This document shows, one piece after another, positions 1 to 64,000 of a DNA stretch of 64,000 bases. The stretch's first letter is position 1; the number at the start of each line of letters is the position of its first letter. The notes under the pieces were generated by a model. The model worked only from the letters and a program-made list of their open reading frames with translations, ran no database searches and was not told where the DNA came from. The translations under genes were made by a program, and so were the position numbers. The stretch comes from Dehalococcoidia bacterium. GTDB lineage: Bacteria; Chloroflexota; Dehalococcoidia; Bin125. Location: positions 36,475 through 100,474 of the forward strand of contig JAJDYG010000019.1 in NCBI GenBank assembly GCA_022822855.1, read 5' to 3'.

Positions 1-3
1 AAC

Positions 4-1032
4 ATGCGGGTGCTGCTGGAAGAACTGTCGCGCGACCCGCTGATGATTTTCTGGCTGGACAACAGCGAGTCGGTCGTGGGCGCTCCGAACGAGAACTATG
101 GACGCGAGCTGCTTGAGCTCTTCTCGATGGGCGTGGGCAACTACACCGAGGACGACATCAAGGCGGCGGCGTACAGCTTCACCGGCTGGACCTTCCAGCA
201 GCCGATTCCGCTGTACCCGCACGGCGGCTACCCGGCTCGCTTCGTCTACCGCGACGACCTGCATGACCACTCGGAGAAGGAGTTCCTTGGCCACAAGGGC
301 GACTTCAACGGCGAGGACATCATTGACATCATCGTCCAGCAGCCGGCGACCGGCCGCTTTATCGGGCGGCACCTGTACAACTTCTTCGTCAAGGACGAGC
401 CGGGCGTTTCGGCCTGGTCGGTGACGGAACCGGGCAACCCGGAGGCCGTTGCCGAGTTGGCCTCCGCCTTCGCCGAGTCGAATGGCGACCTACGCTCCGT
501 GATGCGCGTGCTGTTCAACGCGGAATGGTTCAAAGAGGCGCGCTACGAGCGGGTCAAGTGCCCGGCCGAGTGGGTTGCCGGCGCGTACAAGCTGTCCGGC
601 AAGCTCGGCCTCCCGCAGCCCGAGATGTGGAACCTGCACATGACGATGGGCGCGATGGGTCAGAGCCTGATGGACCCGCCCTCGGTCGAGGGCTGGCACA
701 CCGGCAAGGAATGGATCGACGGCGGCACGCTGATGGAGCGGATCAACTTCGCCTCCAAGCTGGTCTCCGACCCGTCCACCCCGGGCGTGCAGGAGCTGGT
801 CAGCCGACTGCAGCAGGTTGGCGCGAGCAGCGCCGAGGAGCTGGTCGACGTGACGCTCGACTTCGCCGGCCCGCTGGAGGTCTCGGACACAACCCGCGAG
901 GCGCTGCTTGATGCGGCCTCAGAAGGCGGCGAGCTTTCCTTCGATGGCGACGAGGCGGTCGAGGCGGCCGGTCAGCGCGCGGCGCAGACGCTGCGCCTGG
1001 TGATTGCTTCGCCCGAGTACCAGTTCGCCTAG
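4..1032 (+). CDS. DUF1800 domain-containing protein (5' end lies outside window)
   Basis: ORF runs from the window edge. Motifs NENYGRELLELFSMGVGNYTEDD and FTGWT are typical of DUF1800, and its usual partner DUF1501 gene follows immediately. Confidence 0.6.
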   Translation: MRVLLEELSRDPLMIFWLDNSESVVGAPNENYGRELLELFSMGVGNYTEDDIKAAAYSFTGWTFQQPIPLYPHGGYPARFVYRDDLHDHSEKEFLGHKGDFNGEDIIDIIVQQPATGRFIGRHLYNFFVKDEPGVSAWSVTEPGNPEAVAELASAFAESNGDLRSVMRVLFNAEWFKEARYERVKCPAEWVAGAYKLSGKLGLPQPEMWNLHMTMGAMGQSLMDPPSVEGWHTGKEWIDGGTLMERINFASKLVSDPSTPGVQELVSRLQQVGASSAEELVDVTLDFAGPLEVSDTTREALLDAASEGGELSFDGDEAVEAAGQRAAQTLRLVIASPEYQFA

Positions 1033-1040
1033 GCGGGCCC

Positions 1041-1072
1041 TCACCCTAGCCCTCTCCCAGAGGGAGAGGGGA
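1041..1072. repeat. Perfect hairpin element ccctctccc-aga-gggagaggg just after the DUF1800 stop, REP/terminator-like (family A)
   Basis: 9-bp stem at 1050-1058 and 1062-1070. A near-identical element follows the next gene at 2274-2311. Confidence 0.6.
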
Positions 1073-1102
1073 CCAAAGCAAGCAACGGAACGGAACACCT
1101 CA

Positions 1103-2266
1103 ATGAGCGGCAACGGACACAGCGAGAAGAAGGATCCCGTCCTGGTCATTGTCCAGCTTTCGGGCGGCAACGACTTCATGAACACCCTGGTCCCGTACAA
1201 CGAGGGCCACTACTACGACGCGCGGCCGTTGGTCGGCGTGCCTCAGGACGAGGTGATGCCGATCAACGACGAGTTGGGCTTCAACCCGGCCGCCGAGCGG
1301 ATGAAGAAGATGTACGACAACGGCGATGTGGCCGTGATCCAGGGCGTCGGCTATCCGAACTCGTCACGCTCGCACTTCCGCGGCATGGACATCATGCACA
1401 CCTGCGAGCCGGACCGGATCTCAACCGAGGGCTGGGTCGCGAAGCTGATCCAGCGGCTCGACCCGGACTCGGAGAATCCGCTGACCGGGATCAACATCGG
1501 CCGCGGTCTGCCGCGCGCGATGGTCTCGGCGGGCGTGACGGCGACGTCGGTGGGCGACCTCGACAACTACGGCCTGATGCCCGACATCCAGGCCGAGGAA
1601 GACCGCAACCGCGATCTTGAGATCTTCAAGCGGATGTACACGCCGGCGATCGGCGCGGGCATGGTGATGGACTACCTGCGCCAGACCGGGATCGACTCGC
1701 TGGCCGGGGCCGACATGCTGGCACCGGTTCCGGGGATGTACGAATCGTCGGTCGAGTACGGCTCGAACCCGATCGCCAAGGCGCTGCGCGACGTCGCGCG
1801 GATCCACACCGCCGGGCTGGGCGCTCGCGTCTTCTACACGAACCACATCGGCTACGACACGCATTCGCACCAGCCGCCGGTTCACCCCGGTCTGCTGCGC
1901 GACATGACGGGCGCGCTGGACGACTTCCTGACCGACCTGCGCGAGCACGATGCGGCCGAGGAAGTCTCGATCTTGGTGTTCACCGAGTTCGGCCGGCGGA
2001 TGAAGGACAACGGCTCGGGCACCGACCACGGTTCCGGCGGCGGCGCGTTCATCATCGGTGAGAACGTCAAAGGCGGCTTGTATGCGGAGTACCCGTCGGT
2101 CGACCCGAAGGACTGGCTGAACGGCGAGGACCTGCAGCACACGATCGACTTCCGCGGGATCTACGGCACGATGCTCGAGCAATGGATGGGCGTCGAGCCG
2201 GAGGAGATCGTGGTCGGCGACTTCGAGCAGGTCCAGCCGTTCGAACGGACGATGCTGCCGAACTGA
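1103..2266 (+). CDS. DUF1501 domain-containing protein (sulfatase-like fold)
   Basis: MSGNGHSEKKDPVLVIVQLSGGNDFMNTLVPY ... GVGYPNSSRSHF motifs are characteristic of DUF1501. ATG at 1103 inside a longer ORF, after the upstream hairpin. Confidence 0.65.
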   Translation: MSGNGHSEKKDPVLVIVQLSGGNDFMNTLVPYNEGHYYDARPLVGVPQDEVMPINDELGFNPAAERMKKMYDNGDVAVIQGVGYPNSSRSHFRGMDIMHTCEPDRISTEGWVAKLIQRLDPDSENPLTGINIGRGLPRAMVSAGVTATSVGDLDNYGLMPDIQAEEDRNRDLEIFKRMYTPAIGAGMVMDYLRQTGIDSLAGADMLAPVPGMYESSVEYGSNPIAKALRDVARIHTAGLGARVFYTNHIGYDTHSHQPPVHPGLLRDMTGALDDFLTDLREHDAAEEVSILVFTEFGRRMKDNGSGTDHGSGGGAFIIGENVKGGLYAEYPSVDPKDWLNGEDLQHTIDFRGIYGTMLEQWMGVEPEEIVVGDFEQVQPFERTMLPN

Positions 2267-2273
2267 GGGGGAT

Positions 2274-2311
2274 CCTCACCCTAACCCTCTCCCAGAGCGA
2301 GAGGGGATCGG
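2274..2311. repeat. Family A hairpin repeat copy downstream of DUF1501 gene
   Basis: cctcaccctaaccctctcccagagcgagaggg matches the 1041-1072 element. Confidence 0.55.
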
Positions 2312-2336
2312 AGTGGCGAGAACCGTCGGCAGCGGA

Positions 2337-2377
2337 CCCCCTCAGTCGCTGCGCGACAGCTCCCCCAGAGGGGGAGC
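2337..2377. repeat. Family B structured repeat (CCCCCTC-GTCGC..GCGAC-CTCCCCC-aga-GGGGGAG)
   Basis: Nested inverted repeats that share a consensus with the copies at 12954, 14688, 34673, 36457, 37433 and 48289. Confidence 0.55.
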
Positions 2378-2404
2378 AAATTGAGAACCTGCAGGAGGAC
2401 TCAG

Positions 2405-3427
2405 ATGGCTTTTCCACACGCGATGTTGCGTTGCGGATACCCGTATGAGCGCGTGCTTGGCATGCGCCGCGTGACGACGTTCCCGGTTGACGTGGCGATT
2501 GGCGACGACCGGATCTACGTGATTGGTCGGACCGAACTCGGCGTCGGCGGGAACATCCGGATGGTTTCGCTGAAGGACGACGACGAGCTGGGCGACGACC
2601 TGACGCACGGCGACATGGGCACGATGGCCGACACCGGGCACCTGTGGCCGGTTGGGATTCTGCGCACCGACGAGGGCAACCTGCACGTCCTTGACGAGGG
2701 CAATCACAACATCACGACGTATTCGCCGGAGGGCGAGAAGCTCAATCAGTGGGGCGAGCACGGCTCGGAGCCGGGCCAGCTCGACCGGCCGTCCGGCTTT
2801 GCGTTTGACGCCGACGGCAATGTATGGGTGGTCGACACGCTGAACAACCGAATCCAGCAGTTCTCGTCGGAGGGTGAGTACGTCGGCGGATTCGGCGAGG
2901 CCGGTGACGGCCCCGGACAGTTCAACATGCCCTGGGGGATCACCTTTGACTCCGAGGGCGATGTCTACATCTCCGACTGGCGCAACGACCGCGTCCAGAA
3001 GCTGACTGCGTCGGGCGAACACATCATGGACTTCGGCACGCGGCCGGGTTACGAAGTGGTCCGACCGTGCGGGATCGCGGTCGACGAGCACGGCGACCTG
3101 TACGTTGCCGAGCGCAACAAGCATCACGTGGTGATGTACGACCATCGCGGTCGCTACGTCGAGTCGTTCCAGGGCGCGGCGACGCTGGGTCGGATGGGTC
3201 GCGAGTACATTCGCGCGAACCAGAAGACGCTGCGTCTGCGCGAGATGACCTCTCTCGAAGAGCAGAAGCTGCTGCGCTTCCCCCAGGGCGTTCGCTACCA
3301 CGAGGGACGGCTCTACATCTGCGACTTCGGCAGCCACCGCGTCCAGATCTACAAGAAGGACGCTGAAGCGCTGACCGAGCAGCAGATCATGGCCGAGTTG
3401 CGGGCTCCGACGCTGTCGACGACTTAG
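2405..3427 (+). CDS. NHL repeat-containing protein (six-bladed beta-propeller)
   Basis: Repeated motifs such as NNRIQQFSSEGEYVGGFG, GQFNMPWGITFDSEGDVYISD and NDRVQKL. ATG at 2405 is preceded by GGAGGA. Confidence 0.6.
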   Translation: MAFPHAMLRCGYPYERVLGMRRVTTFPVDVAIGDDRIYVIGRTELGVGGNIRMVSLKDDDELGDDLTHGDMGTMADTGHLWPVGILRTDEGNLHVLDEGNHNITTYSPEGEKLNQWGEHGSEPGQLDRPSGFAFDADGNVWVVDTLNNRIQQFSSEGEYVGGFGEAGDGPGQFNMPWGITFDSEGDVYISDWRNDRVQKLTASGEHIMDFGTRPGYEVVRPCGIAVDEHGDLYVAERNKHHVVMYDHRGRYVESFQGAATLGRMGREYIRANQKTLRLREMTSLEEQKLLRFPQGVRYHEGRLYICDFGSHRVQIYKKDAEALTEQQIMAELRAPTLSTT

Positions 3428-3436
3428 CCGCCGACT

Positions 3437-3489
3437 TCCCTCTCCCTCCGCCGCGCGGGGGGAGATGTCACGGAGTGACAGAGGGGGGT
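3437..3489. repeat. Family B structured repeat, inverted orientation
   Basis: ggggggagatgtcacggagtgacagagggggg is the reverse complement of the family B core. Confidence 0.5.
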
Positions 3490-3495
3490 CCTCAG

Positions 3496-3834
3496 ATGCC
3501 GATGGTGTTCGGCTTCGCGACACACCGCCGCCAACAGCTCGAGGCGGAGTTCCTGCGTATGGCCGGCTCGATGCTCCAACTGGGAGCGGAACGATTCTGG
3601 CTGGCTGGCGACCTTGCCCGTGACGACGTCGGACCCGACTCCGAGCTGGAGTTGCTCATTGTTCACGAGACCGAGCGGCCGTTTCATCGCCGCTCAGATT
3701 TCTTCCAGACCCACCTGCGGCCGCAGGTCGGCACGACGTTCACTGTCTATACGCCTGAGGAGTTTGCCGAGCACTGCGAAACCGATCGGCTGATCATTGA
3801 GGCGACGAGTCTCAGCGATGAGGTGATCGTGTGA
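3496..3834 (+). CDS. Nucleotidyltransferase-domain protein (MntA-like antitoxin of HEPN/MNT pair)
   Basis: Motif AGDLARDDVGPDSELELLIV resembles GSxxRGxxxxxSDxD of minimal nucleotidyltransferases. It overlaps the downstream HEPN gene by 4 nt (GTGA). Confidence 0.55.
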   Translation: MPMVFGFATHRRQQLEAEFLRMAGSMLQLGAERFWLAGDLARDDVGPDSELELLIVHETERPFHRRSDFFQTHLRPQVGTTFTVYTPEEFAEHCETDRLIIEATSLSDEVIV

Positions 3835-4241
3835 GTGCTGCGCCCGAGGCGGCACGCTGGCTGGCGCAGGCCGGTCATGATCTCGAGGCGGCCGAACACG
3901 CGATTGACGGTGACTTCCATGCGTTGGCCTGTTTCCTCTGCCACCAGGCGGGAGAGAAATCGGTGGCGGGGTTTCTGTACGCGCACGGCGCCGATCATGT
4001 CTGGGGACACGCTCTCGCCGACCTGTGCGAGGATGCGATGCAACTGGACAACTCGTTTGATGTGATCAAGTCGGTCGCGATGCTGCTGGACAAGTATCAT
4101 CACCCGACCCGCTATCCGACGGGTCTGCCGGGCGGCGTTCCGCACGATGTCTACGATGGCGACGATTCCGGCCGCGCGCTTGAGATCGCGCGCGACGTGC
4201 ATCAGTTCGTGTCGACCAAGCTCCAGTCTCTCGACCAGTGA
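3831..4241 (+). CDS. HEPN domain protein (HepT-like toxin)
   Basis: QAGEKSVAGFLYAHG ... LLDKYHHPTRYP matches the HEPN consensus (AxEKxLKA ... Y..tRYP). GTG start overlaps the MNT stop. Confidence 0.55.
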   Translation: MSAAPEAARWLAQAGHDLEAAEHAIDGDFHALACFLCHQAGEKSVAGFLYAHGADHVWGHALADLCEDAMQLDNSFDVIKSVAMLLDKYHHPTRYPTGLPGGVPHDVYDGDDSGRALEIARDVHQFVSTKLQSLDQ

Positions 4242-4531
4242 TCCAGTTCCGACACGTCCGACTGAACGAGTACCACTGCGCCATGCTGGCAGACCTGATG
4301 GAGCTGCAGGACGCGCCGGCTCCAAAGACAGTGATCGTCGAGGACGCGGTGGCCGAGAACGGCCTGGTCTTTCGGCCTCAGTTGCGCCACACGGGTTACC
4401 ATCCCGGAGTGTTGGCCAAACTCGCCGAGCACGGTCTCGTGGATCTGACGCATGTCGGAGAATCGGCGTACCGGGTGTACGTCACGCCGGTCGGCCGGGA
4501 CTGTTATGACGATATGTGCGGCCTGACCTGA
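4238..4531 (+). CDS. Hypothetical protein, translationally coupled to HEPN gene
   Basis: 97-aa ORF with protein-like composition (MIQFRHVRLNEYHCAMLADLMEL...). GTG start overlaps the HEPN stop (GTGA). No recognisable domain. Confidence 0.35.
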   Translation: MIQFRHVRLNEYHCAMLADLMELQDAPAPKTVIVEDAVAENGLVFRPQLRHTGYHPGVLAKLAEHGLVDLTHVGESAYRVYVTPVGRDCYDDMCGLT

Positions 4532-4536
4532 GCACG

Positions 4537-5481
4537 ATGCCAGCGAGATCCGAGCAGCCGGAACTGCCGCGGCCACTGTCACCGCAACGCCTCGGGGCGA
4601 TTCGCAAGCGGCTGTTGCAGTGGTACGCCGAGCATGAGCAACCCTTTCCGTGGCGCCACGCCAGGGATCCGTATGCCGCGCTGGTGGCGGCGGTCTGCGC
4701 GCAGCAGACCCAGATGTCTCGGGTACTGGAGATCTACGATCGCTGGATGGAGGCGTTTCCGACAATTCAAGCGTTGGCTGAGGCCAGCGATGCGGATGCG
4801 ATCCGAACCTGGGGCCGGGCCGGATATCCGCGACGAGCGATGTACCTGCATCGGACGGCGCGAATCGTCTGCGCAGAGTATGACGGTCGGCTACCGAACG
4901 ATCGGGCCATGCTGGAAGCGCTACCAGGTATCGGGCCGTTCACTGCAGCAATTGTCTTGTGTTTTGGTTATGGAATCGACGCCGCAGCGATAGATACGAA
5001 CATTACCCGTGTGCTGGGAAGGGTACTGTTCGGCGATCTACAACCGACGATTGACACACCGCCGGCGTACATACGATGGGCTTCGGAGCGGTTGCTACCA
5101 GCGAAAGAGGCAGGGCGCTGGAATCCGGCGTTGATGGACTTCGGCGCGGCGATCTGCAGCCCGCAGCCCAAATGCCACTCCTGTCCGCTGACCGGGCTTT
5201 GCGTCGCGCATGAGCAGTTCAAGGCCGGCGCTCGAGCGAAGGCTGTACGCGCGCAGCCTTCGTTCAGCGGATCGCAACGTGAGATCCGCGGCTTGATTAT
5301 GTCCGCATTGCGCTCTGCCGACGGCGCGATCAGTCGCGAACAGGTGATCGCGGACGTAGCGAAGCGTGCAGGAGCCCGAAGGTCGCGGGTGATGCTGGCG
5401 GAACGGTCACTGATAGATGACGGTTTGATTCGACAGTCAGGTCATAGACTCAGTTTAGGAACCGATAGATCGTTGACTTGA
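4537..5481 (+). CDS. A/G-specific adenine glycosylase-like HhH-GPD protein (MutY/Nth family)
   Basis: HhH-GPD region LPGIGPFTAAIVLCFGYGIDAAAIDTNITRVLGRV with catalytic Asp, and an FCL iron-sulfur loop CSPQPKCHSCPLTGLC. Confidence 0.6.
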   Translation: MPARSEQPELPRPLSPQRLGAIRKRLLQWYAEHEQPFPWRHARDPYAALVAAVCAQQTQMSRVLEIYDRWMEAFPTIQALAEASDADAIRTWGRAGYPRRAMYLHRTARIVCAEYDGRLPNDRAMLEALPGIGPFTAAIVLCFGYGIDAAAIDTNITRVLGRVLFGDLQPTIDTPPAYIRWASERLLPAKEAGRWNPALMDFGAAICSPQPKCHSCPLTGLCVAHEQFKAGARAKAVRAQPSFSGSQREIRGLIMSALRSADGAISREQVIADVAKRAGARRSRVMLAERSLIDDGLIRQSGHRLSLGTDRSLT

Positions 5482-5587
5482 GCTTTGGAAGGCTGCTTAT
5501 ACTAACGATGCACAGCGGTGGATTGAGGCCCGGAGCAACGTGGCGTTCCGGTGGAACTCTCAAACATCACCGAAGGGAATCACAACG

Positions 5588-6109
5588 ATGGCGGATTCAT
5601 TCGAGAACCAACTGCGTTCTGAACTCAGTGGCATTCAGTCTGAGATCGAGCGTCTTGAGCGCAAGCGCCAACTGATCCAGGAACTGTTGAGCAATGAGTC
5701 CGGCTCAGCCGCGCCTGCGGCAGAAGCCAAGCCCACCCGTCGGCGCGCAGCGCGACGGGGAGGAGCGTCGGTGAAACGCACGCGACGACCGCGCGGGTTG
5801 ATCACGGGCAAGGTGCGCGAGTTCCTTGGTCAGCAGCGGGAGCCGGTGCACGCGACGGAAATCCTGGCATTCCTCGAGAGGAACGATGCCGCTCCGCAGT
5901 CGGCCAAGCCCATGCCGACGCTGCAGTCCACATTGCAGCGAATGAAGGAGATGGGCGAGATTCAGAACACGGGCCGCAACCGATGGACGTTGTCTGCCGC
6001 ATCGGGCAGCGGTGGTCCGAGCGAGGCCGCTCCGGCGGTGCGCAGTGACGGTCCGCCTGTGGTCACATCGACCACTACGTTCGGCAGCCGTCCCCTGGGC
6101 AGCCAGTAG
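5588..6109 (+). CDS. Hypothetical protein: N-terminal coiled coil, basic linker, C-terminal winged-helix-like region
   Basis: ATG at 5588 inside a longer ORF. ELSGIQSEIERLERKRQLIQELL, then an RRRAARRG..KRTRRPRG stretch, then HATEILAFLERN...LQRMKEMGEI. Confidence 0.35.
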   Translation: MADSFENQLRSELSGIQSEIERLERKRQLIQELLSNESGSAAPAAEAKPTRRRAARRGGASVKRTRRPRGLITGKVREFLGQQREPVHATEILAFLERNDAAPQSAKPMPTLQSTLQRMKEMGEIQNTGRNRWTLSAASGSGGPSEAAPAVRSDGPPVVTSTTTFGSRPLGSQ

Positions 6110-6206
6110 CTCAGCCTGAGCCGGTAACATGCGGTTGCGGCCGCGCAACGTGAAGTGGCGGCCGTTGGACCATTGACGCACCAACACTGACAGGGAGCAT
6201 CTCAAC

Positions 6207-6527
6207 ATGCTGTTTGAACTTCGCCAGTACACGATCAACGAGGGACGCCGCGAGGAATTCGTCAAGCTGATGGAGGAACAGATCATCCCGTTCCAGACCG
6301 CTCAGGGGATGACCATTCTTGGCTCGTTCGTCTCCGAGGAAGACGAGAACACCTACGTCTGGATTCGGCGCTTCCACTCTGAGGCAGAACGTGAGCAGCT
6401 CTACGAGTCGGTGTATGCCTCGGACTACTGGAAGAACGAAATCGCCCCGCAGGTTGGCGAAATGATGAGCCGGGACAGCATCTCGGTGAAGCGGCTTGAA
6501 GCGACCCCGCGCTCGCCAATCCAGTAG
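6207..6527 (+). CDS. NIPSNAP family protein
   Basis: MLFELRQYTINEGRREEFVKLMEEQIIPFQ...YVWIRRFHSEAEREQLYESVY is typical of NIPSNAP. Confidence 0.6.
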   Translation: MLFELRQYTINEGRREEFVKLMEEQIIPFQTAQGMTILGSFVSEEDENTYVWIRRFHSEAEREQLYESVYASDYWKNEIAPQVGEMMSRDSISVKRLEATPRSPIQ

Positions 6528-6569
6528 TTGACTCAATCGCAGGCAGCGACGGAAGCTGACCGACCGGAC

Positions 6570-7400
6570 ATGTCGCTGGACATGCCCCGGGACATGCCTG
6601 GCGGTGCGCTGTTCACGCGCGACGGCGACTGCTTCATCCCGACGGATCGGGCGAGGGGCCCGTGGTCGCCCGACTCTTTGCACGGTAGCCCGGTCGCCGC
6701 GCTGGTGGCGTTCTGCATCGAGCAGAAGCTCCAGGAGACTTCGGCTCGAACGAGCGGCGGAACGGGGGAGTTGCGGATCGCTCGCCAAACGATCGACCTG
6801 TTTCGGCCGGTGCCGTACGGTCGCCTCGCAGTTGAAGTCGAGCCGATCCGTCAGGGCCGGCGGATCGCCGTGTTCCAGAGCCGGCTACGTTGCGAGGGCA
6901 AGTTGCTCACCCAGGCAACGACGCTGTGCCTGCTCGCCGACGAACAGTTCGGCTCGGTGGGCGCCGATCACACGGCTGAGCCTCCTCCCCCACCCTCTGA
7001 AGGGATCGCGAACAAGATTGACCGGGTTGGCAATCGATGGGTGTCATATCCGGGCACGTTGGAAATGTGTCACATTGTGCCACCGGGATCGGAGCGCGCC
7101 CCAGTCGTCTGGATACGGAACGATGCGCCGGTGCTGGAAGAGACGCCGCTCTCTCCTGCCGTGCGGGCGGCGGGGATCGCCGACTTCGTCTCTCCGTTCG
7201 CCAACATGCAGCCCGGCCGGAGCGGATATGTGAACGCCGACATCACGATGCACCTGCATCGACCTCCAGTCGGGGAATGGCATTACCTCAGGGTGGTCTC
7301 GCGCGGCGCTGCCGACGGCGTTGCGACAGCCCAGGCCGTGCTCGGCGACGAGTCCGGGGCTTACGGCGCGAGCTCGGCCGCCAGCCTGATCAATCTCTGA
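6570..7400 (+). CDS. Thioesterase-family protein (TesB-like double hotdog)
   Basis: GPWSPDSLHGSPVAALVAFCIE and RIAVFQSRLRCEGKLLTQATTLCLL resemble thioesterase-like superfamily proteins. The ORF could start earlier at TTG 6528. Confidence 0.4.
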   Translation: MSLDMPRDMPGGALFTRDGDCFIPTDRARGPWSPDSLHGSPVAALVAFCIEQKLQETSARTSGGTGELRIARQTIDLFRPVPYGRLAVEVEPIRQGRRIAVFQSRLRCEGKLLTQATTLCLLADEQFGSVGADHTAEPPPPPSEGIANKIDRVGNRWVSYPGTLEMCHIVPPGSERAPVVWIRNDAPVLEETPLSPAVRAAGIADFVSPFANMQPGRSGYVNADITMHLHRPPVGEWHYLRVVSRGAADGVATAQAVLGDESGAYGASSAASLINL

Positions 7401-7460
7401 TTCATGCCAATCTCCCGTCGGGTCGTAGCGTCACCAGAGTCAGATCGTTAATCTTTAGCT

Positions 7461-9509
7461 ATGGCTGGCCGAATCGTTGGGATGATCTCCGTTCTCACGA
7501 TTGTGGGAGTGATCGCCGCTGCTGCGGTGCTGTTGATGCTGGCGCTGGACTCGGAAGAGGACTCCGGCCGCCATTCGGCCAAGGTGCTCGCCGAAGCGGT
7601 CGCAGGGTGGCTTGAGGCGAATCAGCTTGAGGACCTGACTGACGAGCAACTTGAGGCGCTGATTCGCGCCAACACACCGATTGACGATGCCTCGGGCGAC
7701 GAGGAGTCGCAGTTCGGCGACCTGTGGGTCTTCAACACTCAGGCGCGCCTGTCGGCTTCATCGGAAGGCACGCGCCCGATCACGCGTGACGAGATTCTGC
7801 CTGCGCGGCAAGTCATGGAGCCGGACGCGGAGACAGTAATCGAATCGCTCACCGCGGGCCGCTACGCCGGCACGGCGGCCATTCGAGATGTGGACGGCAC
7901 CGTGTTGGGCGCGGTCCGGATCGAGTTCACGACCAGCGAAATCGGCACCCACTTCGAGCTCTACCGCACCGAGTACCTGATTGGCGTCGTGGTCATCCTG
8001 GTGGCGTTGGTGCTGGGCAGTTGGTTCCTCGCCACGCGGCTGGCGCGACCGATTGGCACCATGGTGCGCGCCGCGAGGGCGGTGGAAGCCGGACGCCAGC
8101 CCGAGCCGGGCGTGGCGGCGTCGCTGCGCAACACATCGTTGACGAGAGACGAATACGGCGAACTGGCCGGCGTGTTCCTAGACATGGCGAGGGAGGTCGG
8201 AGCGAGAGAAATCCAGCTCAACGCGCTGGTCGAAGAGCGAACCGTCGAACTGTCGCAGAAGAACCTGGCGCTCGAAGACGCGCAGCGCGAAATCCGCAAC
8301 GACCTCGAGATGGCCCACTCGGTCCAGGCGGCCCTGGTACCCGCCGACCTGCCCGAGGACCCGCGAGCGGGCGTTGCCGCATTCATGACTCCGGCGCTGG
8401 ATGTCGGCGGCGACTTCTACGACGCCTTCCTGACCGACGACGGCCGCCTCGCGTTCGCGATCGCCGACGTCTCCGGCAAGGGCGTGGCCTCGGCGCTGAT
8501 GATGGCCGTCGGCCGTGCGGTCCTGCGCAGCGCTGCCAATCAGCATGCGGATCCGAGCGACGCAATCGCCTCGACCAACGATCAGCTTTGCGGCATGAAT
8601 CCGAAGGAACTGTTCATTACCGCGTTCTTCGGAGTCATCGACCTGGAACTGGGCACCCTGACCTACGTGAACGCGGGACACGATCCTCCCTATCTGATCC
8701 GCCCCAACGAGGGACCGGAGATGATTCCACATACGGGCGGGATCGCACTCGGTGTGTTGCCGGAGCTCAGCTACGCGGAGACCACGATTCCGCTCGATCC
8801 CGGCACTGCGCTCTATCTCTACACGGACGGGATCACCGAGGCCGAGAATGCCAGCGGGCAGCAGTTCGGCCGCGAACGGCTGGAACAGAAGCTGGCCGAG
8901 ATGAACGGCGCCGGACCGCAGGGATTGATGGACGACATCCTGTTCGACCTCCGTGAGTTCACCGGCGACGCCAAGCAGTTCGACGACATCACCTGCATGG
9001 CCGTGCAGTTCGTCGGCGGAGCGTCGCCGGAGCAGTACATCCCGGGCCGAGGCGACGCACATCTCGCGTCAGGTTGGCGGCGAATGGTCGTCCAGCCGAC
9101 CCTGGAGACGTCGCTGCCGAGAGTTGCGGCGTTCGTAGAGCGATTCGCCGAGTCGCAAGGCTTCTCCGCCATGGAGGTGTACCGGATCAACCTGGCCCTG
9201 GACGAGCTGCTGACGAACACTGTTGAGCACGGCTTCCCGGGGCGTGAACAGGAAGCGGATATCTCCGTCGCGATTCGCAGCGAGGGCGACAGCGTGATCG
9301 TGCGCTACGAAGACAACGGCCCTGAGTTCAATCCACTCGAGGCGACCGAGCAGGACACTGAGTTAGAGTTGGAAGAGCGACCGATCGGAGGATTGGGATT
9401 GCAGCTAATCGCTTCGACCTTCGACGACGTCAGCTACGAGCGGGCGAACGAACGCAATGTCACCACATTGCGACAGAGTCGTAAGACGCCGACTGAGGAG
9501 CCAGATTAG
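7461..9509 (+). CDS. Membrane-anchored PP2C (SpoIIE/RsbU-type) phosphatase with HAMP region, fused to a C-terminal RsbW-like HATPase_c anti-sigma kinase domain
   Basis: Two TM segments and a PP2C region (AFAIADVSGKGVASALMMA ... YLYTDGITEAENASGQQFG). C-terminal LALDELLTNTVEHGF ... GGLGLQLIASTFDDV is a GHKL ATPase motif set. Confidence 0.65.
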   Translation: MAGRIVGMISVLTIVGVIAAAAVLLMLALDSEEDSGRHSAKVLAEAVAGWLEANQLEDLTDEQLEALIRANTPIDDASGDEESQFGDLWVFNTQARLSASSEGTRPITRDEILPARQVMEPDAETVIESLTAGRYAGTAAIRDVDGTVLGAVRIEFTTSEIGTHFELYRTEYLIGVVVILVALVLGSWFLATRLARPIGTMVRAARAVEAGRQPEPGVAASLRNTSLTRDEYGELAGVFLDMAREVGAREIQLNALVEERTVELSQKNLALEDAQREIRNDLEMAHSVQAALVPADLPEDPRAGVAAFMTPALDVGGDFYDAFLTDDGRLAFAIADVSGKGVASALMMAVGRAVLRSAANQHADPSDAIASTNDQLCGMNPKELFITAFFGVIDLELGTLTYVNAGHDPPYLIRPNEGPEMIPHTGGIALGVLPELSYAETTIPLDPGTALYLYTDGITEAENASGQQFGRERLEQKLAEMNGAGPQGLMDDILFDLREFTGDAKQFDDITCMAVQFVGGASPEQYIPGRGDAHLASGWRRMVVQPTLETSLPRVAAFVERFAESQGFSAMEVYRINLALDELLTNTVEHGFPGREQEADISVAIRSEGDSVIVRYEDNGPEFNPLEATEQDTELELEERPIGGLGLQLIASTFDDVSYERANERNVTTLRQSRKTPTEEPD

Positions 9510-9550
9510 GCTATTCTGTCCACTGTCAGACGTGACTGAGGAGATGCGCA

Positions 9551-9886
9551 ATGGTAGACCTGTACCCCGAATACGACGACAGCGTATTGGTTCTGAACCC
9601 GCTGGGCCGCATCGACGGCACGAACGCGAAGGCGTTCGAGGAGGCGCTGCTGGGACGGATTGACGCGGGCGACACGCAGATTCTGATGAACTTCGAGGGG
9701 ATCAACTACATCTCCTCGGCTGGTCTTCGGGTTCTGTTGATGGCCGCGAAGCGCACCAGTCAGTCGGCGGGCCAACTGGCCCTCTGCGCGGTCCAGGACC
9801 ACATCCAGGAAGTGTTCAAGTTCTCCGGCTTCGCCGAGATCATTCCGATTCACGACGACCGTCCGGCGGCGCTCAACACCTTCTAG
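9551..9886 (+). CDS. STAS domain anti-sigma factor antagonist
   Basis: LVLNPLGRIDGTNAKAFEEAL...INYISSAGLRVLL carries the conserved phospho-Ser context of SpoIIAA/RsbV-like proteins. Confidence 0.6.
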   Translation: MVDLYPEYDDSVLVLNPLGRIDGTNAKAFEEALLGRIDAGDTQILMNFEGINYISSAGLRVLLMAAKRTSQSAGQLALCAVQDHIQEVFKFSGFAEIIPIHDDRPAALNTF

Positions 9887-9920
9887 GCGTCGACCCCTTC
9901 GATAGTCGAGAACCCACAAC

Positions 9921-9965
9921 ATCGCCTGAACGCTGCGCCCCTCGCCGGGGCGGCGTTCAGGCGAT
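9921..9965. terminator. Long GC-rich hairpin between convergent STAS and aminotransferase genes, likely a bidirectional terminator
   Basis: atcgcctgaacgc ... gcgttcaggcgat forms a 13-bp stem. An inner stem (cgcccc..ggggcg) nests inside it. Confidence 0.5.
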
Positions 9966-10000
9966 GTCGTGTATTCGCGCGCGTTTCTGGTCTCTCGCGG

Positions 10001-11368
10001 CTACAGCCCCAGTTCGCTTTCGAGCTTGGCGATCGCTCGCGAGATTCGGTTGATCAGTTCGTCCGCCTCTTCCAGGTTGGTCGTGAGCGGGGGCGCGACG
10101 GGAATTGCGGCTCCGCCGCGGGCCAGGACGCCCTCGTCTCGGAGGTACTGCGTCACACGGGCCTGGACGTTGTCGGCTTCGTCGAAGTCCTCGCCTGAGG
10201 CCGGATCTTTCTTCAGCTCGATGACCTGCATCAGGCCGATGCCGCGGGTGTGGTGGATCGTCCGGTGCTCTTCGCGCAACTGCACGAGGCGCGAGCGGAC
10301 GTGTTCGCCGACTCGGGCGGAGTTCTCGACCAGGCCTTCGCGCTCGATGATGTTGAGGTTGCCCAGGGCGACGGCGCAGGAGACCGGATTGGCGCCCCAG
10401 GTGATGCCTCCGATGGTCCCGTCCTTGCCGGCCTCCTCGAAGGTGCGGGCGATGTTGTCGTTGACCAGCGTGGCGGCGATCGGCGAGTAGCCAGACGAAA
10501 TCTGCTTGGCCGTGGTCATGATGTCGGGCTCAACATCGAAGTGATCCATGCCGAACCACTTGCCGGTTCGTCCGAAGCCGTTGATCACTTCATCGGCGAT
10601 CAAAACGATGTCGTGCTTGTCGCAGATCTCGCGCAAGGTTTTCCAGTAGGCCTTGTCGGGAACGTAGCTGCCGTTGGCGGTCGAGATCGGCTCGGCGATC
10701 ATGGCGGCGACGGTGCCGGGACCGGCGGCCATGATCGTGTCCTCGATGGTGCGGGCGCAGAAGACGTCGCAGTCGGGGAAGGTCTTCTCGTAGGGGCAGC
10801 GGTCGCAGTTGACGTTGGGCACGTGGATCGAACCCGGCACGAGCGGTTCGTATGGCGCGCGCATGGAGTAGGCGGCGGCGTTGACCGAGAGCGCGCCGGC
10901 GGTCTGACCGTGGTAGGACCCGATCCGCGAGATGACCTTGAACTTTTCTCCGTTACCCCGGATGTGGTGGTAGTGCTTGGCGATCTTGAGCGCGTTCTCG
11001 ACCGCTTCGGATCCACCGTTGACGAAGACGGCCTTGCGGATGGTCGACGGAGTCAGCTCGAAGAGCTTGGACGCCAGCGCGACCGCCGGCTCGGAGGCGT
11101 AGGCGAAGGTGTTCTGGTAGGCGAGGTTGGACATCTGCTCGTGGGCGATGTCGGCCAGCTCGGTGCGGCCGTGCCCGACGGCGTTGAGCCAGAGGCCGGA
11201 CATGGCATCGATGTACTCGCGTCCCTGGTCGTCGTGGAGGAAGATGCCTTCGCCCTTCTGGATTACCAGCAGTCCATCGTCGGCGGCGAGGTCGGCGTGG
11301 GACTGAGTGGGGATCCAGAGGTGCTCGAGCGATTGCTTGCGAAGGGCTTCCTGGGTCGGGGTCGTCAT
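10001..11368 (-). CDS. Class III (omega) aminotransferase family protein
   Basis: YIDAMSGLWLNAVGHG, ALKIAKHYHH and IADEVINGFGRTGKWFG (PLP-Lys context) are typical of class III aminotransferases. Confidence 0.65.
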   Translation of the reverse strand: MTTPTQEALRKQSLEHLWIPTQSHADLAADDGLLVIQKGEGIFLHDDQGREYIDAMSGLWLNAVGHGRTELADIAHEQMSNLAYQNTFAYASEPAVALASKLFELTPSTIRKAVFVNGGSEAVENALKIAKHYHHIRGNGEKFKVISRIGSYHGQTAGALSVNAAAYSMRAPYEPLVPGSIHVPNVNCDRCPYEKTFPDCDVFCARTIEDTIMAAGPGTVAAMIAEPISTANGSYVPDKAYWKTLREICDKHDIVLIADEVINGFGRTGKWFGMDHFDVEPDIMTTAKQISSGYSPIAATLVNDNIARTFEEAGKDGTIGGITWGANPVSCAVALGNLNIIEREGLVENSARVGEHVRSRLVQLREEHRTIHHTRGIGLMQVIELKKDPASGEDFDEADNVQARVTQYLRDEGVLARGGAAIPVAPPLTTNLEEADELINRISRAIAKLESELGL

Positions 11369-11470
11369 GCAAGGTCCTGTCATGCCATGGGTTGTCAGGA
11401 CAGGATAGGCGTAATGCCCGGGTCGCGTGGCTGAACGGGCAGGACAGATGGGCGTCGCGCCAGAGAAGGA

Positions 11471-11512
11471 CCCCCTCCGCCTACGGCACCCCCCCTGCGA
11501 GGGGGAGGAAAG
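11471..11512. repeat. Family B-related structured repeat
   Basis: ccccctccgcctacggcaccccccctgcgagggggagg. Confidence 0.45.
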
Positions 11513-11545
11513 AATGTTCGAGGGCTCCCCAGTGGGTAAGTTTAT

Positions 11546-12151
11546 CTAGCGTTGGGCGGAAGTGGGGGCTCCTCGGGCGCGGAGGTCGTAGGCCATGACG
11601 ACGAGGTCCCGGAGGCGGCCGCTGCGGTCCATGACCCAGCCGGGGAGAGTGGCGACGACCTGGAAGCCGAGGGACTCAAAGACCGCCTGAGCGCTGTGCT
11701 GGTCGTGGGTCATGCGGGCGGAGATGCGTTCGAGGCCGATCGAGTCGGCGATTGCGAAGATCTCCTCGGCCAGGAAGCGGCCGAGACCCTGGCCGCGGAT
11801 CTGCGAGTTCACGGTGACGCGGATCTCCCCCATGTGGTCTGTCCAGCCCGCCTCGTTGTGGACCAGCGAGGCCTCGCCGACGATGTCACCGGAATCGACC
11901 GCGAGCACGGTGGTGGTGCGGTGCTCGGCGATGTTCTCAAGCCAGCGGTCGACAACGTATTCGTCAGTGATGTCCCAGGGCAGGTAGAGCAGATCGTCGG
12001 TCGAGAGGGAGCGGGCGAAGGCGAGGAATCTGGCCTTGTCCGGCGATCCCATCAGGCGCATATCGATCTCGCGGCCTCCGCGCAGGGTGGCGCGACTCGG
12101 GTATCGCCGCGAGATCAGGGCGGCTTGGCGGGCGGATGCTTCGGTGGTCAT
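11546..12151 (-). CDS. GNAT family N-acetyltransferase
   Basis: The acetyl-CoA motif region RGQGLGRFLAEEIFAIADSIGLERI is typical of GNAT motif A. Confidence 0.55.
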   Translation of the reverse strand: MTTEASARQAALISRRYPSRATLRGGREIDMRLMGSPDKARFLAFARSLSTDDLLYLPWDITDEYVVDRWLENIAEHRTTTVLAVDSGDIVGEASLVHNEAGWTDHMGEIRVTVNSQIRGQGLGRFLAEEIFAIADSIGLERISARMTHDQHSAQAVFESLGFQVVATLPGWVMDRSGRLRDLVVMAYDLRARGAPTSAQR

Positions 12152-12295
12152 CGATCGTCTCCCGTTCCACAGTCCTGACGCGCCCAACGCGTCTGTCTCA
12201 ACTCAGGGTCTGGTACGCATTTGCGTTCGCGCAGAGTACCACTGCGCGGGCGCGGTCGATTGCCGCAGTGCTACGAAATTGTGACCATCGCGACC

Positions 12296-12847
12296 TCAGC
12301 TCGAGGGCGGCCGCCAGCGGGTTGTCTTGGGCTGGAGGCGCGCGCCGCGGTCGGCGGCGGAGTCGATCTCGAGGGTGACGTCGTCGCCCGGGTACATGGT
12401 GCCCTGGCGGACGACGCGGGCGTAGAGCCGCGAGCGGCCAGGGTAGGTGGCCTGGTTGATGCGGTTGAAATCGCCGTCGCGGAAGCAGTGGGAGATGATC
12501 CGGCAGGGCGCCGCGTAAGAGGTGATCTCGACGACCACCTGCTCGCCCAGATGGACCCGCGCGCCGGGAACGAGCTTCTTCCAGTCGATGCCCCGGATGG
12601 TGACGTTCTCGCCGGTGGCGCCGGGCCCGATCGGATTGCCGTCGGCGCGGAGACCGTCGAGGATCTCGGCCGAGAAGAGGCAGACGGCGCGCTCGGTGCC
12701 GCCGTGGTGGCGTCGGTCCCGCTGGCGGTCGCGGGTCAGGCCGTACTCGTTGACGACGGCCTCGGAGACGGCTCGCTTGGGGACTCCGCCGGGCGAGACG
12801 TTGAGCTGTTCGATGCGTCCGGTGGTCCTGGGTGTCAGATCTGGCAT
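12296..12847 (-). CDS. MOSC domain-containing protein
   Basis: GENVTIRGIDWKKLVPGARVHLGEQVVVEITSYAAPCRII carries the conserved Cys of the MOSC beta-barrel. Confidence 0.6.
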   Translation of the reverse strand: MPDLTPRTTGRIEQLNVSPGGVPKRAVSEAVVNEYGLTRDRQRDRRHHGGTERAVCLFSAEILDGLRADGNPIGPGATGENVTIRGIDWKKLVPGARVHLGEQVVVEITSYAAPCRIISHCFRDGDFNRINQATYPGRSRLYARVVRQGTMYPGDDVTLEIDSAADRGARLQPKTTRWRPPSS

Positions 12848-12938
12848 GGTGTTATCCGCCTCGCATCCGCGATTGGCACGATTCTAATGCTTGCCGCGCA
12901 CGGGGTTTTGGCAACCAAGAACATCGATTCTACCGGGG

Positions 12939-14645
12939 TTAGCGTTCGGGGTGCCCCCCTTTGCCTTCGGCATCTCCCCCCGCTTCGCGGGGGGAGAAAG
13001 GAATCGGAGAACTCTGCGGGTGCTTCCAACTTGCGATCATTCCGTCGACGTAGAGGACTCGGAGGGCGGTGAGGAGGCCGGGGAGGAGCTTGGCCTGCTG
13101 CTGCTGGGAGACTCCCTCGAAGAGGTCGTCGAGGAGGGAGCGGACGGGGCGGCGTCCGTCGATCCTCGAGGCGAGGGCGGCGACCAGCATCGAGATTGGC
13201 GCTCCCTGCGGTCTGGCCGGGGACGACATGACGGCTCCCCACTCGAACTGTCCGTCTCCGACGACCGGCTTGCGGGCCAGACTGATGCCTTCGGCAAGGG
13301 TCGGCACGGCGTCGAGCATCGGGCTGCGATTGGGCCAGGCGGAGTCGATCAGGCGGGACATCTCGGTGTCGCGGCGGGCGCGTTCGGATTCGACGGCGGC
13401 GACGCCCTCGACGAAGTCGGACGGCGCTTCCCCCTTCTCCAGCACGACGCGCTCGTAGCCCTGGGGCGGCTGCCCGGCGACGGCGGCGATGAATGCCTCG
13501 CGGGGGGAGACATCGTCGGTCGTCTGGGTGATGCGGCGTGCCTCCCAGAAGTAGGAGTCTGAGGTGCGGTTGGAGGCGTAGAAGAGTGCGGCCATCTCGC
13601 GGAACTGGTGGTACTGCTGCATGTAGAGCTGGGTGTAGACCTCGGCGGCGGGCTCGCGCATGTCGGGGTCGCGCAGGGCCGAGGTGACGTAGGCGGAGGC
13701 GAGGACAGCCGAGGAGAGGGCCAGGTGGACGCCGGAGGAGAAGAGCGGATCGATGAAGCAGGCGGCGTCGCCGATGAGGATGTAGCCGTCGCCGACCAGG
13801 CGCTGGGACGTGTAGGACCAGTCGCGGATCACTCGCGGTTCGTCGATGATCTCCGCCTCGGAAAGCATGGCGGCGGTTCGACCGGTCATGGCGAGTTGCT
13901 GCCGGTAGAACTCCTCGGTCGGCTGGTCGGTGAGTTGCGAGCCACCCCAGGCGGCATCGACAACCACTCCGACGGACATGACGTCGTCGGGCAGGGGTAT
14001 GGCCCAGGACCAGCCGTGCTCGTAGGCCTCGATGAAGATGTTGCCAGCGTCCGGCTCGGGGAGCCGGTCGGCTCCTCGGTAGTAGCTGTAGACGGCGAGA
14101 TTGCGGAAGAACTCGTCGTGCGTGCGGAGGTCGAGGCGGCGGGCGAGGAAGCCGTTCTGGCCGCTGGCGTCGACGATCCAGTCTGCGCGGTGAGTTTCGC
14201 GGCTTGTGTCGCTGGATTCGATGGTGACGGTTGGTGGTTGGTCCGTCTCGACGGCTGCGTCGACGACGCGGCAGCCCTGGCGGACGCTGACGCCGCTTCG
14301 CTCGGCGTTGTCGAGCAGCATCTGGTCGAAGGTCGGGCGCCAGACCTGGTAGGCGTGGGGATAGCTGGCGTTGGTCTCAGCGAAGTGCCAGGACCAGGGC
14401 TCGGGATCGCGGCCCCAGACCATGGTGGCGCCGTACTTGGGGGTGAAGCCGGCGGCTTCGATCTCGTCGATGACCCCCAGGGTTTCGAGGATGGGGATGG
14501 AGGCGGGGAGGAGGGACTCGCCGACGTGTTCCCGGGGGAAGACTTCGCGCTCGAAGAGCGTGACGCTGAAGCCCTGTCGGGCAAGCAGAGTGGCGGCGGT
14601 CGAGCCGCCTGGTCCACCGCCAATGACGATGATGGTGTCGGACAT
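12939..14645 (-). CDS. FAD-dependent halogenase-like oxidoreductase (tryptophan-halogenase family)
   Basis: N-terminal GGGPGGSTAA dinucleotide-binding motif. GWSWAIPL matches the WxWxIP signature of flavin-dependent halogenases. Confidence 0.55.
   Translation of the reverse strand: MSDTIIVIGGGPGGSTAATLLARQGFSVTLFEREVFPREHVGESLLPASIPILETLGVIDEIEAAGFTPKYGATMVWGRDPEPWSWHFAETNASYPHAYQVWRPTFDQMLLDNAERSGVSVRQGCRVVDAAVETDQPPTVTIESSDTSRETHRADWIVDASGQNGFLARRLDLRTHDEFFRNLAVYSYYRGADRLPEPDAGNIFIEAYEHGWSWAIPLPDDVMSVGVVVDAAWGGSQLTDQPTEEFYRQQLAMTGRTAAMLSEAEIIDEPRVIRDWSYTSQRLVGDGYILIGDAACFIDPLFSSGVHLALSSAVLASAYVTSALRDPDMREPAAEVYTQLYMQQYHQFREMAALFYASNRTSDSYFWEARRITQTTDDVSPREAFIAAVAGQPPQGYERVVLEKGEAPSDFVEGVAAVESERARRDTEMSRLIDSAWPNRSPMLDAVPTLAEGISLARKPVVGDGQFEWGAVMSSPARPQGAPISMLVAALASRIDGRRPVRSLLDDLFEGVSQQQQAKLLPGLLTALRVLYVDGMIASWKHPQSSPIPFSPREAGGDAEGKGGHPER
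12954..13003. repeat. Family B structured repeat
   Basis: cccccctttgccttcggcatctccccccgcttcgcggggggaga. It overlaps the 3' end of the halogenase ORF. Confidence 0.55.
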
Positions 14646-14687
14646 GAGATGAGGTTATCGGGCATTGTTGGATTGGGAGGCGGGAGA

Positions 14688-14745
14688 GCCCCCCTCTGCC
14701 TTCGGCATCTCCCCCCGCTTGCGCGGGGGGAGATGGGAAAGGGAC
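14688..14745. repeat. Family B structured repeat
   Basis: cccccctctgccttcggcatctccccccgcttgcgcggggggagatggg is near-identical to the 12954 copy, so the two bracket the halogenase gene. Confidence 0.55.
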
Positions 14746-14810
14746 GTTCGGTATGCCTCCTCTTGCCTGGGGAGGATGGGTTTCAGGCGATGTTGTGTGA
14801 GGGAACGCGA

Positions 14811-14836
14811 GAGACCCGCGCCGAAGCGCGGGTCTC
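14811..14836. terminator. GC hairpin gagacccgcgc-cgaa-gcgcgggtctc
   Basis: 11-bp perfect stem with a 4-nt loop, downstream of the minus-strand small membrane protein gene. Confidence 0.4.
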
Positions 14837-14862
14837 GCTTCTCCCCCAATGCCAAACTAGGC

Positions 14863-15231
14863 CTACTGCACTGGTTGGTTTGGGTTGTCGTCGCCACCTG
14901 CGCCCGGCAACTCAGCTCCCGCTGCACCCGACCTAGCTACCGGAGTCGGGCCTGAAGATGGAACCAAGTAACTGGAGGGGATCAGCACGGCCAGAATGAT
15001 CCCAACAGGACCGAACAAGAGTCCATACGACGCGAATAGCATCACGCTACCTGAACCGGCATTCTCTACTTTTCTGTTGAGAATGTCGATGCACTGGAGC
15101 ACGTGCACGAGGCTGAGGACGATCGAGATTCCGACTGCGATCCATACAGGGGTCTCGAGGTCGTAGCTGTCAGTGCCAAGAAATGTCAATAGCCAGCCGA
15201 AACTTGCGATGACAATGAAGTAGACGAACAC
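14863..15231 (-). CDS. Small integral membrane protein, hypothetical
   Basis: Three hydrophobic segments (FVYFIVIASFGWLLTFL, VWIAVGISIVLSLV, LLFGPVGIILAVLI) and no recognisable domain. Confidence 0.3.
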   Translation of the reverse strand: MFVYFIVIASFGWLLTFLGTDSYDLETPVWIAVGISIVLSLVHVLQCIDILNRKVENAGSGSVMLFASYGLLFGPVGIILAVLIPSSYLVPSSGPTPVARSGAAGAELPGAGGDDNPNQPVQ

Positions 15232-15273
15232 AGGTTGCTCCTCGCCAGACCTCTTTCGCCAAGCTCCCGAAGC

Positions 15274-16569
15274 TTAGTCGCCGGGGAAGGCGGCTCCCGA
15301 ACCGGTGTTCACTTCGAAGGCGCCCTTGAGGTCGAGTTCCTTGCCCATCTCTCGGACGGCGGGGATGACTTCCTCGCCGAAGAGGCGGAGGGAGCGCATC
15401 GCGTCGTCGTGGTTCATCGCGCCGTCGCCGTCCCAGAAGAAGATGTTGCCGGGGCGCAGCTCTTCGAGGACGTGGCGGATCTTGGGGATGACGGTCTTGG
15501 GGGTACCCGTGATGATCGAGTACTTGTTGACCTGCTCCTCGTAGGTGCCGAAGGCGTCGGCGTCGACCTTGTCGGTTTCGGCTTCCTTCTCGGCGAGGGC
15601 GGCGTCGCGGTCGGACTGGCGGCCGCGGGCGGCGGCGGCGAAGGTGCTGACCGTGGGCAGGAGCTGGGTGCGGGAGGTCAGACCGGGGAGGTTCTGCAGG
15701 TTGCTGCGAACGGTTCCCTGGTTGCCCTCGAGGAACGGGTTGGCCGGGCCGCTGATGTACTTGCGTCCGGCTTCCTCGGCCAGTTCTTCGGTCTCGTCGA
15801 CGTGAACCTTGAACAGGTAGCCGTGGTGCTCGGTCGAGGCCTCGTAGCCGTTCTCGCGGGCGACTTCGTCGTAGTACTCGAACGACTTCTTGGTCGGCTC
15901 GATCTCGGTGGCGAGCATGACGTAGGGGTAGCGATGCTCGGCGCACCACTTGACCGTGTTCCTCGACATCACGCCGGGGATCCAGATCTGGGGGTGCGGG
16001 TCCTGGTAGGGGCGGGCCCAGGGGTTGACGTAGCGGTACTGGTAGTGCTCGCCTTCCCAGCGGAAGGGACCGGGGGTCGACCAGGCCTTGACGACGAAGT
16101 CGTGGGCTTCCTGGAAGCGCTCCCAGTTGAAGGGGGCCTGCGAGTTGTGGGCGACGGACTCGCGGCCGGTGCCGCGGACCCAGCCGGTGACGAGGCGGCC
16201 GCGGGAGATCATGTCGATCTCGGCGAGTTCCTCGGCCAGCCACAGCGGGTCTTCCCAGATTGGGAGGACGTTGCCGAGCAGGACGATCTTGGCTCGCTTG
16301 GTAATCCGAGCGAGGATCGCCGCTTCAACGTTCATCACGCCGCCCATGCAGAACGGGGTGGAGTGATGCTCGTTGAGCATCAGGCCGTCGAAGCCCATCT
16401 CCTCGGCGTAGACCTTCTCGTCGAGGTAGCGGTTGTAGAGCTCGGCGCCGATGCGGGGGTCGTAGTCCCCGTTGGTCATGCCCAGGTCTTCGATCTCACG
16501 CCCGGTCGCGCCGACCCAGCCCGATTCGAAGTCCTGGTAGGGACGCTCGGTGAAATAGCCAATGAACAT
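15274..16569 (-). CDS. LLM-class (luciferase-like) flavin-dependent oxidoreductase
   Basis: GFDGLMLNEHHSTPF ... NVLPIWEDPLWLAEELAEIDMISRGRL is typical of bacterial luciferase-like monooxygenases. Confidence 0.6.
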   Translation of the reverse strand: MFIGYFTERPYQDFESGWVGATGREIEDLGMTNGDYDPRIGAELYNRYLDEKVYAEEMGFDGLMLNEHHSTPFCMGGVMNVEAAILARITKRAKIVLLGNVLPIWEDPLWLAEELAEIDMISRGRLVTGWVRGTGRESVAHNSQAPFNWERFQEAHDFVVKAWSTPGPFRWEGEHYQYRYVNPWARPYQDPHPQIWIPGVMSRNTVKWCAEHRYPYVMLATEIEPTKKSFEYYDEVARENGYEASTEHHGYLFKVHVDETEELAEEAGRKYISGPANPFLEGNQGTVRSNLQNLPGLTSRTQLLPTVSTFAAAARGRQSDRDAALAEKEAETDKVDADAFGTYEEQVNKYSIITGTPKTVIPKIRHVLEELRPGNIFFWDGDGAMNHDDAMRSLRLFGEEVIPAVREMGKELDLKGAFEVNTGSGAAFPGD

Positions 16570-16666
16570 GGTTGCGGTTCCTGTTCTTCCGGTTCAGCGG
16601 GTGGTTGCTGGGGCCGGTTGTACGTTCCTCAAAATGATACGTGATCTCGCATGAATCGCCGGGAGC

Positions 16667-17461
16667 CTAAAGGCCGGCGATGAACGAGCTCACGGCGTCG
16701 GCGGCGGCCTGCGGATTCTCGAGTTCGACCAGGTGTCCGAGTCCGTCGAGGACCTGCAGCGTGCTGTTGGGCAGGCTGGCGTTGTAGACCTCGGCGACGC
16801 TGAGCGGGGTGACACGGTCGTTCTCGCCCCAGAGGAGCAGGGTCGGCGTTTCGACCTCGGAGAGGAGGTGCGGCAACTGGCGGTTGAACATCCAGGGCTT
16901 CCAGGTCAGACGCGCGGTCATCTCGCGCGAGAAGTCCCAGAGTTCCTTGAGTTCGGGCGCGGCTTCGTCGCCGAAGACTTCGGCGTAGGCCTCGTCGGAG
17001 GAGAAGCCGAGCTTCACGTACTCCTCGAACTCGTAGAAGATCACGTCGGCGATTTCGCCCTCTTCGGGCTGGACGCCGGCGGCCCCGACGAGGATGAGGC
17101 TGTCCAGGCCGTGCAGGTGCATCGAGGCGAGCTCGGCCGCGACCCAGCCGCCGAAGCCCAGGCCGAGCAGGTGGGCGTCGGTGTCGATGCCCATCTTGTG
17201 GATCGCGCTGTGCAGCAGGATCGCGATGTCGCGCGGATGCCGGGCCCAGCCGGGTCGCTCGGACTGGCCGTAGCCGGGCATGTCGATCACGGTGACGGTG
17301 TGGTTGGCGGCGAGCTGGTCATAGAACGGGATCCAGCCGGGCGAGCCGGTGGAGTGGTGCAGGACCACGATGTTCGGTCCGGTGCCGTCCTGCAGCGCGC
17401 TCACCTTGAGGCCGGCGACCTCAACGGCGATCTGCGAATGTGCCTCAGTCTGTGTAGTCAT
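16667..17461 (-). CDS. Alpha/beta hydrolase fold protein
   Basis: HHSTGSPGW ... GLGFGGWVAAELA (GxGxG nucleophile elbow variant) ... LLLWGENDRV. Confidence 0.55.
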   Translation of the reverse strand: MTTQTEAHSQIAVEVAGLKVSALQDGTGPNIVVLHHSTGSPGWIPFYDQLAANHTVTVIDMPGYGQSERPGWARHPRDIAILLHSAIHKMGIDTDAHLLGLGFGGWVAAELASMHLHGLDSLILVGAAGVQPEEGEIADVIFYEFEEYVKLGFSSDEAYAEVFGDEAAPELKELWDFSREMTARLTWKPWMFNRQLPHLLSEVETPTLLLWGENDRVTPLSVAEVYNASLPNSTLQVLDGLGHLVELENPQAAADAVSSFIAGL

Positions 17462-17687
17462 ACGCCTGCTCCTGACTGTGTGCTTGACAGCGTGTTCGAC
17501 GGTGTGATCGTGGGCTTGATTCAGCTTGGAGTGGGTGGGCCAGCTTCCCGCTCGCCATGTGAGCAGCAAAACTAGTTAGCCATAGGCTAAGCGCCGTTCG
17601 GGACAGGGGCAACCGAAGCGGCTGAGGCGAACCAGGCGGGCCGACTTGGGGCAGGGATCTCCCGGGCGGTCGTAGGATTGCATCATC

Positions 17688-20600
17688 ATGTTCGGACTTC
17701 TGCGCCTCTTGCGACTCGCCGCGCTGCGCGAACTGCGCGGCGGCTGGATGTTGATGCTCGGGGCGGCGTCGCTCTTGATCATCGCGGCCGGGCTGGTGGC
17801 CCTGCCGCTGGTCTTCAGGGCGGCGTCGGCCGACCTCGCTCTGCGCGAGCTGATCGAGCAGTCGCCGCGCAGCGTCGGGTTCGCCGATCATGCGCGCGCC
17901 TTCCGGCCGGCCGAGATCGACGACTTCCACGGCGTCGCCGAGACCGCCGCAGAGATCCGAGTCCGGCATCTGGCAGAGTTTGACGGTCTGCTCGGCGAGA
18001 CCCGGCGGATCATGGAGACGCCGCGGAGCTTCGCCGATTTCACGCGTCTGGACAACGAAATCGAGGAGTCGCTGCTCGCTTACCTGATGTCGTTCGAGCA
18101 GTTGGGGGTCAACGCCCGGCTGGTGCGGGGCGATTGGGCGCAGGCGGATGACGAGGTGGTGATCGGCGCGGCGCTGTCGGAGCAGCTCAGCATCGACGTG
18201 GGCAGCAGGGTTTCGTTCAGTCCGGAGATGAGCTTCGAGGTCACCGGGATCATCGAGCCGATCGTTGCCGACGCGAGCCGCTTGCTGGCGCTGCACTACA
18301 CCGACGTCTGGTTCGAGCTGCAGGAGAACATCACGCTGGGCGGCGCGATCGAGCCGTACTTCGGGCTGTTCGCCAGTCCTGAGGCGCTCGTGCGATTCGG
18401 CGCGCCGATCACTCACCGGATGCGCACCGAGTTCGTCTCGGCCGTGCTCAATTCCGATCAGGTCGAGGATGCGATTGAAGCGCTGTCGGCCTGGGAGCAA
18501 CAGCTCAATCGGTTAGAGGGCGGATCGGCGTCGACGCTGCTGCTCGGCGCGCTGCAGACGTTCGATCGGCGGGCGAAGTTCTCGGCCGGGCAGTCGTTGA
18601 TCGCCGGGCTGCAGATCGCCGCGGTGGCGATGTTTGGCGTCGGGCTCGTGGGTCGCGTGATGGCTCAGCGGACGCGCGTGGATCGGGAGCGCCTGGCCGC
18701 GCGTGGGGCGCGTCCCTGGCAGCAGGCCGGGGCGCAGGCGATCCTGGGCGGGATTGCGGCCGTGCCGGCGGCGTTTCTCGGAGCTCCCCTGGCGGCGTTT
18801 GCCCTGAGCCATGCCGGTCGGCTCGACGCCGTGGCGCGGGTTTCGGGCGGCGAGCCGTTCGACACCCGGTTGACCTGGGAGGCGTGGGCCCTGGCGGTCG
18901 CCGGAGCGCTGATCGCCTGGGTCGCCTTCGCCGCGCCGGCCTGGTTCGACGCTCGCCAGCGGGCGAACCAGCGAGTCGCCGCGGGACGTCCGCAGCGCCA
19001 GTCGCTGATTCAGCGGGCCTGGCTGGACGTCGCGCTGCTGGTGCTGGCCGCGGTGCTGTTTCTGCAGTTCGAGTCGGAAGCCTCGGGCGGGGCGCTGGCC
19101 GCGTTCGAGTCGGGCGGGATCAATCCGGTGTTGATGCTGAGTCCGGGGTTGCTGCTGCTGGGCGCGGCGCTGACGATCATGCGTCTGGCCCCGAGGATCT
19201 GGAGCGTGGTCGCCGCGGCGCTCTCACGGACGCCGACGCCCTCCTGGTTGTACCTGGGTGTGGTCAACGTGGCCCGAAATCCGACCGGCCCGATGCTGTT
19301 GACGGCGCTGACCGCGTTCATCACGGCGGTCGGGCTGATCTCGGCGACCTACGCATCGACGATTCGCAGCGTTGAGCGATCGCGAATCGAGTACGCAGTG
19401 GGATCCGACGTGCGCGGCGTATCGATCGGCGGCAACCTGGCCGGCTCGACGATCGCCCGTGTGACGGAACCGCTCGAGCGTCGGGACGGGATCAACGCGG
19501 GGGCCGCTTATCGCGGAATCGGATCGATCGGCGGCGACCGCGAGGGCAGCAGAATCGTGATGCTGGGGCTGGAGACCGGTCGCCTCGGCGAGACGATCAC
19601 GCTGGACGACCAGCTGCTCGGCATGCCGTCGGCCGACCTGCTCGACGCCATCGAGCGGGAGCCGGGGCGAGTCGGCCAGCCGCTTCCCGAGGGGACGGAA
19701 GCGCTCACGGTGGAGATTCGCAGCGATCCAGGCAATAGCAATCTGGAGCTGGCGGCGAGGGTGATCGACCGGCACGGGCAGGTTCATATGCGGCAGTTCC
19801 GGACGAACACGTCGACGATCATCGACGCCGATTCCAAGGCGATGCGAGCTCCGCTGAGCGGGCTGGCGGAACCACTGCGGATCGCGGCGATCATCCTCAG
19901 GCCGCAGGCGCGGGTCGTCCGCGCTCCGACGGGGACGCTGTACATCGAAGGACTGGTGGCGGAAGTTGGCGAGGAGACGGTGGTCGTCGACGCCTTCGAC
20001 TCTGCCGGTCCGTGGATCTCCGCGTCGAGCGGGGCCGGGGAGGATCGGATCGAGTTCGAGCAGGGTCAGCTCCGCTATCACTGGTCGCGGTTGGCGGCGA
20101 GCGATGAACGAATCATCGTGCGCGAGTCGCCCAACCTGCCGGTCAATGCGGCGATGGATAGAACGTCGATGGAGACCGCCGACCTGAGCGTCGGCGATGT
20201 CGTTCCAATCGAGCTGAGCAACGCCAGCATTCCGGTGCGAATTACGGCGGCGGTTGACTACTTTCCCACGCTCAACCCGGCCCAGGGCGGGTTCCTGATC
20301 GCCGATCTGCTGGCGTTGCGCAGCGCGGCCCTTGTCGCTGCCGTGCAGGCGGTCTTGCCGATTACCGAGGTCTGGGCGGCAACGGACACCAATGCTGGAC
20401 GGCTGATCGCGAATGACCTACTCGATGACGTGTACCTCGCCAGTACGGTGCTCGATGCAGAGGCGCGGATTGACGCGGCCGAACAGGATCCGTTCCGCTC
20501 GGGCGGAGCCGCGGCGCTGTTCGTGGTTGGCTTCATCGGACTGTTAATCGTCGGCTCGGCGGCGCTCGTCTTCACACTGGCGGCGGCCGGCGGCGAACGG

Positions 20601-20930
20601 GCCCGGGAGTTCGCGCTGATGCGTACCGTCGGCGCAGGCCGAAGCGGGCTGACCAGTCAGGCGGCGGTCGAGGTCGGCCTGGTCCTGGTCGCCGGTGTCG
20701 CCCTCGGGATTGGCCTCGGACGCGCGGTGGCGGGCGCATTGCTGGCGTTTCTCAATGTCACCGCTGAGGGAATCGCCGCTGCGCCTCCGACGGTGTTGTC
20801 GATTGATTGGGTGCTGGCCGGCATCGGCGTGGGTGTGATCGTCGCCTGCGCAATCTTCGGGACGACCGCGATCGCGCGTTGGGCCACGGGGCAAGACGCA
20901 GCGCCGCTGCTGCGTGAAGGCGCGGACTAA
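17688..20930 (+). CDS. Large FtsX-like ABC permease family protein (~1080 aa; two FtsX modules with large extracytoplasmic domains)
   Basis: N-terminal TM, long soluble region, clusters of TM helices, and a C-terminal FtsX-like four-helix block (FALMRTVGAGRSGLTSQAAVEVGLVLVAGVALGIGLG). Confidence 0.5.
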   Translation: MFGLLRLLRLAALRELRGGWMLMLGAASLLIIAAGLVALPLVFRAASADLALRELIEQSPRSVGFADHARAFRPAEIDDFHGVAETAAEIRVRHLAEFDGLLGETRRIMETPRSFADFTRLDNEIEESLLAYLMSFEQLGVNARLVRGDWAQADDEVVIGAALSEQLSIDVGSRVSFSPEMSFEVTGIIEPIVADASRLLALHYTDVWFELQENITLGGAIEPYFGLFASPEALVRFGAPITHRMRTEFVSAVLNSDQVEDAIEALSAWEQQLNRLEGGSASTLLLGALQTFDRRAKFSAGQSLIAGLQIAAVAMFGVGLVGRVMAQRTRVDRERLAARGARPWQQAGAQAILGGIAAVPAAFLGAPLAAFALSHAGRLDAVARVSGGEPFDTRLTWEAWALAVAGALIAWVAFAAPAWFDARQRANQRVAAGRPQRQSLIQRAWLDVALLVLAAVLFLQFESEASGGALAAFESGGINPVLMLSPGLLLLGAALTIMRLAPRIWSVVAAALSRTPTPSWLYLGVVNVARNPTGPMLLTALTAFITAVGLISATYASTIRSVERSRIEYAVGSDVRGVSIGGNLAGSTIARVTEPLERRDGINAGAAYRGIGSIGGDREGSRIVMLGLETGRLGETITLDDQLLGMPSADLLDAIEREPGRVGQPLPEGTEALTVEIRSDPGNSNLELAARVIDRHGQVHMRQFRTNTSTIIDADSKAMRAPLSGLAEPLRIAAIILRPQARVVRAPTGTLYIEGLVAEVGEETVVVDAFDSAGPWISASSGAGEDRIEFEQGQLRYHWSRLAASDERIIVRESPNLPVNAAMDRTSMETADLSVGDVVPIELSNASIPVRITAAVDYFPTLNPAQGGFLIADLLALRSAALVAAVQAVLPITEVWAATDTNAGRLIANDLLDDVYLASTVLDAEARIDAAEQDPFRSGGAAALFVVGFIGLLIVGSAALVFTLAAAGGERAREFALMRTVGAGRSGLTSQAAVEVGLVLVAGVALGIGLGRAVAGALLAFLNVTAEGIAAAPPTVLSIDWVLAGIGVGVIVACAIFGTTAIARWATGQDAAPLLREGAD

Positions 20931-23900
20931 TGACTCAGCAGCCCGCCGCGCCTCGCGGCGAGACAGCTCGCGAACTGGCGCTGTTGGCGATCCGGCGGAT
21001 CACGTCCGCGCCCCGGCTGTCGGCGGTGCTGTTGATCGGTGCGCTCCTGGCAGTGGGGTTGGCCAGCAGCGCGCCTGTCTTCATCGAGGCAATCCGGGAC
21101 CTGGGGCTGCGGCAGACGCTCGCCGACGCCGACTCGGCCTCGCTTGATTTGCGCTTCGTCCAGGGCAATGTGACCGCCACCGCCAAGTCGGTCGAGCCGG
21201 TGGAATCGCTGATCAACGACGAGGTCGGGATGGCGGCCGAGACGCTTGTCGTGGGCCGCATGTCGGCGATGCGGACGGGCGGATACACCCTGCGGACCGA
21301 CGATCAGGAGTTCAACTCGCCGGGTGCAGACCATGCCACATTCGTGGCGCAGAGCGACCTCGAGGATGTCTCCCAGGTCGTCGAGGGTCGCGCTCCCCAG
21401 ATCGACGGCGGCGTGCTGGAGGTCGCCGTCGAGGCCTCGCAGGCGGAGGTGTTCGGCCTGGCCGTCGGCGATGAGCTGCTGGCCCAGCCCTTCTGGCTGG
21501 GAACGCAGCATGAGACCCGCGTCCGAATTGTCGGGCTGCTGACGCCCTCGGAAGATGAGCGGCGATGGTCGACGCTCGATCCGGTTTACATGCCGATCGC
21601 CGCGCGAGACTCCGAGCTCCGCTTCTGGACGTCGCGCGAGGGCATCCTGGGCATTCTGGCCGAGCAGTCGCCGACCCTGCGGCTGACCCTGTTGCAACGA
21701 TTCCGCACCGACCTGTCCGGCGCGACGGCAGCAGAGGCATCGGCCGCCTCCGAGGCGCTGCAGCAGATGACCCGACGCGTCGCGCAATCGCTGGAGGGGG
21801 TCCAGCAAGAAACCGAGCTGGTCGACACCCTGGTCGGATTCAGCCGCCGATTCCAGTTCGCCCAGTCGACCCTGCTGATGATCGTGCTGCAACTGGTCGG
21901 AGCGGTGCTGGTCTATGCGGTCGTGGCGGCGGCGATGCTCGCCGAACAGCGGACCGAGGACACGGCCTGGCTGCGATCACGCGGCGCCCGCCAGCGGGAT
22001 GTAGCGACGCTGCACATCGTCGAGGCGGCAATCCTGACCGCGCCGGCGATCGCATTTGGCCCGCTGATCGGCATGGGGCTGGTCAGCCTGTTGGGCTTCG
22101 TCCCACCGTTCGACGAGGCGCTGGCCGCGACCGGCGTTGGTCCGTTCCTGCCCGTGTCGCTGCCGGCCGAGGCCTGGTACCTGGCGCTCGGCGCGGGCGC
22201 GCTGGCGCTGCTCGCGCAGGCTATCCCGACCTTCCGGGCGACCCGCCAGACGATGGTCACCACGCGACGCGAACGCGGACGGCCTCCCTCATCCTGGACG
22301 CAGCGCGCGCTGATCGACGCGGCGGTCGCGGCGCTCGGCGCGCTGCTGATCTTCGAGTTGCAATGGGCTGGCGATCCGATCGATTCGCCGCTGGTCGGAG
22401 AGACGCGCCTCGACTGGCTGGCGGTGGCGACGCCGACGGTCCTGCTGTTCGTGGTCGGCCTGATCGTGCTGCGGCTCTTCCCGCCTGCCATGCGTCTGTT
22501 GGCGAGGGTCGCTTCGCCCTGGCGCTCGCTGACCCTGCTATTGGGCGCCTGGTACCTCGGACGGACACCGACGCACTACGCGCGAACAGTGCTCCTCCTG
22601 ACCATCGCCGGCGCGCTGGCAGTCTTCGCCGCATCCTTCCGCAACACGCTCGAGACCTCCTACGACGATCGAGCATTGCACGCGGTCGGCTCGGCCGTGC
22701 GTCTGACCGAGCCTTATTCGGAGTCCGTGCCCTTCGAGCAAATCGAGCAGGTCGGCGGTGGAACGGTCGCCCGCGTCCAGCGCATCGCTGGAGCCTTCGA
22801 CGGAGACGAAGATTCCGGCCGCCTCGAGATCGCCGCCCTCGACGCCCGGGCGGTCGCGAAACAACTGCAAACGCGCGACGTCGACTGGACCCTGCCTCCT
22901 GCCGAGCTGGCCGCGATTGCCGCGCCGATCCATGGCGGCGAGCGAGCGCAGCTCGCCGACCTCGGCGGCCGCCTGACCCTGCGCGTCGACGCCGTCTCGC
23001 TGCAACAGGAGACCCCAATCGGCGTCAAGCTGCTCGACGCCAACGGACGCTATTGGTGGTACACCATCGGCGTCCTGCCGCCCACCCAGGAAGGCGTCGC
23101 AACGCCGCCCACACTGTCCGCCCCCTTGACCTCGGAGCCGGACGCCTACCTACCCCTCGAGGGCGCCAGAACCGTGCAGACCCGAAGCCGCTGGCGCGCC
23201 GCCGTCACCGAACGGCCCCAGGCCCCATTGACCCTGATCTCTCTTGATCTCGCCGTCACCCGAGCCGTCGGCGAGATCGTGCTGCACGAGCTGACCTACG
23301 ATCACGGTGGCGAACGCCGCGTACTCGCCGATTTCACCTCCGGCCGTTGGGAAGCGACGCCGCTCGAAGTCGGCGAGGAGCCACTCGACTTGTTCCGCCT
23401 CGAAGACGGCGGCGCGCGCTACCGCTGGAACCAGACTCCCGCCTCCCTGCGCGGCGTCCGCTACGTCGCCGATCGCGAACCGTTGCCCGCCCTCCTCTCG
23501 GCCGAAGCGATGGAGCAGGGCCGCCTGGAGGTCGGCGAGACCGTCCGGCTGCGCGTCGGCCCCACACCGGTGCGCTTTCTGGTCGTCGGCCGCTTCGACG
23601 CCTTCCCCGGCTACGACGCCCAACGCGACCATCCGCTCGTGCTCATCGATCGCGCCGCCTTTGTCGAGCGGCTCTACGGCAGCGCCGCCGCCGGCGTCGC
23701 CCTGGCCGTCGGCGACGAGCTCTGGGTCTCAGCTCCGCTCAGCCGCTGGTCCGGGTTGTTGACCGAGCGCGAAATCCCGCTCGACGCCGACTCCATCGCC
23801 ACCATCGAGAGCGCCCGCGACGACCTCGCCGCCGACCCGCTGATCGTCGCCTCCTGGAACGGCGTCTTCATCGGCGCGCTGGCCGCGGTCGCCATCGCCT

Positions 23901-24274
23901 CTGCCTTCGGACTGGTCGTGCTCACCGCGGTCACCGCGCAGGCCCGGCGAGTCGAATTCGCCGTCTGTCGGAGCGTCGGCATGAGCATGCGCCAGATCCT
24001 GGGCCTGATCGCCCTGGAGCAGTTATGCGTGATCGTGATCGGCCTCGGCGCGGGCCTGATCGTCGGCACCCAGGCGGGAGCGATCCTGCTGGACTTCTTC
24101 GCCCTCACCCCGGACGGCCGAGATGTCGTGCCGCCGCTGAAGTTCATCATCGACTGGCCAGGAGTGGGCATCCTGTTCGGCGCCCTGACCGGACTGTTCG
24201 CGCTCAACCTCGGCGCGTTCCTCTGGTTCCTGCGCCGGATCGAGTTGCACGGAGCGCTGAGGCTCGCCGCCTGA
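20930..24274 (+). CDS. Second large FtsX-like ABC permease family protein (~1114 aa), paralogous to the upstream gene
   Basis: Same architecture. ATG overlaps the TAA of the upstream gene by 1 nt. C-terminal FAVCRSVGMSMRQILGLIALEQLCVIVIGLGAGLIVG. Confidence 0.5.
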   Translation: MTQQPAAPRGETARELALLAIRRITSAPRLSAVLLIGALLAVGLASSAPVFIEAIRDLGLRQTLADADSASLDLRFVQGNVTATAKSVEPVESLINDEVGMAAETLVVGRMSAMRTGGYTLRTDDQEFNSPGADHATFVAQSDLEDVSQVVEGRAPQIDGGVLEVAVEASQAEVFGLAVGDELLAQPFWLGTQHETRVRIVGLLTPSEDERRWSTLDPVYMPIAARDSELRFWTSREGILGILAEQSPTLRLTLLQRFRTDLSGATAAEASAASEALQQMTRRVAQSLEGVQQETELVDTLVGFSRRFQFAQSTLLMIVLQLVGAVLVYAVVAAAMLAEQRTEDTAWLRSRGARQRDVATLHIVEAAILTAPAIAFGPLIGMGLVSLLGFVPPFDEALAATGVGPFLPVSLPAEAWYLALGAGALALLAQAIPTFRATRQTMVTTRRERGRPPSSWTQRALIDAAVAALGALLIFELQWAGDPIDSPLVGETRLDWLAVATPTVLLFVVGLIVLRLFPPAMRLLARVASPWRSLTLLLGAWYLGRTPTHYARTVLLLTIAGALAVFAASFRNTLETSYDDRALHAVGSAVRLTEPYSESVPFEQIEQVGGGTVARVQRIAGAFDGDEDSGRLEIAALDARAVAKQLQTRDVDWTLPPAELAAIAAPIHGGERAQLADLGGRLTLRVDAVSLQQETPIGVKLLDANGRYWWYTIGVLPPTQEGVATPPTLSAPLTSEPDAYLPLEGARTVQTRSRWRAAVTERPQAPLTLISLDLAVTRAVGEIVLHELTYDHGGERRVLADFTSGRWEATPLEVGEEPLDLFRLEDGGARYRWNQTPASLRGVRYVADREPLPALLSAEAMEQGRLEVGETVRLRVGPTPVRFLVVGRFDAFPGYDAQRDHPLVLIDRAAFVERLYGSAAAGVALAVGDELWVSAPLSRWSGLLTEREIPLDADSIATIESARDDLAADPLIVASWNGVFIGALAAVAIASAFGLVVLTAVTAQARRVEFAVCRSVGMSMRQILGLIALEQLCVIVIGLGAGLIVGTQAGAILLDFFALTPDGRDVVPPLKFIIDWPGVGILFGALTGLFALNLGAFLWFLRRIELHGALRLAA

Positions 24275-24277
24275 CAG

Positions 24278-24847
24278 CTAGCCGAGTCGGAACGGCGGGT
24301 AGCGGTCGGTGATCAGCAGGAACGCGTAGGCCTCGACCCGCAGAATCCAGCGCTCGACGTTGAGCATGAACGTGAACAGCGGCCGCGGATAGACGCCGCT
24401 GAAGAGGATCGCCAACCAGGCGATCAACACGGCAAGGGTCTGCAGCAGGCCCAGCACGTAGAAGACGATGTAGTGAGGCAGGGCGAGCAACCACTTGACC
24501 AGCGGCAGCCAGCGGCTGAGATGGGAAGCGTCGGGATAGTCGAGGTCGAGCCTGACCGATTGCTCGTCATCGGTCGCCGGATAGCTGTCGGTCATCAGGT
24601 TGAGATAGGCGTTGACCCGATTCCGGAAGCGGGCCATCTCCAGGTTGAAGTCGAACCACCAGCGCGGATACTTCCGTCGGAAGACCAGCATCATGGCGAC
24701 CGGCAGACAGAGCATCGGCGGGATGAATGAGACCAGCAGCACGATCGGGATCGCCAGGATCGGTCGGAGCAGCGTCGAGATCCGGTCAAGCGACTGCGGA
24801 TACTCGATATCCAGGCGGGCCGGGTACTCATCGGCGGTACGTTGCAT
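24278..24847 (-). CDS. DUF4389 domain-containing membrane protein
   Basis: YPARLDIEYPQSLDR ... RKYPRWWFDFNLEMARF ... LDLDYPD ... YPPFRL is the DUF4389 pattern. Confidence 0.5.
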   Translation of the reverse strand: MQRTADEYPARLDIEYPQSLDRISTLLRPILAIPIVLLVSFIPPMLCLPVAMMLVFRRKYPRWWFDFNLEMARFRNRVNAYLNLMTDSYPATDDEQSVRLDLDYPDASHLSRWLPLVKWLLALPHYIVFYVLGLLQTLAVLIAWLAILFSGVYPRPLFTFMLNVERWILRVEAYAFLLITDRYPPFRLG

Positions 24848-24955
24848 GAGGAATCTCCCTCGAAGACTGGATCTGCGGGGCCGGTGAACTCAGGCTATCG
24901 ATTATGGTAAGCGGTCGAGTCCGACGGTCCGGGTTCGACTGTCAGTGTCCGACGG

Positions 24956-25456
24956 TCAGGGCGCGATGCCCAGCGTGCGCTGGATCTGGCGGACGTGAAA
25001 GAGCTGGTGATCCGCGGCCGTGAGCGCGAGCGTGCGCAGGGACATGTCCAGCACGTCGCCGTCCAGATCGATGTTCGCCGGCTCTCGCAGTTCATCCGGG
25101 GACAGGTCGGACAGCAGGCGCTGGGTGTCCTCGCGCACGCTGGTCAACGCCCAGCGCAGCTCGGGCAGGGACGCATTGGACTCGGTATCGGGCAGGTTCA
25201 CGCCGCCGACAGGCGGAACAGCGAGCTGCGGCGCCACCTCGCGCCGCAGCAGCATGAGCTGGGGATGCAGCCAGCGCTCCGAGTGGACGACGTGCAGCAG
25301 GATCTCGCGGGTCGACCACTCGGCGGGGCTGAGACGCTCGTCGAGACGCTCATCGGTGCAGATGTCGAGCAGAGCGCGCAGCTCGTCGAAGTTCTGCTCG
25401 AGCGCGGCCTCAATGTCGACAGTCACGTTTACAAGATCAGCGATGATGTTTACCTC
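24956..25456 (-). CDS. DinB-family (DinB_2-like) protein
   Basis: WSTREILLHVVHSERW ... LTAADHQLFHVRQIQ carries the His-rich four-helix DinB signature. Start assigned to a GTG within a longer ORF; uncertain. Confidence 0.4.
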   Translation of the reverse strand, partial: EVNIIADLVNVTVDIEAALEQNFDELRALLDICTDERLDERLSPAEWSTREILLHVVHSERWLHPQLMLLRREVAPQLAVPPVGGVNLPDTESNASLPELRWALTSVREDTQRLLSDLSPDELREPANIDLDGDVLDMSLRTLALTAADHQLFHVRQIQRTLGIAP

Positions 25457-25568
25457 AACCCGTATCCAGCGCGTGGGCCGTCGCGCACAGTGTCGATGAA
25501 CGGCGGCGGCGGGACAACTCACTGATCCTCTCCCCACTGCACGGGGATCGCAGAAGGCGGCCGGCCAT

Positions 25569-26453
25569 ATGGCCCGAGTTCGTGAGATCCCGTCTCGAGC
25601 CGAACAGCTCGCGCTCGAGTCCACGATTCCGTCGGAGCACCGCCGCGAACTCGCCAGGGGCGCAGCCGAGTGGGACGCGAAGCAATTCTTCGACGCACAC
25701 GAAACCTGGGAAGAGATCTGGCAGGTCGAGCGCCGGCCGATTCGCAGCTTCTACCAGGGTCTGATCCTGCTCGCCGCCGGTCTGCATCACTGGACAGGGA
25801 CGCACCGTCCGCGCGGCGTGCGGATCAAGCTGTCATCAGGAGTTGAGCGCCTGGCGCCCTATGCGCCGTCGTATCTGGGAGTGGACGTGTCGACGATGAT
25901 CGTCGATGCGGCGGCCCTCCTGCGCCAGGCGCCCGAACGTCCAGCCGCGTTGGCCGACACGCCGCTGGATGCCTTCCCGCCGTTCCGTTGGGCTGTGACG
26001 GACGGCGGCAGGCTCGGAGCTCTGCGTGTGCGGCGACTGCGCGCGGCGGCGCAGTTGCCCACACGCGGCTCCGAGCTGTCCTCCGGCCTGGACCTGTATG
26101 CCGAACTCTCCGAGCTGGGCGGCTCACTCCAACTCACCCCGATGCCTCAGCCGGTGCCCACCGGGATCGCCTGCGCGCCGCCGCACGGCTGCGAGATTCA
26201 GATCCGCCCGCGCTCAGGCCTGACGCGCCGTGGAGTCGAGATCGGTTGGGGCACGGTCGACGCCGACTATCGCGGGGAGTTGCTCGTCTCGATGTCGCTG
26301 CGCGGGCCGGCGGGTCGCGGATACCGGATCGAACATGGCGATCGGATCGCGCAGCTGGTGGTCGCGCCCGTCGCTCTGGCGTCTGTCGAGGAAGTGGACG
26401 AACTGGACGACACCGAGCGCGGCGCAGGCGGCTTCGGTTCGACGGGCCGCTGA
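25569..26453 (+). CDS. DUF309 domain fused in-frame to dUTP diphosphatase
   Basis: N-terminal FFDAHETWEEIWQ ... FYQGLILLAAGLHHW is DUF309. The C-terminal part has dUTPase motifs SGLDLYA, IRPRSGL, GTVDADYRGE and RGAGGFGSTG, with no stop codon between the two parts. Confidence 0.5.
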   Translation: MARVREIPSRAEQLALESTIPSEHRRELARGAAEWDAKQFFDAHETWEEIWQVERRPIRSFYQGLILLAAGLHHWTGTHRPRGVRIKLSSGVERLAPYAPSYLGVDVSTMIVDAAALLRQAPERPAALADTPLDAFPPFRWAVTDGGRLGALRVRRLRAAAQLPTRGSELSSGLDLYAELSELGGSLQLTPMPQPVPTGIACAPPHGCEIQIRPRSGLTRRGVEIGWGTVDADYRGELLVSMSLRGPAGRGYRIEHGDRIAQLVVAPVALASVEEVDELDDTERGAGGFGSTGR

Positions 26454-26456
26454 CCA

Positions 26457-26828
26457 ATGACGGTAGCCGCGATTGCCTCAATCGCCCTCGGCGGCGCCTT
26501 CGGCTCGGTGCTGCGCTACTTGCTGAACCGCTGGATCGGCCAGCCCGACGGTCTGCCCCTGGGCATCCTGGTCGTCAATCTCAGCGGGACGCTCGTGCTG
26601 GGGCTCGTCGCGACGCTGTTTCTCGAACGAATCGGCGTGTCCGACAATCTGAGACTCGCGATCACCGTTGGTTTGCTGGGCGGATTCACGACCTTCTCGA
26701 CGGTCTGGCTCGACACGCTGCATCTGCTCAACGGCGGGCGCTGGGCCTGGGCGTTGACCAATCTGTTGGTCTCGGCCGTGGGCGGACTGGCGGCGGCCTG
26801 GCTGGGACAGCAACTGGCCCGCATTTGA
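26457..26828 (+). CDS. crcB: Fluoride ion channel CrcB/Fluc
   Basis: GGAFGSVLRYLL ... LGILVVNLSGTLVLG ... GLLGGFTTFSTV is the hallmark CrcB motif set. Start is 3 nt after the dut stop. Confidence 0.7.
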   Translation: MTVAAIASIALGGAFGSVLRYLLNRWIGQPDGLPLGILVVNLSGTLVLGLVATLFLERIGVSDNLRLAITVGLLGGFTTFSTVWLDTLHLLNGGRWAWALTNLLVSAVGGLAAAWLGQQLARI

Positions 26829-26920
26829 CACGATTGGGTACGCGATTGGGGCGCTGGGCACCGCTCCGAAGCCTGAATGTGTATAGAGTGGCAACAGGCG
26901 ACGGGGCGGTTGAGTCACTG

Positions 26921-28306
26921 ATGTCCCAATATCGTTGGCTTGCCCGGCGGCGCGCCGTGGCACTTGCTCTTCTTGTTCTTGTCCTCGCATTGAGTTCTGT
27001 GTCCCTCTCCGGCTGCGGCCTGTTCGGCGGCGACGATCAGGCGACGCCCGAGGTTGTCGAACGTCCCGACAGCGCGGCAGACGGCACCGAGAATCAGAGC
27101 CCCACCGCCACTCCGGCAACCTCCGACGACGCGGCGGCAGACCAGCAGGACGAACCCACCGAGGCCGTCGCAGTCACCACTTCGCCGTCAGATGACGAGG
27201 ACGCTCAGGACGACCAACCGGCAACCGAGACCACGGAACCGGAGCAGCAAGCCGATCCGTCGATCTACATCGTGCAGCCGGGCGACACGTTGGCGGAGAT
27301 CGCCAATCGGCTTGATGTCCGCATTGATGACCTGATCACGCTCAACGGGATCCAGGATCCCGATGTACTCCACGTCGGCCAGGAGTTGAGGATTCCGGTC
27401 CCGGCAGCGGCCGACGAGCCGGATGACGATCAAGAGCAGGCAACGGTCGATCAGCAGGACGAGCAGCAAGAGCAGGCTGAGGAAGACCAGATCGATCCGC
27501 CCAGCGTCGAACTGCCGACCGTCGCCGTTCCGGCAGCCACGCCGACACAGGTGACCTACACACAGTTCCCTCAGCCGGGACCCGACCAGACCACCGACAC
27601 CATCCCCGACGCGCCGGCCAACTTCCTCCAGTACGGAGCCGCCGCGCTCCCCTGGCTGCACGGAATCAACCAGGTCGAGCCGATTATCGAGCTGTTCAAG
27701 GCCTGGCCGATGCCCGCTCTGGCCGTCGGCAACGACCGCGTCGTCCTGCTCGATACCAACGCCGACGGCCAGTTTTCGGCGGCGATCGTCTACACGGACC
27801 CCAACTCCTTCGGCGCGGCGGTGCCGTTCTCCAACCTCGTCGTCTACGACCCGGTCCCCGGCAACGCCTCCCGGTATCGGATCGCGTACGACCATGCGCA
27901 GGCCTACTCCCGCGAGGTGCAGGGCATCCAGCAGCTCAGCGATACCGACCTGACCGGAGACAACTCTCGCGACCTCACATTCCGCGAGATCACCTGCGAC
28001 GCGAGCGGGTGCGTCAGCGTCTTCTACATCCTCGTCTCGACCGGCGACGGCTACCGGACAGTGACCGGATCGGCCGCGCAGGTCGCCGAAGTCTCGTCCA
28101 TCTCGATCGAAGACCTGACCGGCGACGGCGTGCCGGACATCGCGGTCGACGGATTGGCCACCGATCAGGCGACGGCGGCTCGATACCGGTTCGTCTTTAC
28201 CGCGCAGGACGACAGCCTGGTCGAAGCAGCGCGCCTGTCCTTGGACGGCGGCGCCGCGGAGGAGGCTGAGACCGAGGAGCCCGAGGACGACTCGCTGGAG
28301 GAGTAA
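26921..28306 (+). CDS. LysM domain lipoprotein with uncharacterised C-terminal domain
   Basis: Lipobox LSGCG after an N-terminal hydrophobic segment. LysM motif YIVQPGDTLAEIANRLDVRIDDLITLNGIQDPDVLHVGQELRIPV. Acidic low-complexity linkers. Confidence 0.5.
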   Translation: MSQYRWLARRRAVALALLVLVLALSSVSLSGCGLFGGDDQATPEVVERPDSAADGTENQSPTATPATSDDAAADQQDEPTEAVAVTTSPSDDEDAQDDQPATETTEPEQQADPSIYIVQPGDTLAEIANRLDVRIDDLITLNGIQDPDVLHVGQELRIPVPAAADEPDDDQEQATVDQQDEQQEQAEEDQIDPPSVELPTVAVPAATPTQVTYTQFPQPGPDQTTDTIPDAPANFLQYGAAALPWLHGINQVEPIIELFKAWPMPALAVGNDRVVLLDTNADGQFSAAIVYTDPNSFGAAVPFSNLVVYDPVPGNASRYRIAYDHAQAYSREVQGIQQLSDTDLTGDNSRDLTFREITCDASGCVSVFYILVSTGDGYRTVTGSAAQVAEVSSISIEDLTGDGVPDIAVDGLATDQATAARYRFVFTAQDDSLVEAARLSLDGGAAEEAETEEPEDDSLEE

Positions 28307-28434
28307 CGACCCCGAGCCGGCCTGTTCCGATTGCCCCCTATGAGGCAGAGGCATAGCCTCGAACCGTAGAGTTCCGCGGCGAGAGCACGGCGCGCCCGAC
28401 GACTGCCCGCTGCGTACGACGGGTGAACTGAGCG

Positions 28435-30537
28435 ATGTCCCTGGTTGCTCGTCCCTCGAGACGGTTTGGGACGCGCTCGGCGCAGCTCTTCTGGCGACTC
28501 CCGTTGATCGGCCGGGTCCGGGTACCTCGCAATCTCGTCCCGCTGCTGCTGGCCGGGGCCGTCGGCCTGGCGGCGGGATTCGCGGCCGTCGCGCTGACAG
28601 CCGTGGTCGACGGACTGACGATCGTCTTCGACGAGCTGGGCTCCATCCTCGAGGGTCTGGCCGGCGGTTGGACGTTGATGCTGGTTCCGGCGATCGCGGC
28701 CATCCCGGTCGCGTTCATCGTCTCCAGGATCGCCGCAGAGTCCCAGGGAGCGGGCGTTCCCTACGTCATGGTCGCGGTCGAGCGGGCAGGCGGCTTCGTC
28801 CGACCGATCATCGCGCCGGCCAAGCTGGTCGCGACCGGTTTCACCCTCGGCGGCGGCGGAGCAGCCGGTCGTGAGGGACCGATCGTCCTGATTGCCGCTT
28901 CGCTGGCATCGTCAATCGGACGCTTGACCAGGCAGCCGTCCGACATGCTCGTCCTCATGGTCGCTGCGGCCGCCGCCGGCGGCATCTCCGCGACCTTCAA
29001 CACGCCCATCGCGGGCACGTTCTTCGCGATGGAGGTCGTGCTGCGCCGCTTCAACGTGCGCAACTTCACGATCGTGGTCGTGTCGGCGGTCGTCGCCAAC
29101 ATCGTCGCGATCTCGTTCTACGGCGATTCCGCCGGCCTGGACCTGCCCGACCTCGACATCAACAGCAACTGGGAGCTGTTCCTCCACGCGATCGTCGGAA
29201 TCTCAGCGGCGATCGCCGGCATTCTCTTCGTCAGAACTCGCTTCTTCACCGAGGACGTCTTCGAGTTCCTCGGAGTCTCGCTTGGAGTCAGGCCGATCCT
29301 CGGACTGCTCGGCGTCGGTGTGCTCGCGCTCATCGAGACCAACATCCTCGGCTCCGGACTCGACCAGATCAGGGTCTTCGCCGAAGGCGAGACCGCCGTA
29401 TCCACGCTGGCGATCCTGATGGTGCTGAAGCTGATCGCCGCCTCGCTGACGATCGGTTCCGGAGCCTCGGGCGGCGCGTTTGCCCCGCTGCTCTTCGTCG
29501 GCGCGACCTTGGGCGCGCTGATGGGCGCGGGATTCGAGTCGGCCTTGCCCAGCATCGTCGGTCCGACCGGAACATACGTGGTTGTCGGCATGGCCGCCGT
29601 CTTCGCCGCCGCCGCCCGCGCGCCGTTGACCTCCCTCTTCATCGTCTTCGAACTCAGCGGATACTCATTGATCCTGCCCCTGATGACCGCCGTCGCCCTC
29701 GCCGCGGCGCTGGCCCAGCTCCTGACCCGCGACACGATCTACAACGTCCGCCTGCGCCGCGCCGGACTCGATGTCAGGGACGAGCGAGCCCCCTCGCCGC
29801 TGGACGAACTGACCGTCGCAACGACGATGCGCACCGACACGCCGATCGTCTCCAGGATGGCCACGATCCAGGACCTCGCCAACGCCATGAGCCAGTCGCG
29901 AGGCAACGTCGTCGCCGTCGCCGACCAACGCAACCGCTTCATCGGCCTCGTCACCGCTACCGACGTCGCCTCCGCGGTCGAGCGCCAGGAACTCAACCGG
30001 CGAGCCTTCGACCTGGCGGTCGTCGCCCCGATCTTCGTCCACCCCGACGACAACCTGCGCTACGCGCTCTCGCTGCTGGTCGACCACGATGTGCGCCAGC
30101 TCCCGGTCGTGGCGCGAGAGGACGAGACCCGCCTGATGGGCATGCTGACCCAGAGAGACGTGCTGCGCGAGGTCGCCCAACCGACCGACCGCGAGCCCGG
30201 TCAGCGAGCCGCGCCGGCGCCGGTCCGGCGGCTGGTCGGCGCAGTCGAGATCGAGGCCCGCGTGGAACCGGGATCGCAGGCCGAGGCGACGATGGTCTCC
30301 CAGCTTCCGCTGCCCGAGGCATCGGTGATCACCGCGATCCACCGCCGCGGCGAGGTCGTCATCCCGCGAGGCAGCGTCAAGCTCGAGGCGAACGACCTCG
30401 CCATCGTCCTCTCCGTCCCGCCCGAGGAGGCGGCCGTGCGCACGCTGTTCATCAATCACGCCTCGCAGACTCGCAACAACTGGTGGTTCCTGCCCCACGC
30501 GCCGAACACGCCCGACACCGACGCCAACGATCGGTAG
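28435..30537 (+). CDS. ClC family voltage-gated chloride channel/antiporter with C-terminal CBS pair and TrkA-C domain
   Basis: ClC motifs GAGVP (GSGIP-equivalent with Ser to Ala), GREGP and GAFAP. C-terminal CBS-like repeats and a TrkA-C-like end. Confidence 0.65.
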   Translation: MSLVARPSRRFGTRSAQLFWRLPLIGRVRVPRNLVPLLLAGAVGLAAGFAAVALTAVVDGLTIVFDELGSILEGLAGGWTLMLVPAIAAIPVAFIVSRIAAESQGAGVPYVMVAVERAGGFVRPIIAPAKLVATGFTLGGGGAAGREGPIVLIAASLASSIGRLTRQPSDMLVLMVAAAAAGGISATFNTPIAGTFFAMEVVLRRFNVRNFTIVVVSAVVANIVAISFYGDSAGLDLPDLDINSNWELFLHAIVGISAAIAGILFVRTRFFTEDVFEFLGVSLGVRPILGLLGVGVLALIETNILGSGLDQIRVFAEGETAVSTLAILMVLKLIAASLTIGSGASGGAFAPLLFVGATLGALMGAGFESALPSIVGPTGTYVVVGMAAVFAAAARAPLTSLFIVFELSGYSLILPLMTAVALAAALAQLLTRDTIYNVRLRRAGLDVRDERAPSPLDELTVATTMRTDTPIVSRMATIQDLANAMSQSRGNVVAVADQRNRFIGLVTATDVASAVERQELNRRAFDLAVVAPIFVHPDDNLRYALSLLVDHDVRQLPVVAREDETRLMGMLTQRDVLREVAQPTDREPGQRAAPAPVRRLVGAVEIEARVEPGSQAEATMVSQLPLPEASVITAIHRRGEVVIPRGSVKLEANDLAIVLSVPPEEAAVRTLFINHASQTRNNWWFLPHAPNTPDTDANDR

Positions 30538-30585
30538 CAGCCGCGCGTCAGCGCCGGTTCTCCGAGGCGGCCTAGACTCCGTTCC

Positions 30586-30996
30586 ATGCCGAGACTGTTC
30601 ACTCTCGCCCAGGCCCGACGATCTTTGCCGGCCATCGCGGCAGCGGTGATCGTGATGCGCAAGCGAGCGCTGCGACTGGACGAACTCTCGGCGCTGGCAG
30701 CGTCGATGCGGCGCACCACGAGCGCCGACGGCGACCCGGTGATCGGCGACGACTCGGAGATCCAGGCCGAAATCACCAAGCTCGAAGGCCAGATCGCCAC
30801 ACTGATCGAACACATCCAGCAGCAGGGCGTCGAGGTCAAGGACATCCGCCGCGGGCTGGTGGACTGGAGGGCCGAGCGGGACGGTCGCGAGGTCTACCTC
30901 TGCTGGCAATACGGCGAGCGCACGGTGAGCTGGTGGCACGAGCTGGCCGACGGCTTCGCCGGCCGCCAGCCGATCGTCGTCGCCGAGTGGACCTGA
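30586..30996 (+). CDS. DUF2203 family protein
   Basis: [15 protein letters not shown] ... [30 protein letters not shown] ... WHEL fits the DUF2203 consensus. Confidence 0.5.
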
Positions 30997-31006
30997 GACG
31001 CCGCTC

Positions 31007-31804
31007 GTGCCGCATCATCGAACGCTCGCCCCGCCCGAGCAGCGCCGTTCCTCCACAGGCGCCGCCGCGCCCGTCATTCATGCCGAACTGAGGCGTCATT
31101 ATGACGCCCTCTACGACCTGCTGCTCGACGGCCGAGCGCCGCGCGACGCCAGACCCGTCCTCGACGCGGGCAGCGGCGACGGCCTCGCGTTGACCGCCAT
31201 CACGCAGGGCACTCCCTTGCGCGGCGTCGGCGTCGACATCGCCTCGCCCGGACAGTGGCTGGGTCCGCCAGAGTGGGACGTGATCCAGGCGGACGTCCAG
31301 CGCCTGCCCTTCGCCGACGGCGTCTTTCACTCCGCCTTAATGGTCGACGTATTCGAATGGTTGCGTCATCCGATCGCCACGCTCGGCGAGATCGCCCGGG
31401 TCACGAACGGACCGATCCTCGTCGTCCAGACCGATTGGGAAGGCTTGTGGTTCCAGGCCGACGAGGCCGAGATCGGCCGCGACCTGGTCCGAGCCTTCAC
31501 CAAGGGCGCGCCCGAGCACCTGCGAAGCCGCATCAGCAGTTCCGCCGAGGCCGCCGGACTCGATGTCAAGGCGGTCTCCACGGTCTCGATCACGGCCGAC
31601 CGACTGGAGCAGGGCGCGCTCGCCTGGGATCTGCTGGAGTCGATCCGCCGCTACCTGGTGATCGAGTCGGCGCAGGTCCGCGCACGCAGATTCGACAACT
31701 GGCGATCCGAACTGCAACACGCCGCCGACGAGGGCCAGTTCGCCATGCTCGTCCGCCGCGTCGTGGCCCTGCTTGAGCGCAACCCCGCACGCAACCCCGC
31801 ATAG
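31007..31804 (+). CDS. Class I SAM-dependent methyltransferase
   Basis: VLDAGSGDGLALTAI (motif I) ... ADVQRLPFADGVFHSAL (motif II/III). Confidence 0.5.
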   Translation: MPHHRTLAPPEQRRSSTGAAAPVIHAELRRHYDALYDLLLDGRAPRDARPVLDAGSGDGLALTAITQGTPLRGVGVDIASPGQWLGPPEWDVIQADVQRLPFADGVFHSALMVDVFEWLRHPIATLGEIARVTNGPILVVQTDWEGLWFQADEAEIGRDLVRAFTKGAPEHLRSRISSSAEAAGLDVKAVSTVSITADRLEQGALAWDLLESIRRYLVIESAQVRARRFDNWRSELQHAADEGQFAMLVRRVVALLERNPARNPA

Positions 31805-31809
31805 AGGGT

Positions 31810-32700
31810 TCAGCGCGACGGGCCGTGGCGGTGCCCCTCGCTGTGCTCGTGATCCTCCATGTGCAACTGGAGCTCATCGGCCAGCAGCAGCGTGTGATGC
31901 TCGCGCGGCTCGCTCTCTTCGCCGTGGACTTCGCCGCGCGAGAAAATCGCTAGCTCACGGCCGAAGGTCCGGCGCAGCACGTCCTCGGTCAGCACATCCG
32001 ACGGATCGCCCTGGGCGATGATTCCGCCGTCCGATGAGTTGACGCAGATCACCTCGGCATAGTGCTCGATCACCGTCGACAGGTCGTGCGTGGTCATGAT
32101 CACGGACGTGCCCAGATCGGTCAGGTCGCAGAGCACGTCGAAGAGCTGATCGTCGGAGACCGCATCCAGCGCCGCCGACGGTTCGTCCAGCAGCAGGATC
32201 CGCGGCTGCCTCGCCAGCGCGCGCGCGATCAAGGCTCGCTTGCGCTGGCCGCCCGACAACTCCTGGATCTGGCGGTCCTGCAGGTCCTGCACATCCATCA
32301 TCGCGAGCGCCCGGTCCACCGCGATTCGATCCTCGCGCGTGTGAATCAACCGGCCCAGGCGTTGTCTCCAACTGAACTGGTAGCGGCCCATCTCGACCAG
32401 TTCCCGCACCGTGATCGGGAAGCGCCAATCGACGTTGCTGACCTGCGGCATGTAGCCGAGAAACGCGCGCGCGTCCTGGGGCGCCTGGCCGCCGACCAGC
32501 ACCTCTCCCTGGGCCGGAGAAATCAGCCCCGCGATCGTCTTGAGCAGGGTGCTCTTGCCCGAGCCATTGCCGCCGATGATGCCCGTGAAGATCCCGCCGG
32601 GGATGTTCAGCGAGAGGTCCTCGAACACCCGGACTCCCGGATACCCGACCGTCACGTTGCGAATCGCGACTTCCGCTCCTGCAACTGGGGCAATCGTCAT
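31810..32700 (-). CDS. ABC transporter ATP-binding protein (metal/Zn-Mn type) with His/Glu-rich C-terminal tail
   Basis: Walker A GGNGSGKST, signature LSGGQRKR, Walker B ILLLDEP, and C-terminal HGEESEPREHHTLL...HMEDHEHSEGHRHG. Confidence 0.6.
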   Translation of the reverse strand: MTIAPVAGAEVAIRNVTVGYPGVRVFEDLSLNIPGGIFTGIIGGNGSGKSTLLKTIAGLISPAQGEVLVGGQAPQDARAFLGYMPQVSNVDWRFPITVRELVEMGRYQFSWRQRLGRLIHTREDRIAVDRALAMMDVQDLQDRQIQELSGGQRKRALIARALARQPRILLLDEPSAALDAVSDDQLFDVLCDLTDLGTSVIMTTHDLSTVIEHYAEVICVNSSDGGIIAQGDPSDVLTEDVLRRTFGRELAIFSRGEVHGEESEPREHHTLLLADELQLHMEDHEHSEGHRHGPSR

Positions 32701-32758
32701 CGAGCGCTCCGACTAGTCGACCGGTCGGCGTTTGCCGGTCGCTGATAGCCTCAGATAC

Positions 32759-33655
32759 ATGCCCAGCGTAGTTGACGCGACCGGCACGGAACTCGATCTC
32801 GAGCGTCCCGCGCGCGAGGTCGTCTCGCTGGTGCCCTCGTTCACCGAGCTGGTCTGTTCGATGCGGCTGGGATCGCGGCTGGTTGGCGTGACCAAATTCT
32901 GCGTCGAGCCGGCCGAGGAAGTAACGCCGATCCGCAAGGTCGGCGGGACCAAGAATCCCGACATCGAGCGGATCATCCGGCTCAATCCGCAACTCGTCCT
33001 GGCCAACCGCGAGGAGAACAACGAGGAAGACGTCGATGCGCTGCGCCAGGCGGGCCTCGACGTCTACGTCGGGGACGTGCGAACCGCCGAAGAGGCGCTG
33101 GAGGAAGTCGACCGGGTCGGCAAGCTGCTCGGCGGCATCTCGATGAAGACCGCCGATTCGATCAACGAAGCGCTCGAGGAACAACGCCACGTAGAGCGAA
33201 TGCGGCCGCGAGTCCGGGCGGCGGCGCTGATCTGGCGCAACCCCTTCATGGCCGCGTCGGGCGACACCTACATCGGAGACCTGCTCAGGGTCTGCGGAGC
33301 AATCAACGTCTGCGAGGACGCGGGCCGAGGCCGCTACCCGCGCCTCTCGCTGACCGACCTGATCGCCCTGGACCCCGAGGTCATCCTGCTCCCCTCCGAG
33401 CCGTATCGATTCCGCGAACGCCACGCCCAGGAGTTGCTCGCCCAGCACGGCATGACCGCCGCCCGCGAGGGCCACGTCTACCTCTGCGACGGCCAGAACC
33501 TGACCTGGTGGGGAATCCGAACCGCAGCCGCAATTCACGAAGTCGCAACCCTCCTCGATCACGCCCGAGCCGGCTGGCAAGCCGAAGCCGCCATGACCCC
33601 CGAACTCCCCCCGGGCCTCAACCTCAACGTCACCCAACAAGACGTCGTCGAGTAA
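32759..33655 (+). CDS. Periplasmic-binding-protein fold substrate-binding protein (BtuF/TroA-like, cobalamin or metal-chelate type)
   Basis: VVSLVPSFTELVCSM ... PDIERIIRLNPQLVLAN ... LIWRNPFMAASGDTYIGDLL fits the PF01497-type pattern. No obvious signal peptide. Confidence 0.45.
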   Translation: MPSVVDATGTELDLERPAREVVSLVPSFTELVCSMRLGSRLVGVTKFCVEPAEEVTPIRKVGGTKNPDIERIIRLNPQLVLANREENNEEDVDALRQAGLDVYVGDVRTAEEALEEVDRVGKLLGGISMKTADSINEALEEQRHVERMRPRVRAAALIWRNPFMAASGDTYIGDLLRVCGAINVCEDAGRGRYPRLSLTDLIALDPEVILLPSEPYRFRERHAQELLAQHGMTAAREGHVYLCDGQNLTWWGIRTAAAIHEVATLLDHARAGWQAEAAMTPELPPGLNLNVTQQDVVE

Positions 33656-33671
33656 CAGCCCCTTGGACACT

Positions 33672-34110
33672 CCCTCCCCAGTCCCCGCTTCATGCGGAGC
33701 CTGCCCCCGACTTGTTCGGGGAACCCGTTCCCTCCGAGTCCGGCGCGGGCGACCACAAGGGTCGCCCCTACAAGGCTTCGATTCTGGATCACTGAAGACC
33801 TTCCCCTCCCGTCCGATGCCCCGTGCTTGACACGGGGCCCAGAGCAACCGACTCCGCCAGAGCGACTACGTCCCGCCTCACCTCGGACGCCGCGACCCAT
33901 GATCCCAGTCCCCGCTTCATGCGGGGACCCGCTCCCTCCCCCTCCCCCCTTCCCCCGTCCGATGCCCCGTGCTTGACACGGGGCCCAGACCTCCCAACTT
34001 CGCCAGGCCGACCAACGCCAGCCTCACCTCAACCGCCGAAACCCCTCCCTCCCCAGTCCCCGCTTCATGCGGAGCCTGCCCCCGACTTGATCGGGGGGAC
34101 CCGCTCCCGT
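33672..34110. repeat. Composite array of short palindromic repeat elements (families C and D) in a long non-coding stretch
   Basis: cagtccccgcttcatgcgg(ag/gg) occurs 3 times and cccccgacttgWtcgggg 2 times. An ~85-bp unit ccgatgccccgtgcttgacacggggcccaga...cctcacctc is duplicated in direct orientation at ~33812 and ~33958. Confidence 0.6.
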
Positions 34111-34211
34111 CCCTCTCCCTCCGCAAACCCCAACACACTCACACCTGCCCACGCAGAACACCAGTACATATACCATCAACCTCCAACACACGTTCACAGA
34201 TAGGACCGGCC

Positions 34212-34544
34212 ATGAGCACCCCGCAATACACCCCGCAAGCCATCCAGGACCGCTACTGGACAATCGCCAACGACCCCAACGAACGCGGCTACTCCCAGGT
34301 CCGGGCGCTCGACTCCCTCTGTCGGCTCCTCGACCTCTTCCCGCGAGGTCAGCAGCCCGCCCCGGATCCACCCCAACCCGAACAGATCGATCCCAACCTC
34401 CTCATCGCCGGCATGACCGACGCACAGATCGACGCCCTGATCGCCAGAGAACAAGCCGAAGCGGAAGCCAAGGCCAAGGCGGAAGCCGAGCGGACCGAGG
34501 AGGACGACGAAGCGTCCAGCGAGGAAGAGGATGATCCGCTCTAA
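34212..34544 (+). CDS. Hypothetical small protein with acidic/Ala-Glu-Lys-rich C-terminus
   Basis: 110-aa ORF with ATG at 34212. N-terminal half is protein-like (YWTIANDPNERGYSQVRALDSLCRLLDLFP). C-terminal EAEAKAKAEAERTEEDDEASSEEEDD. Confidence 0.3.
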   Translation: MSTPQYTPQAIQDRYWTIANDPNERGYSQVRALDSLCRLLDLFPRGQQPAPDPPQPEQIDPNLLIAGMTDAQIDALIAREQAEAEAKAKAEAERTEEDDEASSEEEDDPL

Positions 34545-34672
34545 TACCCCAACCGCGTTTTTTTCTCTCGCACGCACGCCCAGAACCCGACGACCAGCGG
34601 GATCCGGCCCCGCACACCCACTTCCTGCCTCTCCCAAACAGCGAGGTCTGGTCTTCCGCACCCTGCCTCAGA

Positions 34673-34740
34673 GGGACCCCCTCTGTCACTTCGTGACATC
34701 TCCCCCTTGGATCGGGGGAGAAAGGGGAGGGAGGGGTTTC
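34673..34740. repeat. Family B structured repeat
   Basis: ccccctctgtcacttcgtgacatctcccccttggatcgggggagaaagggg. Confidence 0.55.
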
Positions 34741-34749
34741 GGCGCTGTG

Positions 34750-34835
34750 GAGGTGAGGCTGGCGGTGGTTGGCCTGGCGGAGTTGGTTGCTCTGGGCCCC
34801 GTGTCAAGCACGGGGCATCGGGAGGGGGCGGGGGA
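34750..34835. repeat. Inverted copy of the ~85-bp family D element found at 33812 and 33958
   Basis: Its reverse complement reads ccgatgccccgtgcttgacacggggcccagagcaaccaactccgccaggccaaccaccgccagcctcacctc. Confidence 0.55.
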
Positions 34836-34856
34836 GGAGCTGTTGCGGGCTGATGG

Positions 34857-35687
34857 CTAGAGGGGGCGGCCGCTGTCGAGCATCAGGGCTCGGGCGGCGA
34901 TCTGGGCTGCCAGGACTGCTGCGGTGGTCAGGTAGAGGAGACCGGTAGCGGCCATCATCGAGCGCATCCTCGCCGTCGTCCAGGCCATCCAGCCGAAGAC
35001 CAGCGGGAGGATGAATCCGATCACGATGCGCAGCCAGAAGGTCGGATCGCCGGTCAGCGACTGGTCGCGTCCGCCGACCGGATCCTCGATCGACACGGCC
35101 AGGGCGACGCCGAAGAGGATGGCCTGGACCAGCACCACGATCAGGAATGCGGTCGTGATCTCCACCAGCGGCCGCGCGGGGAGCCGGGGCGTAACCAGGT
35201 ACCAGTGTCCGAGCGCCAGCCCGACGGCCGACAGCCCAAGCGCCAGCGCCCCGAAGGCGAGGCTAAAGACGGTCAGCGCTTCGGGCGAGCCGGCCAGCGT
35301 CGCCGCCGTCAGACCAAGCGCGGCCAGCGAGAGCCCGCTCAACAGCCATCCGATCCGCCGCGCCCAGGCGTCGCGGTCGGTGTACAGCGCGACGTTGTGC
35401 AAGACCGAGGCGGCCGTCAGCGCGGCCAGCGTCCAGACCAGCGCCTCGCGCGGTCCCGAACGCACGGCGAAGCCCTCGACCACGTCGCCATCGAGCGTGA
35501 ACGCCGTCCAGAATGCCAGGCCGAGGACGATCGGCACCATGATCGTCGTGGCGCGCACGAATCCCGGCGTGGCCTGTCCGCGCAGGTGGACGGCGTGCAT
35601 GACCAGCGCGCCGCCGACGCCCAGCTCGATCAGCAGGAGCAACAGCGTGTACGGCAGGGCTCCCGAGGCCGACACCGCGTCGTTCAC
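34857..35687 (-). CDS. Polytopic integral membrane protein, hypothetical
   Basis: About eight hydrophobic helices; no recognisable family motif. Confidence 0.4.
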   Translation of the reverse strand: MNDAVSASGALPYTLLLLLIELGVGGALVMHAVHLRGQATPGFVRATTIMVPIVLGLAFWTAFTLDGDVVEGFAVRSGPREALVWTLAALTAASVLHNVALYTDRDAWARRIGWLLSGLSLAALGLTAATLAGSPEALTVFSLAFGALALGLSAVGLALGHWYLVTPRLPARPLVEITTAFLIVVLVQAILFGVALAVSIEDPVGGRDQSLTGDPTFWLRIVIGFILPLVFGWMAWTTARMRSMMAATGLLYLTTAAVLAAQIAARALMLDSGRPL

Positions 35688-35693
35688 CGCCGT

Positions 35694-35906
35694 CTACGAG
35701 CCCAGCTTGAGCAGCAACACTTCGCGACGCAGCCCCTCGTCGCCGATCTCGACCTGCACGCTGAGCACGCGGAAGCGATCGTCGCGGCCGCCGCGGCGGA
35801 ATCGCAGAATGTCGCCCTTGCTCCAGGGATAGTCGGTCTCGAGCGTGTCGAGCAGCGCCTCGCGCCGCTCGGTGAACGTGTCCGACTCCCAGAACTCCGT
35901 CAGCAT
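35694..35906 (-). CDS. Small hypothetical protein upstream of the membrane protein
   Basis: 70-aa ORF (MLTEFWESDTFTERREALLDTLETDYPWSKGDILRFRRGG...) ending 6 nt before the membrane protein start. Confidence 0.3.
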   Translation of the reverse strand: MLTEFWESDTFTERREALLDTLETDYPWSKGDILRFRRGGRDDRFRVLSVQVEIGDEGLRREVLLLKLGS

Positions 35907-35996
35907 CGCAACCCTCCCGCGACAGACGTACCGACATATCGTATCCCACCAACAGGCCGCAGCCTGACCACCGACTCGCAGGTCCCATGTGTCAGA

Positions 35997-36449
35997 ATGG
36001 CGGGCATGAGCGACACCGAGACGTCCCGACGCTGGTTGATGAAGGCGCTGCGCGAAGCGTCGGGCGAGATGCACGAGCTGATGATGCGCGCGCTGCGCAG
36101 CTCGATGCCCGAGGCCGAGGCATTGATCGAGCGCGCCTGGCGTCACGAGACGATCGCCGCCTGGCAACTCGGACATCTGCTCTTCCAGAACGTCGACGAC
36201 TTGCCCCTGCACGACTACGAGTGGCTCGAACAGGCCAGCACGCCCGACTGCTACGAACAGCTCCGCGAGTGGTATCACACGAGGGAGCAGATCTCAGGCG
36301 TGCTCTATATGATCTCCAGCTACGAGTGGGAACAGACCGCGAGCCACCGCTTCCGGGGAGAGCTCGACGTGGAGTCGATCGCACGCTCGCTGCATCGCAC
36401 GGACCTGGAGATCCTCAACACGCTTCGGGCTCAGTTGCAGCCGACGTAG
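35997..36449 (+). CDS. Hypothetical protein, possibly DinB/YfiT-like four-helix bundle
   Basis: ATG at 35997 within a longer ORF whose upstream part is antisense to the membrane protein. WQLGHLLFQNVDD ... LREWYHTREQ; His/Trp pattern only weakly DinB-like. Confidence 0.3.
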   Translation: MAGMSDTETSRRWLMKALREASGEMHELMMRALRSSMPEAEALIERAWRHETIAAWQLGHLLFQNVDDLPLHDYEWLEQASTPDCYEQLREWYHTREQISGVLYMISSYEWEQTASHRFRGELDVESIARSLHRTDLEILNTLRAQLQPT

Positions 36450-36456
36450 TGGGCTC

Positions 36457-36530
36457 GCCCCCCTCTGTCGCTCCGCGACATCCCCGCATCAAGTGCGGGG
36501 CAGGCTTCCCCCGCTGCGCGGGGGGAGAGT
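36457..36530. repeat. Family B structured repeat, two-hairpin subtype (extra ccccgcatcaagtgcgggg hairpin)
   Basis: cccctctgtcgctccgcgacatccccgcatcaagtgcggggcaggcttcccccgctgcgcggggggagag. Confidence 0.6.
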
Positions 36531-36536
36531 GTGATT

Positions 36537-37424
36537 CTAAGTTTGATCAGCTTTCCAGCCCAACGCCGAGGCCACCTCGGACGCTGCACGCGCGAAGTTC
36601 ATCGTGTAGATGTGCAGGCCCGGCGCTCCCAGCTCCAGCAGTTCCCGACCCAGCCTGGACGCGACCTCGACGCCGATCTCTCGCCGCTCGGCTGGGCTCG
36701 AAGCGCGCTCCAGGCGCTCACGGACCTCGGTCGGGAACTCGGTCGCGTTGAGCGCTGACATCCGCTCGATCCCCGCGACATTGGTGGGCGGCATGATTCC
36801 GGCGATCACCGGCGTGTCGACGCCTCGCGCGTCGAGCTGATTGACGAACTGTTCGTAGTACTCGGCTCGGTAGCCGAATTGCGTGATGGCGAAGTCCGCC
36901 TGGGCCAGTTTGCGTGTCTGGTGCGCCAGATCGGCCTCGACCGAGGCGGCCATCGGATGCCCCTCCGGATGCGCGGCGACGCCGATGTCCCAGTCTGCTC
37001 GTTTCCGGATGTATTGGACTAACTGTGCCGCGGTTTCGAAGGCAGGGAGCCGCCCAGAGTGAGGGAGCTGGGAGTTCGATTGCGGTTGGTCTCCGCGCAG
37101 AGCGAGGATGTTCTCGATGCCGTCCTGCCGGTATTCGTCGATGATCTGGGCGACCTCGTCGGGCGTATGAGCGACGCAGGTCAGGTGCGGCATCTCGGAG
37201 ACGCCGAGCGGCCCGTACTCGTCTCGAATCGCGCTGACCCAGTCGCGGGTCGGGCCTCGCGTCGTGCCGCCCGCGCCGTAGGTCACCGACATGAACTGTG
37301 GTCGATGCTGCGACAGCCTGGCCAGCGTCTGCCTCAGACGCTCCGCTCCGGCCTCGTCTCGCGGCGCCGAGAATTCGAAGGACAACGTTGGGCCCGCATC
37401 AAGCAAGTGCGTGATGCGGGCCAT
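36537..37424 (-). CDS. metF: 5,10-methylenetetrahydrofolate reductase
   Basis: LSFEFSAPRDEAGAERL ... FMSVTYGAGGTTRGPTRDW ... PEGHP ... FITQFGY are MetF family motifs. Confidence 0.7.
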   Translation of the reverse strand: MARITHLLDAGPTLSFEFSAPRDEAGAERLRQTLARLSQHRPQFMSVTYGAGGTTRGPTRDWVSAIRDEYGPLGVSEMPHLTCVAHTPDEVAQIIDEYRQDGIENILALRGDQPQSNSQLPHSGRLPAFETAAQLVQYIRKRADWDIGVAAHPEGHPMAASVEADLAHQTRKLAQADFAITQFGYRAEYYEQFVNQLDARGVDTPVIAGIMPPTNVAGIERMSALNATEFPTEVRERLERASSPAERREIGVEVASRLGRELLELGAPGLHIYTMNFARAASEVASALGWKADQT

Positions 37425-37432
37425 TGGGGAAG

Positions 37433-37513
37433 CCCCCCTCTGTCCGTACGGGACATCCCCGCATCAAGCAAGTGCGGGGTAGGGTTCCCCCCGCTGCGCG
37501 GAGGGAGAGGGAG
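37433..37513. repeat. Family B structured repeat, two-hairpin subtype; direct repeat of 36457-36530
   Basis: cccccctctgtccgtacgggacatccccgcatcaagcaagtgcggggtagggttccccccgctgcgcggagggagaggg. Confidence 0.6.
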
Positions 37514-37517
37514 ATTG

Positions 37518-37901
37518 TTAGATGCAGGAGCGGGCCTGGGAGGCACCGCCGCCAGCGGCGGTGTCGAAGCTCGAGCCGCAGGCGCAGGAGTGCGAGGCGT
37601 TCGGGTTCGAGATCGAGAAGCCCTGCTTCATCACATCGTCGATGTAGTCGACGCGCGAGCCGGCGATTAGCGGGGCCGATTCCTCGTCGACGAGGAAGCG
37701 GACGCCGTTCTTCTCGACGATCTGGTCGCCGGTTTCGGCGTCCATCGCGAGGGCCATGCCGTACTGGTAGCCGGAGCAGCCGCCGCCGACCACGAAGACG
37801 CGCAGCGCGCCCTCGGCGAAGCCCTTGTCCTCAAGCAGCGACTTGGCTTTCTCCGCCGCGAGGTCCGAAACGTCCAGCATCTCAGTCATCTGAAAGACCA
37901 T
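37518..37901 (-). CDS. Iron-sulfur cluster insertion/assembly protein (IscA/SufA/ErpA HesB family)
   Basis: RVFVVGGGCSGYQYGMALAMD and C-terminal CACGSSF are the three conserved Cys of A-type carriers. Confidence 0.65.
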   Translation of the reverse strand: MVFQMTEMLDVSDLAAEKAKSLLEDKGFAEGALRVFVVGGGCSGYQYGMALAMDAETGDQIVEKNGVRFLVDEESAPLIAGSRVDYIDDVMKQGFSISNPNASHSCACGSSFDTAAGGGASQARSCI

Positions 37902-38019
37902 GAAGCAGTCCTCTCAACAGGATGAGTTCACATACGAGCATAACCGACGTCTATGCCGCCCCGCCAGTGCCGGCCGCAGCGCGGCCAACGACGGCAGGCT
38001 ACTCCGTTACTCTGACCTC

Positions 38020-39183
38020 ATGGAACGTGCGTATTTTGACCACGCGGCGACGACTCCTCTGGACCCTCGGGTGTTGGAGGCGATGGCGCCGGCATTGCAG
38101 CATGGATGGGGGAATCCCTCGGGGATTTACCGCGAGGCCCAGTACGCGGCAGGGCTGTTGGACCAGGCTCGGGATGATATTGCGGGGGTGCTGGAATGCT
38201 CTCCTTCAGAGGTCGTGCTGACCTCGGGCGGCACGGAGTCCGACAACCTGGCGATTCGCGGAGCGGCGCTGGCCCGTCAGCACGCGGGTCGGCACTTGAT
38301 CACCCAGGCCACCGAGCATCATGCGGTGCTGCACACGATGGAGCAGCTCGAGCATGAGGGCTTCGAGTTGACAGTGCTGGGCGTCGACGCGGACGGGTTT
38401 GTCGATCCGGACGAGGTTGCCTCGGCGGTTCGCGAGGACACGACGGTCGTCAGCATCATGCTGGCCAACAACGAGATTGGGGCTGTGCAACCGCTGGCCG
38501 AGATCTCGCGGGCGGTGAAGGAGCGCAATCGGCGCGCGATTGTGCATACCGACGCCGTGCAGGCGGCGGGCGCGGTCGATATCCGTCCCGACGTGCTGGG
38601 CGTGGACCTGGTCTCGCTGACGGCTCACAAGATCTACGGACCGAAGGGCGCAGGCGCGCTCTATGTGCGGCGCCGGACGCCGCTGCAGCCGTTGCAGCTC
38701 GGCGGCGGTCAGGAAGAAGAGCGCCGGGCGGGCACGGAATCGGTGGCCCAGGCGGTGGGTCTGGCGACGGCGCTGACCCTGGCGGAAGAGGAGCGTGCGG
38801 CGCGGACGGACCACGCGTCGGAGCTGCGCAATCGGCTCTGGCGAGAGCTGAACGAGCGCGTCCATCCAATCAGGCTGAACGGACCGTCCGACTGGTCGCG
38901 GCGGCTGGCGAACAACCTGAATGTGAGTTTCCCCGGCGTCGAGGGCGAGAGCATCCTCCTGCAGCTTGATCTGGAGGGATTCGCCGCCTCCTCCGGCAGC
39001 GCCTGCAGCACGGGCAGCACCGAGCCGAGTCACGTGCTCAGCGCGATTGGTCTGGATCCCGACACCGCCCACGGCACCCTGCGTCTCAGTCTGGGCCAGT
39101 CGAACACCGAGGAACAGATCGACAGTATTGCCCGGTCGATCGAGCAGATCACGGCACGGCTACGGGCGCTGTCGCCTGTATAG
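38020..39183 (+). CDS. Cysteine desulfurase (IscS/NifS class V aminotransferase)
   Basis: YFDHAATTP ... VLTSGGTESDNLAIRG ... SLTAHKIYGPKGAGALYV (PLP-Lys) ... SSGSACSTGSTEPSHVL (active-site Cys loop). Confidence 0.7.
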   Translation: MERAYFDHAATTPLDPRVLEAMAPALQHGWGNPSGIYREAQYAAGLLDQARDDIAGVLECSPSEVVLTSGGTESDNLAIRGAALARQHAGRHLITQATEHHAVLHTMEQLEHEGFELTVLGVDADGFVDPDEVASAVREDTTVVSIMLANNEIGAVQPLAEISRAVKERNRRAIVHTDAVQAAGAVDIRPDVLGVDLVSLTAHKIYGPKGAGALYVRRRTPLQPLQLGGGQEEERRAGTESVAQAVGLATALTLAEEERAARTDHASELRNRLWRELNERVHPIRLNGPSDWSRRLANNLNVSFPGVEGESILLQLDLEGFAASSGSACSTGSTEPSHVLSAIGLDPDTAHGTLRLSLGQSNTEEQIDSIARSIEQITARLRALSPV

Positions 39184-39208
39184 GGTGAGTCGAGTCAGGA
39201 GCAGCCCA

Positions 39209-39883
39209 ATGGTCACTGCGGAGCCCAGGCCGTCAGCATCACTCACGGGAACGACGCAGCCCAGGCCGCCTGTCCGTGGTGTCTTTCCGGTCCGATTGAC
39301 GCTGCCCTCCGACTGGGAGCTGACCGATGACGTACTCAGCGAAATGGGATCACTCAATGAACTGTGGCGATTCGAAGTCGACAAGTCCGGTTGTCTGCTG
39401 ATCATGTCGCCATCGTTCCCACTCAGCGGGATACGCGCCGGACGGATTCTCTCTCAGCTCGTTGTCTGGTCGGACGAGCACAATTCAGGTATCGTCGCCG
39501 ATTCCAGCTCGATGTTCCGATTGCCGAACGACGAGGTCAGGGTGCCTGACACAGCATGGATAAGCGATGAACGGTTGCAATCGGTATCTGAAGACCTGGA
39601 AGGAGCCTGGCACATCTGCCCGGATTTCGTCGTCGAAGTCCGTTCAGGATCTGACCAACTCGCAGATCTGCAGATCAAGATGGAGATGTGGGTGTCGCAG
39701 GGGGCGCGATTGGCGTGGCTCGTCGATCCGTACGAGGACGCGCTCTGGATCTACCGACCGGAGCAAGAGCCGGAGCGTCTGCAGCGGCCCGACAGAGTGA
39801 CAGCGACCGAGATCGCCGACGATCTGGTGATCGACTTCACCCGCATCTGGCCGGATCGGAAGGCTCGCGATGGTCACGGCTGA
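39209..39883 (+). CDS. Uma2 family (DUF820) PD-(D/E)xK endonuclease-like protein, copy 1
   Basis: LELTD..L.E..SLNE.W..E.D ... CPDFVVEVRS ... MEMWVSQGARLAWLVDP is the DUF820 pattern. Confidence 0.55.
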   Translation: MVTAEPRPSASLTGTTQPRPPVRGVFPVRLTLPSDWELTDDVLSEMGSLNELWRFEVDKSGCLLIMSPSFPLSGIRAGRILSQLVVWSDEHNSGIVADSSSMFRLPNDEVRVPDTAWISDERLQSVSEDLEGAWHICPDFVVEVRSGSDQLADLQIKMEMWVSQGARLAWLVDPYEDALWIYRPEQEPERLQRPDRVTATEIADDLVIDFTRIWPDRKARDGHG

Positions 39884-40550
39884 GCGATCTGAGGCAGCGG
39901 GCCTCGCGGCCACGGTCGCGTCAAGGGGAGCCTGGGAGACTGCGCCGCGGGCGTTTCCACTGCGCCTGCAATTGCCGCGCGACTGGGAGCTGACGGACGA
40001 GCGACTCCTGGAGTTGGGGTCGCTAAATGAAGAGTGGTACCTCGAGGCCGACTGCGAGGGAGGACTGTTCATGGCGCCGCCACCAGGACCGCTGAGCGGC
40101 AAGCGGGAGTTGCGGATCGGCTCGCAGATTCTCAACTGGAGTGACGCCGCCAAGAGAGGGGACGCATTTCCTTCGGCCACATTTCGGCTGGCAAATGGTT
40201 GGCGGCGCGCACCAGACGCGGCCTGGGTCAGCGATGAACGTCTCTCAGGGATCGCCGCCGACGATGAGGGGGTCTGGGCAGTTTGTCCCGACTTCATAGT
40301 GGAAGTGCGTTCAGCGAACGATCAACTGGGTCTCTTGCGAGAGAAGATGGAGATGTGGGTGTCGCAGGGGGCGCGATTGGCGTGGCTCGTCGATCCGTAC
40401 GAGGACGCGCTCTGGATCTACCGACCGGAGCAAGAGCCGGAGCGTCTGCAGCGGCCCGACAGCGTGACAGCGACCGAGATCGCCGACGATCTGGTGATCG
40501 ACTTCACCCGCATCTGGCCGGATCGGAAGGCTCGCGATGGTCACGGCTGA
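39870..40550 (+). CDS. Uma2 family (DUF820) endonuclease-like protein, copy 2
   Basis: Same family. Its 3' ~190 bp are identical to copy 1, and it overlaps copy 1 by the 14-nt ATGGTCACGGCTGA junction. Confidence 0.55.
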   Translation: MVTAERSEAAGLAATVASRGAWETAPRAFPLRLQLPRDWELTDERLLELGSLNEEWYLEADCEGGLFMAPPPGPLSGKRELRIGSQILNWSDAAKRGDAFPSATFRLANGWRRAPDAAWVSDERLSGIAADDEGVWAVCPDFIVEVRSANDQLGLLREKMEMWVSQGARLAWLVDPYEDALWIYRPEQEPERLQRPDSVTATEIADDLVIDFTRIWPDRKARDGHG

Positions 40551-41220
40551 GCGATCTGAGGCAGCGGTCCCCGCGGCGACGGTCGCTGCAAAGGAAGCCT
40601 GGGAAGTTACGCCGGAGGCGTTTCCGTTGCGCCTGCAGTTGCCATCCGACTGGGAGTTGACGGATGAGTGCTTCCTCGAACTGGGCCGCCTCAACGAGGG
40701 CTGGCGGATTGAAGCGGACGGCGAAGGAGGCCTGCTGATCATGGCGCCAACCGGTCCGATGAGCAGTGCCCGGGGAAGCAGCGCCCTGGCTCAAATCTGG
40801 GTCTGGAGCGACGCACACGAGTCGGGAATGGTCTTCGATTCGAGCGCCACCTTCCTGCTGGCCAACGGTGATCGCCGGATGCCCGATGCAGCCTGGATTA
40901 GCGACGAACGGCTGGCGGAGATTGCCGACGACGATGACATCATCTGGCGAATCTGCCCCGATTTCGTCGTCGAGGTGCGATCACAGTCCGACCGGCTGGC
41001 GCCTCAACAGGTGAAGATGGAGTTGTGGATCTCGCAGGGCGCCCGGCTTGCATGGCTTGTCGATCCGTTGGAGGAAACGGTCTGGATTTACCGACCGGGG
41101 CAAGAGCCGGAGCAGGTCGAGCGGCCCGAGAGCGTGACGGCGACGGAGATTGCGGATGATCTGGTGATCGACTTCACTCGGATCTGGCCGCAGCGGGATC
41201 AAGGGTCAGAGACCAGCTGA
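40537..41220 (+). CDS. Uma2 family (DUF820) endonuclease-like protein, copy 3
   Basis: Same family but more diverged. The junction with copy 2 is identical to the copy 1/copy 2 junction. Confidence 0.55.
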   Translation: MVTAERSEAAVPAATVAAKEAWEVTPEAFPLRLQLPSDWELTDECFLELGRLNEGWRIEADGEGGLLIMAPTGPMSSARGSSALAQIWVWSDAHESGMVFDSSATFLLANGDRRMPDAAWISDERLAEIADDDDIIWRICPDFVVEVRSQSDRLAPQQVKMELWISQGARLAWLVDPLEETVWIYRPGQEPEQVERPESVTATEIADDLVIDFTRIWPQRDQGSETS

Positions 41221-42319
41221 CATCAGTACCGAGGAATCGGGCGATCTCGGCGAACTCCGATTCCAGTTGAGACCGCGCGTCGTCCGAGAACGGTTCGAAG
41301 CAAGTGACGCTCACGGCCAGTCCCCGCGCTCGACGCTTGCGTTCCCAGGTGCCGACGAGCCGGCCGTCGATGATCACGCATGAACGGATCATCCCGCCGC
41401 CGGCGTTGATTCGTTTGAGCAGCGGCTCTTCAACGCCGAGTTGTCGTTTGGCGTAGCCGAGCAGATACGGATCGAACGGGCCCAGCACTCGCACGACCTC
41501 CGCCGGGTCCGAGAGGACCTCATCGATGCGGGCCGCCGAGTCCGGGGTCATCCACATCTCCGCGCCGTCAACGCTGACTCCGTTGAGCTCGTCGGCGAGC
41601 GCGGTGAATCCGCGCCGAGCGTCCGCCGCGGGCAAGCCCGTCCACCAGCGGAAGTCGGCGGCGGTCGCGGGTCCGTAGGCCGAGAAGTAGCGGCGCGCGA
41701 GCTCTGCCCACGGATCGGCCGGCGGCTCGTCGTCGGGCAGCCAATCGTCGATCAGGATGTGAGTCTCATCGTCGTCTTGATCGGGCCCGAAACAGATCAC
41801 TCCAAGCATCGACGCGGTTCGCAAGAGATGCCGCGGCGCTTGACTTTCTGCGGGGAGTCCGGCTGCGGCGAGCACGTCGGTGACTTCGGTCCGCTTCAGG
41901 GTTCCTCGGCGAGTGAGATCGGCTCGGAAGAAGTCGAGGACTCTGGCGTGGTCCTCGGGGCTGATGCCCAGATCGGCGCGGCGCTTGAGCGCCTTGGCAT
42001 CCATCGCCTGGCCGAGCAGGCCGAGCATCCAGCGGAAGTCTTCGGCGGGAACCAGATGCAGGGTGCCTCGCATGAGCCAGCTACGCACGACGGTTCGCTC
42101 GACGTTGCGGGCCCGCTCCACGTCCTCGGCGGTCAGTCCGACCGAACGAGTTCCCACTCCCAGCAACCAACCGAGGCGGTCCTGCGCCTGGATCGCGCCA
42201 GCCTGTCGCACGGCTCCGGCGACATCGGCCGCGCGCGCCGCGCCGAGCCCCTGCGCGTGCGTTCGCAGGCGTCGGGCCTCGGACCAGTTGAGCGAGACGG
42301 GATTGCGACCTGCCGGCAT
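41174..42319 (-). CDS. Winged-helix DNA-binding domain protein of the AlkZ/YcaQ (HTH_42) DNA glycosylase-like family
   Basis: Length and motifs WLMRGTLHLVPAEDFRWM ... FDPYLLGY ... fit the HTH_42/DUF1006 pattern. Confidence 0.5.
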   Translation of the reverse strand: MPAGRNPVSLNWSEARRLRTHAQGLGAARAADVAGAVRQAGAIQAQDRLGWLLGVGTRSVGLTAEDVERARNVERTVVRSWLMRGTLHLVPAEDFRWMLGLLGQAMDAKALKRRADLGISPEDHARVLDFFRADLTRRGTLKRTEVTDVLAAAGLPAESQAPRHLLRTASMLGVICFGPDQDDDETHILIDDWLPDDEPPADPWAELARRYFSAYGPATAADFRWWTGLPAADARRGFTALADELNGVSVDGAEMWMTPDSAARIDEVLSDPAEVVRVLGPFDPYLLGYAKRQLGVEEPLLKRINAGGGMIRSCVIIDGRLVGTWERKRRARGLAVSVTCFEPFSDDARSQLESEFAEIARFLGTDVSWSLTLDPAAARSE

Positions 42320-42399
42320 GGTGTCCGTTCTTGCTGTCCGCTCCTACCCGGTTTCCGCCGACCTCAGGCTAGGACAGGCGAGTTGGTAGGCTCACGCTC

Positions 42400-43182
42400 G
42401 TGACCACTCCTCGACGCGACGAATGGCAGCCCGACCAGTACGCCCGCTTCAAGGCGGAGCGGGAGCAGCCGTTTTACGACCTGTTGGACCTGGTCGAGGC
42501 GATTCCAGAGGGCCGGGTCGTCGATCTGGGCTGCGGCACGGGCAAGCTCACTCGAGTGCTGCACGAGCGGACGCAGGCGGCGGAGACGGTTGGGCTGGAT
42601 CGCTCCGACGCGATGCTGGAGCAGACGGCGCAGTACGCCGGCGGAGGCGTCCGGTTTGAGCGGGGCGACATCGGGGAGTTCTCGGACTCCGGGCTGGACG
42701 TCGTCTTCGCCAACGCGTCGATCCAGTGGGTGCCCGACCACGCGGCGCTGTTTCCCCGGCTGGCAGCGACGCTCGGGCCGGGCGGCCAGCTCGCGGTGCA
42801 GATGCCGGCCAACGAGGATCATCCCTCGCACGCGGTCGCTCGGGAGGTGGCAACCCACTCGCCGCACGCCGAAGCGCTGGGCGGCTTCGTCTACCGCCAC
42901 TCGATTGAGCCGGAGGAGTGGTACGCCGAGCAGTTCGCGCGGATTGGCTTCGCCGAGCAGCACGTGCGAGTCCAGGTCTACCTGCACCGGCTGCCGGGGC
43001 GGGAGGATGTCGTCGAGTGGGTCAAGGGGTCGCTGCTGACCGGCTACCGCGATCGGATGGCGGCGGAGGACTACGAGCTGTTTCTGGCCGACTATCGGGA
43101 GCGGTTGCTGTCGGTGCTGCCGGACGAGCGGCCGTTCCTGTATCCGTTCAAGCGGCTACTGCTGTGGGGGCGGATGGGGTAA
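42400..43182 (+). CDS. tam: Trans-aconitate 2-methyltransferase-like class I SAM methyltransferase
   Basis: QPDQYARFKAEREQPFYDLLDLV ... VVDLGCGTGKLT ... VFANASIQWVPDH closely matches the Tam family. GTG start. Confidence 0.55.
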   Translation: MTTPRRDEWQPDQYARFKAEREQPFYDLLDLVEAIPEGRVVDLGCGTGKLTRVLHERTQAAETVGLDRSDAMLEQTAQYAGGGVRFERGDIGEFSDSGLDVVFANASIQWVPDHAALFPRLAATLGPGGQLAVQMPANEDHPSHAVAREVATHSPHAEALGGFVYRHSIEPEEWYAEQFARIGFAEQHVRVQVYLHRLPGREDVVEWVKGSLLTGYRDRMAAEDYELFLADYRERLLSVLPDERPFLYPFKRLLLWGRMG

Positions 43183-43473
43183 GCGGGTGTCAATTTCTGC
43201 TAGTTTTTCCTAGTTTCGACCAAGTATTTTCGCCTCGTTATGTTCGGGATTCTTGCGGATTTCCTGTGCTTTGCTGGGTTTCGTGATCGGGGTTCGGGTT
43301 TCAGGCGGGAAATTTTTTCCGCCGGCCGCCGACGCAGCGAAGCCGGGGGGTCCGGAGCTAGTCGCTCTCCTGTTCTTGGTTCATGATAGCGGGTTGTTGG
43401 AGGGTTTGTTGGACGCCCTGTTGACGCCGAGGTATATCCTGTCATTGTGGCGAACCGCTGAGGGAGCGTGAAC

Positions 43474-43644
43474 ATGACGACTCAGGAAGAATCGAGACCG
43501 GCAACGCTCTCGGAGTTGTTCCTGGTTCGAGATCAACTCAACAGCCGGATCGATGACCTCCAGAAAGTGATGTTCTGGGGATTCGGGCTGTTGGCGGCGC
43601 TGCTCATCGCATTGCTTGGTGTGGTCCTGAGCGGAGCAGGCTGA
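43474..43644 (+). CDS. Small (56 aa) single-pass membrane protein with N-terminal helical segment; paralog of 47734-47982
   Basis: ORF below the 60-aa track cut-off: ...LNSRIDDLQKVMFWGFGLLAALLIALLGVVLSGAG. Shares N.RIDDL...W-G...LLxALLG with the 82-aa protein. Confidence 0.3.
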   Translation: MTTQEESRPATLSELFLVRDQLNSRIDDLQKVMFWGFGLLAALLIALLGVVLSGAG

Positions 43645-43650
43645 CCAACC

Positions 43651-45279
43651 TCACCCCTCCAACTTCGGCTGTACGCCTTCCCGACGGCGGCGGCGCGGGG
43701 CCTTGCGGAAGGTCTGGGGGGCGGCGAAGCGGGGGTAGTCGGGCTGGGCGCCGTCGAGGAGCTGCTCGATGGTCAGGATCTGGACCTTCGGATAGCGGTT
43801 GCCGGGCAGACTCTCCGGCTCGTAGAAGCCCGCGCCGATCGCTTCCTGGCGCATGGGCTCGGTCGGCTCTTCGAGCGTGATGAAGATGCCGACGGCGGCT
43901 TCCTCGCGATCCATGTCGCCTTTCAGCGTGGCGATCATCCCGCGGTTCACGTGGCCGCTCTTGACCTGGACGATGATCCGCCTGGCCTTGCCCGAGTTGT
44001 CGTCGAAGAAGTTGATGTAGCCGTCGATGCCGGAGTCGGCGCCCTTCTTGCCCGTCGCGGGGCGGGCGTCGACGAGGCCGAGGGCCCAGTACTCGAACTG
44101 GTAGCGGCCGTCGTGCTCCGACTCCGTCGCCAGCGCCCGAGCGCTGGCGACGTCCTGGGGCAGACCGATCACTGAGTACTCGGACAACTCTGAGCCGAAC
44201 GTGTCGTGGAGGCGGTGTTTCATCAGCGACACGGCAAGATGCGTGATGTCTATGCCGATCCAGCGCCTCTTCAGGCGCTCGGCGACAGCGACCGCGGTAC
44301 CGCATCCGCAGAACGGATCGAGAATGACATCGCCTTCGTTGCTGCAGGCACTAATGATGCGCTCAAGTAGCGCTTCAGGCTTCTGGGTCGGATATCCGAG
44401 ACGCTCTTGGTGCCAGGAGCGTAAAGCTTCAATGTCGGTCCAATTGTCCTGAACGGCCAGACCTCGCGCCTCGTCCAGATACCGCTTGATACGAGGTATG
44501 CCGTTCCGCGTGTAGAAGATTCTTCCCTCGGCGTCCAGGCGAGCCATCGTTGACTCGGGAACGCGCCACAATCTGGTTACGCCCTTCCATTCATATGTAT
44601 AGCCACCTCCTTGCAGTCCACCAGCCCCCAGGTCTCCGGACATGAAGCGCCGGCCATCATCATCCGTGTATCGATAGTACTGTTCAACGTATTGAGGATC
44701 GTAGTCTTGGTACTCTTGATTCCAGAGGTAATCGCTTGAGTTCGAAAAGAACATCAGAACATCGTGGACCGAACCGTATCTCCTTGCATCGCTGTGAGCG
44801 CTTGTCCTCTTCCAGATGATCTCGTTGCGGTAGTTGTCATGTCCGAACACCGCGTCCAACAGCAGCTTGATGTAGTGGCTGGCCGTCGGGTCGCAGTGGA
44901 GGTAGATGCTCCCCGTGGGCTTGAGCACTCGGCGGAGTTCGGCCAGCCGCTGGGCCATCATCGTCAGGTAGGCCATCATGTCGTTCTGGCCCAGGAAGGC
45001 TCGCATCGCCTGGAGCAGGCTTGCGAGCCGCTCCGGACCCTGCGTCACCACCTCGCGGTAGGCGGCCTCCGAGCCAAGGTCCCAGTGCCAGGTGTCGTCG
45101 AAGGCCGTGATCTGCGCGGCCGAGTCCTCGCCCGTCTTCTCCTCGAAGAGGACGTTGTAGGTGGCGTTGGAATTGAAGGGCGGGTCGAGGTAGATCAGGT
45201 CGACGGACTCGTCGGGGATGTGTTCGCGGAGGACGCTGAGGTTGTCGCCGAAGTAGAGCTGGTTGGTCCAGGTGGTCAT
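43651..45279 (-). CDS. N4/N6 DNA methyltransferase (beta class) fused to C-terminal Mrr-like restriction endonuclease domain
   Basis: DPPF motif (DLIYLDPPFNSNATY), SAM motif TQKPEALLERIISACSNEGDVILDPFCGCGTAV, and a C-terminal GADSGIDGYI ... RIIVQVKSG (D..QxK nuclease-like core). Confidence 0.65.
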   Translation of the reverse strand: MTTWTNQLYFGDNLSVLREHIPDESVDLIYLDPPFNSNATYNVLFEEKTGEDSAAQITAFDDTWHWDLGSEAAYREVVTQGPERLASLLQAMRAFLGQNDMMAYLTMMAQRLAELRRVLKPTGSIYLHCDPTASHYIKLLLDAVFGHDNYRNEIIWKRTSAHSDARRYGSVHDVLMFFSNSSDYLWNQEYQDYDPQYVEQYYRYTDDDGRRFMSGDLGAGGLQGGGYTYEWKGVTRLWRVPESTMARLDAEGRIFYTRNGIPRIKRYLDEARGLAVQDNWTDIEALRSWHQERLGYPTQKPEALLERIISACSNEGDVILDPFCGCGTAVAVAERLKRRWIGIDITHLAVSLMKHRLHDTFGSELSEYSVIGLPQDVASARALATESEHDGRYQFEYWALGLVDARPATGKKGADSGIDGYINFFDDNSGKARRIIVQVKSGHVNRGMIATLKGDMDREEAAVGIFITLEEPTEPMRQEAIGAGFYEPESLPGNRYPKVQILTIEQLLDGAQPDYPRFAAPQTFRKAPRRRRREGVQPKLEG

Positions 45280-45432
45280 GTCCCCACTCTACCTCCTACA
45301 ACAGACTTGTCCCACGGAGGGAAAGGAGCGCAGAGGTGCCCTCTCCCCTCCGTGATTGTCGCGCATGCAGGAGTCCATTCGAGTAGCGCATGTCGAAGGG
45401 GAGAACAACGTACTTGACTCGCATTTTACCAC

Positions 45433-46386
45433 TCACAGCGACTCACGTAAGGCGTACCAGTTATATCTCCCCGCGTCCAGGGGCTGAGCAGTGACCTGCA
45501 CCATATCGTTCAGCAAGAGTCCAACAAAGATCGACCAGGGCTCACTAGATTCGAAATCTACTATGTGTCCTTGCGGCTCCGGTGTGAGTTCTATTCTAAC
45601 CAAGGAATGTTCCGGCATCTTGCTGTCTTTGGTTTCGTTAGCACTAACCAGTATGTTCTTCTTGCCTGCGCTATGATTGAGCGCGACCGCCAGATCTATA
45701 CGATCGCGGTGCCCCAGCCCATGCTGACGTACTAAGTGTTCATAGCTCAGCCGCAGGCTGAGAAAATCCGTAGCGTCGAAGGCTATCACAAAGAAAATCG
45801 ATTCCCAGTAGCGGCCGGCGCCAAGCGCTTCGCCAAAGGGCTTTGCGGTGGCGATGGGATGATAGGGATGCGGATCACGGTACGCAACGCGCGACAGTGA
45901 CTTGTAGCTCTCGCACTTGTCAAAGCAGTCTCGAAGCTGGCTCGCATGCAGCCTTGTCTTCACTTCTCCACATGCGTAGGTAGCCTCAACCGGGAATACT
46001 TCAGCTCCATCAGGCCCAGCCGCTGCCCGAATCCTTGGGCAGTTGAAGCGATCATAGAGAATGATGTCCATTTGCTTGGAAGTGCTTCCATAGGAATCTA
46101 CTACGAAGCCATGTGAGATACCGACCTTCTCAGGAGGCACGCTGCTGAGAGCTTCACGGATTCGGGATTCGATACTCTGACCAATCTCTCCCGGACTCGG
46201 AAGCTTGCGATCACCCTCAATGTCAGCGATCAAGCGCGTTTGCATGTCGTAAAGGGACTCTGCGAGTTGGCCACGCGTTGGTGCGGGTGCATTCCCGCCA
46301 TCGTTGGGAGCCCGCGTCGGTCGGGGATTTACGATTGGTAGGCTGCGTTCTTTCTGTCGCCTGCGATTCTCTTTCGACATTGCCAT
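45433..46386 (-). CDS. Uncharacterised PD-(D/E)xK nuclease-like protein (candidate restriction/defence endonuclease)
   Basis: GFVVDSYGSTSKQMDIILYD ... AEVFPVEATYACGEVKT gives a D-x(n)-E-x-K arrangement. It sits directly upstream of and co-oriented with the MTase gene, in an AT-richer segment. Confidence 0.35.
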   Translation of the reverse strand: MAMSKENRRRQKERSLPIVNPRPTRAPNDGGNAPAPTRGQLAESLYDMQTRLIADIEGDRKLPSPGEIGQSIESRIREALSSVPPEKVGISHGFVVDSYGSTSKQMDIILYDRFNCPRIRAAAGPDGAEVFPVEATYACGEVKTRLHASQLRDCFDKCESYKSLSRVAYRDPHPYHPIATAKPFGEALGAGRYWESIFFVIAFDATDFLSLRLSYEHLVRQHGLGHRDRIDLAVALNHSAGKKNILVSANETKDSKMPEHSLVRIELTPEPQGHIVDFESSEPWSIFVGLLLNDMVQVTAQPLDAGRYNWYALRESL

Positions 46387-46882
46387 CCTACTCACGATTC
46401 TCAGGACACCTTGACCACGCCCCATTGTCGTCAAGCAGGTTCCGCCAATCAAGGAATTGGCTGCAATCCACGCAGTGGCGCACCGGCCTAGGCGATGACA
46501 GGTGCGATATCCCCAATGGTGGTTTTGCGCCGCGCGATGTTGAAATCGTAGCCGCGCTGCAGGTTGAGCCTAAACGCCGGCGTCGTGTCCAGCGGCTGAA
46601 GTGCGGTCCCGATAGTGCGCTGTAAACTGAGTGGACAGCGATCAGGAAGAGATGCGCGATGCCGGACGAAGAGAGGGGCTTGACCGTCGGGCAGGCGGTG
46701 CGCGGCGACGGGCCGCCGATGGACCCGGAAGAGGCCCGCAAGCTCCGCGAGCGCGTCTCCGGGAGCTGGGAGAAGTACTTCCGCGAGTACCCGGCACTCG
46801 AGGAAGCCTACGGGCAGCACCGACGCCCCAGCTTCGAAAGCGGCTAGCCAATCACGGTATTCATCGACGGAGTGTTCAGGCC

Positions 46883-47125
46883 GTGGAGCGGATTTACTCC
46901 AAGGACACCGACACGCTGATGTTCGTCTTTTCCGACGAGCGCATCGTTGACCATGTCGATCTCGACTACCAGACGCTGCTCGAGCTGGACTGCGACGGCA
47001 ACCCGGTCGCATTGACCATCGAGCACGCCCGCGAACGCGAGGTCTTGCGGCCTCCTGATGCCGGCGGGCTGCCTAATGCTACGACCGCACCGACCTCTGT
47101 ACGTGCTCGCGGAGCGCCTGGTTGA
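46883..47125 (+). CDS. DUF2283-like small protein
   Basis: RIYSKDTDTLMFVFSDERIVDHVDLDYQTLLELDCDGNPVALTIEHARER resembles the DUF2283 pattern (Y D.EAD.L.I.L ... D.D.dG.lvGIEI). Putative GTG start; the long upstream in-frame extension looks non-coding. Confidence 0.3.
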   Translation: MERIYSKDTDTLMFVFSDERIVDHVDLDYQTLLELDCDGNPVALTIEHAREREVLRPPDAGGLPNATTAPTSVRARGAPG

Positions 47126-47363
47126 TCTTGGTCTGATAGCCCCGACCCTCCTGCGCCTGCGCCTTGAACCAGGCGATCACGTCGGCATCGATTCTGAGCG
47201 TGATCTGTTGCTTGACCGGCCGGTAGAACTTGCCTCGCACGGCGCCCGTCCAGTCAGTCGTTTCCGGAATGTCACTGAAGTCGATCTGGTCATCCGGGAG
47301 AGCTTCCAAGGCCCTAATCTGAGCCTGCGACTCGGGCGACAGATCACTCATTTCCTTCTTCAT
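47079..47363 (-). CDS. brnA: BrnA antitoxin (CopG/RHH-like)
   Basis: SDIPETTDW ... ITLRIDADVIAWFKAQAQEGRGYQTKINQALREHV is the BrnA family pattern. Overlaps the brnT 3' end. Confidence 0.55.
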   Translation of the reverse strand: MKKEMSDLSPESQAQIRALEALPDDQIDFSDIPETTDWTGAVRGKFYRPVKQQITLRIDADVIAWFKAQAQEGRGYQTKINQALREHVQRSVRS

Positions 47364-47634
47364 ACTCCCGCCTCTCTGACCTCGACGCCTTTCGTGCCGA
47401 GATGACTCGCGCGCTCAGTTCTGGCCCCATGGGCGTTTCCTCAAACCAGGTGTGAATCACCACAATGACCTGGGACGCAACCATGCCGATTGTCCGCCAG
47501 CGTTGCTCCTGCCGATAATGATCCTCGACCGTGATCGACATCGGATCGTCGAAGACTGCGACCGCAGTTGGAAAATCGATGTCGTGCTTGCGAAGGTTGG
47601 CAACGTTCTTCGCGGGATCCCAGGTCCATCTCAA
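47344..47634 (-). CDS. brnT: BrnT toxin (DUF497 ribonuclease)
   Basis: WTWDPAKNVANLRKHDIDFPTAVAVFDDP ... RVISARKASRSERREYEEG matches the BrnT/DUF497 consensus. Start appears to be TTG. Confidence 0.6.
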   Translation of the reverse strand: MRWTWDPAKNVANLRKHDIDFPTAVAVFDDPMSITVEDHYRQEQRWRTIGMVASQVIVVIHTWFEETPMGPELSARVISARKASRSERREYEEGNE

Positions 47635-47733
47635 TCCCTCCGGCTCCTTCCGTCACTACGACAGTGTAACTACCCCGCCCATCGTGAGCATGCAGGATGA
47701 GAGAGCCTCTGTCGCCAGACTCGGTCCTGCCTA

Positions 47734-47982
47734 CTACCCAGCCCGGGCGAGTAGGGCGCCGAGGATGGCGAGGATTGAGGCGTATCCGACGGCAATGCCC
47801 CAGGTCAGGAGTCGGAAGCGGGCGTTGACTTCCTGTCTCAGATCGTTGAACCGCGCGTTCACGTCTTTGCGCATGTCGTCGATCCGCGCGTTGCCGTCGT
47901 CGATGCGCTGATTCGTAATGGTTAGCGCGTCGCGGATCCCCGATGGATCACTCGGCTCGCCTGGGTGCTCGCTCGTGACCAC
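47734..47982 (-). CDS. Small (82 aa) coiled-coil/single-TM protein, XhlA-like architecture; paralog of 43474-43644
   Basis: Internal repeats RIDDGNARIDDMRKDVNARFNDLRQEVNARF followed by TM segment LLTWGIAVGYASILAILGALLARAG. Confidence 0.3.
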   Translation of the reverse strand: MVTSEHPGEPSDPSGIRDALTITNQRIDDGNARIDDMRKDVNARFNDLRQEVNARFRLLTWGIAVGYASILAILGALLARAG

Positions 47983-48108
47983 GCCATTGCCTCCGACCCT
48001 CGCGCCCGCTGTAGTGCATTCTTATCAGTTGGATAACACCAACACGGGGGTCATGCGCTCCCCTTTGCCTACCGAGGATCCACTCGGCCCTGCGTTGAGG
48101 CAGCGGCG

Positions 48109-48250
48109 CCGAGCGGGTCCCCGAACAAGTCGGGGACTGGGAGGCGAGCCGGTCTCCGAACGAGTCGGGGAACGGGAGCCGAGCGGGTCCCCGAACGGGT
48201 CAGGGAACAGGTGCCGAGCGGGTCCCCGAACGGGTCGGGGAGTGGGAGCC
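48109..48250. repeat. Four tandem copies of a ~35-bp unit, each a small hairpin (gtccccgaacRRgtcgggga)
   Basis: gagcgggtccccgaacgggtcggggaacgggagcc with minor variants, repeated head-to-tail four times. Confidence 0.6.
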
Positions 48251-48288
48251 GGGCGGACGCCCGCGTGAAGCGGGGAGCGGCCCCCTCC

Positions 48289-48323
48289 GTCGCATCGCGA
48301 CACCTCCCCCAAAGGGGGAGGTC
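48289..48323. repeat. Family B structured repeat (short form)
   Basis: ccccctccgtcgcatcgcgacacctcccccaaagggggag. Confidence 0.5.
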
Positions 48324-48369
48324 TTGGGATCCTCGTGTATCCTGAGCGCTGAGGCTGAATGGAGTTGGG

Positions 48370-49077
48370 ATGGTTTCTCGGACGATTGACACTGGCGGGG
48401 CTCCGATCCCTCTGCTGGACCCGGTGACGGATGTGGAGGCCGAGCTTCGCTCTCAGCTTCTCGTCTCGACCGTGGACAAGGTGTTCGGCTGGGCGCGGCG
48501 GTCGTCTCTCTGGCCGGCGATGTTCGGGCTGGCCTGCTGCGCGATCGAGATGATTGCGACGGCCAACGCCCGCTACGACCTGGCCCGCTTCGGGGCCGAG
48601 GTCTTCCGCGCGTCGCCGCGGCAGGCCGACCTGATGATCGTGGCCGGCACGGTGACCTGGAAGATGGCGCCGCCGGTTCGGCGCATCTACCTGCAGATGG
48701 CCGAGCCCAAGTGGGTGATCTCGATGGGCTCCTGCTCGAACATCGGCGGACCCTTCGCTCACGGCTACTCGACGCTGCCGGGCGTCAACAACGTGGTCCC
48801 GGTCGACGTCTACGTGCCCGGCTGCCCGCCGCGTCCCGAGTCGCTGCTGGCCGGTCTGATGCTGCTGCAGCAGGTGATCGACGACGAGCACGCGCACAAC
48901 GGTCGCAAGCGGCGTCCGGAGCCGACCGGCGACTTCTCGAAGATGCTGCCCGAGGGCGACCCGATCCGGGCGGAGCTCGAATCGCTGTTCCCGCCGTACC
49001 TGACCGCCGACGGTCAGCCGCGCGACCGCTTCACCGGCGCGCTGCCGCACGACGAGAACTACTTCGCCAGCCGCTAA
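48370..49077 (+). CDS. nuoB: NADH-quinone oxidoreductase subunit B (NuoB/Nqo6-like) with C-terminal extension
   Basis: GLACCAIEM (CCxxE) ... [11 protein letters not shown] ... VPGCPPRPE are the four N2-cluster Cys contexts. ~60-aa C-terminal tail. Confidence 0.7.
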
Positions 49078-49128
49078 ACGTTTGAGCGGGCGAAGCCGCT
49101 AGACTTCGAGCGCTAGAGGGACAGAGAC

Positions 49129-49614
49129 ATGGTCTTCGGCAAGGGCATCGCCAAGGGATTGATGACTGTCGTCAAGCACGTGCGCCGCGAGCCGGTCACG
49201 GTCCAGTTCCCCGAAGAAGAACGCGACATCCCGCCGCGCGCGCGTACCAACCTGGTCTGGTTCGTCGAGCGCTGCACCGGTTGCTCGACCTGCGCCCAGA
49301 GCTGCCCCGACGGCTGCATCCTGGTCGACACCGAGCCGCGCGAAGACGGCTCGTTCCTGGTCAACCGCTACGAGATCGATTTCCGGCTCTGCATGTACTG
49401 CGGTCTCTGCACCGAGGCCTGTCCTTATGAGGCAATCCAGGTCGGCGGGTCGTACACCAACGTGGTCACGAACCCGAACAACCTCTACAAGGACAAGGAA
49501 GACCTGATCGAGCTGGCCAACGAGTACCTCGAGCAGCACGACTGGGTCTACCCGAACGGCCAGCAGGCGGTCCAGCAAACGGTCCACCCGACCGAGCGTC
49601 GGCAGCATCACTAG
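49129..49614 (+). CDS. nuoI: NADH-quinone oxidoreductase subunit I (NuoI, 2x[4Fe-4S] ferredoxin)
   Basis: CTGCSTCAQSCP and CMYCGLCTEACP ferredoxin motifs with NuoI-type spacing and N-terminus. Confidence 0.7.
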   Translation: MVFGKGIAKGLMTVVKHVRREPVTVQFPEEERDIPPRARTNLVWFVERCTGCSTCAQSCPDGCILVDTEPREDGSFLVNRYEIDFRLCMYCGLCTEACPYEAIQVGGSYTNVVTNPNNLYKDKEDLIELANEYLEQHDWVYPNGQQAVQQTVHPTERRQHH

Positions 49615-49638
49615 CCGTCTTGTTCCGGGTCGCCGCCG

Positions 49639-51312
49639 CTAGCACCTGGTCCGGGTGAGGCGGAGTTCAATCTCCAGGTCAACCTGCTCGACAACCAGAA
49701 GGTTGGCGTCCTCGTCCTCCTCGGGCGCAGGCTCGGACTCCGCAGGGTCCGTGCGGCACCCATCCACAGCGAGTTCGACGAGATACTCGCCCGGCGGAGC
49801 GTACAGCCGGAAGCTGCCATCCGGCCAGGAAGCGGCACGCGCCGCCAGTTCTCCGGTCGAGGCCCGCCGCAGCTGAACCTGATAGTCGTGAATCGATTTG
49901 CCGTCCGCATCGACGGCCAACCCGGTGAGGAGCTGTCGCAGCGCGGCGCCCTGACTTCTGGAGTCGGCTCGCTGGCAGGTGGCGTGGAGCTCGAACTCGC
50001 CCAGGGTCTCGGCGACCAACCCGGCCAGGTCGGGCGCGTAGTGCGTCAGGTCGAGCCGATTGTTCTTGTGCGGGTAGAACCGGCCGACCAACCCGAACCA
50101 GGACTGGACGCCGGTGGCCCAGTACTCGGCCGTGTTTCGACCCGCGTGCGTCCCGTCCCAGGGACCCGAGGACGCGCCTGATCGGTAGGCCGAGGCCAGG
50201 GATCTGCTGAATCCACCGCTGTTGATGCCGCTGCGGATCGCGAAGTCGATCGCGTGGGCGAACTCATGCACCGCCACGTCGTGGCCCAGGTAGGGGTCAT
50301 CCTGGTCGCAGAGCAGGTTCTCTTCGGGAATCAGCGTCGGCGTCAGCCTGTTTGGCCCCAGTCCACGGGGGCCCTCGGGACCGAAGGCCTCCAGTTCGAT
50401 TCGATCCCGGTACTGCCGATAGGGGGTCAGGTCGAAGGTGTCTTCGGTGCGGCCGACGACCACGATGTGGACTCGGTGGCGGATCAGGGTGTCGCGGATG
50501 TCGGGCCGATTGACCAGCATCTCGTCGAAGATTGCGGCGGCGCGGAAGAGCGCCTCGTCGGTGACGTTCTCGGTTGCGATGACGGCGATGCCGTCGGCAT
50601 CGAGGTACTTGTCGAACGAGGCGTACCAGCGGACGTGATCGGGCGGCGGTCCAAGCGGATAGAGGGCGCGTTCGCCGCTGGGCTGCAACCAGTTCGATGG
50701 CGATGAGTTGAAGACCCAGAGGCCATCGCCCCGCTGCAACTGATGCTGAGGTCCGGCCTCCAGTCGTGAACCGGTCTGATAGACCGCAAGTTCACTGCTC
50801 TGCGCGCTTGAGTAGAGGGCGTGAGTGAAGGAACCGCCGATCGAACGGAGCGCCAGATCGATGGGCGTGCCGCTCGGGCCGGTCCAGGCGACGAGGTTTG
50901 CGCCGGCTCTCAGCGCGACCCACTCGCCATCGGCGACGGTGGGTTGACTCCACTCGACCGGTTCGTCGCCTGCGATCCGCACGACGAGACCCATGCCCGG
51001 CCTGACGGTCTGAAGCGAGGACTGCAAGTTGCGAGCGGCAAAGTGGTATCGGCTCGACTCAGCGTCCCAGGTGTAGATCAGTTCCGCCTGCGGGATCTGG
51101 TCGAACAAGTCCTGGGTTGGCGCGGCGTAGCCGACCCAGCCGATCAGGTTGTCTCCGGGATGCAGGATTCGCAGATTTGGAAAGTCCTGCTCGCCTGCCG
51201 CCAGCGCCTCGGTCAGCCACAAGGCGAGCGACAGGACGCAGGTCACGGCGATCAGCCGGGAGACCGCTCGTCGTCGGCCGTTCTGCCAAAATACGCTCTC
51301 TGTGTCTCGCAT
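49639..51312 (-). CDS. Secreted/membrane-anchored HExxH zinc metallopeptidase-like protein (possibly ATLF-like)
   Basis: N-terminal hydrophobic anchor AVSRLIAVTCVLSLALWL, an HEFAHAID zinc-binding motif, and an acidic C-terminal region. Confidence 0.4.
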   Translation of the reverse strand: MRDTESVFWQNGRRRAVSRLIAVTCVLSLALWLTEALAAGEQDFPNLRILHPGDNLIGWVGYAAPTQDLFDQIPQAELIYTWDAESSRYHFAARNLQSSLQTVRPGMGLVVRIAGDEPVEWSQPTVADGEWVALRAGANLVAWTGPSGTPIDLALRSIGGSFTHALYSSAQSSELAVYQTGSRLEAGPQHQLQRGDGLWVFNSSPSNWLQPSGERALYPLGPPPDHVRWYASFDKYLDADGIAVIATENVTDEALFRAAAIFDEMLVNRPDIRDTLIRHRVHIVVVGRTEDTFDLTPYRQYRDRIELEAFGPEGPRGLGPNRLTPTLIPEENLLCDQDDPYLGHDVAVHEFAHAIDFAIRSGINSGGFSRSLASAYRSGASSGPWDGTHAGRNTAEYWATGVQSWFGLVGRFYPHKNNRLDLTHYAPDLAGLVAETLGEFELHATCQRADSRSQGAALRQLLTGLAVDADGKSIHDYQVQLRRASTGELAARAASWPDGSFRLYAPPGEYLVELAVDGCRTDPAESEPAPEEDEDANLLVVEQVDLEIELRLTRTRC

Positions 51313-51411
51313 GGTCCTCGCGGCCTGTTCGCCTGGTCGATGCCTCTACGAAATTCTAAGCGGCTGGTAGACTGAGCCACGATTCTGCGCGTCTGCGACC
51401 GGGGAGGCCTT

Positions 51412-54036
51412 ATGGCGACGATCACGATCAATGGACAGGCGGTTGAGGCCGAGGTTGGCGCTCCGCTGGTCGAGGTCATCAAGAACGCCGGTTTCGCGAT
51501 CTCCAACCTCTGCTACCTGGACGGGCTACCCCCGTATGCGGGCTGCCGAACCTGCGCCGTCGAAGTCGAAGGCATGCGTGGACTGCCGTTGTCCTGCACG
51601 ACCAATGTGATGGACGGCATGGTCGTGCGCACCGACACGCCCGAAGTGACCGAGATGCGCCAGGAAGTCCTGGCGGTGATCCTGGCCAACCACTCCGACC
51701 GCTGCCTGACCTGTCACCGAATCGAACACTGCCGAACGGGAGAAATCTGCCTGCGCGACAACGAGGTCACGCATCGCTGCGTGACCTGCTCCAAGAACTA
51801 CCGCTGCGAACTGCAAACCACCTGCGACGCCGCCGATGTCGGCCGCGCCAATGTCGAGCCGTACATCGACGAGGCTCGCACCTACTACCGCCACTCTCAG
51901 CCCGAGCCGGACCGAGCGAATCCATTCTTTGAGTTCGATCCGCAGATGTGCATCATCTGCACGCGCTGTGTCCGCGCCTGCGACGATCTGCGCCACACGA
52001 CGGCGATCACGCTGGCCGGTCGCGGGTTCTCAACCAGGATCGCGTTCGGAGCCGGCGGCCGGATCGATGAGTCCAACTGCGACTTCTGCGGCTCCTGCGT
52101 GGATGTCTGCCCAACGGCGACGCTGATGGAAGCGCCGAACAAGTGGGTCGCGCGACCCGACCGCTGGGTGACGACGACCTGCACCGAGTGCTCGATGGGC
52201 TGCACGATCCAGATGGGCGTGCGCGACGGTCGCGGCATCCAGGTCCGACCGGGCAACGGTAACGATGTGTCCCGCTCGCAGATCTGCGTGCGCGGCCGCT
52301 TTGGCTACGACCAGACCCGAGACAAGGACCGGCTGCGCGCCGCTTGGATCGGGCGCGGCGAGGACGCCTTCGAGCAGGACGGCGACGCGGTGCTTGAGCA
52401 TGCCGCGGAGGCAGTGTCGGCGATTCTCGCCGAGCACGGTCCGTCGGCGGTTGGGATCCTCGGCTCCGGCCAGATGATGCTGGAGGAGCTGTACGCGCTG
52501 AAGACGCTGGCCGCTCGGCTCGGCGTCACGAACCTCGACTCTTCACTTGGGCCGGTGACCGCCGCGATCGGCGACGCGCTGACTGACGCGTTCGGCTCCG
52601 AGCACCTGCCCTCGCGCTTGACCTCGGTGGAATCGGCGGACCTGATCATTGCGATCGGCGACGACATCTCGGCGTCGAACAACGTGCTTGGCGTGCGGAT
52701 CAAGGACGCCGTCGCCAACAACGGCGCCTCGATGGTCAGCATTTCTTCGCGACGCAACCCGCTCGCCGACTACGCGGTTGACGAAGCGCACGCGATTCAC
52801 CCGCCCAACGGCGACCTCGCTGCAGTGGCGCAAGCCCTGGCGACCAATGTCGTCAAGGATCTCGACGTTCGGACCGGACTGTCGGATGTCGAGGGGCTCT
52901 CGGACGTGACCGGCAATGCAGAGGGCATTGCCCCGGCGACATCGACGATTCTGCGACGACGCGGCGGCTCGGTGGCCATCGTCGTTGCTCCGTCCCGCTC
53001 CAACTCGACCCAGGCGGGCGCGCAGGTTCGCGCTGCCGCCAACCTGGCCATCGCTCTGGCCGGACCGGCGGACGCTCCGGCCGCGCTGCATGTCCTGCCC
53101 CCGGAGTCCAACTCGGTCGGCCTGCGCGACCTCGGCGTGGTTCCCGGCGATGGCGGGCTGGGCGTCACGGAGATGCTTGAAGCGGCCCGCAGCGGCAGCC
53201 TCAAGGCGCTGATCGTCGCCCGCGACAACCCGGTGCTCCTGCATCCCGATCGCGCCTCGACACTGTCGGCGCTCGACGCGCTCGACGCGCTTGTGGTGAT
53301 CGACGAAGTCGCGACGGAAACCGTGCAACACGCGACCCATGTGCTCCCTGACGTCTCCGCCTTCAGCAAGGACGGACACACGACCAACGCCGACCGCCAG
53401 ATTCTGCGGCTGCGCACAGCGACCGATGAACAGCGCAACGCCCGCCCACTCGGGCGTTGGCTGCGCGACATCGCCAAGCATCTCCCGGCCGTCGACACGC
53501 CGACAACCGACGAGAACGGCGAACCGGGCGAGCCGATTCCGGCTCCGGCCCAGCCGCAGGATGTGCGCGAGGCCCGCTCGGCGCTGGCCGCCCTGGACAG
53601 CCGTTATGCCGCACTCGCCGAGCCCGGCCCGAACCAGACTCGGATGCCGATCAACGGCGCGGCGACCCAGCGCTTCCTCAGCGTGCCTGAGAGCGGCGCA
53701 ACCAACGGCGACGGCTCGCTGACCCTGCTCGTCGGACGTGACCTGTACACCGACCGTCTGACCGCTGCGCGCGGCGATCAGAACGCCGACCTGTTGCAGC
53801 GCTCCGAGGGCGTTCAGATCAATCCGGCGGACGCTGCGTCCAATGGATTCGAGGACGGCCAGAACCTGCGTCTGGCGGCGAACGACGCGCAGATCACTCT
53901 GCCGGCCGAGGTCACGGAAGACGTGCCGGCGGGCGCGATCTGGGCCTCGGCGCTCCACAATGGCGGCGCAATCCAGGCGCTGCAGTCAGCCGGCGCCGAG
54001 CGGATTGCGTCGGTCCAGGTCAGCGCCGCCGACTAG
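51412..54036 (+). CDS. nuoG: NADH-quinone oxidoreductase subunit G-like (NuoG; 2Fe-2S, 4Fe-4S and molybdopterin-oxidoreductase-like domains)
   Basis: CYLDGLPPYAGCRTCAVEV (2Fe-2S), CxxCxxxC / CxxCxxC clusters, a long C-terminal MopB-like region, and the typical ITINGQ N-terminus. Confidence 0.6.
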   Translation: MATITINGQAVEAEVGAPLVEVIKNAGFAISNLCYLDGLPPYAGCRTCAVEVEGMRGLPLSCTTNVMDGMVVRTDTPEVTEMRQEVLAVILANHSDRCLTCHRIEHCRTGEICLRDNEVTHRCVTCSKNYRCELQTTCDAADVGRANVEPYIDEARTYYRHSQPEPDRANPFFEFDPQMCIICTRCVRACDDLRHTTAITLAGRGFSTRIAFGAGGRIDESNCDFCGSCVDVCPTATLMEAPNKWVARPDRWVTTTCTECSMGCTIQMGVRDGRGIQVRPGNGNDVSRSQICVRGRFGYDQTRDKDRLRAAWIGRGEDAFEQDGDAVLEHAAEAVSAILAEHGPSAVGILGSGQMMLEELYALKTLAARLGVTNLDSSLGPVTAAIGDALTDAFGSEHLPSRLTSVESADLIIAIGDDISASNNVLGVRIKDAVANNGASMVSISSRRNPLADYAVDEAHAIHPPNGDLAAVAQALATNVVKDLDVRTGLSDVEGLSDVTGNAEGIAPATSTILRRRGGSVAIVVAPSRSNSTQAGAQVRAAANLAIALAGPADAPAALHVLPPESNSVGLRDLGVVPGDGGLGVTEMLEAARSGSLKALIVARDNPVLLHPDRASTLSALDALDALVVIDEVATETVQHATHVLPDVSAFSKDGHTTNADRQILRLRTATDEQRNARPLGRWLRDIAKHLPAVDTPTTDENGEPGEPIPAPAQPQDVREARSALAALDSRYAALAEPGPNQTRMPINGAATQRFLSVPESGATNGDGSLTLLVGRDLYTDRLTAARGDQNADLLQRSEGVQINPADAASNGFEDGQNLRLAANDAQITLPAEVTEDVPAGAIWASALHNGGAIQALQSAGAERIASVQVSAAD

Positions 54037-54061
54037 GGCGTGTTCACACTAGTCCGATTCC

Positions 54062-54092
54062 GCGTCGCCCCGTGCTTGACACGGGGCGACGA
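54062..54092. repeat. Partial family D hairpin (ccccgtgcttgacacgggg) downstream of nuoG
   Basis: Same palindrome as in the 33812, 33958 and 34795 copies. Confidence 0.45.
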
Positions 54093-54413
54093 TCCTTTGC
54101 GGTATTGCGATAGGCGTGGGTTGTTCTGTCCTGCGTCGAATTGCGCCAACGTGGATCATCTCGCTGAGACAGAAGTGTGCACACGCCCTAGCCCGATCCA
54201 ACAGCTCGATTGATCCTCGGGATCCGGGGGCGGTATTTGCTTGTGGATGTTTGAATCGAGAACTCCTGCAGTTTGGAGTTCGTGTCAGTCTCTCTCGGAT
54301 CGCGATAAACTGACAGCCAGCCAGACGCTTATGACCCTGTGTTGAGTCCGCATCCCGTTTCCAGTCCCAGCCTGTTCACTTAGACCGACCGCTAGCCGAA
54401 GAATCGATTTGAC

Positions 54414-55682
54414 ATGGTTTTGCACCACCCTGACTCCGAACCCCAAACACCTCGCGGACACTACGTGTTCGTCGATGGCCCCTCGATTGATGGCACGCTG
54501 GGCCGAGTGATCGGCCAGCCGCCCGGTCCGGACACGCGACCGGACTGGCGGCGTCTCGAGACGTTCGTCAAGCAGCATTGCGGCCCCGCTCCCTACGAAG
54601 CGACGTTCGTCTTCTGGGCGCCGGGACAGCAGGGATTCATGCACTTCCTGCGCACCTCGGGATTCATGATCGCGCTGGGCGACCGCTTCGTCCCTGGCCA
54701 GAGCTGCGCCGATCTGATTCGCGAGCGGATCGCGAGGCTCAACCAGGCTGCCGACGAAACCCAACCCTGGCAAGTCATCGTCGGCACCCACAATCCCGAT
54801 CTGATCGCCGAACTGCCAGAACTGGCCGACATGGCCGAGCGGATTACGGTGTTCGGATTCTCGGAATTCTTGCCGGACGCCCCGGAGCTCGAGGAGCAGA
54901 TCGATTTCTACGACATCGAGGACGACGCCCGGCTGTTTCGATCGCAGCTTCCGCGCGTCGAGTTCGACGACGACCTCGACGAAGCCCCGGACGGTCTGCC
55001 CGAGCCCGGTTACCAGCCTCCGCTGGTCGACCCGCCCGCCCTTGAGCCGGCTCCGCTGCGCACATTCGCGCCCCGCCCTCCTCGCCCAGTAGGTGATGTC
55101 AGAGAGCTCTACCTGGTCGTTGACGGCCGAAGCATCGAGAAGGAACTCGGCGAGATCCTCGGTGAGAAGCCCAACCCGGGAACGCGTCCGGACTGGGGTA
55201 CGGTGCTCGACTTCGCCCGCTCCCAGTCTCAATCCCCGGACGGCGACGTGAAGGCGCTCTTCGCCCACATCGCCCCAGGTCACGCCGGATTCCGCCGGGC
55301 GCTGAAGGACCTGGGCTACACCTCCAGCCCTGTTCGACCCGACGACACACAGCCAATGCGGCCCGTCGTCGAAGAGTTCATTTGCGGTTTGCTTGGAGCT
55401 CGCGCCTTACGCGGCGAGGCCGGCGATGATCCAGCCCCGGACATCATTGTGATCGGCCACGGCCAGCCGATCTTCGATGCGCTGAGCGACATTCCCGATC
55501 GCGGACAACGTCTGTGCGCGCTCGGCTTCCCCGAGCGGATGCCGGCGACCGAGTTCTATCCCCGCGTCGAGCAGCTTGATCTCGAGCGGGACGCCCAGGC
55601 GTTCGGAGCCGAGTTGCCCAGGGAGTTCGGCGTCGATGTCGACGACTTCGACCCCGACGAAGAACTCTCGCGCCTGTTCTGA
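54414..55682 (+). CDS. Protein with two tandem NYN/LabA-like (PIN-fold) domains
   Basis: Internal duplication: YVFVDGPSIDGTLGRVIGQPPGPDTRPDWRRLETFVKQ versus YLVVDGRSIEKELGEILGEKPNPGTRPDWGTVLDFARSQ. Each half has a Vx(V/F)VDG..I start as in NYN domains. Confidence 0.4.
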   Translation: MVLHHPDSEPQTPRGHYVFVDGPSIDGTLGRVIGQPPGPDTRPDWRRLETFVKQHCGPAPYEATFVFWAPGQQGFMHFLRTSGFMIALGDRFVPGQSCADLIRERIARLNQAADETQPWQVIVGTHNPDLIAELPELADMAERITVFGFSEFLPDAPELEEQIDFYDIEDDARLFRSQLPRVEFDDDLDEAPDGLPEPGYQPPLVDPPALEPAPLRTFAPRPPRPVGDVRELYLVVDGRSIEKELGEILGEKPNPGTRPDWGTVLDFARSQSQSPDGDVKALFAHIAPGHAGFRRALKDLGYTSSPVRPDDTQPMRPVVEEFICGLLGARALRGEAGDDPAPDIIVIGHGQPIFDALSDIPDRGQRLCALGFPERMPATEFYPRVEQLDLERDAQAFGAELPREFGVDVDDFDPDEELSRLF

Positions 55683-55691
55683 ATCGGCCGA

Positions 55692-56846
55692 CTACAGGTC
55701 GAACGGCAACAGACTGCCGATCCCGAACGTCACCGCGGCGGCGAGGATGCCGACGAACACCGATCGGCTCGCCGAGTACAGCGGGTTGCGGCTCGTCACG
55801 AGAGACGTGAACAGGCCCGCGACCGCCAGCGCGGCCACGCTGCCGATCACTCCGGCGATCAGCGCCCAGTAGTCGACGCTCCAGCCGGCGGCGTGCCAGA
55901 CCAGGAACGGAACGAGTGGAATCAGCGCCCCCAATGAGAACGAGGCGAACGAGCTGATCGCCGCTCGCCACGGATCGCCAAGCTGCTCGGGGTCGAGTCC
56001 CAGTTCCTCGCGAACCATCGTGTCGACCAGCGCATCAGGTTTCTTGGACAGTTCCGTCGCCACCTGCTCAGCCAGCTCTTCCGACAACCCCTTGGCCCGG
56101 TAGATGCTGACCAGCTCGCGGCGTTCCTCGGCCGGATCGAGCAGAACTTCGTCCCGCTCCATCGCGATCTGCTTCTGCAGCACCTCCGACTGTCCGCGCA
56201 CGGAGATGTACTCGCCGGCGGCCATCGAGAAGGCCCCTGCCAGCCACCCGCCGATTCCCGCGACCAGCACCGCTTCCGAACCAATCGCCACGCCGGCGAC
56301 GCCGGCAATCAGTGCCAGGTTCGACACGATGCCGTCGTTGAGTCCAAACAGCGCAGCGCGAAACGTCGATGCACCCTGAGAGCCGACGCCGGCATGCCCT
56401 TCTCCGACCGCGCCCACGGCGCCGAACTGCGTGCCGAGCTCGGCCAGCGTCGCGCGGTGTTCGCGCTCTTCCTCAGCGAGGTCGCCGGAGTCCGGGTCCA
56501 GGACATATTTCTGGATATCGACCAGCTCCTCGCGCCGGAGCTGCGAAATCACGAAGCCAAGCCCCCAGAACCGGGCCTGAAAAGCCATCAGCCGCACGCG
56601 CAGCGACGGTCGATGGACGTCGGTCGGGAACCGTTCGTCGCCCAGCAGCCGGACCCAATGAGTGGCGTGCCGCAGTTCCGACTCGGCCATCGCGCTGAGC
56701 ATCGCAGCCGACTGGCCCTCGCTCATCCCCGCGAGCCGATCGTAAAGCCAGGCCGCGTCGAGCTCGTCGCCGATCATTTCGCGCAGCCGCGCGCGGCGCT
56801 CGTCGGTCAGCGGGACATGTGCCTGGGGCGGATCCATCGTGGTCAT
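55692..56846 (-). CDS. mbfA: Ferritin-like (rubrerythrin/Er) domain fused to VIT1/CCC1 iron-manganese transporter domain (MbfA-like)
   Basis: N-terminal ELRHATHWVRLL-type diiron helix pair. C-terminal VIT1 pattern (LFGLNDGIVSNLALIAGVAG ... five TM helices). Confidence 0.5.
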   Translation of the reverse strand: MTTMDPPQAHVPLTDERRARLREMIGDELDAAWLYDRLAGMSEGQSAAMLSAMAESELRHATHWVRLLGDERFPTDVHRPSLRVRLMAFQARFWGLGFVISQLRREELVDIQKYVLDPDSGDLAEEEREHRATLAELGTQFGAVGAVGEGHAGVGSQGASTFRAALFGLNDGIVSNLALIAGVAGVAIGSEAVLVAGIGGWLAGAFSMAAGEYISVRGQSEVLQKQIAMERDEVLLDPAEERRELVSIYRAKGLSEELAEQVATELSKKPDALVDTMVREELGLDPEQLGDPWRAAISSFASFSLGALIPLVPFLVWHAAGWSVDYWALIAGVIGSVAALAVAGLFTSLVTSRNPLYSASRSVFVGILAAAVTFGIGSLLPFDL

Positions 56847-56948
56847 TGGGCCAGTGTATCCCGCGATACGGGGCATCCATCTCGATGCGCGATGATCGAA
56901 ACACACAGAAACAGGTACAACCCGTACACCGACATCGGAGCCGCCGCC

Positions 56949-57818
56949 ATGCTCAAGTTGGGACTGCCCAAGGGATCGCTCGAAACCCCGACCTTCGACC
57001 TCTTCCGGCGCGCCGGCTTCCATGTATCCGTCAACTCGAGATCCTATTTTCCGCAGATCGACGACGAATCGATCACCTGCACGATGTTCCGAGCCCAGGA
57101 AATGGCCCGATACGTCGAGGACGGCGTCGTCGATGTGGGCATCACCGGCCACGACTGGGTCGTCGAGACCGGGGCCGATGTCGTCGAGGTCGCGGAGATG
57201 ACCTACAGCAAAGCGACCAGCCGCCCCGCTCGCTGGGTGCTGGCCGTGCCCGCGGAGTCCGAGGTGCAGGAGGTCGAACAACTGGAGGGCGGCGTCATTG
57301 CGACCGAACTGGTGCGAACGACGCGCGAGTACTTCGAGCAGCGAGGCATCGATGTCCGCGTCGAATTCAGTTGGGGCGCCACCGAGGTGAAGGCCCGAAT
57401 CATCGACGCAATCGTCGACGTCACCGAGACCGGCTCCTCGCTGCGAGCCAACAACCTGCGGGTGATTGCCGAGGTCTTGCAGAGCACCGCCCGCCTGGTC
57501 GCCAACCGCGACGCCTGGAACGACCCGGCCCGGCGGGAAAAGATCGAAGCGATCAACACCCTGCTCCAGGGCGCGATCACGGCAACGACCAAGGTCGGCC
57601 TGAAGCTCAATACACCCCGCTCAAGCCTGGAAGACGTGCTCGCCGTGATTGGCAAATTCGGCGAGCACGCCCCCACGATCAGCCCACTGATCGACGACTC
57701 ATGGGTTGCGCTGGAGATCATTCTCGATGAGAGACAGGAGCGTGAGATGATCCCCGAACTGCGCCGAGCCGGCGCCAGCGGCCTGGTTTCCTACCCGCTG
57801 AACAAGGTCATCTCGTGA
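56949..57818 (+). CDS. hisG: ATP phosphoribosyltransferase, long form
   Basis: MLKLGLPKGSL ... DVGITGHDWV ... VTETGSSLRANNL, plus a C-terminal regulatory domain. Confidence 0.7.
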   Translation: MLKLGLPKGSLETPTFDLFRRAGFHVSVNSRSYFPQIDDESITCTMFRAQEMARYVEDGVVDVGITGHDWVVETGADVVEVAEMTYSKATSRPARWVLAVPAESEVQEVEQLEGGVIATELVRTTREYFEQRGIDVRVEFSWGATEVKARIIDAIVDVTETGSSLRANNLRVIAEVLQSTARLVANRDAWNDPARREKIEAINTLLQGAITATTKVGLKLNTPRSSLEDVLAVIGKFGEHAPTISPLIDDSWVALEIILDERQEREMIPELRRAGASGLVSYPLNKVIS

Positions 57819-60299
57819 CGTCGCCGTTCCGCTCTCCAGCGCGCCGCTGATTAGCCACGCGTCGACGGGCGCATCCTCGGGCACGATCCATCGCGACGTG
57901 TCCGCCAGACTGGCGCCCGACGGCACGTAGCTCGCCTGGACCAGACCGTTGGCCAACCGCCGGGCATGAACGCGTCCGATCTCTTCACCGTCGTGACTGA
58001 CCGGTCCGCTTCTCAGCCATCGTCCAACCGTCGCATCAACCGGCAGCCGTCCCGCGGGTCGCGATCGTTCGCCATCGGACAGATCGACGGCGAACTGCAC
58101 ACGTCCGTCCTCGAGGACGCGGGCCAGCAGTCTGACACCCACCACCTGCGGCGCCTCAACTGGCTGTTCGGCGACCTCCGGAGTTGGGATCATCGGATTG
58201 GCGGAGAGATCGAGGCCGCTGAGCAACAGATCATGATCGTTGCTAGCCTCGGCTGCGCCGCAGTACGCGCGATCGAGCATCAGTCCGTAAACCGGTGAGA
58301 GCTCGCGCAGCGCTCCATCGCCGAACGACAGCGCGCCGCCGTCGACGCCGCAATCGAGCGCATCGCTGAATGCAGCCAGCGCTGCAGAGACTTCGGGATC
58401 ATCCCAGCCGTCCGCGGCGTCTCGCTTGGTCAGCACCAGCGCGGCGGCGTCGACCAATCGAGCGTCGACATGCAAGGCAGCGGCGAGGCCCGCGTGAACC
58501 TGTAACGCCTCGCTGGATGAGATCACGCGGCTCTGTTCCGTCAGCTCGGTCCAGTCCCTGTTGAACTGTTCGATCCGCCGCGCGGCGGCGCGACCGGCGC
58601 GGACCACGATCTCTTCGGCCGCATCTGCGCTCTGGAACTGTTGCTGGTCGAAGCCCCTGTCGACGAGCGTCTCGCTGTGCGAGGCGCGAAGCGCGCCGAC
58701 CAGTGCATCCAGCGTCGGAGCCGATGCGCCTGGCGCCCCTGACAGTGGCAGGCCGCCTCGCGGGACCCGCGCGTAGAGGGACTCGGTCAGCGCCTGCAGT
58801 GTTGTGATCGTCGGGGCGAGGTCGGCCAGCACCTGGGTCCGAACGCCGGCTGCGTAAATCGCACGAGCGAGGATCTCAGGTGCAAGCTCTTCCTGCTCGT
58901 CCTCGGTCGATTCCTCGGTCTCTTCATCAGCCGCGAGCGGTGCGTCGTCCTCGTCCGCGACCGGCGTGACGTCGGTCGTGACCTCGCCTTGTGCGTCGGC
59001 CACCGCGGCGACGGTGTACTCGAGATCCTCGACGCTGACCGTAACCGGCTCGAACTCGAAGCCGCTGAGCACCATGATCGGCCGGGTCAGCCAGTGAGTG
59101 GCCAGGGTATCGAAGTCGTCATTGATGACCTGGAGATCAAGCATCACGTCGGTCGGTCCGGTGCGCCACCTGAACAGACCGTCAAACGGTTGCAACTGTG
59201 GCAATGTCCGGCTTCCGAAGGCCTGCAAGTGTTCGCTGGTGTGATAGGAAGCGCCGACACCCCAGAGCTCAGTCTCTCCGTCGGCGGCGTCGATCCATGG
59301 GGTTGTCCAGTTGTCGATGTAGGGCCAACGGACACGCACCCGCAGCCGGGCGTTGGCGTCCAGTGCAGTGACGGGCTCGTCACCCAGATTGCCGATCCGA
59401 TAGTCGATCCGGAAGGGCACACCACGGACGACCCGCTCGGGCGCGTCGAGCGCTTCCAGCTTGACGATTGGTCCGTATTCATCCGATGCGATGGTGAGTT
59501 CGAACTCGCTGGTGATCAGGCCCTTGAGGTCGCGATCGCCCCAGTTCGTCGCCTCGATCGTGTAGCTGCCGGCGCCGAGGAATCGCTCGATCCGGGAGTT
59601 CAGGCCAACGCCACCGTCGTCGTCGGACTCGAGCAGCGCCCCGCTGTGGTCCAGCAGATAGACAAACGCATCCGCGAGATCCGAGGTCAGATCGATCTGA
59701 ACGCGGCGGGTCTCGGTCAACTCGAAGCGGTAGCGCTGCCCGGCGCGATCCGCCCGGTAGTCGGACTCGCATCCGAAGTGCGACCATTCGCCGGTGGCGC
59801 TCAGCGTGTCGACGAGCACGCCCAAGTCGACGACGTCAAGACAACCCTCGATGACCCGAACGGAGAGCTCGAAAGAGCCAACCTCGCGGCCGGACCAACC
59901 CAGCGCGCCGGCTTCAATCTGGTAAACGCCAGCGGGAAGTTCGCGCTCAATGCGCGCGTTGACGCCCCCGCCGGTGTCGTCGTCGGCGTCCAGCAGCCGG
60001 CCATCCTCGGCCTGCAGATAGACAATGGTGTCCCGCTCAGGCGATGTCAGGTCGATCCGCACCTCAGCCTCTTCGGCGAGCGAGAAGAGGAATCGCTGGC
60101 CCGACCGGTTGTCAAGAAATTGCGACCGGTCGCACTCGCCGTCCGACCATGTGCCCGCGACGGTCAGGATGCTGCTCAGCACACCAAGGTCGGTCGGAGG
60201 CGGGCAATCTGGAGATTCGTCCTGAGCTCGTATCGAACCCCAGGCGGCGGTGGTTCCAAGCAGCAGAATCATGACGACGAGGACTTTGACCATTCGCAT
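57699..60299 (-). CDS. Large secreted protein with three PPC (pre-peptidase C-terminal)-like repeats and a long acidic/Ala-rich C-terminal region
   Basis: Signal peptide MRMVKVLVVMILLLGTTAAWG. A ~110-aa unit repeats three times (DxxxxLLxxDDDxGGGxNxRIE..LxAGxYxIEA). Confidence 0.45.
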   Translation of the reverse strand: MRMVKVLVVMILLLGTTAAWGSIRAQDESPDCPPPTDLGVLSSILTVAGTWSDGECDRSQFLDNRSGQRFLFSLAEEAEVRIDLTSPERDTIVYLQAEDGRLLDADDDTGGGVNARIERELPAGVYQIEAGALGWSGREVGSFELSVRVIEGCLDVVDLGVLVDTLSATGEWSHFGCESDYRADRAGQRYRFELTETRRVQIDLTSDLADAFVYLLDHSGALLESDDDGGVGLNSRIERFLGAGSYTIEATNWGDRDLKGLITSEFELTIASDEYGPIVKLEALDAPERVVRGVPFRIDYRIGNLGDEPVTALDANARLRVRVRWPYIDNWTTPWIDAADGETELWGVGASYHTSEHLQAFGSRTLPQLQPFDGLFRWRTGPTDVMLDLQVINDDFDTLATHWLTRPIMVLSGFEFEPVTVSVEDLEYTVAAVADAQGEVTTDVTPVADEDDAPLAADEETEESTEDEQEELAPEILARAIYAAGVRTQVLADLAPTITTLQALTESLYARVPRGGLPLSGAPGASAPTLDALVGALRASHSETLVDRGFDQQQFQSADAAEEIVVRAGRAAARRIEQFNRDWTELTEQSRVISSSEALQVHAGLAAALHVDARLVDAAALVLTKRDAADGWDDPEVSAALAAFSDALDCGVDGGALSFGDGALRELSPVYGLMLDRAYCGAAEASNDHDLLLSGLDLSANPMIPTPEVAEQPVEAPQVVGVRLLARVLEDGRVQFAVDLSDGERSRPAGRLPVDATVGRWLRSGPVSHDGEEIGRVHARRLANGLVQASYVPSGASLADTSRWIVPEDAPVDAWLISGALESGTATSRDDLVQRVGNQAAGAGSAQFGDHLTLLSLIENDLQRNP

Positions 60300-60340
60300 A
60301 TGCACTTCCAAACCCCCAACCCTTATGTATGCTCACCATC

Positions 60341-61468
60341 TTATCCGTCACCCTCAATCTGCGGCTCGGAATCGATGGACGGAGGCTCCGCCCGGAAGCG
60401 CTCGGGAACCTCCAGCCGCGGATCACCGCTGCGGAAGTCGCTCCAGCAGTCGACCTGTCCCTCCGTCCTGATCGCGCACGCCGCCTGATCGCCGAACAGC
60501 CCGACATACCTGCGCGAGGCCGTCGTCTCGCGGTCGGGACCGCCTTCGTAGAGAAGTGTGAACGGGAGCCTCATGAAGCGATAGCGAATGTGCTGGGGCG
60601 GGCATCCGTCGTTGTCGACCGTGGGCACGGCGCACGTGTAGTACGCATGGAAGGTCTGGACGCATTCAAGTTGGCCATCGTCAAGGATTGCACAGCCCTG
60701 ATTACCCAAGATGTGCACGTTGCGAAAGAGCATTGTGAACGGTGGTGGAGGCCCGGGGCGAAGCGGGGCGCGATGGGTCAGACAAAACGCTTGGCCCGTA
60801 GCGATCACGCCGCAGACTCCGTTGCCGCTAGGGGTGATCTCGATGAACGGACCCGGCTCAAAGATCACCCGATCAAGCACGAGTTCGCCCCAGCAGGTGA
60901 GAGCCCCGTTGGTGTCTAATGCACAGAACCCACGCCCGGTGTTGATCAACTCAGTGAAGCCGGTCCCGCTTGGCGCGGAGCCATTGGACGACCCCAGGTC
61001 CCCCCAGCAGGCGATATCGCCGTCTCCGGATCTGGCGCAGGCGTAGTGCCGCCAGGGGTGGACCACCACCTGCACGAAATCGGAACGCTCAGAGGGAAGC
61101 ATCTGCGCCAGCCCACTTGCCTCGATATCAGCTTCGGGATCGCGGGCCAGGATGCGCTCGACGCTGGCTCGCACGTAGGCATAGCCCGCGCCCCAGCAGT
61201 TCACGCCGCCATCAGCGGTGATGGCACAGCCGTCGTTCGGGCCGAGGCTGACGTCGGTAAAGACGCCGGCCGGAACATCGCGGACGAGTGGGAGGTCGAA
61301 TCCCCAGCAAACGATCTCGCCGGCCTCCGTCAGCGCGCAGGCGGCAGTGGGGCCGATGCTGAACTGAACTGGTGTTTCAGCGCGCGCCATTCCCGGCAGG
61401 AGGAGGACGAACAGCACGGCGAAGGCCAGCACGAGGAGGCCGATGGCTGAAGCGAAGACGCGAGACAT
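60341..61468 (-). CDS. Secreted RCC1-like repeat (beta-propeller) protein, paralog 1
   Basis: Signal/TM N-terminus. Repeated ACALTEAGEIVCWG / GCAITADGGVNCWG / YACARSGDGDIACWG / FCALDTNGALTCWG blades. Confidence 0.45.
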   Translation of the reverse strand: MSRVFASAIGLLVLAFAVLFVLLLPGMARAETPVQFSIGPTAACALTEAGEIVCWGFDLPLVRDVPAGVFTDVSLGPNDGCAITADGGVNCWGAGYAYVRASVERILARDPEADIEASGLAQMLPSERSDFVQVVVHPWRHYACARSGDGDIACWGDLGSSNGSAPSGTGFTELINTGRGFCALDTNGALTCWGELVLDRVIFEPGPFIEITPSGNGVCGVIATGQAFCLTHRAPLRPGPPPPFTMLFRNVHILGNQGCAILDDGQLECVQTFHAYYTCAVPTVDNDGCPPQHIRYRFMRLPFTLLYEGGPDRETTASRRYVGLFGDQAACAIRTEGQVDCWSDFRSGDPRLEVPERFRAEPPSIDSEPQIEGDG

Positions 61469-61718
61469 ATGAGAAGACTAGTCGCGCCAGGTGGCCAGAG
61501 GAATCAGCTTGACGTCGGCCTCAAGGACCCACAGCCGCCCGCGAGCACCCACGTTCCAAGGTCGCCTCTGCTGGAGAGCAGCAGGCATCAACCCACAGCG
61601 ACTCGTTCAAGCAACCCTGGCAGATTTGGCCGAATCGGTTGCCCAAGACTCTCCTCAACAACCCGAACGCCTCCCTTTGCCAACCAGAGCGAGAGAGGAG
61701 GCGCGATGCGAACTGCTC

Positions 61719-62879
61719 TTAGCCACTCTCCTCGCTCGCGGGTTCATCATCGCCGGTCGCCTCCGGCTCTTGCGGCGCCTCTGGCTGGGGACGGAACCGT
61801 TCGGGGACGTCATGGCGCGGATCGCCGCGACGGAAATCGCTCCAACAGTCGATCTCTCCCTCGGCGGTGATCGCACACGCCGCCTGATCGCCGAACAGCC
61901 GGACATACCTGCGCGAGGCCGTCGTCTCGCGGTCGGGACCGCCTTCGTAGAGCGTCGTGAACGGGATATCCCACGACTGGAAGCGGATCAGCGCGGGAGG
62001 GCAATACTCGGCTTCCGGGTCGATCAGGTGATGGCACCAATGATGGGTTTGGCGGCATTGCAGCGAACCGACATCAGAGATCGCGCAGCCTTGCGCGCCG
62101 ATCACATGCACGTTGCGGAACACCTGCGCATACGACTGAGGCGGACCGGGCGCAGGCCGGGAGTCCCGAGTGCGGCAACGCACATCGCCCTCGGCGGTCA
62201 CGCCGCACAGTCCGTTGCCACTGGCGGCGATCCGCACGAACGGGCCAGCGTCGGAGATGTACCCGTCAAAGATCATGTCGCCCCAGCAGGTCGCGCTTCC
62301 ATCCGAGTCAAGCGTGCAGAATCCGCGCCCGGTGCTGATCAGATCCGTGAACCCGGTTCCGGTTGGAGCTGAGCCGCTGGACGGCGGCAGATCGCCCCAG
62401 CAGACGATCTCGCCCACGCTCGACCGAGCGCAGGCATAGTGCCGCCAGGGGTGGACGACGACCTGGACTAGGTCGTGGCGCTCCGAGGGAAGCAGTTGCG
62501 CCAACCCGCTCGCAGACAGGTCGGCCTCGGGATCGCGGGCCAGGATGCTCTCGATCTTGGCGCGCACGTAGGCATAACCGGAGCCCCAACAGACCACGCC
62601 GGACTCAGCGGTGACCGCGCAGCCGTCGTTGGGGCCGACGCTGAGATCGCTGAAGTTGCCTTCAGGAACGTCATAGACCAGGGGGCCAGGGAATCCCCAG
62701 CAGGCAATCTCACCGGCATCCGTGAGCGCGCAGACAGCAGTCGGGCCAATCACGATCTGAACCGGCGTCTCGGCGCGCGTCGGCGTAGCGCCGAAAATGG
62801 CGACGATGGCAGTGACGGCGATCAGAGACAGCACGACGACTGGCGCAACGGTCGGTCGTGAGAGCGAGGGCACAATCAT
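61719..62879 (-). CDS. Secreted RCC1-like repeat protein, paralog 2
   Basis: Same repeat pattern and order as paralog 1 (VCALTDAGEIACWG, GCAVTAESGVVCWG, YACARSSVGEIVCWG, FCTLDSDGSATCWG). Confidence 0.45.
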   Translation of the reverse strand: MIVPSLSRPTVAPVVVLSLIAVTAIVAIFGATPTRAETPVQIVIGPTAVCALTDAGEIACWGFPGPLVYDVPEGNFSDLSVGPNDGCAVTAESGVVCWGSGYAYVRAKIESILARDPEADLSASGLAQLLPSERHDLVQVVVHPWRHYACARSSVGEIVCWGDLPPSSGSAPTGTGFTDLISTGRGFCTLDSDGSATCWGDMIFDGYISDAGPFVRIAASGNGLCGVTAEGDVRCRTRDSRPAPGPPQSYAQVFRNVHVIGAQGCAISDVGSLQCRQTHHWCHHLIDPEAEYCPPALIRFQSWDIPFTTLYEGGPDRETTASRRYVRLFGDQAACAITAEGEIDCWSDFRRGDPRHDVPERFRPQPEAPQEPEATGDDEPASEESG

Positions 62880-62971
62880 TGGGCGGCATGCTAGGAGAAC
62901 GGAACCGCGCAAGACGCTCGGCTGGCGCCCCGCCGGCGGTGGGTTAGGATCGCAGTGACCGCGAACATCGA

Positions 62972-64000
62972 ATGGAGCGTGCCTTGGCTCTGCGAACTGC
63001 CGCCGAATACGTGGAATCGCTGCGTGACGACCGGGAAATCTGGTACCGAGGCGAGCGCGTTGACGACGTCACCACACACCCGACGATCAGCAAGGCCGTC
63101 AAGCACGCCTGCATCGATTACGAGATGGCGGAATCGGACGAGTACCGCGATCTCGCCACATACGAAGAGGACGGCGAGTCCTATTCCGCCTACTACCGGA
63201 TCCCGCGGACGACGGACGACCTCCTCAATCGCTCGAGGCTGATCGAAGCCGCCACGGCCGAGGGCGACACCCTGGTTGTGCTGATCAAGGAGATTGGCAC
63301 GGACGCTCTGTTCGCCCTGTTGGCGGTCACCGCCGAGTTCGAGGACCAGACCTACTTCGAGCGGGTTAAGGCCTACTACGAGCACTGCCGCGCCAACGAC
63401 CTCTCACTCGCCGTCGCCCAGACCGATGTCAAAGGCGATCGGATCAAGCGGCCCGCCCAGCAGGAAGACCCGGACATGTACCTGCGGGTCGTGGAACGAC
63501 GGCCCGATGGCGTCGTCGTCCGCGGCGCCAAGGCCCACACCTCTGTCGTGACCAATACGAACGAGGTGATCGTCCTGCCGACCCGCGCCATGGGCGCCGA
63601 CGAGCAGGATTGGTCGATCGCCTTCGCCCTGCCGGTCAATACTCCGGGTCTGCGCTTCATCGCCTCGCCGTTTGGCGACAACTCCACTCACGAGGGTGAG
63701 CGGCCGATCTCCGCGGTGCGCAAGATGATGGAGACGATCACGATCTTCGACGACGTGTTCGTGCCCAATGATCGCATTTTCCTGAACGGCGACACGGACG
63801 CCGCCGGCCAGTTGGCGCTCACCTTCGTCGAGTACCACCGGTTCACCGCGGTCTCCTACAAGCTGCCATTGGTTGACGCGCTCGGCGGTTGCGCGGCACT
63901 GGCGGCCGACTACAACGGCATCCTCGGCGTCACACATGTGCGCGAGAAGTTCATCGACCTGATCGACTACGCCGAGACCACGCGCGCCTTGCTGGAGAAA
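62972..64000 (+). CDS. 4-hydroxybutyryl-CoA dehydratase / 4-hydroxyphenylacetate 3-hydroxylase (HpaB) family protein, 3' end outside window
   Basis: DPDMYLRVVERRPDGVVVRGAKAH, ITIFDDVFVPNDRIFL and AALAADYNGILGVTHV closely match AbfD/HpaB family sequences. Confidence 0.55.
   Translation, partial: MERALALRTAAEYVESLRDDREIWYRGERVDDVTTHPTISKAVKHACIDYEMAESDEYRDLATYEEDGESYSAYYRIPRTTDDLLNRSRLIEAATAEGDTLVVLIKEIGTDALFALLAVTAEFEDQTYFERVKAYYEHCRANDLSLAVAQTDVKGDRIKRPAQQEDPDMYLRVVERRPDGVVVRGAKAHTSVVTNTNEVIVLPTRAMGADEQDWSIAFALPVNTPGLRFIASPFGDNSTHEGERPISAVRKMMETITIFDDVFVPNDRIFLNGDTDAAGQLALTFVEYHRFTAVSYKLPLVDALGGCAALAADYNGILGVTHVREKFIDLIDYAETTRALLEK

Follow-up and report, generated by a model that had tools for sequence, protein, structure and literature searches.

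The window, a 64,000-nucleotide stretch of DNA from a Dehalococcoidia bacterium, carries 11 short repeat copies, nine of one family (family B) and two of another (family A), and the two families have a common three-block triplex layout. Our preferred reading, to which we give a probability of roughly 0.55, is that they are short, non-coding, dispersed 'potential intrastrand triplex' DNA repeats, which are structure-prone and would cause local instability. The existence of a dispersed, structured and mostly intergenic repeat family is confirmed. A covariance model was trained on 21 copies, all but two of which come from other genomes. It found nine family B copies in the window with E-values from 1.5e-16 to 1.2e-4, and gave no other significant match there (Table 1); it placed them at 2337, 3441-3487 (minus strand), 11471, 12955, 14690, 34677, 36459, 37434 and 48281. 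The motif TCTCCCCC-N3-12-GGGGGAGA was matched three times in the window against an expectation of 0.00, and the 30-nt core pattern, with up to three mismatches, six times against 0.08. A generic three-block triplex scan of the window returned eight loci, all eight of them family members, while 60 dinucleotide shuffles gave 1.9 ± 1.3 loci (maximum 5).

A first-pass annotation of the window had listed at least ten structured copies sharing one consensus structure. All of these are present to within a few bases, with the last starting at 48281 and not at 48289, and the covariance model bears out the common structure. The copies had been described as entirely intergenic, which is true of nearly all, but B4 lies inside a called ORF (12939-14645, minus strand), where it overlaps the last ~20 codons. 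They had also been said to occur in both orientations; a minus-strand family B copy does exist, but the distribution is unbalanced, with eight copies on the plus strand and one on the minus strand.

Table 1. Repeat copies in the window, with block and spacer coordinates
Copy	Family and type	Position	Strand	Score or basis	Blocks	Spacers and other parts
B1	B, A-type	2337-2377	+	70.6 bits, E = 1.5e-16; covariance model seed	H 2337-2344 CCCCCTCA; Y 2359-2366 GCTCCCCC; R 2370-2377 GGGGGAGC	linker hairpin 2345-2357; loop 2367-2369
B2	B, T-type	3441-3488	-	45.4 bits, E = 4.6e-10	H 3488-3480; Y 3465-3457; R 3449-3441 (GGAGGGAGA, imperfect)	linker hairpin 3479-3467; loop 3456-3450
B3	B, C-type	11471-11508	+	24.5 bits, E = 1.2e-4	H 11471-11478 CCCCCTCC; Y 11489-11495; R 11501-11508 GGGGGAGG	short GCC-TAC-GGC linker
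B4	B, T-type	12954-12997	+	29.8 bits, E = 4.9e-6	H 12954-12962; Y 12973-12981; R 12989-12997	short GCC-TTC-GGC linker
B5	B, T-type	14689-14733	+	34.1 bits, E = 3.8e-7	H 14689-14697; Y 14708-14716; R 14725-14733	short linker 14698-14706
B6	B, T-type, canonical	34677-34721	+	53.7 bits, E = 3.5e-12	H 34677-34684; Y 34699-34706; R 34714-34721	linker hairpin 34685-34697; loop 34707-34713
B7	B, with second hairpin	36458-36528	+	36.4 bits		second hairpin CCCCGCATCAAGTGCGGGG, 36482-36500, nested between linker hairpin and Y arm
B8	B, nested hairpin as in B7	37433-37508	+	24.7 bits, E = 1e-4		nested hairpin 37457-37479
B9	B, C-type	48281-48321	+	63.9 bits; covariance model seed	H 48281-48288; Y 48303-48310; R 48314-48321	linker hairpin 48289-48301; loop 48311-48313
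A1	A, BoxC/PIT/TMECO type	1038-1070	-	exact TMECO pattern; triplex scan; covariance model E = 0.003	CCCTCTCCC TCT GGGAGAGGG CTA GGGTGAGGG (minus strand)	
A2	A, degenerate BoxC/TMECO	2273-2306	-	only 7.6 bits in covariance model		second loop 'type A' TTA

Each family B copy consists of three blocks, H (CCCCCTCN), Y (NCTCCCCC) and R (GGGGGAGN). Y and R pair as a Watson–Crick hairpin, and H, at the 5′ end, is joined to Y by a small covarying hairpin. Since H is the mirror image of Y, it is parallel-complementary to R, and the layout is that of a predicted intrastrand triple-helix motif. Read on the G-rich strand, the order is Y arm, loop, R arm, linker and a purine-rich H′ (R read backwards); the linker is 3 nt in family A and a hairpin, GTCRC-NNN-GYGAC or GCC-TNC-GGC, in family B. 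The predicted DNA folds, which cover Watson–Crick pairs only, placed two adjacent hairpins in every canonical copy and left the conserved 5′ C-rich block unpaired; z-scores of the simple copies ranged from -2.3 to -4.4. The outer G5/C5 stem that had been annotated is contradicted by these folds, and the register in which the 5′ C block and the 3′ G block correlate is parallel, not antiparallel. With at most one mismatch allowed per block, seven of the nine family B copies, as well as A1, fall into triplex class II (G strand)/class IV (C strand), and B7 and B8 fall outside solely on account of their nested hairpin, which makes the spacer longer. The structured linkers of family B, mostly 10-16 nt, exceed the loop limits of both published triplex searches, which are 1-6 nt in ITxF (PMC4666352) and 0-10 nt in Hoyne et al. 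(as cited in PMC4666352).

Family A has a known counterpart. BoxC is an E. coli element from the enterobacterial repeat surveys of the 1990s and the PIT element was described by Hoyne et al. in 2000 (both as cited in PMC4666352), while TMECO, defined as 5′-CCCTCNCCC N3-6 GGGNGAGGG N3 GGGNGAGGG-3′, comes from Holder et al. (2015, NAR 43:10126; PMC4666352). A1 matches the TMECO pattern exactly, with 0 matches expected by chance; A2, which adjoins B1 in the window, failed the exact pattern and has one Watson–Crick mismatch (R arm) and one mismatch in the third block. Family A matched 5408 of 5426 E. coli genomes, at a median of 14 places per genome and 80-95% identity; for copies in almost all of these genomes the identity is 86-95%. 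Judged by its sequence, family A is the BoxC/PIT/TMECO element, whose reported hosts are proteobacterial, and its presence here in a Chloroflexota genome lies outside that range. None of the nine family B copies in the window matched the TMECO pattern, and family B had no match in the E. coli genomes, so that by sequence it is not a member. Both the identity of family A and the layout common to the two families had escaped the first-pass annotation.

Family B nevertheless resembles BoxC/PIT/TMECO in its class II/class IV three-block layout, in its G/C-rich stems of 8-9 triplets, intergenic location and occasional inverted pairs, in having no gene strand bias and no terminator or promoter signals, and in its association with local structural variation. 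It differs in its blocks (GGGGGAGN, compared with GGGNGAGGG in TMECO), in its covarying hairpin linker of 10-16 nt where TMECO has 3 nt, in its range of at least seven phyla, the 262 genomes from which TMECO was reported (PMC4666352) being proteobacterial, and in its placement at gene 3′ ends, whereas TMECO lies more often upstream of ORFs (Holder et al., PMC4666352). By its long structured linker, family B is a putative variant of the intrastrand triplex motif.

The exact 30-nt family B pattern was found in at least 117 stretches of genomic DNA and in 33 viral contigs, in agreement with the earlier suggestion that the family extends beyond the window. Further copies occur in Alphaproteobacteria, Chloroflexota, Clostridia and elsewhere, and the family is nearly unchanged in at least seven bacterial phyla. 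Lineage-specific subfamilies were also observed.

Three-way covariation is seen at positions that the search pattern did not fix. In a set of 134 copies, the bases at H position 8, at Y position 23 and at the end of R were (A,G,C) in 57, (T,T,A) in 57, (C,C,G) in 14 and anything else in 4, counts which, like those from all copies below, overstate the number of independent events because the copies are related by descent. Each of the three linkage types occurs in several phyla, and they could be old subfamilies. For pattern-independent copies, the register was set from G(R)-C(H) positions only and the unscored R=A positions were then read: the H base facing R=A was T in 144, A in 37, C in 7 and G in 6, compared with A 32, C 9, G 19 and T 22 in a reversed-register control. 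Triplex geometry fitted 105 copies, as against 41, 10 and 15 in three controls. When each distinct H/Y/R combination was counted once (n = 46), H at internal R=A positions was T in 52, A in 18, G in 4 and C in 4, and the H block was compatible throughout with 24 of 29 distinct purine cores. Among the variants compensated in all three blocks are CTTCCTCA/GCTCCTTC/GAAGGAGC and CCCCCTTC/CTTCCCCC/GGGGGAAG, and the existence of such variants supports the view that triplex geometry is under selection. Both Watson–Crick hairpins covary as well, linker pair 12-18 being G-C in 65 copies, A-T in 48, C-G in 19, T-A in one and unpaired in one. Where H has an A facing an A-T pair, the triplet on the G strand is T.A-T, which is allowed in the purine motif and not listed for the pyrimidine motif (PMC4666352). 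The triplet code is not clear-cut at C-G interruptions, where H carries A at some positions and G at others; within the window the code breaks in B4, which has T opposite G, and in B3, whose Y arm has decayed through a T to C change.

The repeats are enriched where genes converge. Intergenic regions with a copy were convergent in 35 cases, co-directional in 42 and divergent in 8, compared with 51, 220 and 82 of those without a copy (odds ratio for convergent placement 4.1, p = 2e-7). Enrichment at gene 3′ ends fits an RNA-level role equally well. In co-directional contexts 18 copies were sense and 18 antisense; orientation is thus unrelated to the direction of transcription. The annotation had also offered a terminator or a guide-RNA-like transcript as possible roles. 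The former finds no support, since none of 13 terminator-like calls in 1-16000 and 33000-49000 fell on any copy and no T tract follows the hairpin on either strand of the repeats, which therefore do not have the make-up of intrinsic terminators. The repeats share with such terminators a GC-rich hairpin downstream of genes, but also have a second hairpin and a further conserved block that stays unpaired. Nor did any promoter-like call fall on a copy in the window. A guide-RNA or sRNA role is opposed by the even orientation and by Rfam, which gave no match at the gathering score and none at a copy even when E-values up to 5 were admitted.

A role in RNA of another kind would be that of a REP-like element, in which 3′ UTR hairpins block 3′-to-5′ exonucleases or help end transcription in either orientation, and the extra block on the C-rich strand could add a pyrimidine-motif RNA triplex. 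We regard this as unlikely. The strong convergent enrichment with divergent depletion, the stable hairpins on both strands and the ability of pyrimidine-motif intrastrand triplexes to form in RNA (PMC4666352) speak for it. However, no copy has a T or U tail, PIT elements are reported neither to act as terminators or promoters nor to affect RNA polymerase (as summarised in PMC4666352), and orientation is 18 to 18 even though one strand only could form the RNA triplex. A simple hairpin role also leaves the conserved unpaired mirror block unexplained, and A-for-T in H fits the DNA purine motif and not the RNA-capable pyrimidine motif.

The description of the family as REP/MITE-like was correct as regards its REP-like placement. 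Family B resembles the REP/BIME elements of enterobacteria and pseudomonads in being short, GC-rich, hairpin-forming and intergenic, in occurring singly or in mosaics with other modules (A2-B1, B9 with its array, the hairpin in B7 and B8), and in its gene 3′ end enrichment and strain-to-strain variation. It differs in that it is not a simple single palindrome, contains a mirror-image third block with no counterpart in REPs, and shows no conserved GTAG-type 5′ tetranucleotide, no such motif being visible in the repeat sequences of the window; no RAYT transposase was found among the ORFs scanned here; and REP families are lineage-specific, whereas family B is nearly identical across phyla. The MITE half of the description is not supported: the polymorphic B7 locus has no target-site duplication and no clean empty site, and no repeat is common to the sequences flanking the copies in the window.

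Comparison with relatives that are 94-98% identical revealed copies gained, lost or nested. B7 is simple and un-nested in relative L118, nested with an expanded C run in L120, and absent in L119, where the difference is a ragged indel that also changes how the gene for methylenetetrahydrofolate reductase (MTHFR) ends. B8 is present in each of the four genomes, its nested loop differing by a 4-nt CTTG indel, B6 has orthologues in L118, L119 and L120, and B9, which adjoins a 35-bp tandem hairpin array in the window, is absent in L118 at a synteny break, with synteny resuming at 48332. Instability is not uniform, since A1, A2, B1 and B2 are identical in close relatives (L154-L156 in the case of B1). 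The earlier proposal of a recombination substrate agrees with this gain, loss and nesting and with the link of BoxC/TMECO to local genome variability (PMC4666352).

These presence/absence differences, together with the hairpin nested inside two copies, could also be expected of a non-autonomous REPIN- or MITE-like element mobilised by a single-strand DNA transposase encoded elsewhere (RAYT or IS200/IS605-like), which would recognise the hairpins and the flanking C-rich block with no triple helix involved. Near-identity in at least seven phyla, the non-triplex linker hairpin included, the subfamilies, which suggest amplification bursts, the 33 viral contigs, and the inverted pairs 100-170 nt apart at Pararhizobium, Rhizobium and Oscillospiraceae loci point the same way; in the window, the only inverted neighbours are B1 and B2, 1.1 kb apart. 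We nonetheless consider mobilisation of this kind improbable, as there was no transposase in the 20 flanking ORFs (Pfam) or in the relatives' gene tables, the polymorphic locus is a ragged indel, plasmid matches are to large non-mobilizable replicons only, and Holder et al. found no mobility genes in the TMECO neighbourhood (PMC4666352). Enzyme recognition, moreover, predicts neither a mirror-repeat code nor variants compensated in all three blocks. Sites bound by a conserved protein that recognises C-rich or G-rich DNA, single- or double-stranded (for example a nucleoid-associated or poly(C)-binding protein), serving chromosome organisation or gene regulation, would account for CCCCCTC/GGGGGAG blocks conserved across very different GC backgrounds, but are very improbable given that many block variants keep the three-way relation and not a fixed sequence, that neighbouring genes have no common functional theme, and that mirror repeats are not recognised by symmetric DNA-binding dimers.

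According to the potential-triplex reading, Y and R would form a hairpin and H′ would fold back into its major groove in an antiparallel purine motif made up of G.G-C and A/T.A-T triplets. Like H-DNA, family B has a like-strand mirror relation and follows common triplet rules (G.G-C, A/T.A-T or C+.G-C, T.A-T); H-DNA, however, arises from a duplex mirror repeat donating half of one strand, whereas the blocks of family B and their Watson–Crick partner lie on one strand, so the fold would be intrastrand and need only local strand separation. A single-stranded TMECO oligonucleotide forms a stable triplex by CD and NMR, but in vitro the duplex wins after addition of the complementary strand, and in vivo DMS footprinting in E. 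coli detected no TMECO triplex (PMC4666352). In cells, the triplex would probably form only on DNA that is transiently single-stranded during replication, transcription or repair. The repeats would then be structure-prone and probably selfish elements acting as DNA, which persist where they are least harmful, at gene 3′ ends and above all where two genes converge. Stalled or perturbed local DNA transactions may lead to small insertions and deletions, to nested insertions and to breakpoints of rearrangement. The linker hairpin has no part in the triplex, yet it too is nearly identical across phyla, and the copies would thus spread by a mechanism beyond the triplex explanation.

A bolder proposal, which we put forward tentatively as a possibility, is that family B is a pan-bacterial, previously unrecognised triplex class with a hairpin linker, whose fold is selected as a functional unit. 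If so, the compensated variants in seven or more phyla would be the first evolutionary evidence of a DNA triplex formed and selected in living bacteria, which published in vivo footprinting did not show. The fold might then, for example, help the element to spread, as a structure for recognition or priming, or act as a programmed replication or repair pause site.

The sequences that the first-pass annotation listed as repeat copies are found in the window, where they form two families, at a census of nine family B and two family A (BoxC/PIT/TMECO type) copies in 64 kb. A covariance model was built from 21 copies of equal length, of which 19 came from other genomes; equal length was required because MAFFT misaligned the 3′ arm of variable-loop copies. 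The entire window was scanned with this model, filters off. This common model, a check proposed in that annotation and run here over the window, recovered nine family B copies (E = 1.5e-16 to 1.2e-4); the next match was the family A copy A1 (E = 0.003), and none other was credible. The hairpin motif TCTCCCCC-N3-12-GGGGGAGA occurs three times in the window versus 0.00 expected, and the 30-nt family B core (≤3 mismatches) six times versus 0.08 expected. Eight of the nine B copies lie on the + strand. The claim that all copies are intergenic holds for the others, but not strictly for B4, which is read through by a called ORF encoding a 568-aa FAD-dependent halogenase-like protein, whose C-terminal ~20 residues are encoded by the repeat. 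This tail illustrates how a repeat can extend a called protein or substitute for its C-terminus, and such repeats can give ORF calls spurious tails.

Repeat copies and other features of the window (CM, covariance-model match)
Feature	Position	Strand	CM	Remarks
A1	1038-1070	-	1038	
A2	2273-2306	-		
B1	2337	+	2337	
B2	3441-3488	-	3441-3487	
B3	11471	+	11471	
B4	12954-12997	+	12955	
B4-encoded tail of ORF 12939-14645	12939-13000	-		ends ...FSPREAGGDAEGKGGHPER (stop); 'SPREAGGDAEGKGG' tail
B5	14689	+	14690	
B6	34677	+	34677	
B7	36458	+	36459	
B8	37433	+	37434	
B9	48281	+	48281	
Second hairpin family	33705-34096, 34797-34815, 36482-36500, 37457-37479, 48119-48240, 54068-54086			
Mosaic of C-rich hairpin modules	33670-34100			146-bp unit, 1.8 copies at 33808-34072
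Tandem Uma2-family genes	39607-41196			667-bp period
DNA methylase fused to Mrr-type nuclease domain	43651-45279			
Lower-GC stretch	44-48 kb			GC 58-60% vs ~65%
Segment with unrelated sequence instead in L118	47193-48332			
Spurious-looking ORF	47918-48268			overlaps tandem array
Tandem array	48108-48256			35-bp unit, 4.3 copies, 83% matches; GTCCCCGAAC-N-GTCGGGGA hairpin per unit
Two adjacent paralogous genes	60341-62912	-		common internal repeats 1393-1399 nt apart, 77-85% identity

Read on the C-rich strand, family B comprises an H block (CCCCCTCN), a linker hairpin (GTCRC-NNN-GYGAC, or the shorter GCC-TNC-GGC) followed by a single A, a Y block (NCTCCCCC), a loop of 3-15 nt and an R block (GGGGGAGN'). 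Y pairs with R by Watson-Crick rules, and H is Y reversed, and hence parallel-complementary to R; judged from the sequence, the blocks are arranged as in an intrastrand triple helix, of class IV (pyrimidine motif) when read on the C strand and of class II (purine motif) on the G strand, where the order is Y, loop, R, linker, R-backwards, as in B6 (5'-TCTCCCCC GATCCAA GGGGGAGA T GTCACGAAGTGAC AGAGGGGG-3'). Family A has the same three-block layout with a linker of only 3 nt (CCCTCTCCC TCT GGGAGAGGG CTA GGGTGAGGG on the - strand). A generic scan for three-block geometry returned eight loci in the window, all of them family members, compared with 1.9 ± 1.3 in 60 dinucleotide shuffles. The first-pass annotation had proposed a REP/MITE-like repeat with an outer G5/C5 stem. 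That stem did not survive: the T/A correlation is confined to the parallel register, and when every canonical copy is folded as single-stranded DNA, from either strand, the prediction is two adjacent hairpins with a conserved 9-11 nt block left unpaired (z-scores of -2.3 to -4.4). The REP-like idea stands only loosely, inasmuch as the repeats are dispersed, structured and intergenic; the structural model of the annotation was wrong.

To our knowledge, BoxC/PIT elements have gone unexplained since the 1990s, and nobody has shown that their fold is relevant in the cell. BoxC, the PIT element and TMECO are the same element (Holder et al., 2015, PMC4666352), with the pattern CCCTCNCCC-N3-6-GGGNGAGGG-N3-GGGNGAGGG and 3610 copies across 262 proteobacterial genomes (23 in E. 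coli MG1655), which are always intergenic, show no strand bias and, according to Hoyne and Maher as cited in that paper, are without promoter or terminator activity. As a single-stranded oligonucleotide, TMECO forms a very stable triplex (CD, NMR, Tm 70-82 °C); in vivo DMS footprinting did not detect the triplex, and the element is associated with local genomic variability and has no mobility genes nearby (PMC4666352). A1 is an exact match to this pattern, and a 51-nt query around it matched in 5408 of 5426 complete E. coli genomes; the median genome had 14 such places, and none of the places is annotated. Family A is therefore the already known BoxC/TMECO, with a Chloroflexota genome as its host here.

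E. coli lacks family B, whose structured linker of 10-16 nt is too long for the loops that the two published triplex searches accepted (1-6 nt and 0-10 nt). A literature search with six 12-nt family B strings gave unrelated primer matches only, and one on rhizobial RIME repeats yielded nothing of direct use. We would class family B as a new, hairpin-linked form of intrastrand-triplex repeat, and it may already have been described under another name. The exact 30-nt B pattern, with seven free positions, matched at least 117 genomic DNA stretches. Judged by record titles, hosts among the matches listed include Alphaproteobacteria (Caulobacter, Phenylobacterium, Rhizobium, Pararhizobium, Hoeflea, Maricaulis, Leisingera), a Bordetella MAG, many Chloroflexota MAGs (Dehalococcoidia, Anaerolineae and others), Clostridia (Oscillospiraceae, Monoglobus and others), Riflebacteria, Rhodothermales, Bradymonadales and Spirochaetota. 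The flanks are AT-rich in low-GC hosts, and contamination therefore does not explain those matches. The pattern is also carried by 33 viral contigs, and plasmid matches are confined to large non-mobilizable Rhizobium and Neorhizobium replicons plus one Deinococcus replicon. Each lineage has a distinct loop and flank subfamily, and the window genome has a mixture of all three main B types. The hairpin-linked variant is nearly identical at every base in hosts that range from Caulobacter and Rhizobium to the Chloroflexota and the Clostridia of the rumen, and we know of few non-coding elements conserved so widely; family B also occurs as many block variants that retain the triplet code.

Three free positions vary together among the 134 pattern matches: H position 8, Y position 23 and the last R base read, in that order, (A,G,C) in 57, (T,T,A) in 57, (C,C,G) in 14 and something else in 4, although these copies share ancestry and so are not independent events. 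In 133 of the 134, the linker-hairpin pair that the pattern leaves free is Watson-Crick, with three main pair types. For a pattern-independent test we drew on all loci for hairpins whose 5′ arm is pyrimidine, excluded pattern matches, and set the register of H by G-C positions alone, after which the unscored positions were read. Opposite an A in R stood T in 144 cases, A in 37, C in 7 and G in 6, versus 22, 32, 9 and 19, respectively, in a reversed-register control, and triplex geometry was fitted by 105 copies versus 41, 10 and 15 in three controls. When each of 46 distinct combinations was counted once, an internal A in R still faced T 52 times, A 18, G 4 and C 4, and 24 of 29 distinct purine cores had a fully compatible H. 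Triple-compensated variants occur, such as CTTCCTCA / GCTCCTTC / GAAGGAGC in an Oscillospiraceae MAG, and CCCCCTTC / CTTCCCCC / GGGGGAAG. C-G interruptions face A at some positions and G at others, and in the window the triplet code is broken at one position each in B3 and B4. We know of no ordinary mutational process that generates mirror repeats, and selection on triplex geometry, among copies sharing ancestry, would therefore be the simplest reading of the three-block relation. An A in H opposite an A-T pair is frequent and equals T.A-T on the G strand, a triplet that the purine motif permits and that is missing from those given for the pyrimidine motif, and purine-motif triplexes do not form in RNA (Holder et al., PMC4666352). 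Both observations speak for G-rich DNA, in single-stranded form, as the species that matters.

At the high-GC loci, intergenic regions with a copy were convergent in 35 cases, co-directional in 42 and divergent in 8, versus 51, 220 and 82 for regions without one (odds ratio 4.1 for convergent, p = 2e-7; 0.34 for divergent, p = 0.004). A role at RNA 3′ ends is a live rival to a DNA-level element. Co-directional contexts comprised 18 sense and 18 antisense copies (131 copies, high-GC loci), Rfam gave no match at any copy at gathering or permissive thresholds, and a tRNA/tmRNA scan found none. Trans-mobilisation by a putative transposase is also a live rival. The genes flanking the copies are unrelated metabolic genes (DUF1800, DUF1501, NHL repeat, aminotransferase, GNAT, MOSC, luciferase-like monooxygenase (LLM) family oxidoreductase, methylenetetrahydrofolate reductase (MTHFR), Fe-S assembly protein and NuoB). 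Shine-Dalgarno or anti-Shine-Dalgarno mimicry (GGAGG / CACCTCC) was dropped, since the neighbouring genes come with ribosome-binding sites of their own and copies occur in either orientation, and an intrinsic terminator or promoter was rejected, no copy drawing a terminator-like or promoter-like call. In the window, 10 of the 11 copies share one orientation; among 123 copies elsewhere, orientation was unrelated to local GC skew, a crude proxy for replication strand (58 vs 65). B1 and B2 form an inverted pair (2337-3488) that exactly brackets the NHL-repeat gene at 2405-3427, and inverted B pairs in other genomes (e.g., L005, L051, L078, L093) lie 100-170 nt apart.

Some copies change rapidly among three syntenic relatives (L118, L119 and L120) that are 94-98% identical to the window. 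B7 is simple in L118, carries an extra nested CCCCGCATCAAGTGCGGGG hairpin in the window and L120, has an expanded C run in L120, and is absent from L119 through a ragged indel that also takes two residues off MTHFR. B8 varies by a 4-nt indel in its nested loop, and in L118 other sequence stands in place of B9 and the 35-bp tandem array beside it, synteny returning 11 nt past the element. A1 is identical in all four close relatives with the region recovered, B1 and B2 in three, and A2 likewise save for one base in two. The 35-bp array lies directly upstream of B9 and nuoB. A second hairpin family, CCCCG-x-(CTTGA/CAAG)-x-CGGGG, has 14 pattern matches, three of which are loop ends of B copies; it is clustered, nested in two B copies, and without the triplex layout. 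L118 has an insertion of ~2 kb, which includes a terminase-like gene (L118 14269-16235), exactly at window ~33939-33993, and the C-rich hairpin mosaic therefore marks a strain-level indel breakpoint.

Elsewhere in the window, the Uma2-family (putative endonuclease) genes are present in two copies in L118 and L119 and three in L120. The methylase-Mrr locus is 86% identical to a locus of Chloroflexota MAG IRC2_bin_8 (L083), and synteny with the relatives breaks at the bounds of the lower-GC stretch; locus and stretch are probably a mobile restriction-modification island.

We put at slightly better than even, about 0.55, the reading that these repeats act as DNA-level, structure-prone and probably selfish elements, which would be tolerated at the 3′ ends of genes and would promote local indels and rearrangements. 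Triplex formation in vivo, its part in causing the instability, and the mechanism of spreading are what we infer. These elements coincide with strain-level breakpoints. The hairpin-linked variant offers a comparative handle on whether selection acts on triple helices in bacteria, and on the strand and chemistry used (the purine motif, hence DNA), with Caulobacter, Sinorhizobium or Rhizobium as tractable hosts for a genetic test.

What the first reader, a model, noticed from the sequence alone, without database searches (positions are those of the whole stretch)
33656..34860. 1.2-kb repeat-dense region with a small acidic ORF flanked by inverted ~85-bp elements
A ~550-bp non-coding stretch downstream of the binding-protein gene is built almost entirely from palindromic units (cagtccccgcttcatgcgg.., cccccgacttgWtcgggg, ccccgtgcttgacacgggg). 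An ~85-bp unit occurs twice directly (33812, 33958) and once inverted (34750-34835) on the other side of a 110-aa acidic ORF (34212-34544), so the ORF is framed by terminal inverted repeats. This resembles a MITE-like or invertible cassette.
Basis: seen in the sequence. Interest (0 to 1): 0.55.

Follow-up and report, generated by a model that had tools for sequence, protein, structure and literature searches.

The report
Repeat scar beside orphaned terminase-partner gene
The repeat-dense stretch is a nest of short hairpin repeats left where recombination between two repeat copies deleted a lone phage-type terminase gene, leaving behind its small conserved acidic partner gene, which is a real chromosomal gene and not cargo of a mobile or invertible cassette.

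Summary
A ~91-nt unit occurs twice directly (33808-33898, 33954-34044) and once inverted (34744-34834, 85-87% complementary, extendable to ~118 nt) around a 110-aa acidic ORF (34212-34544).

The cassette interpretation is not supported. The ORF is a conserved Chloroflexota gene under purifying selection, with its own conserved promoter and a LexA-type GAAC-N4-GTAC box. Several orthologues lack the repeats entirely.

The ~91-nt unit is one arm of a 176-nt hairpin-dimer (REP/REPIN-like) element dispersed in at least 14 sponge-type Dehalococcoidia species.

In most relatives the small gene is paired with a lone chromosomal terminase large-subunit (TerL) gene. Two close relatives (L001, L050) carry TerL exactly where the window has its repeat stretch. 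The window is explained by a ~2.0-2.3-kb deletion whose crossover lies in a 41-nt direct repeat of the hairpin terminus (33953-33993).

The downstream inverted copy is shared, in the same orientation, with L050.

The repeats themselves are ordinary. The apparently undescribed TerL/small-protein pair with LexA-type boxes, and its enrichment for this hairpin family, is the interesting part. Whether the small protein derives from a small terminase subunit is only weakly supported.

The parts
33670..33721 (+). Module A, copy 1: two small G/C-clamped hairpins (CCGC-TTCAT-GCGG and CCCCGA-CTTGT-TCGGGG)
   Evidence: 98% identical to copy 2 at 34045-34096. DNA fold -10.6 kcal/mol, z = -3.3. 99% identical to L001 3433-3574, which lies left of TerL.
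33747..33767 (+). Hairpin GGGCGACC-ACAAG-GGTCGCCC, a separate REP-like family
   Evidence: 8-bp stem, -10.4 kcal/mol.
33808..33898 (+). Half-element copy 1: 31-nt hairpin terminus CCGATGCCCCGTGCTTGACACGGGGCCCAGA (33813-33843) plus a C-rich ~55-nt tail
   Evidence: 97% identical to L001 3575-3679. The hairpin has an 8-bp stem and a 5-nt loop.
33906..33924 (+). Perfect version of hairpin H1 (CCCCGC-TTCAT-GCGGGG) between the two half-elements
   Evidence: In L001 and L050 the same unit precedes the full 176-nt element.
33954..34044 (+). Half-element copy 2. It contains the deletion junction, with the crossover inside the 41-nt repeat at 33953-33993
   Evidence: Sequence up to 33993 best matches the region left of TerL (L050rc 6743-6832, 96.7%). 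Sequence from 33994 best matches the region right of TerL (L001 5787-5888, 95%; L050rc 9105-9213, 94%).
34045..34096 (+). Module A, copy 2
   Evidence: Present at the same place upstream of the small ORF in L001 and L050.
34156..34180 (+). Conserved operator/promoter: GAACACCAGTAC (LexA-type GAAC-N4-GTWC box) abutting TATACCATCAAC (-10-like)
   Evidence: The same architecture is found upstream of orthologues in L001, L002, L019, L043, L044, L046 and L050. The motif class is described in PMC4951493. The consensus sigma-70 scan found nothing here, so the promoter is inferred from conservation only.
34212..34544 (+). Small acidic protein gene (110 aa, pI 4.05): two short N-terminal helices, a Pro-rich linker, a long helix, and an acidic tail ending EEEDDPL
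   Evidence: 29 homologues in Chloroflexota MAGs. Invariant YW..A..Y.VRALDSL.R.LDLFPR. pN/pS 0.2-0.47. AF2 secondary structure at pLDDT 69. Paired with TerL in relatives.
34665..34729 (+). Triple-hairpin cluster (CAGAGGG..CCCTCTG, TGTCAC-TTC-GTGACA, TCTCCCCC-TTGGATC-GGGGGAGA) between the convergent small ORF and the membrane-protein gene
   Evidence: -16.8 kcal/mol, z = -2.9. Inverted copy at window 3435-3499, with variants at 2328, 36450, 37425 and 48272. Present after the ORF in L001 and L050.
34717..34834 (-). Inverted half-element (terminus 34791-34821 plus tail), the right 'arm' framing the ORF
   Evidence: Conserved at the same place and in the same orientation in L050 (L050rc 9904-9934). 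Absent from L001, where downstream synteny is broken at window ~34721.
54062..54092 (+). Solo copy of the same hairpin with an extended stem (CGTCGCCCCGTG-CTTGA-CACGGGGCGACG), lacking the CCCAGA tail; outside the finding
48105..48280 (-). Tandem array of four 35-nt units of the CCCCGA..TCGGGG hairpin family (module A relatives); outside the finding

Best explanation
The region is an intergenic nest of several families of short G/C-clamped palindromic repeats (REP/BIME-like) around a bona fide small gene.

The '85-bp unit' is one arm (31-nt hairpin terminus plus tail) of a 176-nt element. That element consists of two such arms in inverted orientation, a REP dimer or REPIN-like unit, and is dispersed in sponge-type Dehalococcoidia.

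The small acidic gene is the conserved partner of a lone chromosomal phage-type terminase large-subunit (TerL) gene. Both genes are preceded by LexA-type GAAC-N4-GT(T/A)C boxes.

In the window's lineage, recombination between two direct copies of the hairpin terminus removed ~2.0-2.3 kb containing TerL. One copy was the left end of a full element just 3' of TerL. The other was a half-element in the TerL/small-gene spacer. The deletion left the repeat-dense 'scar' (33656-34211) and an orphan small gene that keeps its own promoter and operator. The downstream inverted half-element is an older, separate repeat copy between two convergent genes.

Shown: the repeat anatomy, the gene's conservation, the TerL pairing, the deletion junction, and the shared orientation.

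Inferred: SOS (LexA) control; that the hairpins act like other REPs (3'-end RNA structures and recombination substrates); and that the small protein works with TerL, possibly as a diverged small terminase subunit.
For: Repeats and their significance.

Dispersal across species: the exact 26-mer occurs in 39 stretches from ~14 MAG species.

Arm/dimer relation: 18 of 19 full copies are 176-177 nt. The DNA fold is -68.8 kcal/mol with z = -9. Arms occur solo in many loci.

Real gene: 29 homologues, invariant motifs, pN/pS 0.2-0.47, and 7 representatives in 1.84 billion proteins.

TerL pairing: seen in L001, L043, L044, L045-47, L048/49, L050 and L019. TerL identity: PHROG 2 at E = 7.6e-28, with Walker A/B and nuclease acidic residues invariant in 33 homologues.

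Deletion: L050 has the window's gene order on both sides plus TerL. Segment-by-segment best matches switch from 'left of TerL' to 'right of TerL' at 33993/33994, inside a 41-nt repeat.

Operator conservation. Motif literature: PMC4951493. REP properties for comparison: PMC3733652.
Against: - The polarity (deletion rather than insertion of TerL) rests on parsimony. TerL is present at this locus in two relatives and at other loci in more distant ones, but no outgroup genome for this exact locus was available.
- The repeats make several alignments possible. I chose by best local identity.
- No direct evidence for LexA binding, transcription, or any REP-like function. The sigma-70 consensus and terminator scans found nothing.
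- The small protein has no hit in Pfam, PHROGs, PADLOC, NCBIfam or PDB.
- Its similarity to small terminase subunits is one short motif at low probability.
Confidence: 0.78

Rival explanations
1. Mobile cassette: the ORF is cargo of a MITE-like or transposon-like unit bounded by the ~90-nt terminal inverted repeats and moves as a unit.
For: The arms are real and long (91-118 nt, 85-87%). In L050 and L019 the outermost hairpin termini frame the whole TerL + small-gene pair. Small ORFs of the same superfamily lie next to this hairpin in five other loci recovered through the hairpin alone.
Against: - Orthologues in L002/L003, L043, L044 and L045-47 have no hairpin within 5-6 kb.
- L043, L046 and L051 have no framing inverted repeats.
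- L001 lacks the right arm.
- The left arm is a deletion junction.
- The pairs sit at syntenic housekeeping loci across species, for example ECH-TerL-small-ClpB in L043 and L046.
- No transposase family recurs near the hairpins.
Confidence: 0.05
2. Invertible segment: the 33946-34834 segment flips by recombination between its inverted arms, as a phase-variation or shufflon-like switch.
For: Long inverted arms. The same hairpin termini have demonstrably mediated an in-place inversion elsewhere: the 114-nt interior of the 176-nt element is flipped between orthologous loci L004/L006 and L012.
Against: - The ORF has the same orientation in the window, L050 and L001.
- The promoter and operator lie inside the segment together with the gene, so inversion would not change expression.
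- No recombinase gene among the neighbours.
- The arms are only 85-87% identical.
- The scan for the inverted junction found nothing, but its control was also empty, so that result carries no weight.
Confidence: 0.06
3. Functional cis-sites: the hairpin termini are recognition or cleavage sites (pac-like) for the TerL/small-protein pair, so their clustering at this locus is functional and not parasitic.
For: - The hairpin family has few exact copies in the sample (39 stretches with the exact 26-mer across the species-representative genomes of ~14 species), yet it lies within a few hundred bp of TerL or small-ORF genes in at least 5 independent loci.
- A full element lies immediately 3' of TerL at two independent loci (L001/L050 and L019/L048).
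- The termini stay 100% identical while interiors diverge to 68-80%.
- The hairpin always points toward the small ORF.
- CGTC-type REPs have no known mobilising enzyme (PMC3733652).
Against: - Half of the TerL/small pairs seen have no hairpin nearby.
- Most hairpin copies lie beside unrelated metabolic genes.
- Only 1 of 120 TerL proteins reads into a hairpin.
- The enrichment estimate is rough, because per-genome censuses were not possible.
- Recent spread plus gene conversion could also keep the termini identical.
Confidence: 0.12
4. Toxin-antitoxin-like pair: the small acidic protein is an inhibitor (antitoxin or DNA mimic) of the TerL nuclease/ATPase, and the window keeps an orphan 'antidote' after the toxin was lost.
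For: - The upstream small gene overlaps TerL by 14 nt in L019 and L051-53.
- Strongly acidic disordered tail.
- Orphan small genes persist without TerL (window; L002; type-B loci).
- Stress-type operator.
Against: - The common arrangement is divergent, which is unusual for such pairs.
- No PADLOC or Pfam support.
- The position and the short motif fit a small terminase subunit at least as well.
Confidence: 0.1

Closest known systems
REP elements, REP dimers/REPINs and BIME-type mosaics (E. coli BIMEs; Pseudomonas REPINs, PMC3116915; GTAG/CGTC-tagged REP superfamilies, PMC3733652)
   Same: - Short extragenic palindromes with an 8-bp stem and a 5-nt loop.
- They occur solo, as inverted dimers with a spacer of fixed length, and in mixed clusters.
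- They lie mostly after gene 3' ends and between convergent genes.
- Some copies are inserted in frame inside genes.
- They are substrates for rearrangement.
   Different: - The spacer (114 nt) is longer than the 20-100 bp typical of REP dimers.
- The terminal tag is variable (CGAT, CGTC, CGTT, CGAC), not a fixed GTAG or CGTC.
- The stems are G/C throughout, whereas CGTC families have A/T at the first stem positions.
- Few exact-match copies were found, where REP families typically have tens to thousands (per-genome counts were not measured).
- No RAYT gene was seen, though none was searched for genome-wide.
Bacterial MITEs (e.g. Neisseria Correia elements, ERIC/IRU, RUP)
   Same: Element of about 176 bp with ~31-nt terminal inverted repeats, able to fold into one long hairpin, non-coding and dispersed.
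   Different: No target-site duplication, empty site or parent insertion sequence was identified. Copies at orthologous sites persist across species with perfectly conserved ends.
Phage terminase small/large subunit pair (TerS of Pfam Terminase_2 with PBSX-type TerL)
   Same: - In relatives the small gene lies next to TerL. In L019 a small acidic ORF of this superfamily, and in L051 a non-acidic small ORF only weakly similar to it, occupies the terS position upstream and overlaps TerL by 14 nt.
- The architecture (helical N-terminus, long helix, flexible tail) is compatible with a TerS.
- The invariant VRALDSLCRLLDLF lines up with the TerS motif LRALELLGRHLGMF.
   Different: - No profile-library match.
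- The motif similarity has low statistical support (hhalign probability 4-23%).
- The usual arrangement is divergent.
- The pair stands alone among housekeeping genes, with no portal, capsid or other phage genes.
- Up to three pairs occur per genome.
- The window has the small gene only.
Invertons / invertible promoter switches
   Same: A DNA segment bounded by inverted repeats. The 176-nt relative of these repeats has inverted in place at least once in evolution.
   Different: No invertase nearby, the promoter and the gene lie together inside the segment, and only one orientation is seen.
LexA (SOS) operators of the Gram-positive type, GAAC-N4-GTTC
   Same: A box of this form lies in conserved positions upstream of both the small gene and TerL. 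It is perfect in L019 (GAACTGGTGTTC). The motif is reported for Firmicutes, Actinobacteria and Dehalococcoides (PMC4951493 and the 2002 study it cites).
   Different: The window's copy has one mismatch (GAACACCAGTAC). No binding data exist, and no canonical SOS gene of this organism was available for comparison.

Membership tests
REP / REPIN | Short palindromic unit (stem about 8-9 bp, loop 4-5 nt) | tested here: met
   CCCCGTG(C)-TTGA-(C)ACGGGG folds with an 8-bp stem and a 5-nt loop in all three window copies.
REP / REPIN | Many dispersed, mainly extragenic copies within a genome and in related species | tested here: inconclusive
   39 stretches in ~14 species and 4 copies in this 64-kb window. 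Only exact matches to a 26-mer were counted and no whole-genome census was possible, so the copy number may be low for a REP family.
REP / REPIN | Conserved terminal tetranucleotide tag (GTAG or CGTC) | tested here: not met
   The bases outside the stem vary: CGAT (commonest), CGTC, CGTT, CGAC. The window's solo copy at 54062 does carry CGTC on both sides.
REP / REPIN | Inverted dimers with a spacer of conserved length that can fold as one hairpin | tested here: met
   18 of 19 full copies are 176-177 nt. L001 copy: -68.8 kcal/mol, z = -9.
REP / REPIN | Cognate RAYT (Y1) transposase gene flanked by the repeats | not tested
   No recurrent transposase-like family was seen within 600 bp of the hairpins in 39 loci, but genomes were not searched for RAYT genes.
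MITE | Terminal inverted repeats on a short non-coding element | tested here: met
   31-nt termini, 0-2 mismatches in most copies and up to 5 in a few, on 176-nt elements.
MITE | Target-site duplications and presence/absence polymorphism | tested here: inconclusive
   No direct duplication was evident at the ends. Copies at orthologous sites are retained across species, and no empty site was found in the sample.
   Orthologues without hairpins: L002/L003, L043, L044, L045-47. L001 lacks the right arm. The left arm is a deletion junction.
Inverton / invertible switch | Both orientations of the segment observed | tested here: not met
   Same orientation in the window, L050 and L001. The metagenome scans for the inverted junction and for the control were both empty, so population-level inversion is untested.
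Inverton / invertible switch | Inversion uncouples a promoter from a flanking gene; dedicated recombinase nearby | tested here: not met
   The promoter/operator (34156-34180) and the ORF are both inside the arms. The neighbours are an ABC transporter, a binding protein, a membrane protein and MTHFR.
Terminase small subunit (Pfam Terminase_2 and other TerS families) | Significant match to a TerS profile or structure | tested here: not met
   No hit in Pfam, PHROGs, NCBIfam or PDB profiles. Foldseek lists a TerS only at E = 7.7. hhalign to a confirmed TerS (L054) gives E = 0.011 at probability 3.8%.
Terminase small subunit (Pfam Terminase_2 and other TerS families) | Encoded next to, typically just upstream of, the large subunit gene | tested here: inconclusive
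   Met in relatives: divergent in L001, L043, L044, L046, L048 and L050, and upstream-overlapping in L019. Not met in the window itself, where TerL is deleted.
LexA-regulated (SOS) gene | GAAC-N4-GTTC-type operator in the promoter region, conserved among orthologues | tested here: met
   Window GAACACCAGTAC at 34156. Equivalent boxes occur in L001, L002, L019 (perfect), L043, L044 and L050, and upstream of TerL. Motif class per PMC4951493.
LexA-regulated (SOS) gene | LexA binding / induction by DNA damage | not testable with these tools
   Needs EMSA or expression data.

The most novel reading that the evidence does not exclude
The lone TerL and its small acidic partner form a domesticated or selfish, DNA-damage-induced terminase module, and its DNA targets are the dispersed hairpin termini. 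On this reading the hairpin elements would be pac-like sites, or passengers mobilised or recombined by a terminase-type nuclease rather than a transposase. That would give a mobilising or processing enzyme to a class of REP-like repeats that currently has none. The window would then show an orphan recognition subunit sitting among three of its sites.
Probability: 0.1. Interest if true: 0.8.

Novelty: new member of a known kind. Interest (0 to 1): 0.4.

Why it matters
The repeat nest itself is ordinary bacterial genome furniture. It is, however, a clean base-resolved example of short hairpin repeats deleting a gene and marking rearrangement points in uncultivated sponge symbionts. It also shows how such repeats can mimic a 'cassette'.

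The more useful by-product is a lead. A lone, catalytically intact terminase large subunit is paired with a lineage-specific small acidic protein behind LexA-type boxes. The TerL genes occur in up to three copies per genome, the pairs sit at stable housekeeping loci, and they are enriched for one hairpin-repeat family. I found no description of this in the searchable literature. If the pair acts on the hairpins, it would connect phage packaging enzymes with REP-type repeats.

Tried and rejected
- Rfam on the window and on 12 loci with full elements: no family.
- tRNA/tmRNA scan: none.
- Sigma-70 and intrinsic-terminator consensus scans of 33500-35000: nothing.
- Small protein against Pfam, PHROGs, PADLOC, NCBIfam and PDB profiles: only noise.
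- AlphaFold model: pLDDT 69, pTM 0.28. The Foldseek PDB hits are meaningless (E of 1.9 or worse).
- Exhaustive profile search: only 7 representatives, none annotated.
- Homologues of the L051 terS-position ORF: unannotated.
- Look-up of the window's own protein in the contig index: not on record, so the source genome could not be fetched.
- Metagenome scans for an inverted-orientation junction and for the normal junction as control: both empty, hence uninformative.
- The one perfect GAAC-N4-GTTC palindrome in the window (15299) lies inside a coding region and says nothing about LexA.
- The idea that TerL genes generally end inside the hairpin: rejected, 1 of 120.
- The idea that TerL/small-gene pairs are generally framed by inverted repeats: rejected for L043, L046 and L051.
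- Literature searches for lone or domesticated terminases in Chloroflexi, SAR202 or sponge symbionts: nothing relevant.
- Phage and viral-contig collections: TerL at most 27% and 39% identical; the small ORF and the hairpin are absent.
Full report
**1. The observation**

- A 91-nt unit lies at 33808-33898 and 33954-34044 (81% identical).
- An inverted copy lies at 34744-34834 (87% and 85% complementary). With an adjoining 28-nt arm, the inverted duplication reaches about 118 nt.
- CAGTCCCCGCTTCATGCGG occurs three times.
- CCCCCGACTTGWTCGGGG occurs twice.
- CCCCGTGCTTGACACGGGG occurs three times here and once at 54068.

Shuffled sequence gives 0.02 matches to the last 19-mer against 4 observed.

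The ORF 34212-34544 encodes 110 aa with 25 D/E, 9 K/R and pI 4.05. Of the 556-nt spacer, 68% lies in named repeat modules. The spacer is strongly C-rich on the + strand, with C 256 against G 117.

Each unit folds as a G/C-clamped hairpin better than shuffles do, with z between -2.1 and -3.3.

**2. The repeats are genome-wide families, not a local structure**

The 64-kb window has similar palindromes in about eleven intergenic gaps: 1031, 2266-2371, 3431-3499, 12948-13010, 14683-14729, the present region, 36450-36541, 37425-37521, 48105-48315 and 54062.

The exact 26-mer around the CCCCGTG...CACGGGG hairpin occurs in 39 stretches from about 14 Dehalococcoidia/Chloroflexota MAG species. Many have sponge-type isolate names.

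Lining up all copies shows two forms.
- A full element has two 31-nt termini (CCGATGCCCCGTGCTTGACACGGGGCCCAGA) in inverted orientation. It is 176-177 nt long in 18 of 19 copies. It can fold into one long hairpin: -68.8 kcal/mol, z = -9.
- Solo arms consist of a terminus plus a ~55-60-nt tail.

The window's '85-bp units' are solo arms.

Rfam has no match for the window or for 12 loci with full elements.

Anatomy and distribution match REP elements, REP dimers (REPINs) and BIME-type mosaics. The shared features, as described in PMC3733652 and PMC3116915, are:
- an 8-bp stem and a 5-nt loop;
- inverted dimers with a fixed-length spacer;
- positions after gene 3' ends;
- neighbours that are mostly ordinary metabolic genes.

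They differ from the tagged REP superfamilies in three ways. They lack a fixed GTAG/CGTC tag, they have all-G/C stems, and few exact-match copies were found.

**3. The ORF is a real, conserved gene with its own control region**

- It has 29 homologues of 108-137 aa in Chloroflexota MAGs.
- The N-terminal motif YW..A..Y.VRALDSL.R.LDLFPR is invariant, and the tail ends in acidic ...EDEPP or ...EDDPL.
- pN/pS is 0.2-0.47.
- The family is narrow: 7 representatives at 50% identity among 1.84 billion proteins.
- It has no match in Pfam, PHROGs, PADLOC, NCBIfam or PDB.
- The AlphaFold model is of low confidence (pLDDT 69). It shows helices at 8-19, 26-41, 61-66 and 70-97, followed by a disordered acidic tail.

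Upstream, orthologues from different species share GAAC-N4-GT(T/A)C abutting TATACCATCAAC, and then an AGGA ribosome-binding site. The window has this at 34156-34180.

GAAC-N4-GTTC is the LexA site of Firmicutes and Actinobacteria, and it was reported for Dehalococcoides (PMC4951493, citing Fernandez de Henestrosa et al. 2002). SOS control is therefore a reasonable inference, but it is not shown.

**4. The gene's usual neighbour is a lone terminase**

In L001, L043, L044, L045-47, L048/49 and L050, a 467-519-aa gene lies ~200-770 bp away on the opposite strand. The gap is ~200-230 bp where no repeats intervene. In L045 and L047 this gene is split into two ORFs.

In L019 a more distant member of the small-protein superfamily lies upstream of it and overlaps it by 14 nt.

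The larger gene is a terminase large subunit.
- It matches PHROG 2 at E = 7.6e-28, and also Terminase_3/6N.
- Walker A (GYGGAMGGGKT), Walker B (LIDEAG) and the nuclease acidic residues are invariant across 33 homologues of 55-90% identity.
- At least 231 homologues exist, and every hit that carries a source name is Chloroflexota. Up to three lie on one chromosome.
- The neighbours are housekeeping genes (ClpB, DnaJ, PurS, SAICAR synthase, enoyl-CoA hydratase), not phage genes.
- Known phage TerLs are at most 27% identical. Viral contigs reach at most 39%.
- The small gene and the hairpin occur in neither collection.
- A conserved GTAC-N4-GTTC box also lies ~65 nt upstream of TerL.

**5. What happened in the window**

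L001 matches window 30225-33993 at 96.8%. It then carries ~2 kb with TerL that the window lacks, and resumes at the repeats upstream of the small ORF.

L050, read on its reverse strand (written L050rc), has the window's gene order on both sides, with TerL present. That order is CLC channel, DUF2203, methyltransferase, ABC ATPase, binding protein ... small ORF, 276-aa membrane protein, MTHFR, Fe-S protein, aminotransferase.

The module maps of the three loci are as follows.
- L001 and L050: ... H1' (the perfect form of the CAGTCCCCGC... hairpin), [full 176-nt element], TerL(-), box, arms, H1 H2 (the CAGTCCCCGC... and CCCCCGA... hairpins), promoter, small ORF.
- Window: ... H1', [terminus + arm tail], H1 H2, promoter, small ORF.

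Segment-wise best matches confirm the switch.
- Window 33657-33993 matches the region left of TerL (L001 3433-3679 at 97-99%, then 3680-3762 at 89%; L050rc 6743-6832 at 96.7%).
- Window 33994-34211 matches the region right of TerL (L001 5787-5997 at 95-96%; L050rc 9105-9324 at 94-96%).
- A 41-nt stretch (33953-33993) is common to both sides.

The base-by-base alignment shows identity through ...CCCAGACCTC and divergence immediately after it.

The simplest reading is a deletion by recombination between two direct copies of the hairpin terminus. The lost segment corresponds to L001 3763-5779 (2,017 bp) or L050rc 6833-9104 (2,272 bp).

TerL is present at this locus in two relatives and at other loci in more distant species. 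I therefore take its presence as ancestral. This polarity is an inference from parsimony.

**6. The downstream inverted arm**

L050 has it at the same position and in the same orientation (L050rc 9904-9934), so it predates the deletion.

L001 lacks it. There, synteny ends at window ~34721 and different genes follow (PhyH, SBP_bac_5). L001 is therefore the rearranged genome.

The arm lies between the convergent 3' ends of the small ORF and the membrane-protein gene, which is a typical REP position.

**7. Testing the cassette and inversion ideas**

Against a mobile cassette:
- Orthologues in L002/L003, L043, L044 and L045-47 have no copy of the hairpin within 5-6 kb.
- L043, L046 and L051 have no framing inverted repeats.
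- The left arm is a deletion junction.
- The pairs occupy syntenic sites across species.

Against a switch:
- Only one orientation is seen in three genomes.
- The promoter is inside the segment.
- No recombinase gene is nearby.

The termini are nevertheless recombinogenic. Between the orthologous loci L004/L006 and L012, the flanks are 82.8% identical over 2.4 kb. The 114-nt interior of the full element aligns without gaps at 72.8% only when flipped. In the flank-matched orientation it aligns at 53.7%, with gaps. The asymmetric outer bases stay with the flanks. This is an in-place inversion within the 25-nt hairpin repeats.

Rare inversion of the window's segment therefore cannot be excluded. 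My scan for the junction it would create was empty, but the positive control was empty too.

**8. An unexpected association**

Five loci recovered only through the hairpin pattern carry a small ORF of 104-123 aa directly downstream of a solo arm: L008, L010, L025, L026 and L038. L019 has one 1.4 kb away.

These ORFs share the motif (G/A)Y.R(V/L).AL..(L/I/V).R..(D/E)L and the C-terminus E(E/D)D(D/E)P(L/W) with the window's protein. Most have a GAAC-N4-(G/A)TAC box in between. In every case the hairpin points toward the ORF.

A full element also lies immediately 3' of TerL at two independent loci, L001/L050 and L019/L048.

The exact-match scan found few copies of the hairpin (39 stretches across ~14 species), and there are a handful of such genes per genome. 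On that basis I expect well under one such coincidence in 39 loci. This is a rough estimate, not a computed statistic.

Three explanations are possible:
- an insertion or retention bias at these loci;
- repeated TerL loss that leaves the same kind of scar, as in the window;
- a functional link between the hairpin and the TerL/small-protein pair.

Against a strict functional link, half of the pairs lack hairpins. Most hairpins also lie by unrelated genes, and only 1 of 120 TerL proteins reads into a hairpin.

**9. What the small protein might be**

Its position fits a small terminase subunit. It is usually divergent from TerL. In L019 it lies upstream of TerL and overlaps it. In L051-53 a non-acidic small ORF occupies that upstream position.

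The closest viral contig (L054) has a confirmed Terminase_2 small subunit upstream of its TerL (E = 5.6e-25). That protein contains KLRALELLGRHLGMF.
- The motif matches L051's terS-position ORF, QLRAWEVMGRDIGMF (pairwise E = 2e-5).
- It is also the best-aligned stretch to the window family, RVRALDSLCRLLDLF (hhalign E = 0.011, probability 3.8%).
- The wider superfamily profile aligns to the L051 ORF over 41 columns (probability 23%, E = 9e-4).

This is a lead, not a demonstration. An inhibitor or antitoxin-like role is an alternative.

**10. Verdict**

The units are REP/MITE-type repeats, a new family of a known kind. The 'cassette' is an accident of repeat accumulation and a repeat-mediated deletion around a conserved gene.

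The finding as stated is of modest interest. The lone TerL / small acidic protein module with LexA-type boxes, and its tie to one hairpin family, appears undescribed in the literature I could search. It deserves follow-up.

Noticed in passing
L004 1963-2138 and L006 3406-3581 versus L012 6924-7099: At orthologous sites (flanks 82.8% identical over 2.4 kb) the 114-nt interior of the 176-nt hairpin element is inverted relative to its flanks. It aligns without gaps at 72.8% when flipped, against 53.7% otherwise. The asymmetric outer bases stay put, so this is an in-place inversion within the 25-nt hairpin repeats.
   Followed up: yes
L008 4106-4447 (-), L025 6442-6783, L038 6119-6490; L044 3778-3873: The palindrome family CCCTCTCCC..GGGAGAGGG is inserted in frame in the linker of the type-B small proteins, where it reads LPLPLGEGRGEGP (expanded to (LP)n in L038). 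Copies also lie inside the L044 TerL gene region. This matches the in-frame intragenic REPs described in PMC3733652.
   Followed up: partly
L001, L043, L044, L046, L048, L050 (divergent); L019 (upstream-overlapping): A lone, catalytically intact TerL gene is paired with a small acidic protein behind GAAC-N4-GTTC-type boxes. The pair lies among housekeeping genes. One 3.1-Mb chromosome carries three TerL homologues, at least two of them paired. In L051-53 the upstream-overlapping small ORF is a non-acidic protein only weakly similar to this family. No phage structural genes are nearby, and I found no description in the searchable literature.
   Followed up: partly
L045 3286-4775 and L047 913-2402 versus L046 3294-4775: The TerL at the ECH/ClpB locus is called as two ORFs (340 + 157 aa) in two assemblies but as one intact 493-aa gene in a third. 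This is either a frameshift/pseudogene or an assembly error.
   Followed up: no
L025 5315-6783 versus L001 6001-7528: A type-B small ORF in L025 sits divergently beside PhyH and SBP_bac_5 (93% and 85% identical to L001's). These are the same genes that follow the type-A small ORF in L001. Small-ORF loci seem to be rearrangement points.
   Followed up: no
L019 about 7300-7345: A hairpin terminus upstream of the small ORF is interrupted by another palindrome nested in its loop (CCCGTGCTTGCCTGCCCCGCACTTGATGCGGGGACACGGG).
   Followed up: no
L027 602-1785: A solo hairpin terminus is followed by a box GAACGTATGTAC and a 333-aa ORF with an HTH_23 domain (E = 6.6e-5). This is another box-preceded gene next to the hairpin.
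   Followed up: partly
window 48105-48280: A tandem array of four 35-nt units, each containing a CCCCGA..TCGGGG-type hairpin. It is followed by another hairpin cluster at 48272-48315.
   Followed up: no
window 54062-54092: A solo copy of the main hairpin with an extended 12-13-bp stem and CGTC on both sides, just after a stop codon. It lacks the CCCAGA tail.
   Followed up: no
window 39607-41220: Three tandem repeats of ~667 bp (79-94% identical) correspond to tandem Uma2-family (putative restriction endonuclease) genes (E of about 1e-28). L050 has two at the same place.
   Followed up: partly
window 60341-62912: Two tandem paralogous genes (~1.4-kb repeat, 77-85% identical) encode RCC1-repeat proteins.
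   Followed up: partly
window 33656-34211: Strong strand asymmetry of the repeat stretch: C 256 against G 117, with GC skew down to -0.48. The skew reverses over the inverted arm.
   Followed up: no
L005, L009, L013, L020, L029, L037, L041: Luciferase-like monooxygenase genes are the commonest neighbours of the hairpin (7 loci). This may only reflect how many such paralogues these genomes have.
   Followed up: no

Follow-up and report, generated by a model that had tools for sequence, protein, structure and literature searches.

Does a head-to-tail array of three Uma2 genes with identical junctions in a Dehalococcoidia genome represent a recent triplication, as an earlier note on this DNA proposed, or an older set of genes, and what might its products do in the cell? 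Uma2/COG4636 is a large family of predicted nucleases, expanded in the Cyanobacteria, Thermus and Chloroflexota. The locus was analysed in a 64-kb stretch of the Dehalococcoidia bacterium assembly GCA_022822855.1 (contig JAJDYG010000019.1, positions 36,475–100,474 of the forward strand), referred to below as the window, whose coordinates are used throughout. The best explanation, considered likely when taken as a whole, is a chromosomal cassette of an uncultured Dehalococcoidia bacterium that encodes three Uma2/COG4636 paralogs. As described earlier, the genes are uninterrupted plus-strand open reading frames: copy 1 (39209–39883, 224 aa, N-core type O), copy 2 (39870–40550, 226 aa, type Y1) and copy 3 (40537–41220, 227 aa, type R). 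All three products match the Pfam family Uma2, PF05685 (E-values of 1.6e-29, 5.5e-28 and 2.7e-29 and scores of 103, 98 and 102.3 bits, respectively, against a cut-off of 27), while no NCBIfam model matches them; the 64-kb window contains no Uma2 genes beyond these three.

The conserved left neighbour of the Uma2 slot is a NifS/IscS-type cysteine desulfurase gene (37900–39183, plus strand; Pfam Aminotran_5, E 7e-74), whose best NCBIfam matches are NifS and IscS, each of them under its cut-off. Its stop codon lies 25 nt from copy 1, a terminator scan found no terminator-like site in between, and the same adjacency is present in the related species L001–L029, making the desulfurase gene a probable operon partner of the array. 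Shine-Dalgarno-like motifs were read from the sequence 8 nt 5' of the copy 1 start codon (AGGAG, 39197–39201, plus strand) and, within the 3' end of copy 1, 6 nt 5' of the copy 2 start (GGAAGG, 39858–39863, plus strand), the latter recurring ahead of copy 3 at 40525–40530. Judged by spacing, gene overlap and absent consensus terminators, the three Uma2 genes are probably co-transcribed with the desulfurase gene and translationally coupled; the promoter and terminator scan of the array itself, which looks for signals of the sigma-70 type and may be unsuited to this phylum, returned nothing useful. The conserved right neighbour, identified by Pfam (AlkZ-like, E 1.7e-69) and synteny, is an AlkZ-like DNA glycosylase gene on the minus strand (41174–42319), whose 3' end overlaps that of copy 3 by 47 nt and which, being convergent, is not co-transcribed with the array.

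The structural prototype of Uma2/COG4636/DUF820 is TT1808 of Thermus thermophilus HB8 (PDB 1wdj), which a profile built from the three copies matches with an E-value of 1e-24; the PD, EVR and K motifs align to the PD, E116-x-R118 and K130 of TT1808, for which the residue roles and the PD-EXX-K variant with the lysine relocated to the adjacent helix have been described (PMC551604). The predicted catalytic residues are E56, D114, E143, R145 and K157 in copy 1, E59, D116, E145, R147 and K159 in copy 2, and E59, D117, E146, R148 and K160 in copy 3, so that the TT1808-type S-PD-EXR-K site, with the lysine moved to the following helix, is kept in all of them. Among 89 homologs, E59, E145, S148 and K159 (copy 2 numbering) are invariant, and D116 and R147 are conserved in at least 90%. 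An AlphaFold model of copy 2 (pLDDT 90.3) retrieved 1wdj_A in Foldseek with an E-value of 1.3e-18, a TM-score of 0.92, an rmsd of 1.7 A and 32% identity, and the matches that followed (3ot2, 6okh and 9y1l) are all of the Uma2 type. In contrast to TT1808, the window proteins are extended at the N terminus by about 40 residues, consisting of a conserved MVTAE and a variable low-confidence leader (pLDDT 50–64, predicted to be disordered). TT1808 belongs to a family expanded to many paralogs per genome (PMC1274311) and is itself without an assigned function, and the comparison therefore informs on fold and active site only. Four crystal structures of Uma2/COG4636 proteins exist, but no assigned function was found for the family; the literature search also found no experimental or biochemical study of any Uma2 protein. 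Judged by sequence and model, each product is a predicted metal-dependent nuclease with a PD-(D/E)xK fold of the TT1808 type. Each gene is composed of a short variable leader after the conserved MVTAE, an N-terminal core with the acidic catalytic residues and a C-terminal module starting from the catalytic lysine, and the cores probably differ in substrate preference.

Both gene boundaries consist, as previously noted, of the same 14-nt overlap, ATGGTCACGGCTGA, which is found exactly twice in the window: at junction 1 (39870–39883, plus strand) and, by sequence comparison, at junction 2 (40537–40550, plus strand). Each overlap contains the start of the next gene and the out-of-frame TGA of the previous one; at junction 1 the copy 2 ATG (at 39870) sits 11 nt ahead of the copy 1 stop codon (TGA, 39881–39883), the frame of copy 2 being +1 relative to that of copy 1. 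The tail of copy 1, DRKARDGHG, arises by read-through of the junction, while copy 3 retains the ancestral tail ...RIWPQRDQGSETS of the single-copy orthologs, which likewise terminate in ...RIWPQ.D..SETS. The 16 nt of the junction (GATCGGAAGGCTCGCG) are absent both upstream of copy 1 and in the tail of copy 3, and a similar junction, made up of ATCTGGCCG, a Shine-Dalgarno-like spacer and ATGGCTGA, occurs in the two-copy arrays of L002, L006 and L016. The junction is probably the scar of an older duplication, the unit of which would reach from about 16 nt 5' of the start codon to just past the RIWP codons; with this end point, the upstream frame crosses the ribosome-binding site and ATG of the next gene up to the out-of-frame TGA.

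Copies 1 and 2 share a near-identical tract of 224 nt with a single mismatch (39677–39900 against 40344–40567, both on the plus strand), whose first codon is that of the predicted catalytic lysine and which ends 17 nt beyond the stop codon, within the next gene. The first instance takes in the final 65 sense codons of copy 1, from K157 to G221, together with the junction and codons 1–10 of copy 2 (nt 39870–39900); the second takes in the final 66 sense codons of copy 2, from K159 to G224, together with the junction and codons 1–10 of copy 3 (nt 40537–40567). Since the tract spans the junction, the two junctions are exactly alike. The segments 39690–39883 and 40357–40550, which had been reported as identical, thus proved to be near-identical parts of a longer tract, differing at one position (39796 A against 40463 C, Arg against Ser) that separates exact runs of 119 and 104 nt. 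The following 76 nt (39901–39976 against 40568–40643) are about 79% identical. Upstream of the tract, 20-codon windows put the identity between the 5' parts of copies 1 and 2, which had been said to differ, at 46–65%, rising thereafter to 98–100%; the identity profile shows a step from 60–73% to 100%, and in the AlphaFold model of copy 2 the tract begins within the helix 153–165. When the columns of the copy 1/copy 2 alignment were shuffled 20,000 times, the longest exact run reached 39 nt, against the 119 nt observed, and under the 18% divergence shown by copy 3 in the same part the binomial probability of no more than a single mismatch across 224 nt is about 2e-18. In the C-terminal part, copies 1 and 2 differ by no synonymous and one non-synonymous change, while pS against copy 3 is 0.40; in the sister strain L081 the two tracts are 100% identical.

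The trees of the N-core and the C-part (neighbour-joining, 60–130 residues, with support from 1000 bootstrapped distance comparisons) are in conflict, as they also are in the L002 group and in L019, where in the C-part the array neighbours are closer to each other than to the same-type genes elsewhere in 938–984 of 1000 bootstraps. The tract thus combines sharp edges and synonymous identity (against a pS of about 0.7 in the core) with a tree that conflicts with that of the rest of the gene. Homologous exchange, either gene conversion or unequal crossing-over, is at work on the 3' part: recent gene conversion or an equivalent exchange probably rendered the 224 nt of copies 1 and 2 near-identical, the conserved 3' module and the junction providing the homology for recombination. 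There is a weak indication that the C-part of copy 3 may also have been homogenised with those of copies 1 and 2, as its dS is 0.57 to these and 0.95 to L001, values that come from only about 40 synonymous sites.

The N-terminal cores have a different history. In codons 29–157 the three copies are saturated at synonymous sites (pS 0.67–0.76), with a dN of 0.32–0.44 and a dN/dS of about 0.2 or less (0.08–0.21 where it could be estimated; pairwise Nei-Gojobori), and with such saturation the age of the cores is 'ancient' in a qualitative sense. The core of copy 3 is far nearer to the single-copy gene of another species, L001 (dN 0.06), than to its array neighbours, and that of copy 2 is nearer to the genes of L019, L023 and L002 (dN 0.14–0.16); same-type genes of other species were closer than the array neighbours in 982–1000 of 1000 bootstraps. 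Type O of copy 1 has no close relative among the species-level genomes, L025 being no closer to it than copy 3; copy 1 might instead be a faster-evolving copy, a less likely reading given its dN/dS of 0.21 against copy 3. O, Y1 and R most likely represent old, separately conserved core types; several such types exist in the clade, and each species retains one or two of them in the slot. The array thus joins paralog types of long standing to a recently homogenised 3' module, which makes the term 'triplication' misleading.

About 29 Dehalococcoidia species (L001–L029) share the slot in synteny, with the order cysteine desulfurase, Uma2 and convergent AlkZ-like gene, except that the AlkZ-like gene is not beside Uma2 in L027–L029. 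The survey of related genomes suggested earlier revealed one, two or three Uma2 genes per slot: one in most of the about 29 species, two in five of them, and three in close relatives of the window. A scan of metagenome contigs gave no match to the 26-nt junction string, so that this survey draws on genome contigs and on those located via protein look-ups; exact-protein look-ups returned records in other assemblies for copy 3 and none for copies 1 and 2. Three distant tandem pairs (L041, L042 and L044) were left out owing to unreliable ORF extraction. In L081, whose DNA is 97.7% identical, the same 2012-nt array is present with 21 substitutions and both junctions are identical to those of the window. 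L086 has a Y2-Y1-R array, that is, a different first gene in the same junction structure: its junction 2 matches that of the window exactly, and its junction 1 departs from it at two of the 16 spacer bases (GAGCGGAAGGCTCGCG) with the 14-nt overlap kept. L083–L085 have a single Uma2 gene, the nearest relative of copy 1 (95% amino acid identity), whose sequence is that of copy 1 as far as approximately nt 110 of the C-part and that of copy 3 from approximately nt 117 through the ancestral tail and the downstream DNA. A relative with fewer copies thus carries a chimeric gene with its breakpoint inside the shared module, the expected deletion product of an unequal crossover, whose direction, from three copies, is suggested by parsimony. 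Unequal crossing-over in the shared 3' module most likely alters the copy number, and the first cassette is swappable, as in L086.

The core types are distributed patchily across the flanking-gene tree, and sister species in this tree carry different types. It is possible, although we favour it less, that this patchiness results from lateral exchange by homologous recombination, with the flanks, the junction and the 3' module acting as arms, rather than from differential loss from an ancestral multi-copy array. Such exchange would agree with the close relatives differing in the first cassette alone (O against Y2), the Y1 and R cores being 96–99% identical between them, and with array DNA that is more alike between lineages than its flanks (for the window and L083, 97% identity in the O core against 86–94% in the flanks); horizontal transfer has also been reported for the Uma2 family (PMC551604, PMC3424549). 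However, differential loss by unequal crossing-over, as documented in L083, yields patchiness without lateral transfer, the surroundings of the slot showed no mobile-element genes, and no donor with an identical cassette was found.

Paralogous Uma2 cassettes have already been described, and the pattern at the locus is ordinary for this gene family and does not constitute a new kind of system. The Uma2/COG4636 family proliferates within genomes (PMC551604, PMC1274311, PMC9403480), and the paralogous COG4636 cassettes of cyanobacteria (Feder and Bujnicki 2005, PMC551604; Makarova et al. 2009, PMC2701414) likewise consist of head-to-tail Uma2 paralogs without a recognisable antitoxin or methylase partner, with a copy number that varies between strains (PMC9403480). 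In contrast to these, the present array occupies one syntenic, housekeeping-flanked slot across the whole Dehalococcoidia clade, and its old cores, homogenised 3' module and deletion chimera are documented here at the nucleotide level; no description of such a module structure for Uma2 cassettes was found in the literature searched. The locus is therefore of interest as a clean natural example of cassette evolution, with old core types, a recombining 3' module, a three-to-one deletion chimera and a swapped first cassette. Concerted evolution of tandem paralogs by gene conversion and unequal crossing-over is a general phenomenon, with which the array shares a sharply bounded tract identical at synonymous sites, a tree conflict and a copy-number change with a chimera at the breakpoint. 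Homogenisation is here limited to the last third of the gene and the junction, so that the copies stay functionally distinct in their cores; three co-located paralogs with one C-terminal module and different cores can be compared for substrate preference and mixed complexes.

The cyanobacterial cassettes have been proposed to be selfish elements or 'solo toxins' (PMC551604, PMC2701414). By analogy with this proposal for the family, a defence-like or selfish 'solo' nuclease might be the cellular role here too, a reading on which our rough judgement is evenly balanced; DNA repair or recombination, on the one hand, and some other role, on the other, are each regarded as rather unlikely. A type II toxin-antitoxin module found no support, as no small partner ORF lies between or beside the genes and all three copies keep the predicted catalytic residues. 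No cognate DNA-modification gene was recognised next to the array, the neighbours being the NifS/IscS-type desulfurase and a Tam-like small-molecule methyltransferase. Uma2 nucleases have been reported near solitary dndBCDE clusters (PMC6435447), but a phosphorothioate link through the cysteine desulfurase was discarded: there are no dnd genes in the Pfam-scanned neighbourhood (about 28–49 kb of the window), and the desulfurase fits best as NifS/IscS beside an Fe-S scaffold gene. The C-terminal two-thirds of the Uma2 copies gave weak matches, without a curated threshold, to the profile of PDC-S03 (E 8e-10 to 2e-5), a PADLOC phage-defence candidate family, which indicates that this family is Uma2-like; PDC-S03 is an unvalidated candidate, for which no mention was found in the literature searched, and the context of the array is not that of a defence island, a methylase-Mrr fusion apart. 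This DNA methylase-Mrr fusion is encoded 2.4 kb from the array on the other strand.

A more specific form of the repair reading, in which the Uma2 proteins are housekeeping DNA repair or recombination nucleases tied to the AlkZ-like crosslink glycosylase or the desulfurase and not defence-like or selfish, likewise appears unlikely. It would explain why the slot has been kept in about 29 species amid housekeeping genes (MTHFR, Fe-S scaffold, NifS-type desulfurase, AlkZ-like and Tam-like methyltransferase) and why all copies are under purifying selection, and the family is remotely similar to Holliday-junction resolvases (PMC551604). Against it, copy number and core type vary among close relatives, which is unusual for a housekeeping enzyme, AlkZ is convergent and is missing beside the Uma2 gene in L027–L029, weak matches to the PDC-S03 candidate family were obtained, the Pfam-scanned neighbourhood (about 28–49 kb of the window) yielded no dnd genes, and the best assignment of the desulfurase is NifS/IscS rather than DndA. 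Still less probable, and put forward as a conjecture, is that the core types are specificity modules of a self/non-self or target-discriminating nuclease system, maintained as a long-lived cross-species polymorphism under balancing selection and exchanged between strains as cassettes, with the C-terminal module acting both as a recombination handle and as a shared oligomerisation surface. If this were true, co-expressed paralogs could form mixed complexes with combined specificities, and the slot would be a defence-type variation hotspot hidden in a housekeeping operon.

Returning to the origin of the array, it is very improbable that the genes were recently triplicated in tandem by unequal crossing-over and that their N-terminal halves then diversified rapidly under positive selection on a constant C-terminal core. 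The identical junctions and the tract shared by copies 1 and 2 would fit it, as would the first approximately 100 nt of copies 2 and 3, which are 77–88% identical, and a pN of 0.16 against a pS of 0.13 in their leader codons 1–28; these values, however, come from only 10 and 3 changes, and the predicted disorder of the leader fits neutral drift. A simple recent unequal crossover, with copy 2 as a recent hybrid of a copy 3 5' part and a copy 1 3' part, predicts near-identity between the 5' parts of copies 2 and 3, but past the first approximately 100 nt the two are 43–68% identical, and their cores show synonymous saturation, on which grounds this model was rejected. This saturation and the closer relatives of the copy 2 and copy 3 cores outside the array speak equally against a triplication. 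Of the earlier proposal, recent unequal crossing-over or gene conversion accordingly holds for the 3' part, given the absence of synonymous differences and the L083–L085 chimera, and fails as the source of the N-terminal diversity. The suggestion that the diversification was selected found no support either: pairwise dN/dS in the N-core is 0.08–0.21 where it could be estimated, and the changes in the copy 2 core between two strains of one species are mostly synonymous (8 against 4 non-synonymous, dN/dS 0.16).

Least credible of all is an assembly artefact, in which co-existing strains contributed alleles of a single-copy gene that were wrongly joined across the 3' part common to them: the assembly does derive from an uncultured organism, single-copy relatives exist, and L082, a public contig of the same population, breaks at position 40347 at the edge of the repeat, but L081 and L086, independent assemblies from other samples, both have the three-gene array with its junction structure, the gene order in L081 being that of the window. 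Reads across the junction must exist because its 16 nt are absent from both the DNA preceding copy 1 and the tail of copy 3, and copy 2, with a junction on either side, implies a minimum of three genes in any genome that carries it. The 3' part of the first gene of L086 is of another kind, which leaves only a short repeat and makes the order of the genes there unambiguous, and the succession of gene, junction, Y1, junction and R is still present.

Three uninterrupted reading frames of 224, 226 and 227 aa were present head-to-tail on the forward strand (copy 1, 39209-39883; copy 2, 39870-40550; copy 3, 40537-41220), as the earlier note had it, each scoring 98-103 bits with the Pfam Uma2 model (PF05685; cut-off 27) and showing the order GC3 > GC1 > GC2, like the neighbouring genes. 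The start codons were confirmed by the orthologs, which begin with MVTAE: this pentapeptide opens nearly all of them with synonymously varied codons (39209-39223, 39870-39884 and 40537-40551 in the window; around position 8001 in the related loci L001-L029). The 14-nt overlap claimed for each boundary was also recovered: its sequence, ATGGTCACGGCTGA, has only two occurrences in the window (39870 and 40537). The ends of copies 1 and 2, described previously as identical over some 190 bp, proved to be nearly identical over a longer tract: 39677-39900 and 40344-40567 (224 nt, offset 667 nt) differ by a single mismatch (39796 A vs 40463 C, Arg vs Ser), with exact runs of 119 and 104 nt. The tract crosses the junction and reaches 17 nt into the next gene, and identity over the following 76 nt is about 79%. 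Such similarity is far above chance: the longest exact run in 20,000 column shuffles was 39, and P was about 2e-18 at 18% divergence, which is that of copy 3 in the same part. At its 3' end, copy 3 overlaps the convergent AlkZ-like gene (41174-42319, reverse strand) by 47 nt (41174-41220), and nearly all related genomes have a similar overlap.

While these sequence features of the array are real, a recent and selected diversification of the N-terminal parts is unsupported. Pairwise Nei-Gojobori estimates for codons 29-157 (the N-core) gave, for all three pairs, a saturated pS of 0.67-0.76, dN of 0.32-0.44 and dN/dS of about 0.2 or less; therefore, the N-terminal diversity was not made by recent exchange, but is old and under purifying selection, contrary to the suggestion in the earlier note that it looked selected. 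The part of that proposal which stands is the exchange at the 3' end. In the C-part, starting from the predicted catalytic lysine codon, copies 1 and 2 differ by no synonymous and one non-synonymous change, while either of them differs from copy 3 with pS 0.40. Between the core of copy 2 and its counterpart in a close relative (contig L081) there were 8 synonymous changes and 4 non-synonymous ones. A model of one recent unequal crossover was rejected, since it predicts near-identical 5' parts of copies 2 and 3, which were not observed. Tandem Uma2 cassettes and strain-to-strain variation of their copy number are already known; the locus adds a documented case of module-level recombination within a Uma2 array.

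When a single genome was scanned for each species, synteny was found to be shared by about 29 Dehalococcoidia genomes (L001-L029), in the order MTHFR (-), Fe-S scaffold (-), cysteine desulfurase (+; 37900-39183 in the window), Uma2 (+), AlkZ-like (-) and Tam-like methyltransferase (+); a second, distant Uma2 gene often comes next. Most of them have one Uma2 gene in this slot, five have two (L002, L006, L014, L016, L019), and three were found only in the window lineage. The single-copy genes end with ...RIWPQ.D..SETS, as does copy 3. The slot Uma2 gene of L026 (8001-8671) is split by a frameshift and the AlkZ-like gene of L024 (8632-8956) is fragmented; either could be a pseudogene or a sequencing error. 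The N-core and C-part trees conflict, and the cores form deep types (O, Y1, Y2, R, Q and Z) scattered on the tree of flanking genes. Copy 3 (R) is nearest to L001 (dN 0.06) and copy 2 (Y1) to genes in L019, L023 and L002 (dN 0.14-0.16); no close relative of copy 1 (O) was found among the species representatives. Of 1000 bootstraps, 982-1000 placed genes of the same type in other species nearer than array neighbours for the core, while for the C-part 938-984 placed the array neighbours of L002 and L019 nearer each other. With small counts, pS was 0.18 in the C-part vs 0.30 in the core of L014, and about 0.48 vs 0.65-0.71 in L016 and L019. Two tandem MVTAE-type genes at a different locus (L037:8001-9342) gave 0.24 vs 0.66. 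These values, small in counts, suggest that homogenisation of the 3' module is recurrent across arrays, including the other locus.

The window belongs to an uncultured Dehalococcoidia (Chloroflexota) lineage. An assembly artefact is very unlikely: L081, an independent assembly from another sample (97.7% identity over 9 kb), carries the same 2012-nt array with 21 substitutions; a third contig (L082) ends at window position 40347, the repeat edge, as expected of short-read assemblers, which typically break at repeats; three genes with the same junction structure are present in contig L086, in unambiguous order because the first has a different 3' part; and the junction includes 16 nt that are absent both from the sequence before copy 1 and from the copy 3 tail. 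The two tracts of L081 are 100% identical to each other. The core of copy 2 (39884-40343) holds 14 of the 21 substitutions (about 3%), copy 1 five and copy 3 one, and this uneven divergence along 2 kb may reflect recombination between strains.

The junction ATGGTCACGGCTGA combines the ATG of one gene with the out-of-frame TGA of the preceding gene 11 nt later, the upstream frame running from the conserved RIWP codons through a 16-nt spacer and the next ATG to this TGA. In the simplest reading it would be a duplication scar, with a unit starting some 16 nt before the start codon and ending just past RIWP. A similar junction, made up of ATCTGGCCG, an SD-like spacer and ATGGCTGA, is seen in L002, L006 and L016, whose arrays have two copies. 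The exact repetition of the junction in the window is explained by its location inside the 224-nt tract; since the first gene of L086 combines a distinct C-part with the same junction tail, the junction predates the homogenisation of copies 1 and 2. SD-like motifs are present in the spacer (GGAAGG, 39858-39863 and 40525-40530) and before copy 1 (AGGAG, 39197-39201), the gap between the desulfurase gene and copy 1 is 25 nt, and a scan for consensus signals gave no terminator in the array; translational coupling of the genes and co-transcription with the desulfurase gene are both plausible.

Copy number among close relatives, which the earlier note had proposed to survey, does vary: three genes in L081 and L086, one in contigs L083-L085. 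The sole slot gene of the latter, which match the window at 86-94% identity in their flanks, encodes a protein 95% identical to copy 1. Over roughly 110 nt past the lysine codon its C-part is that of copies 1 and 2, with one difference; from about nt 117 on it is that of copy 3, as are the ancestral tail and the DNA downstream. By parsimony as to direction, this gene would be the expected product of one unequal crossover between copies 1 and 3, located within the module they share, with loss of two genes. The L086 array is Y2-Y1-R, with genes 2 and 3 being 96-99% identical to copies 2 and 3, and one lineage or the other has therefore had its first cassette replaced.

A profile built from all three copies matched TT1808 (PDB 1wdj), the Thermus thermophilus prototype, at E 1e-24, aligning their PD, E-V-R and K with its PD, E116-x-R118 and K130. 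The copies share its S-PD-EXR-K form of the PD-(D/E)xK site, in which the lysine is relocated to the next helix (Feder and Bujnicki, PMC551604). The predicted catalytic residues are E56, D114, E143, R145 and K157 in copy 1, E59, D116, E145, R147 and K159 in copy 2, and E59, D117, E146, R148 and K160 in copy 3; the E, E, S and K positions were invariant across 89 homologs. The AlphaFold model of copy 2 (pLDDT 90.3; residues 1-28 of low confidence) superimposed on 1wdj_A (TM-score 0.92, rmsd 1.7 A), other strong matches being uncharacterised structural-genomics Uma2 proteins. Unlike the orthologs here, TT1808 lacks the variable, low-confidence leader of about 25 residues following MVTAE. Since all copies keep the site, all three are predicted to be active nucleases, and no degenerate partner was seen among them. 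The tract opens with the predicted catalytic lysine codon (39677, 40344), within helix 153-165 of the model, and goes on to encode what is left of this helix, then the final strand of the core and the C-terminal hairpins, while the differences between copies fall in the N-terminal two-thirds bearing the acidic residues.

A literature search found no biochemical study of the Uma2 family. A defence-like or selfish nuclease has about an even chance of being the right description: the family has been termed a selfish element (PMC551604) and a likely 'solo toxin' found mostly in cassettes of paralogs (PMC2701414), type and copy number differ among close relatives, the PADLOC candidate PDC-S03 gives weak matches, and a gene pair at a distance of 2.4 kb comprises a methylase-Mrr fusion and a DUF6602 gene. 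A housekeeping role would fit the maintenance of the slot across the clade, the purifying selection on every copy and the neighbouring genes of Fe-S metabolism and DNA repair. A phosphorothioate link via the desulfurase, considered in view of PMC6435447, found no support in the Pfam-scanned neighbourhood (about 28-49 kb of the window) or in the desulfurase family matches. ORFs 33969-34544 (+) and 35205-36449 (+) had no Pfam match and a coding-like composition. The N6/N4 DNA methylase fused to a Mrr_cat/NA-iREase1 nuclease-like domain (43651-45279, -) and the next gene, DUF6602 (45433-46452, -), form a restriction-modification-like islet; most other species of the clade have the second Uma2 gene (43-48% identical) after the Tam-like methyltransferase in its place. 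About 250 nt of the window (43417-43668), missing from L081, L082 and L083, replace the last 16 or so codons of the fusion gene and include a 58-aa ORF (43468-43644, +) with a hydrophobic C-terminus.
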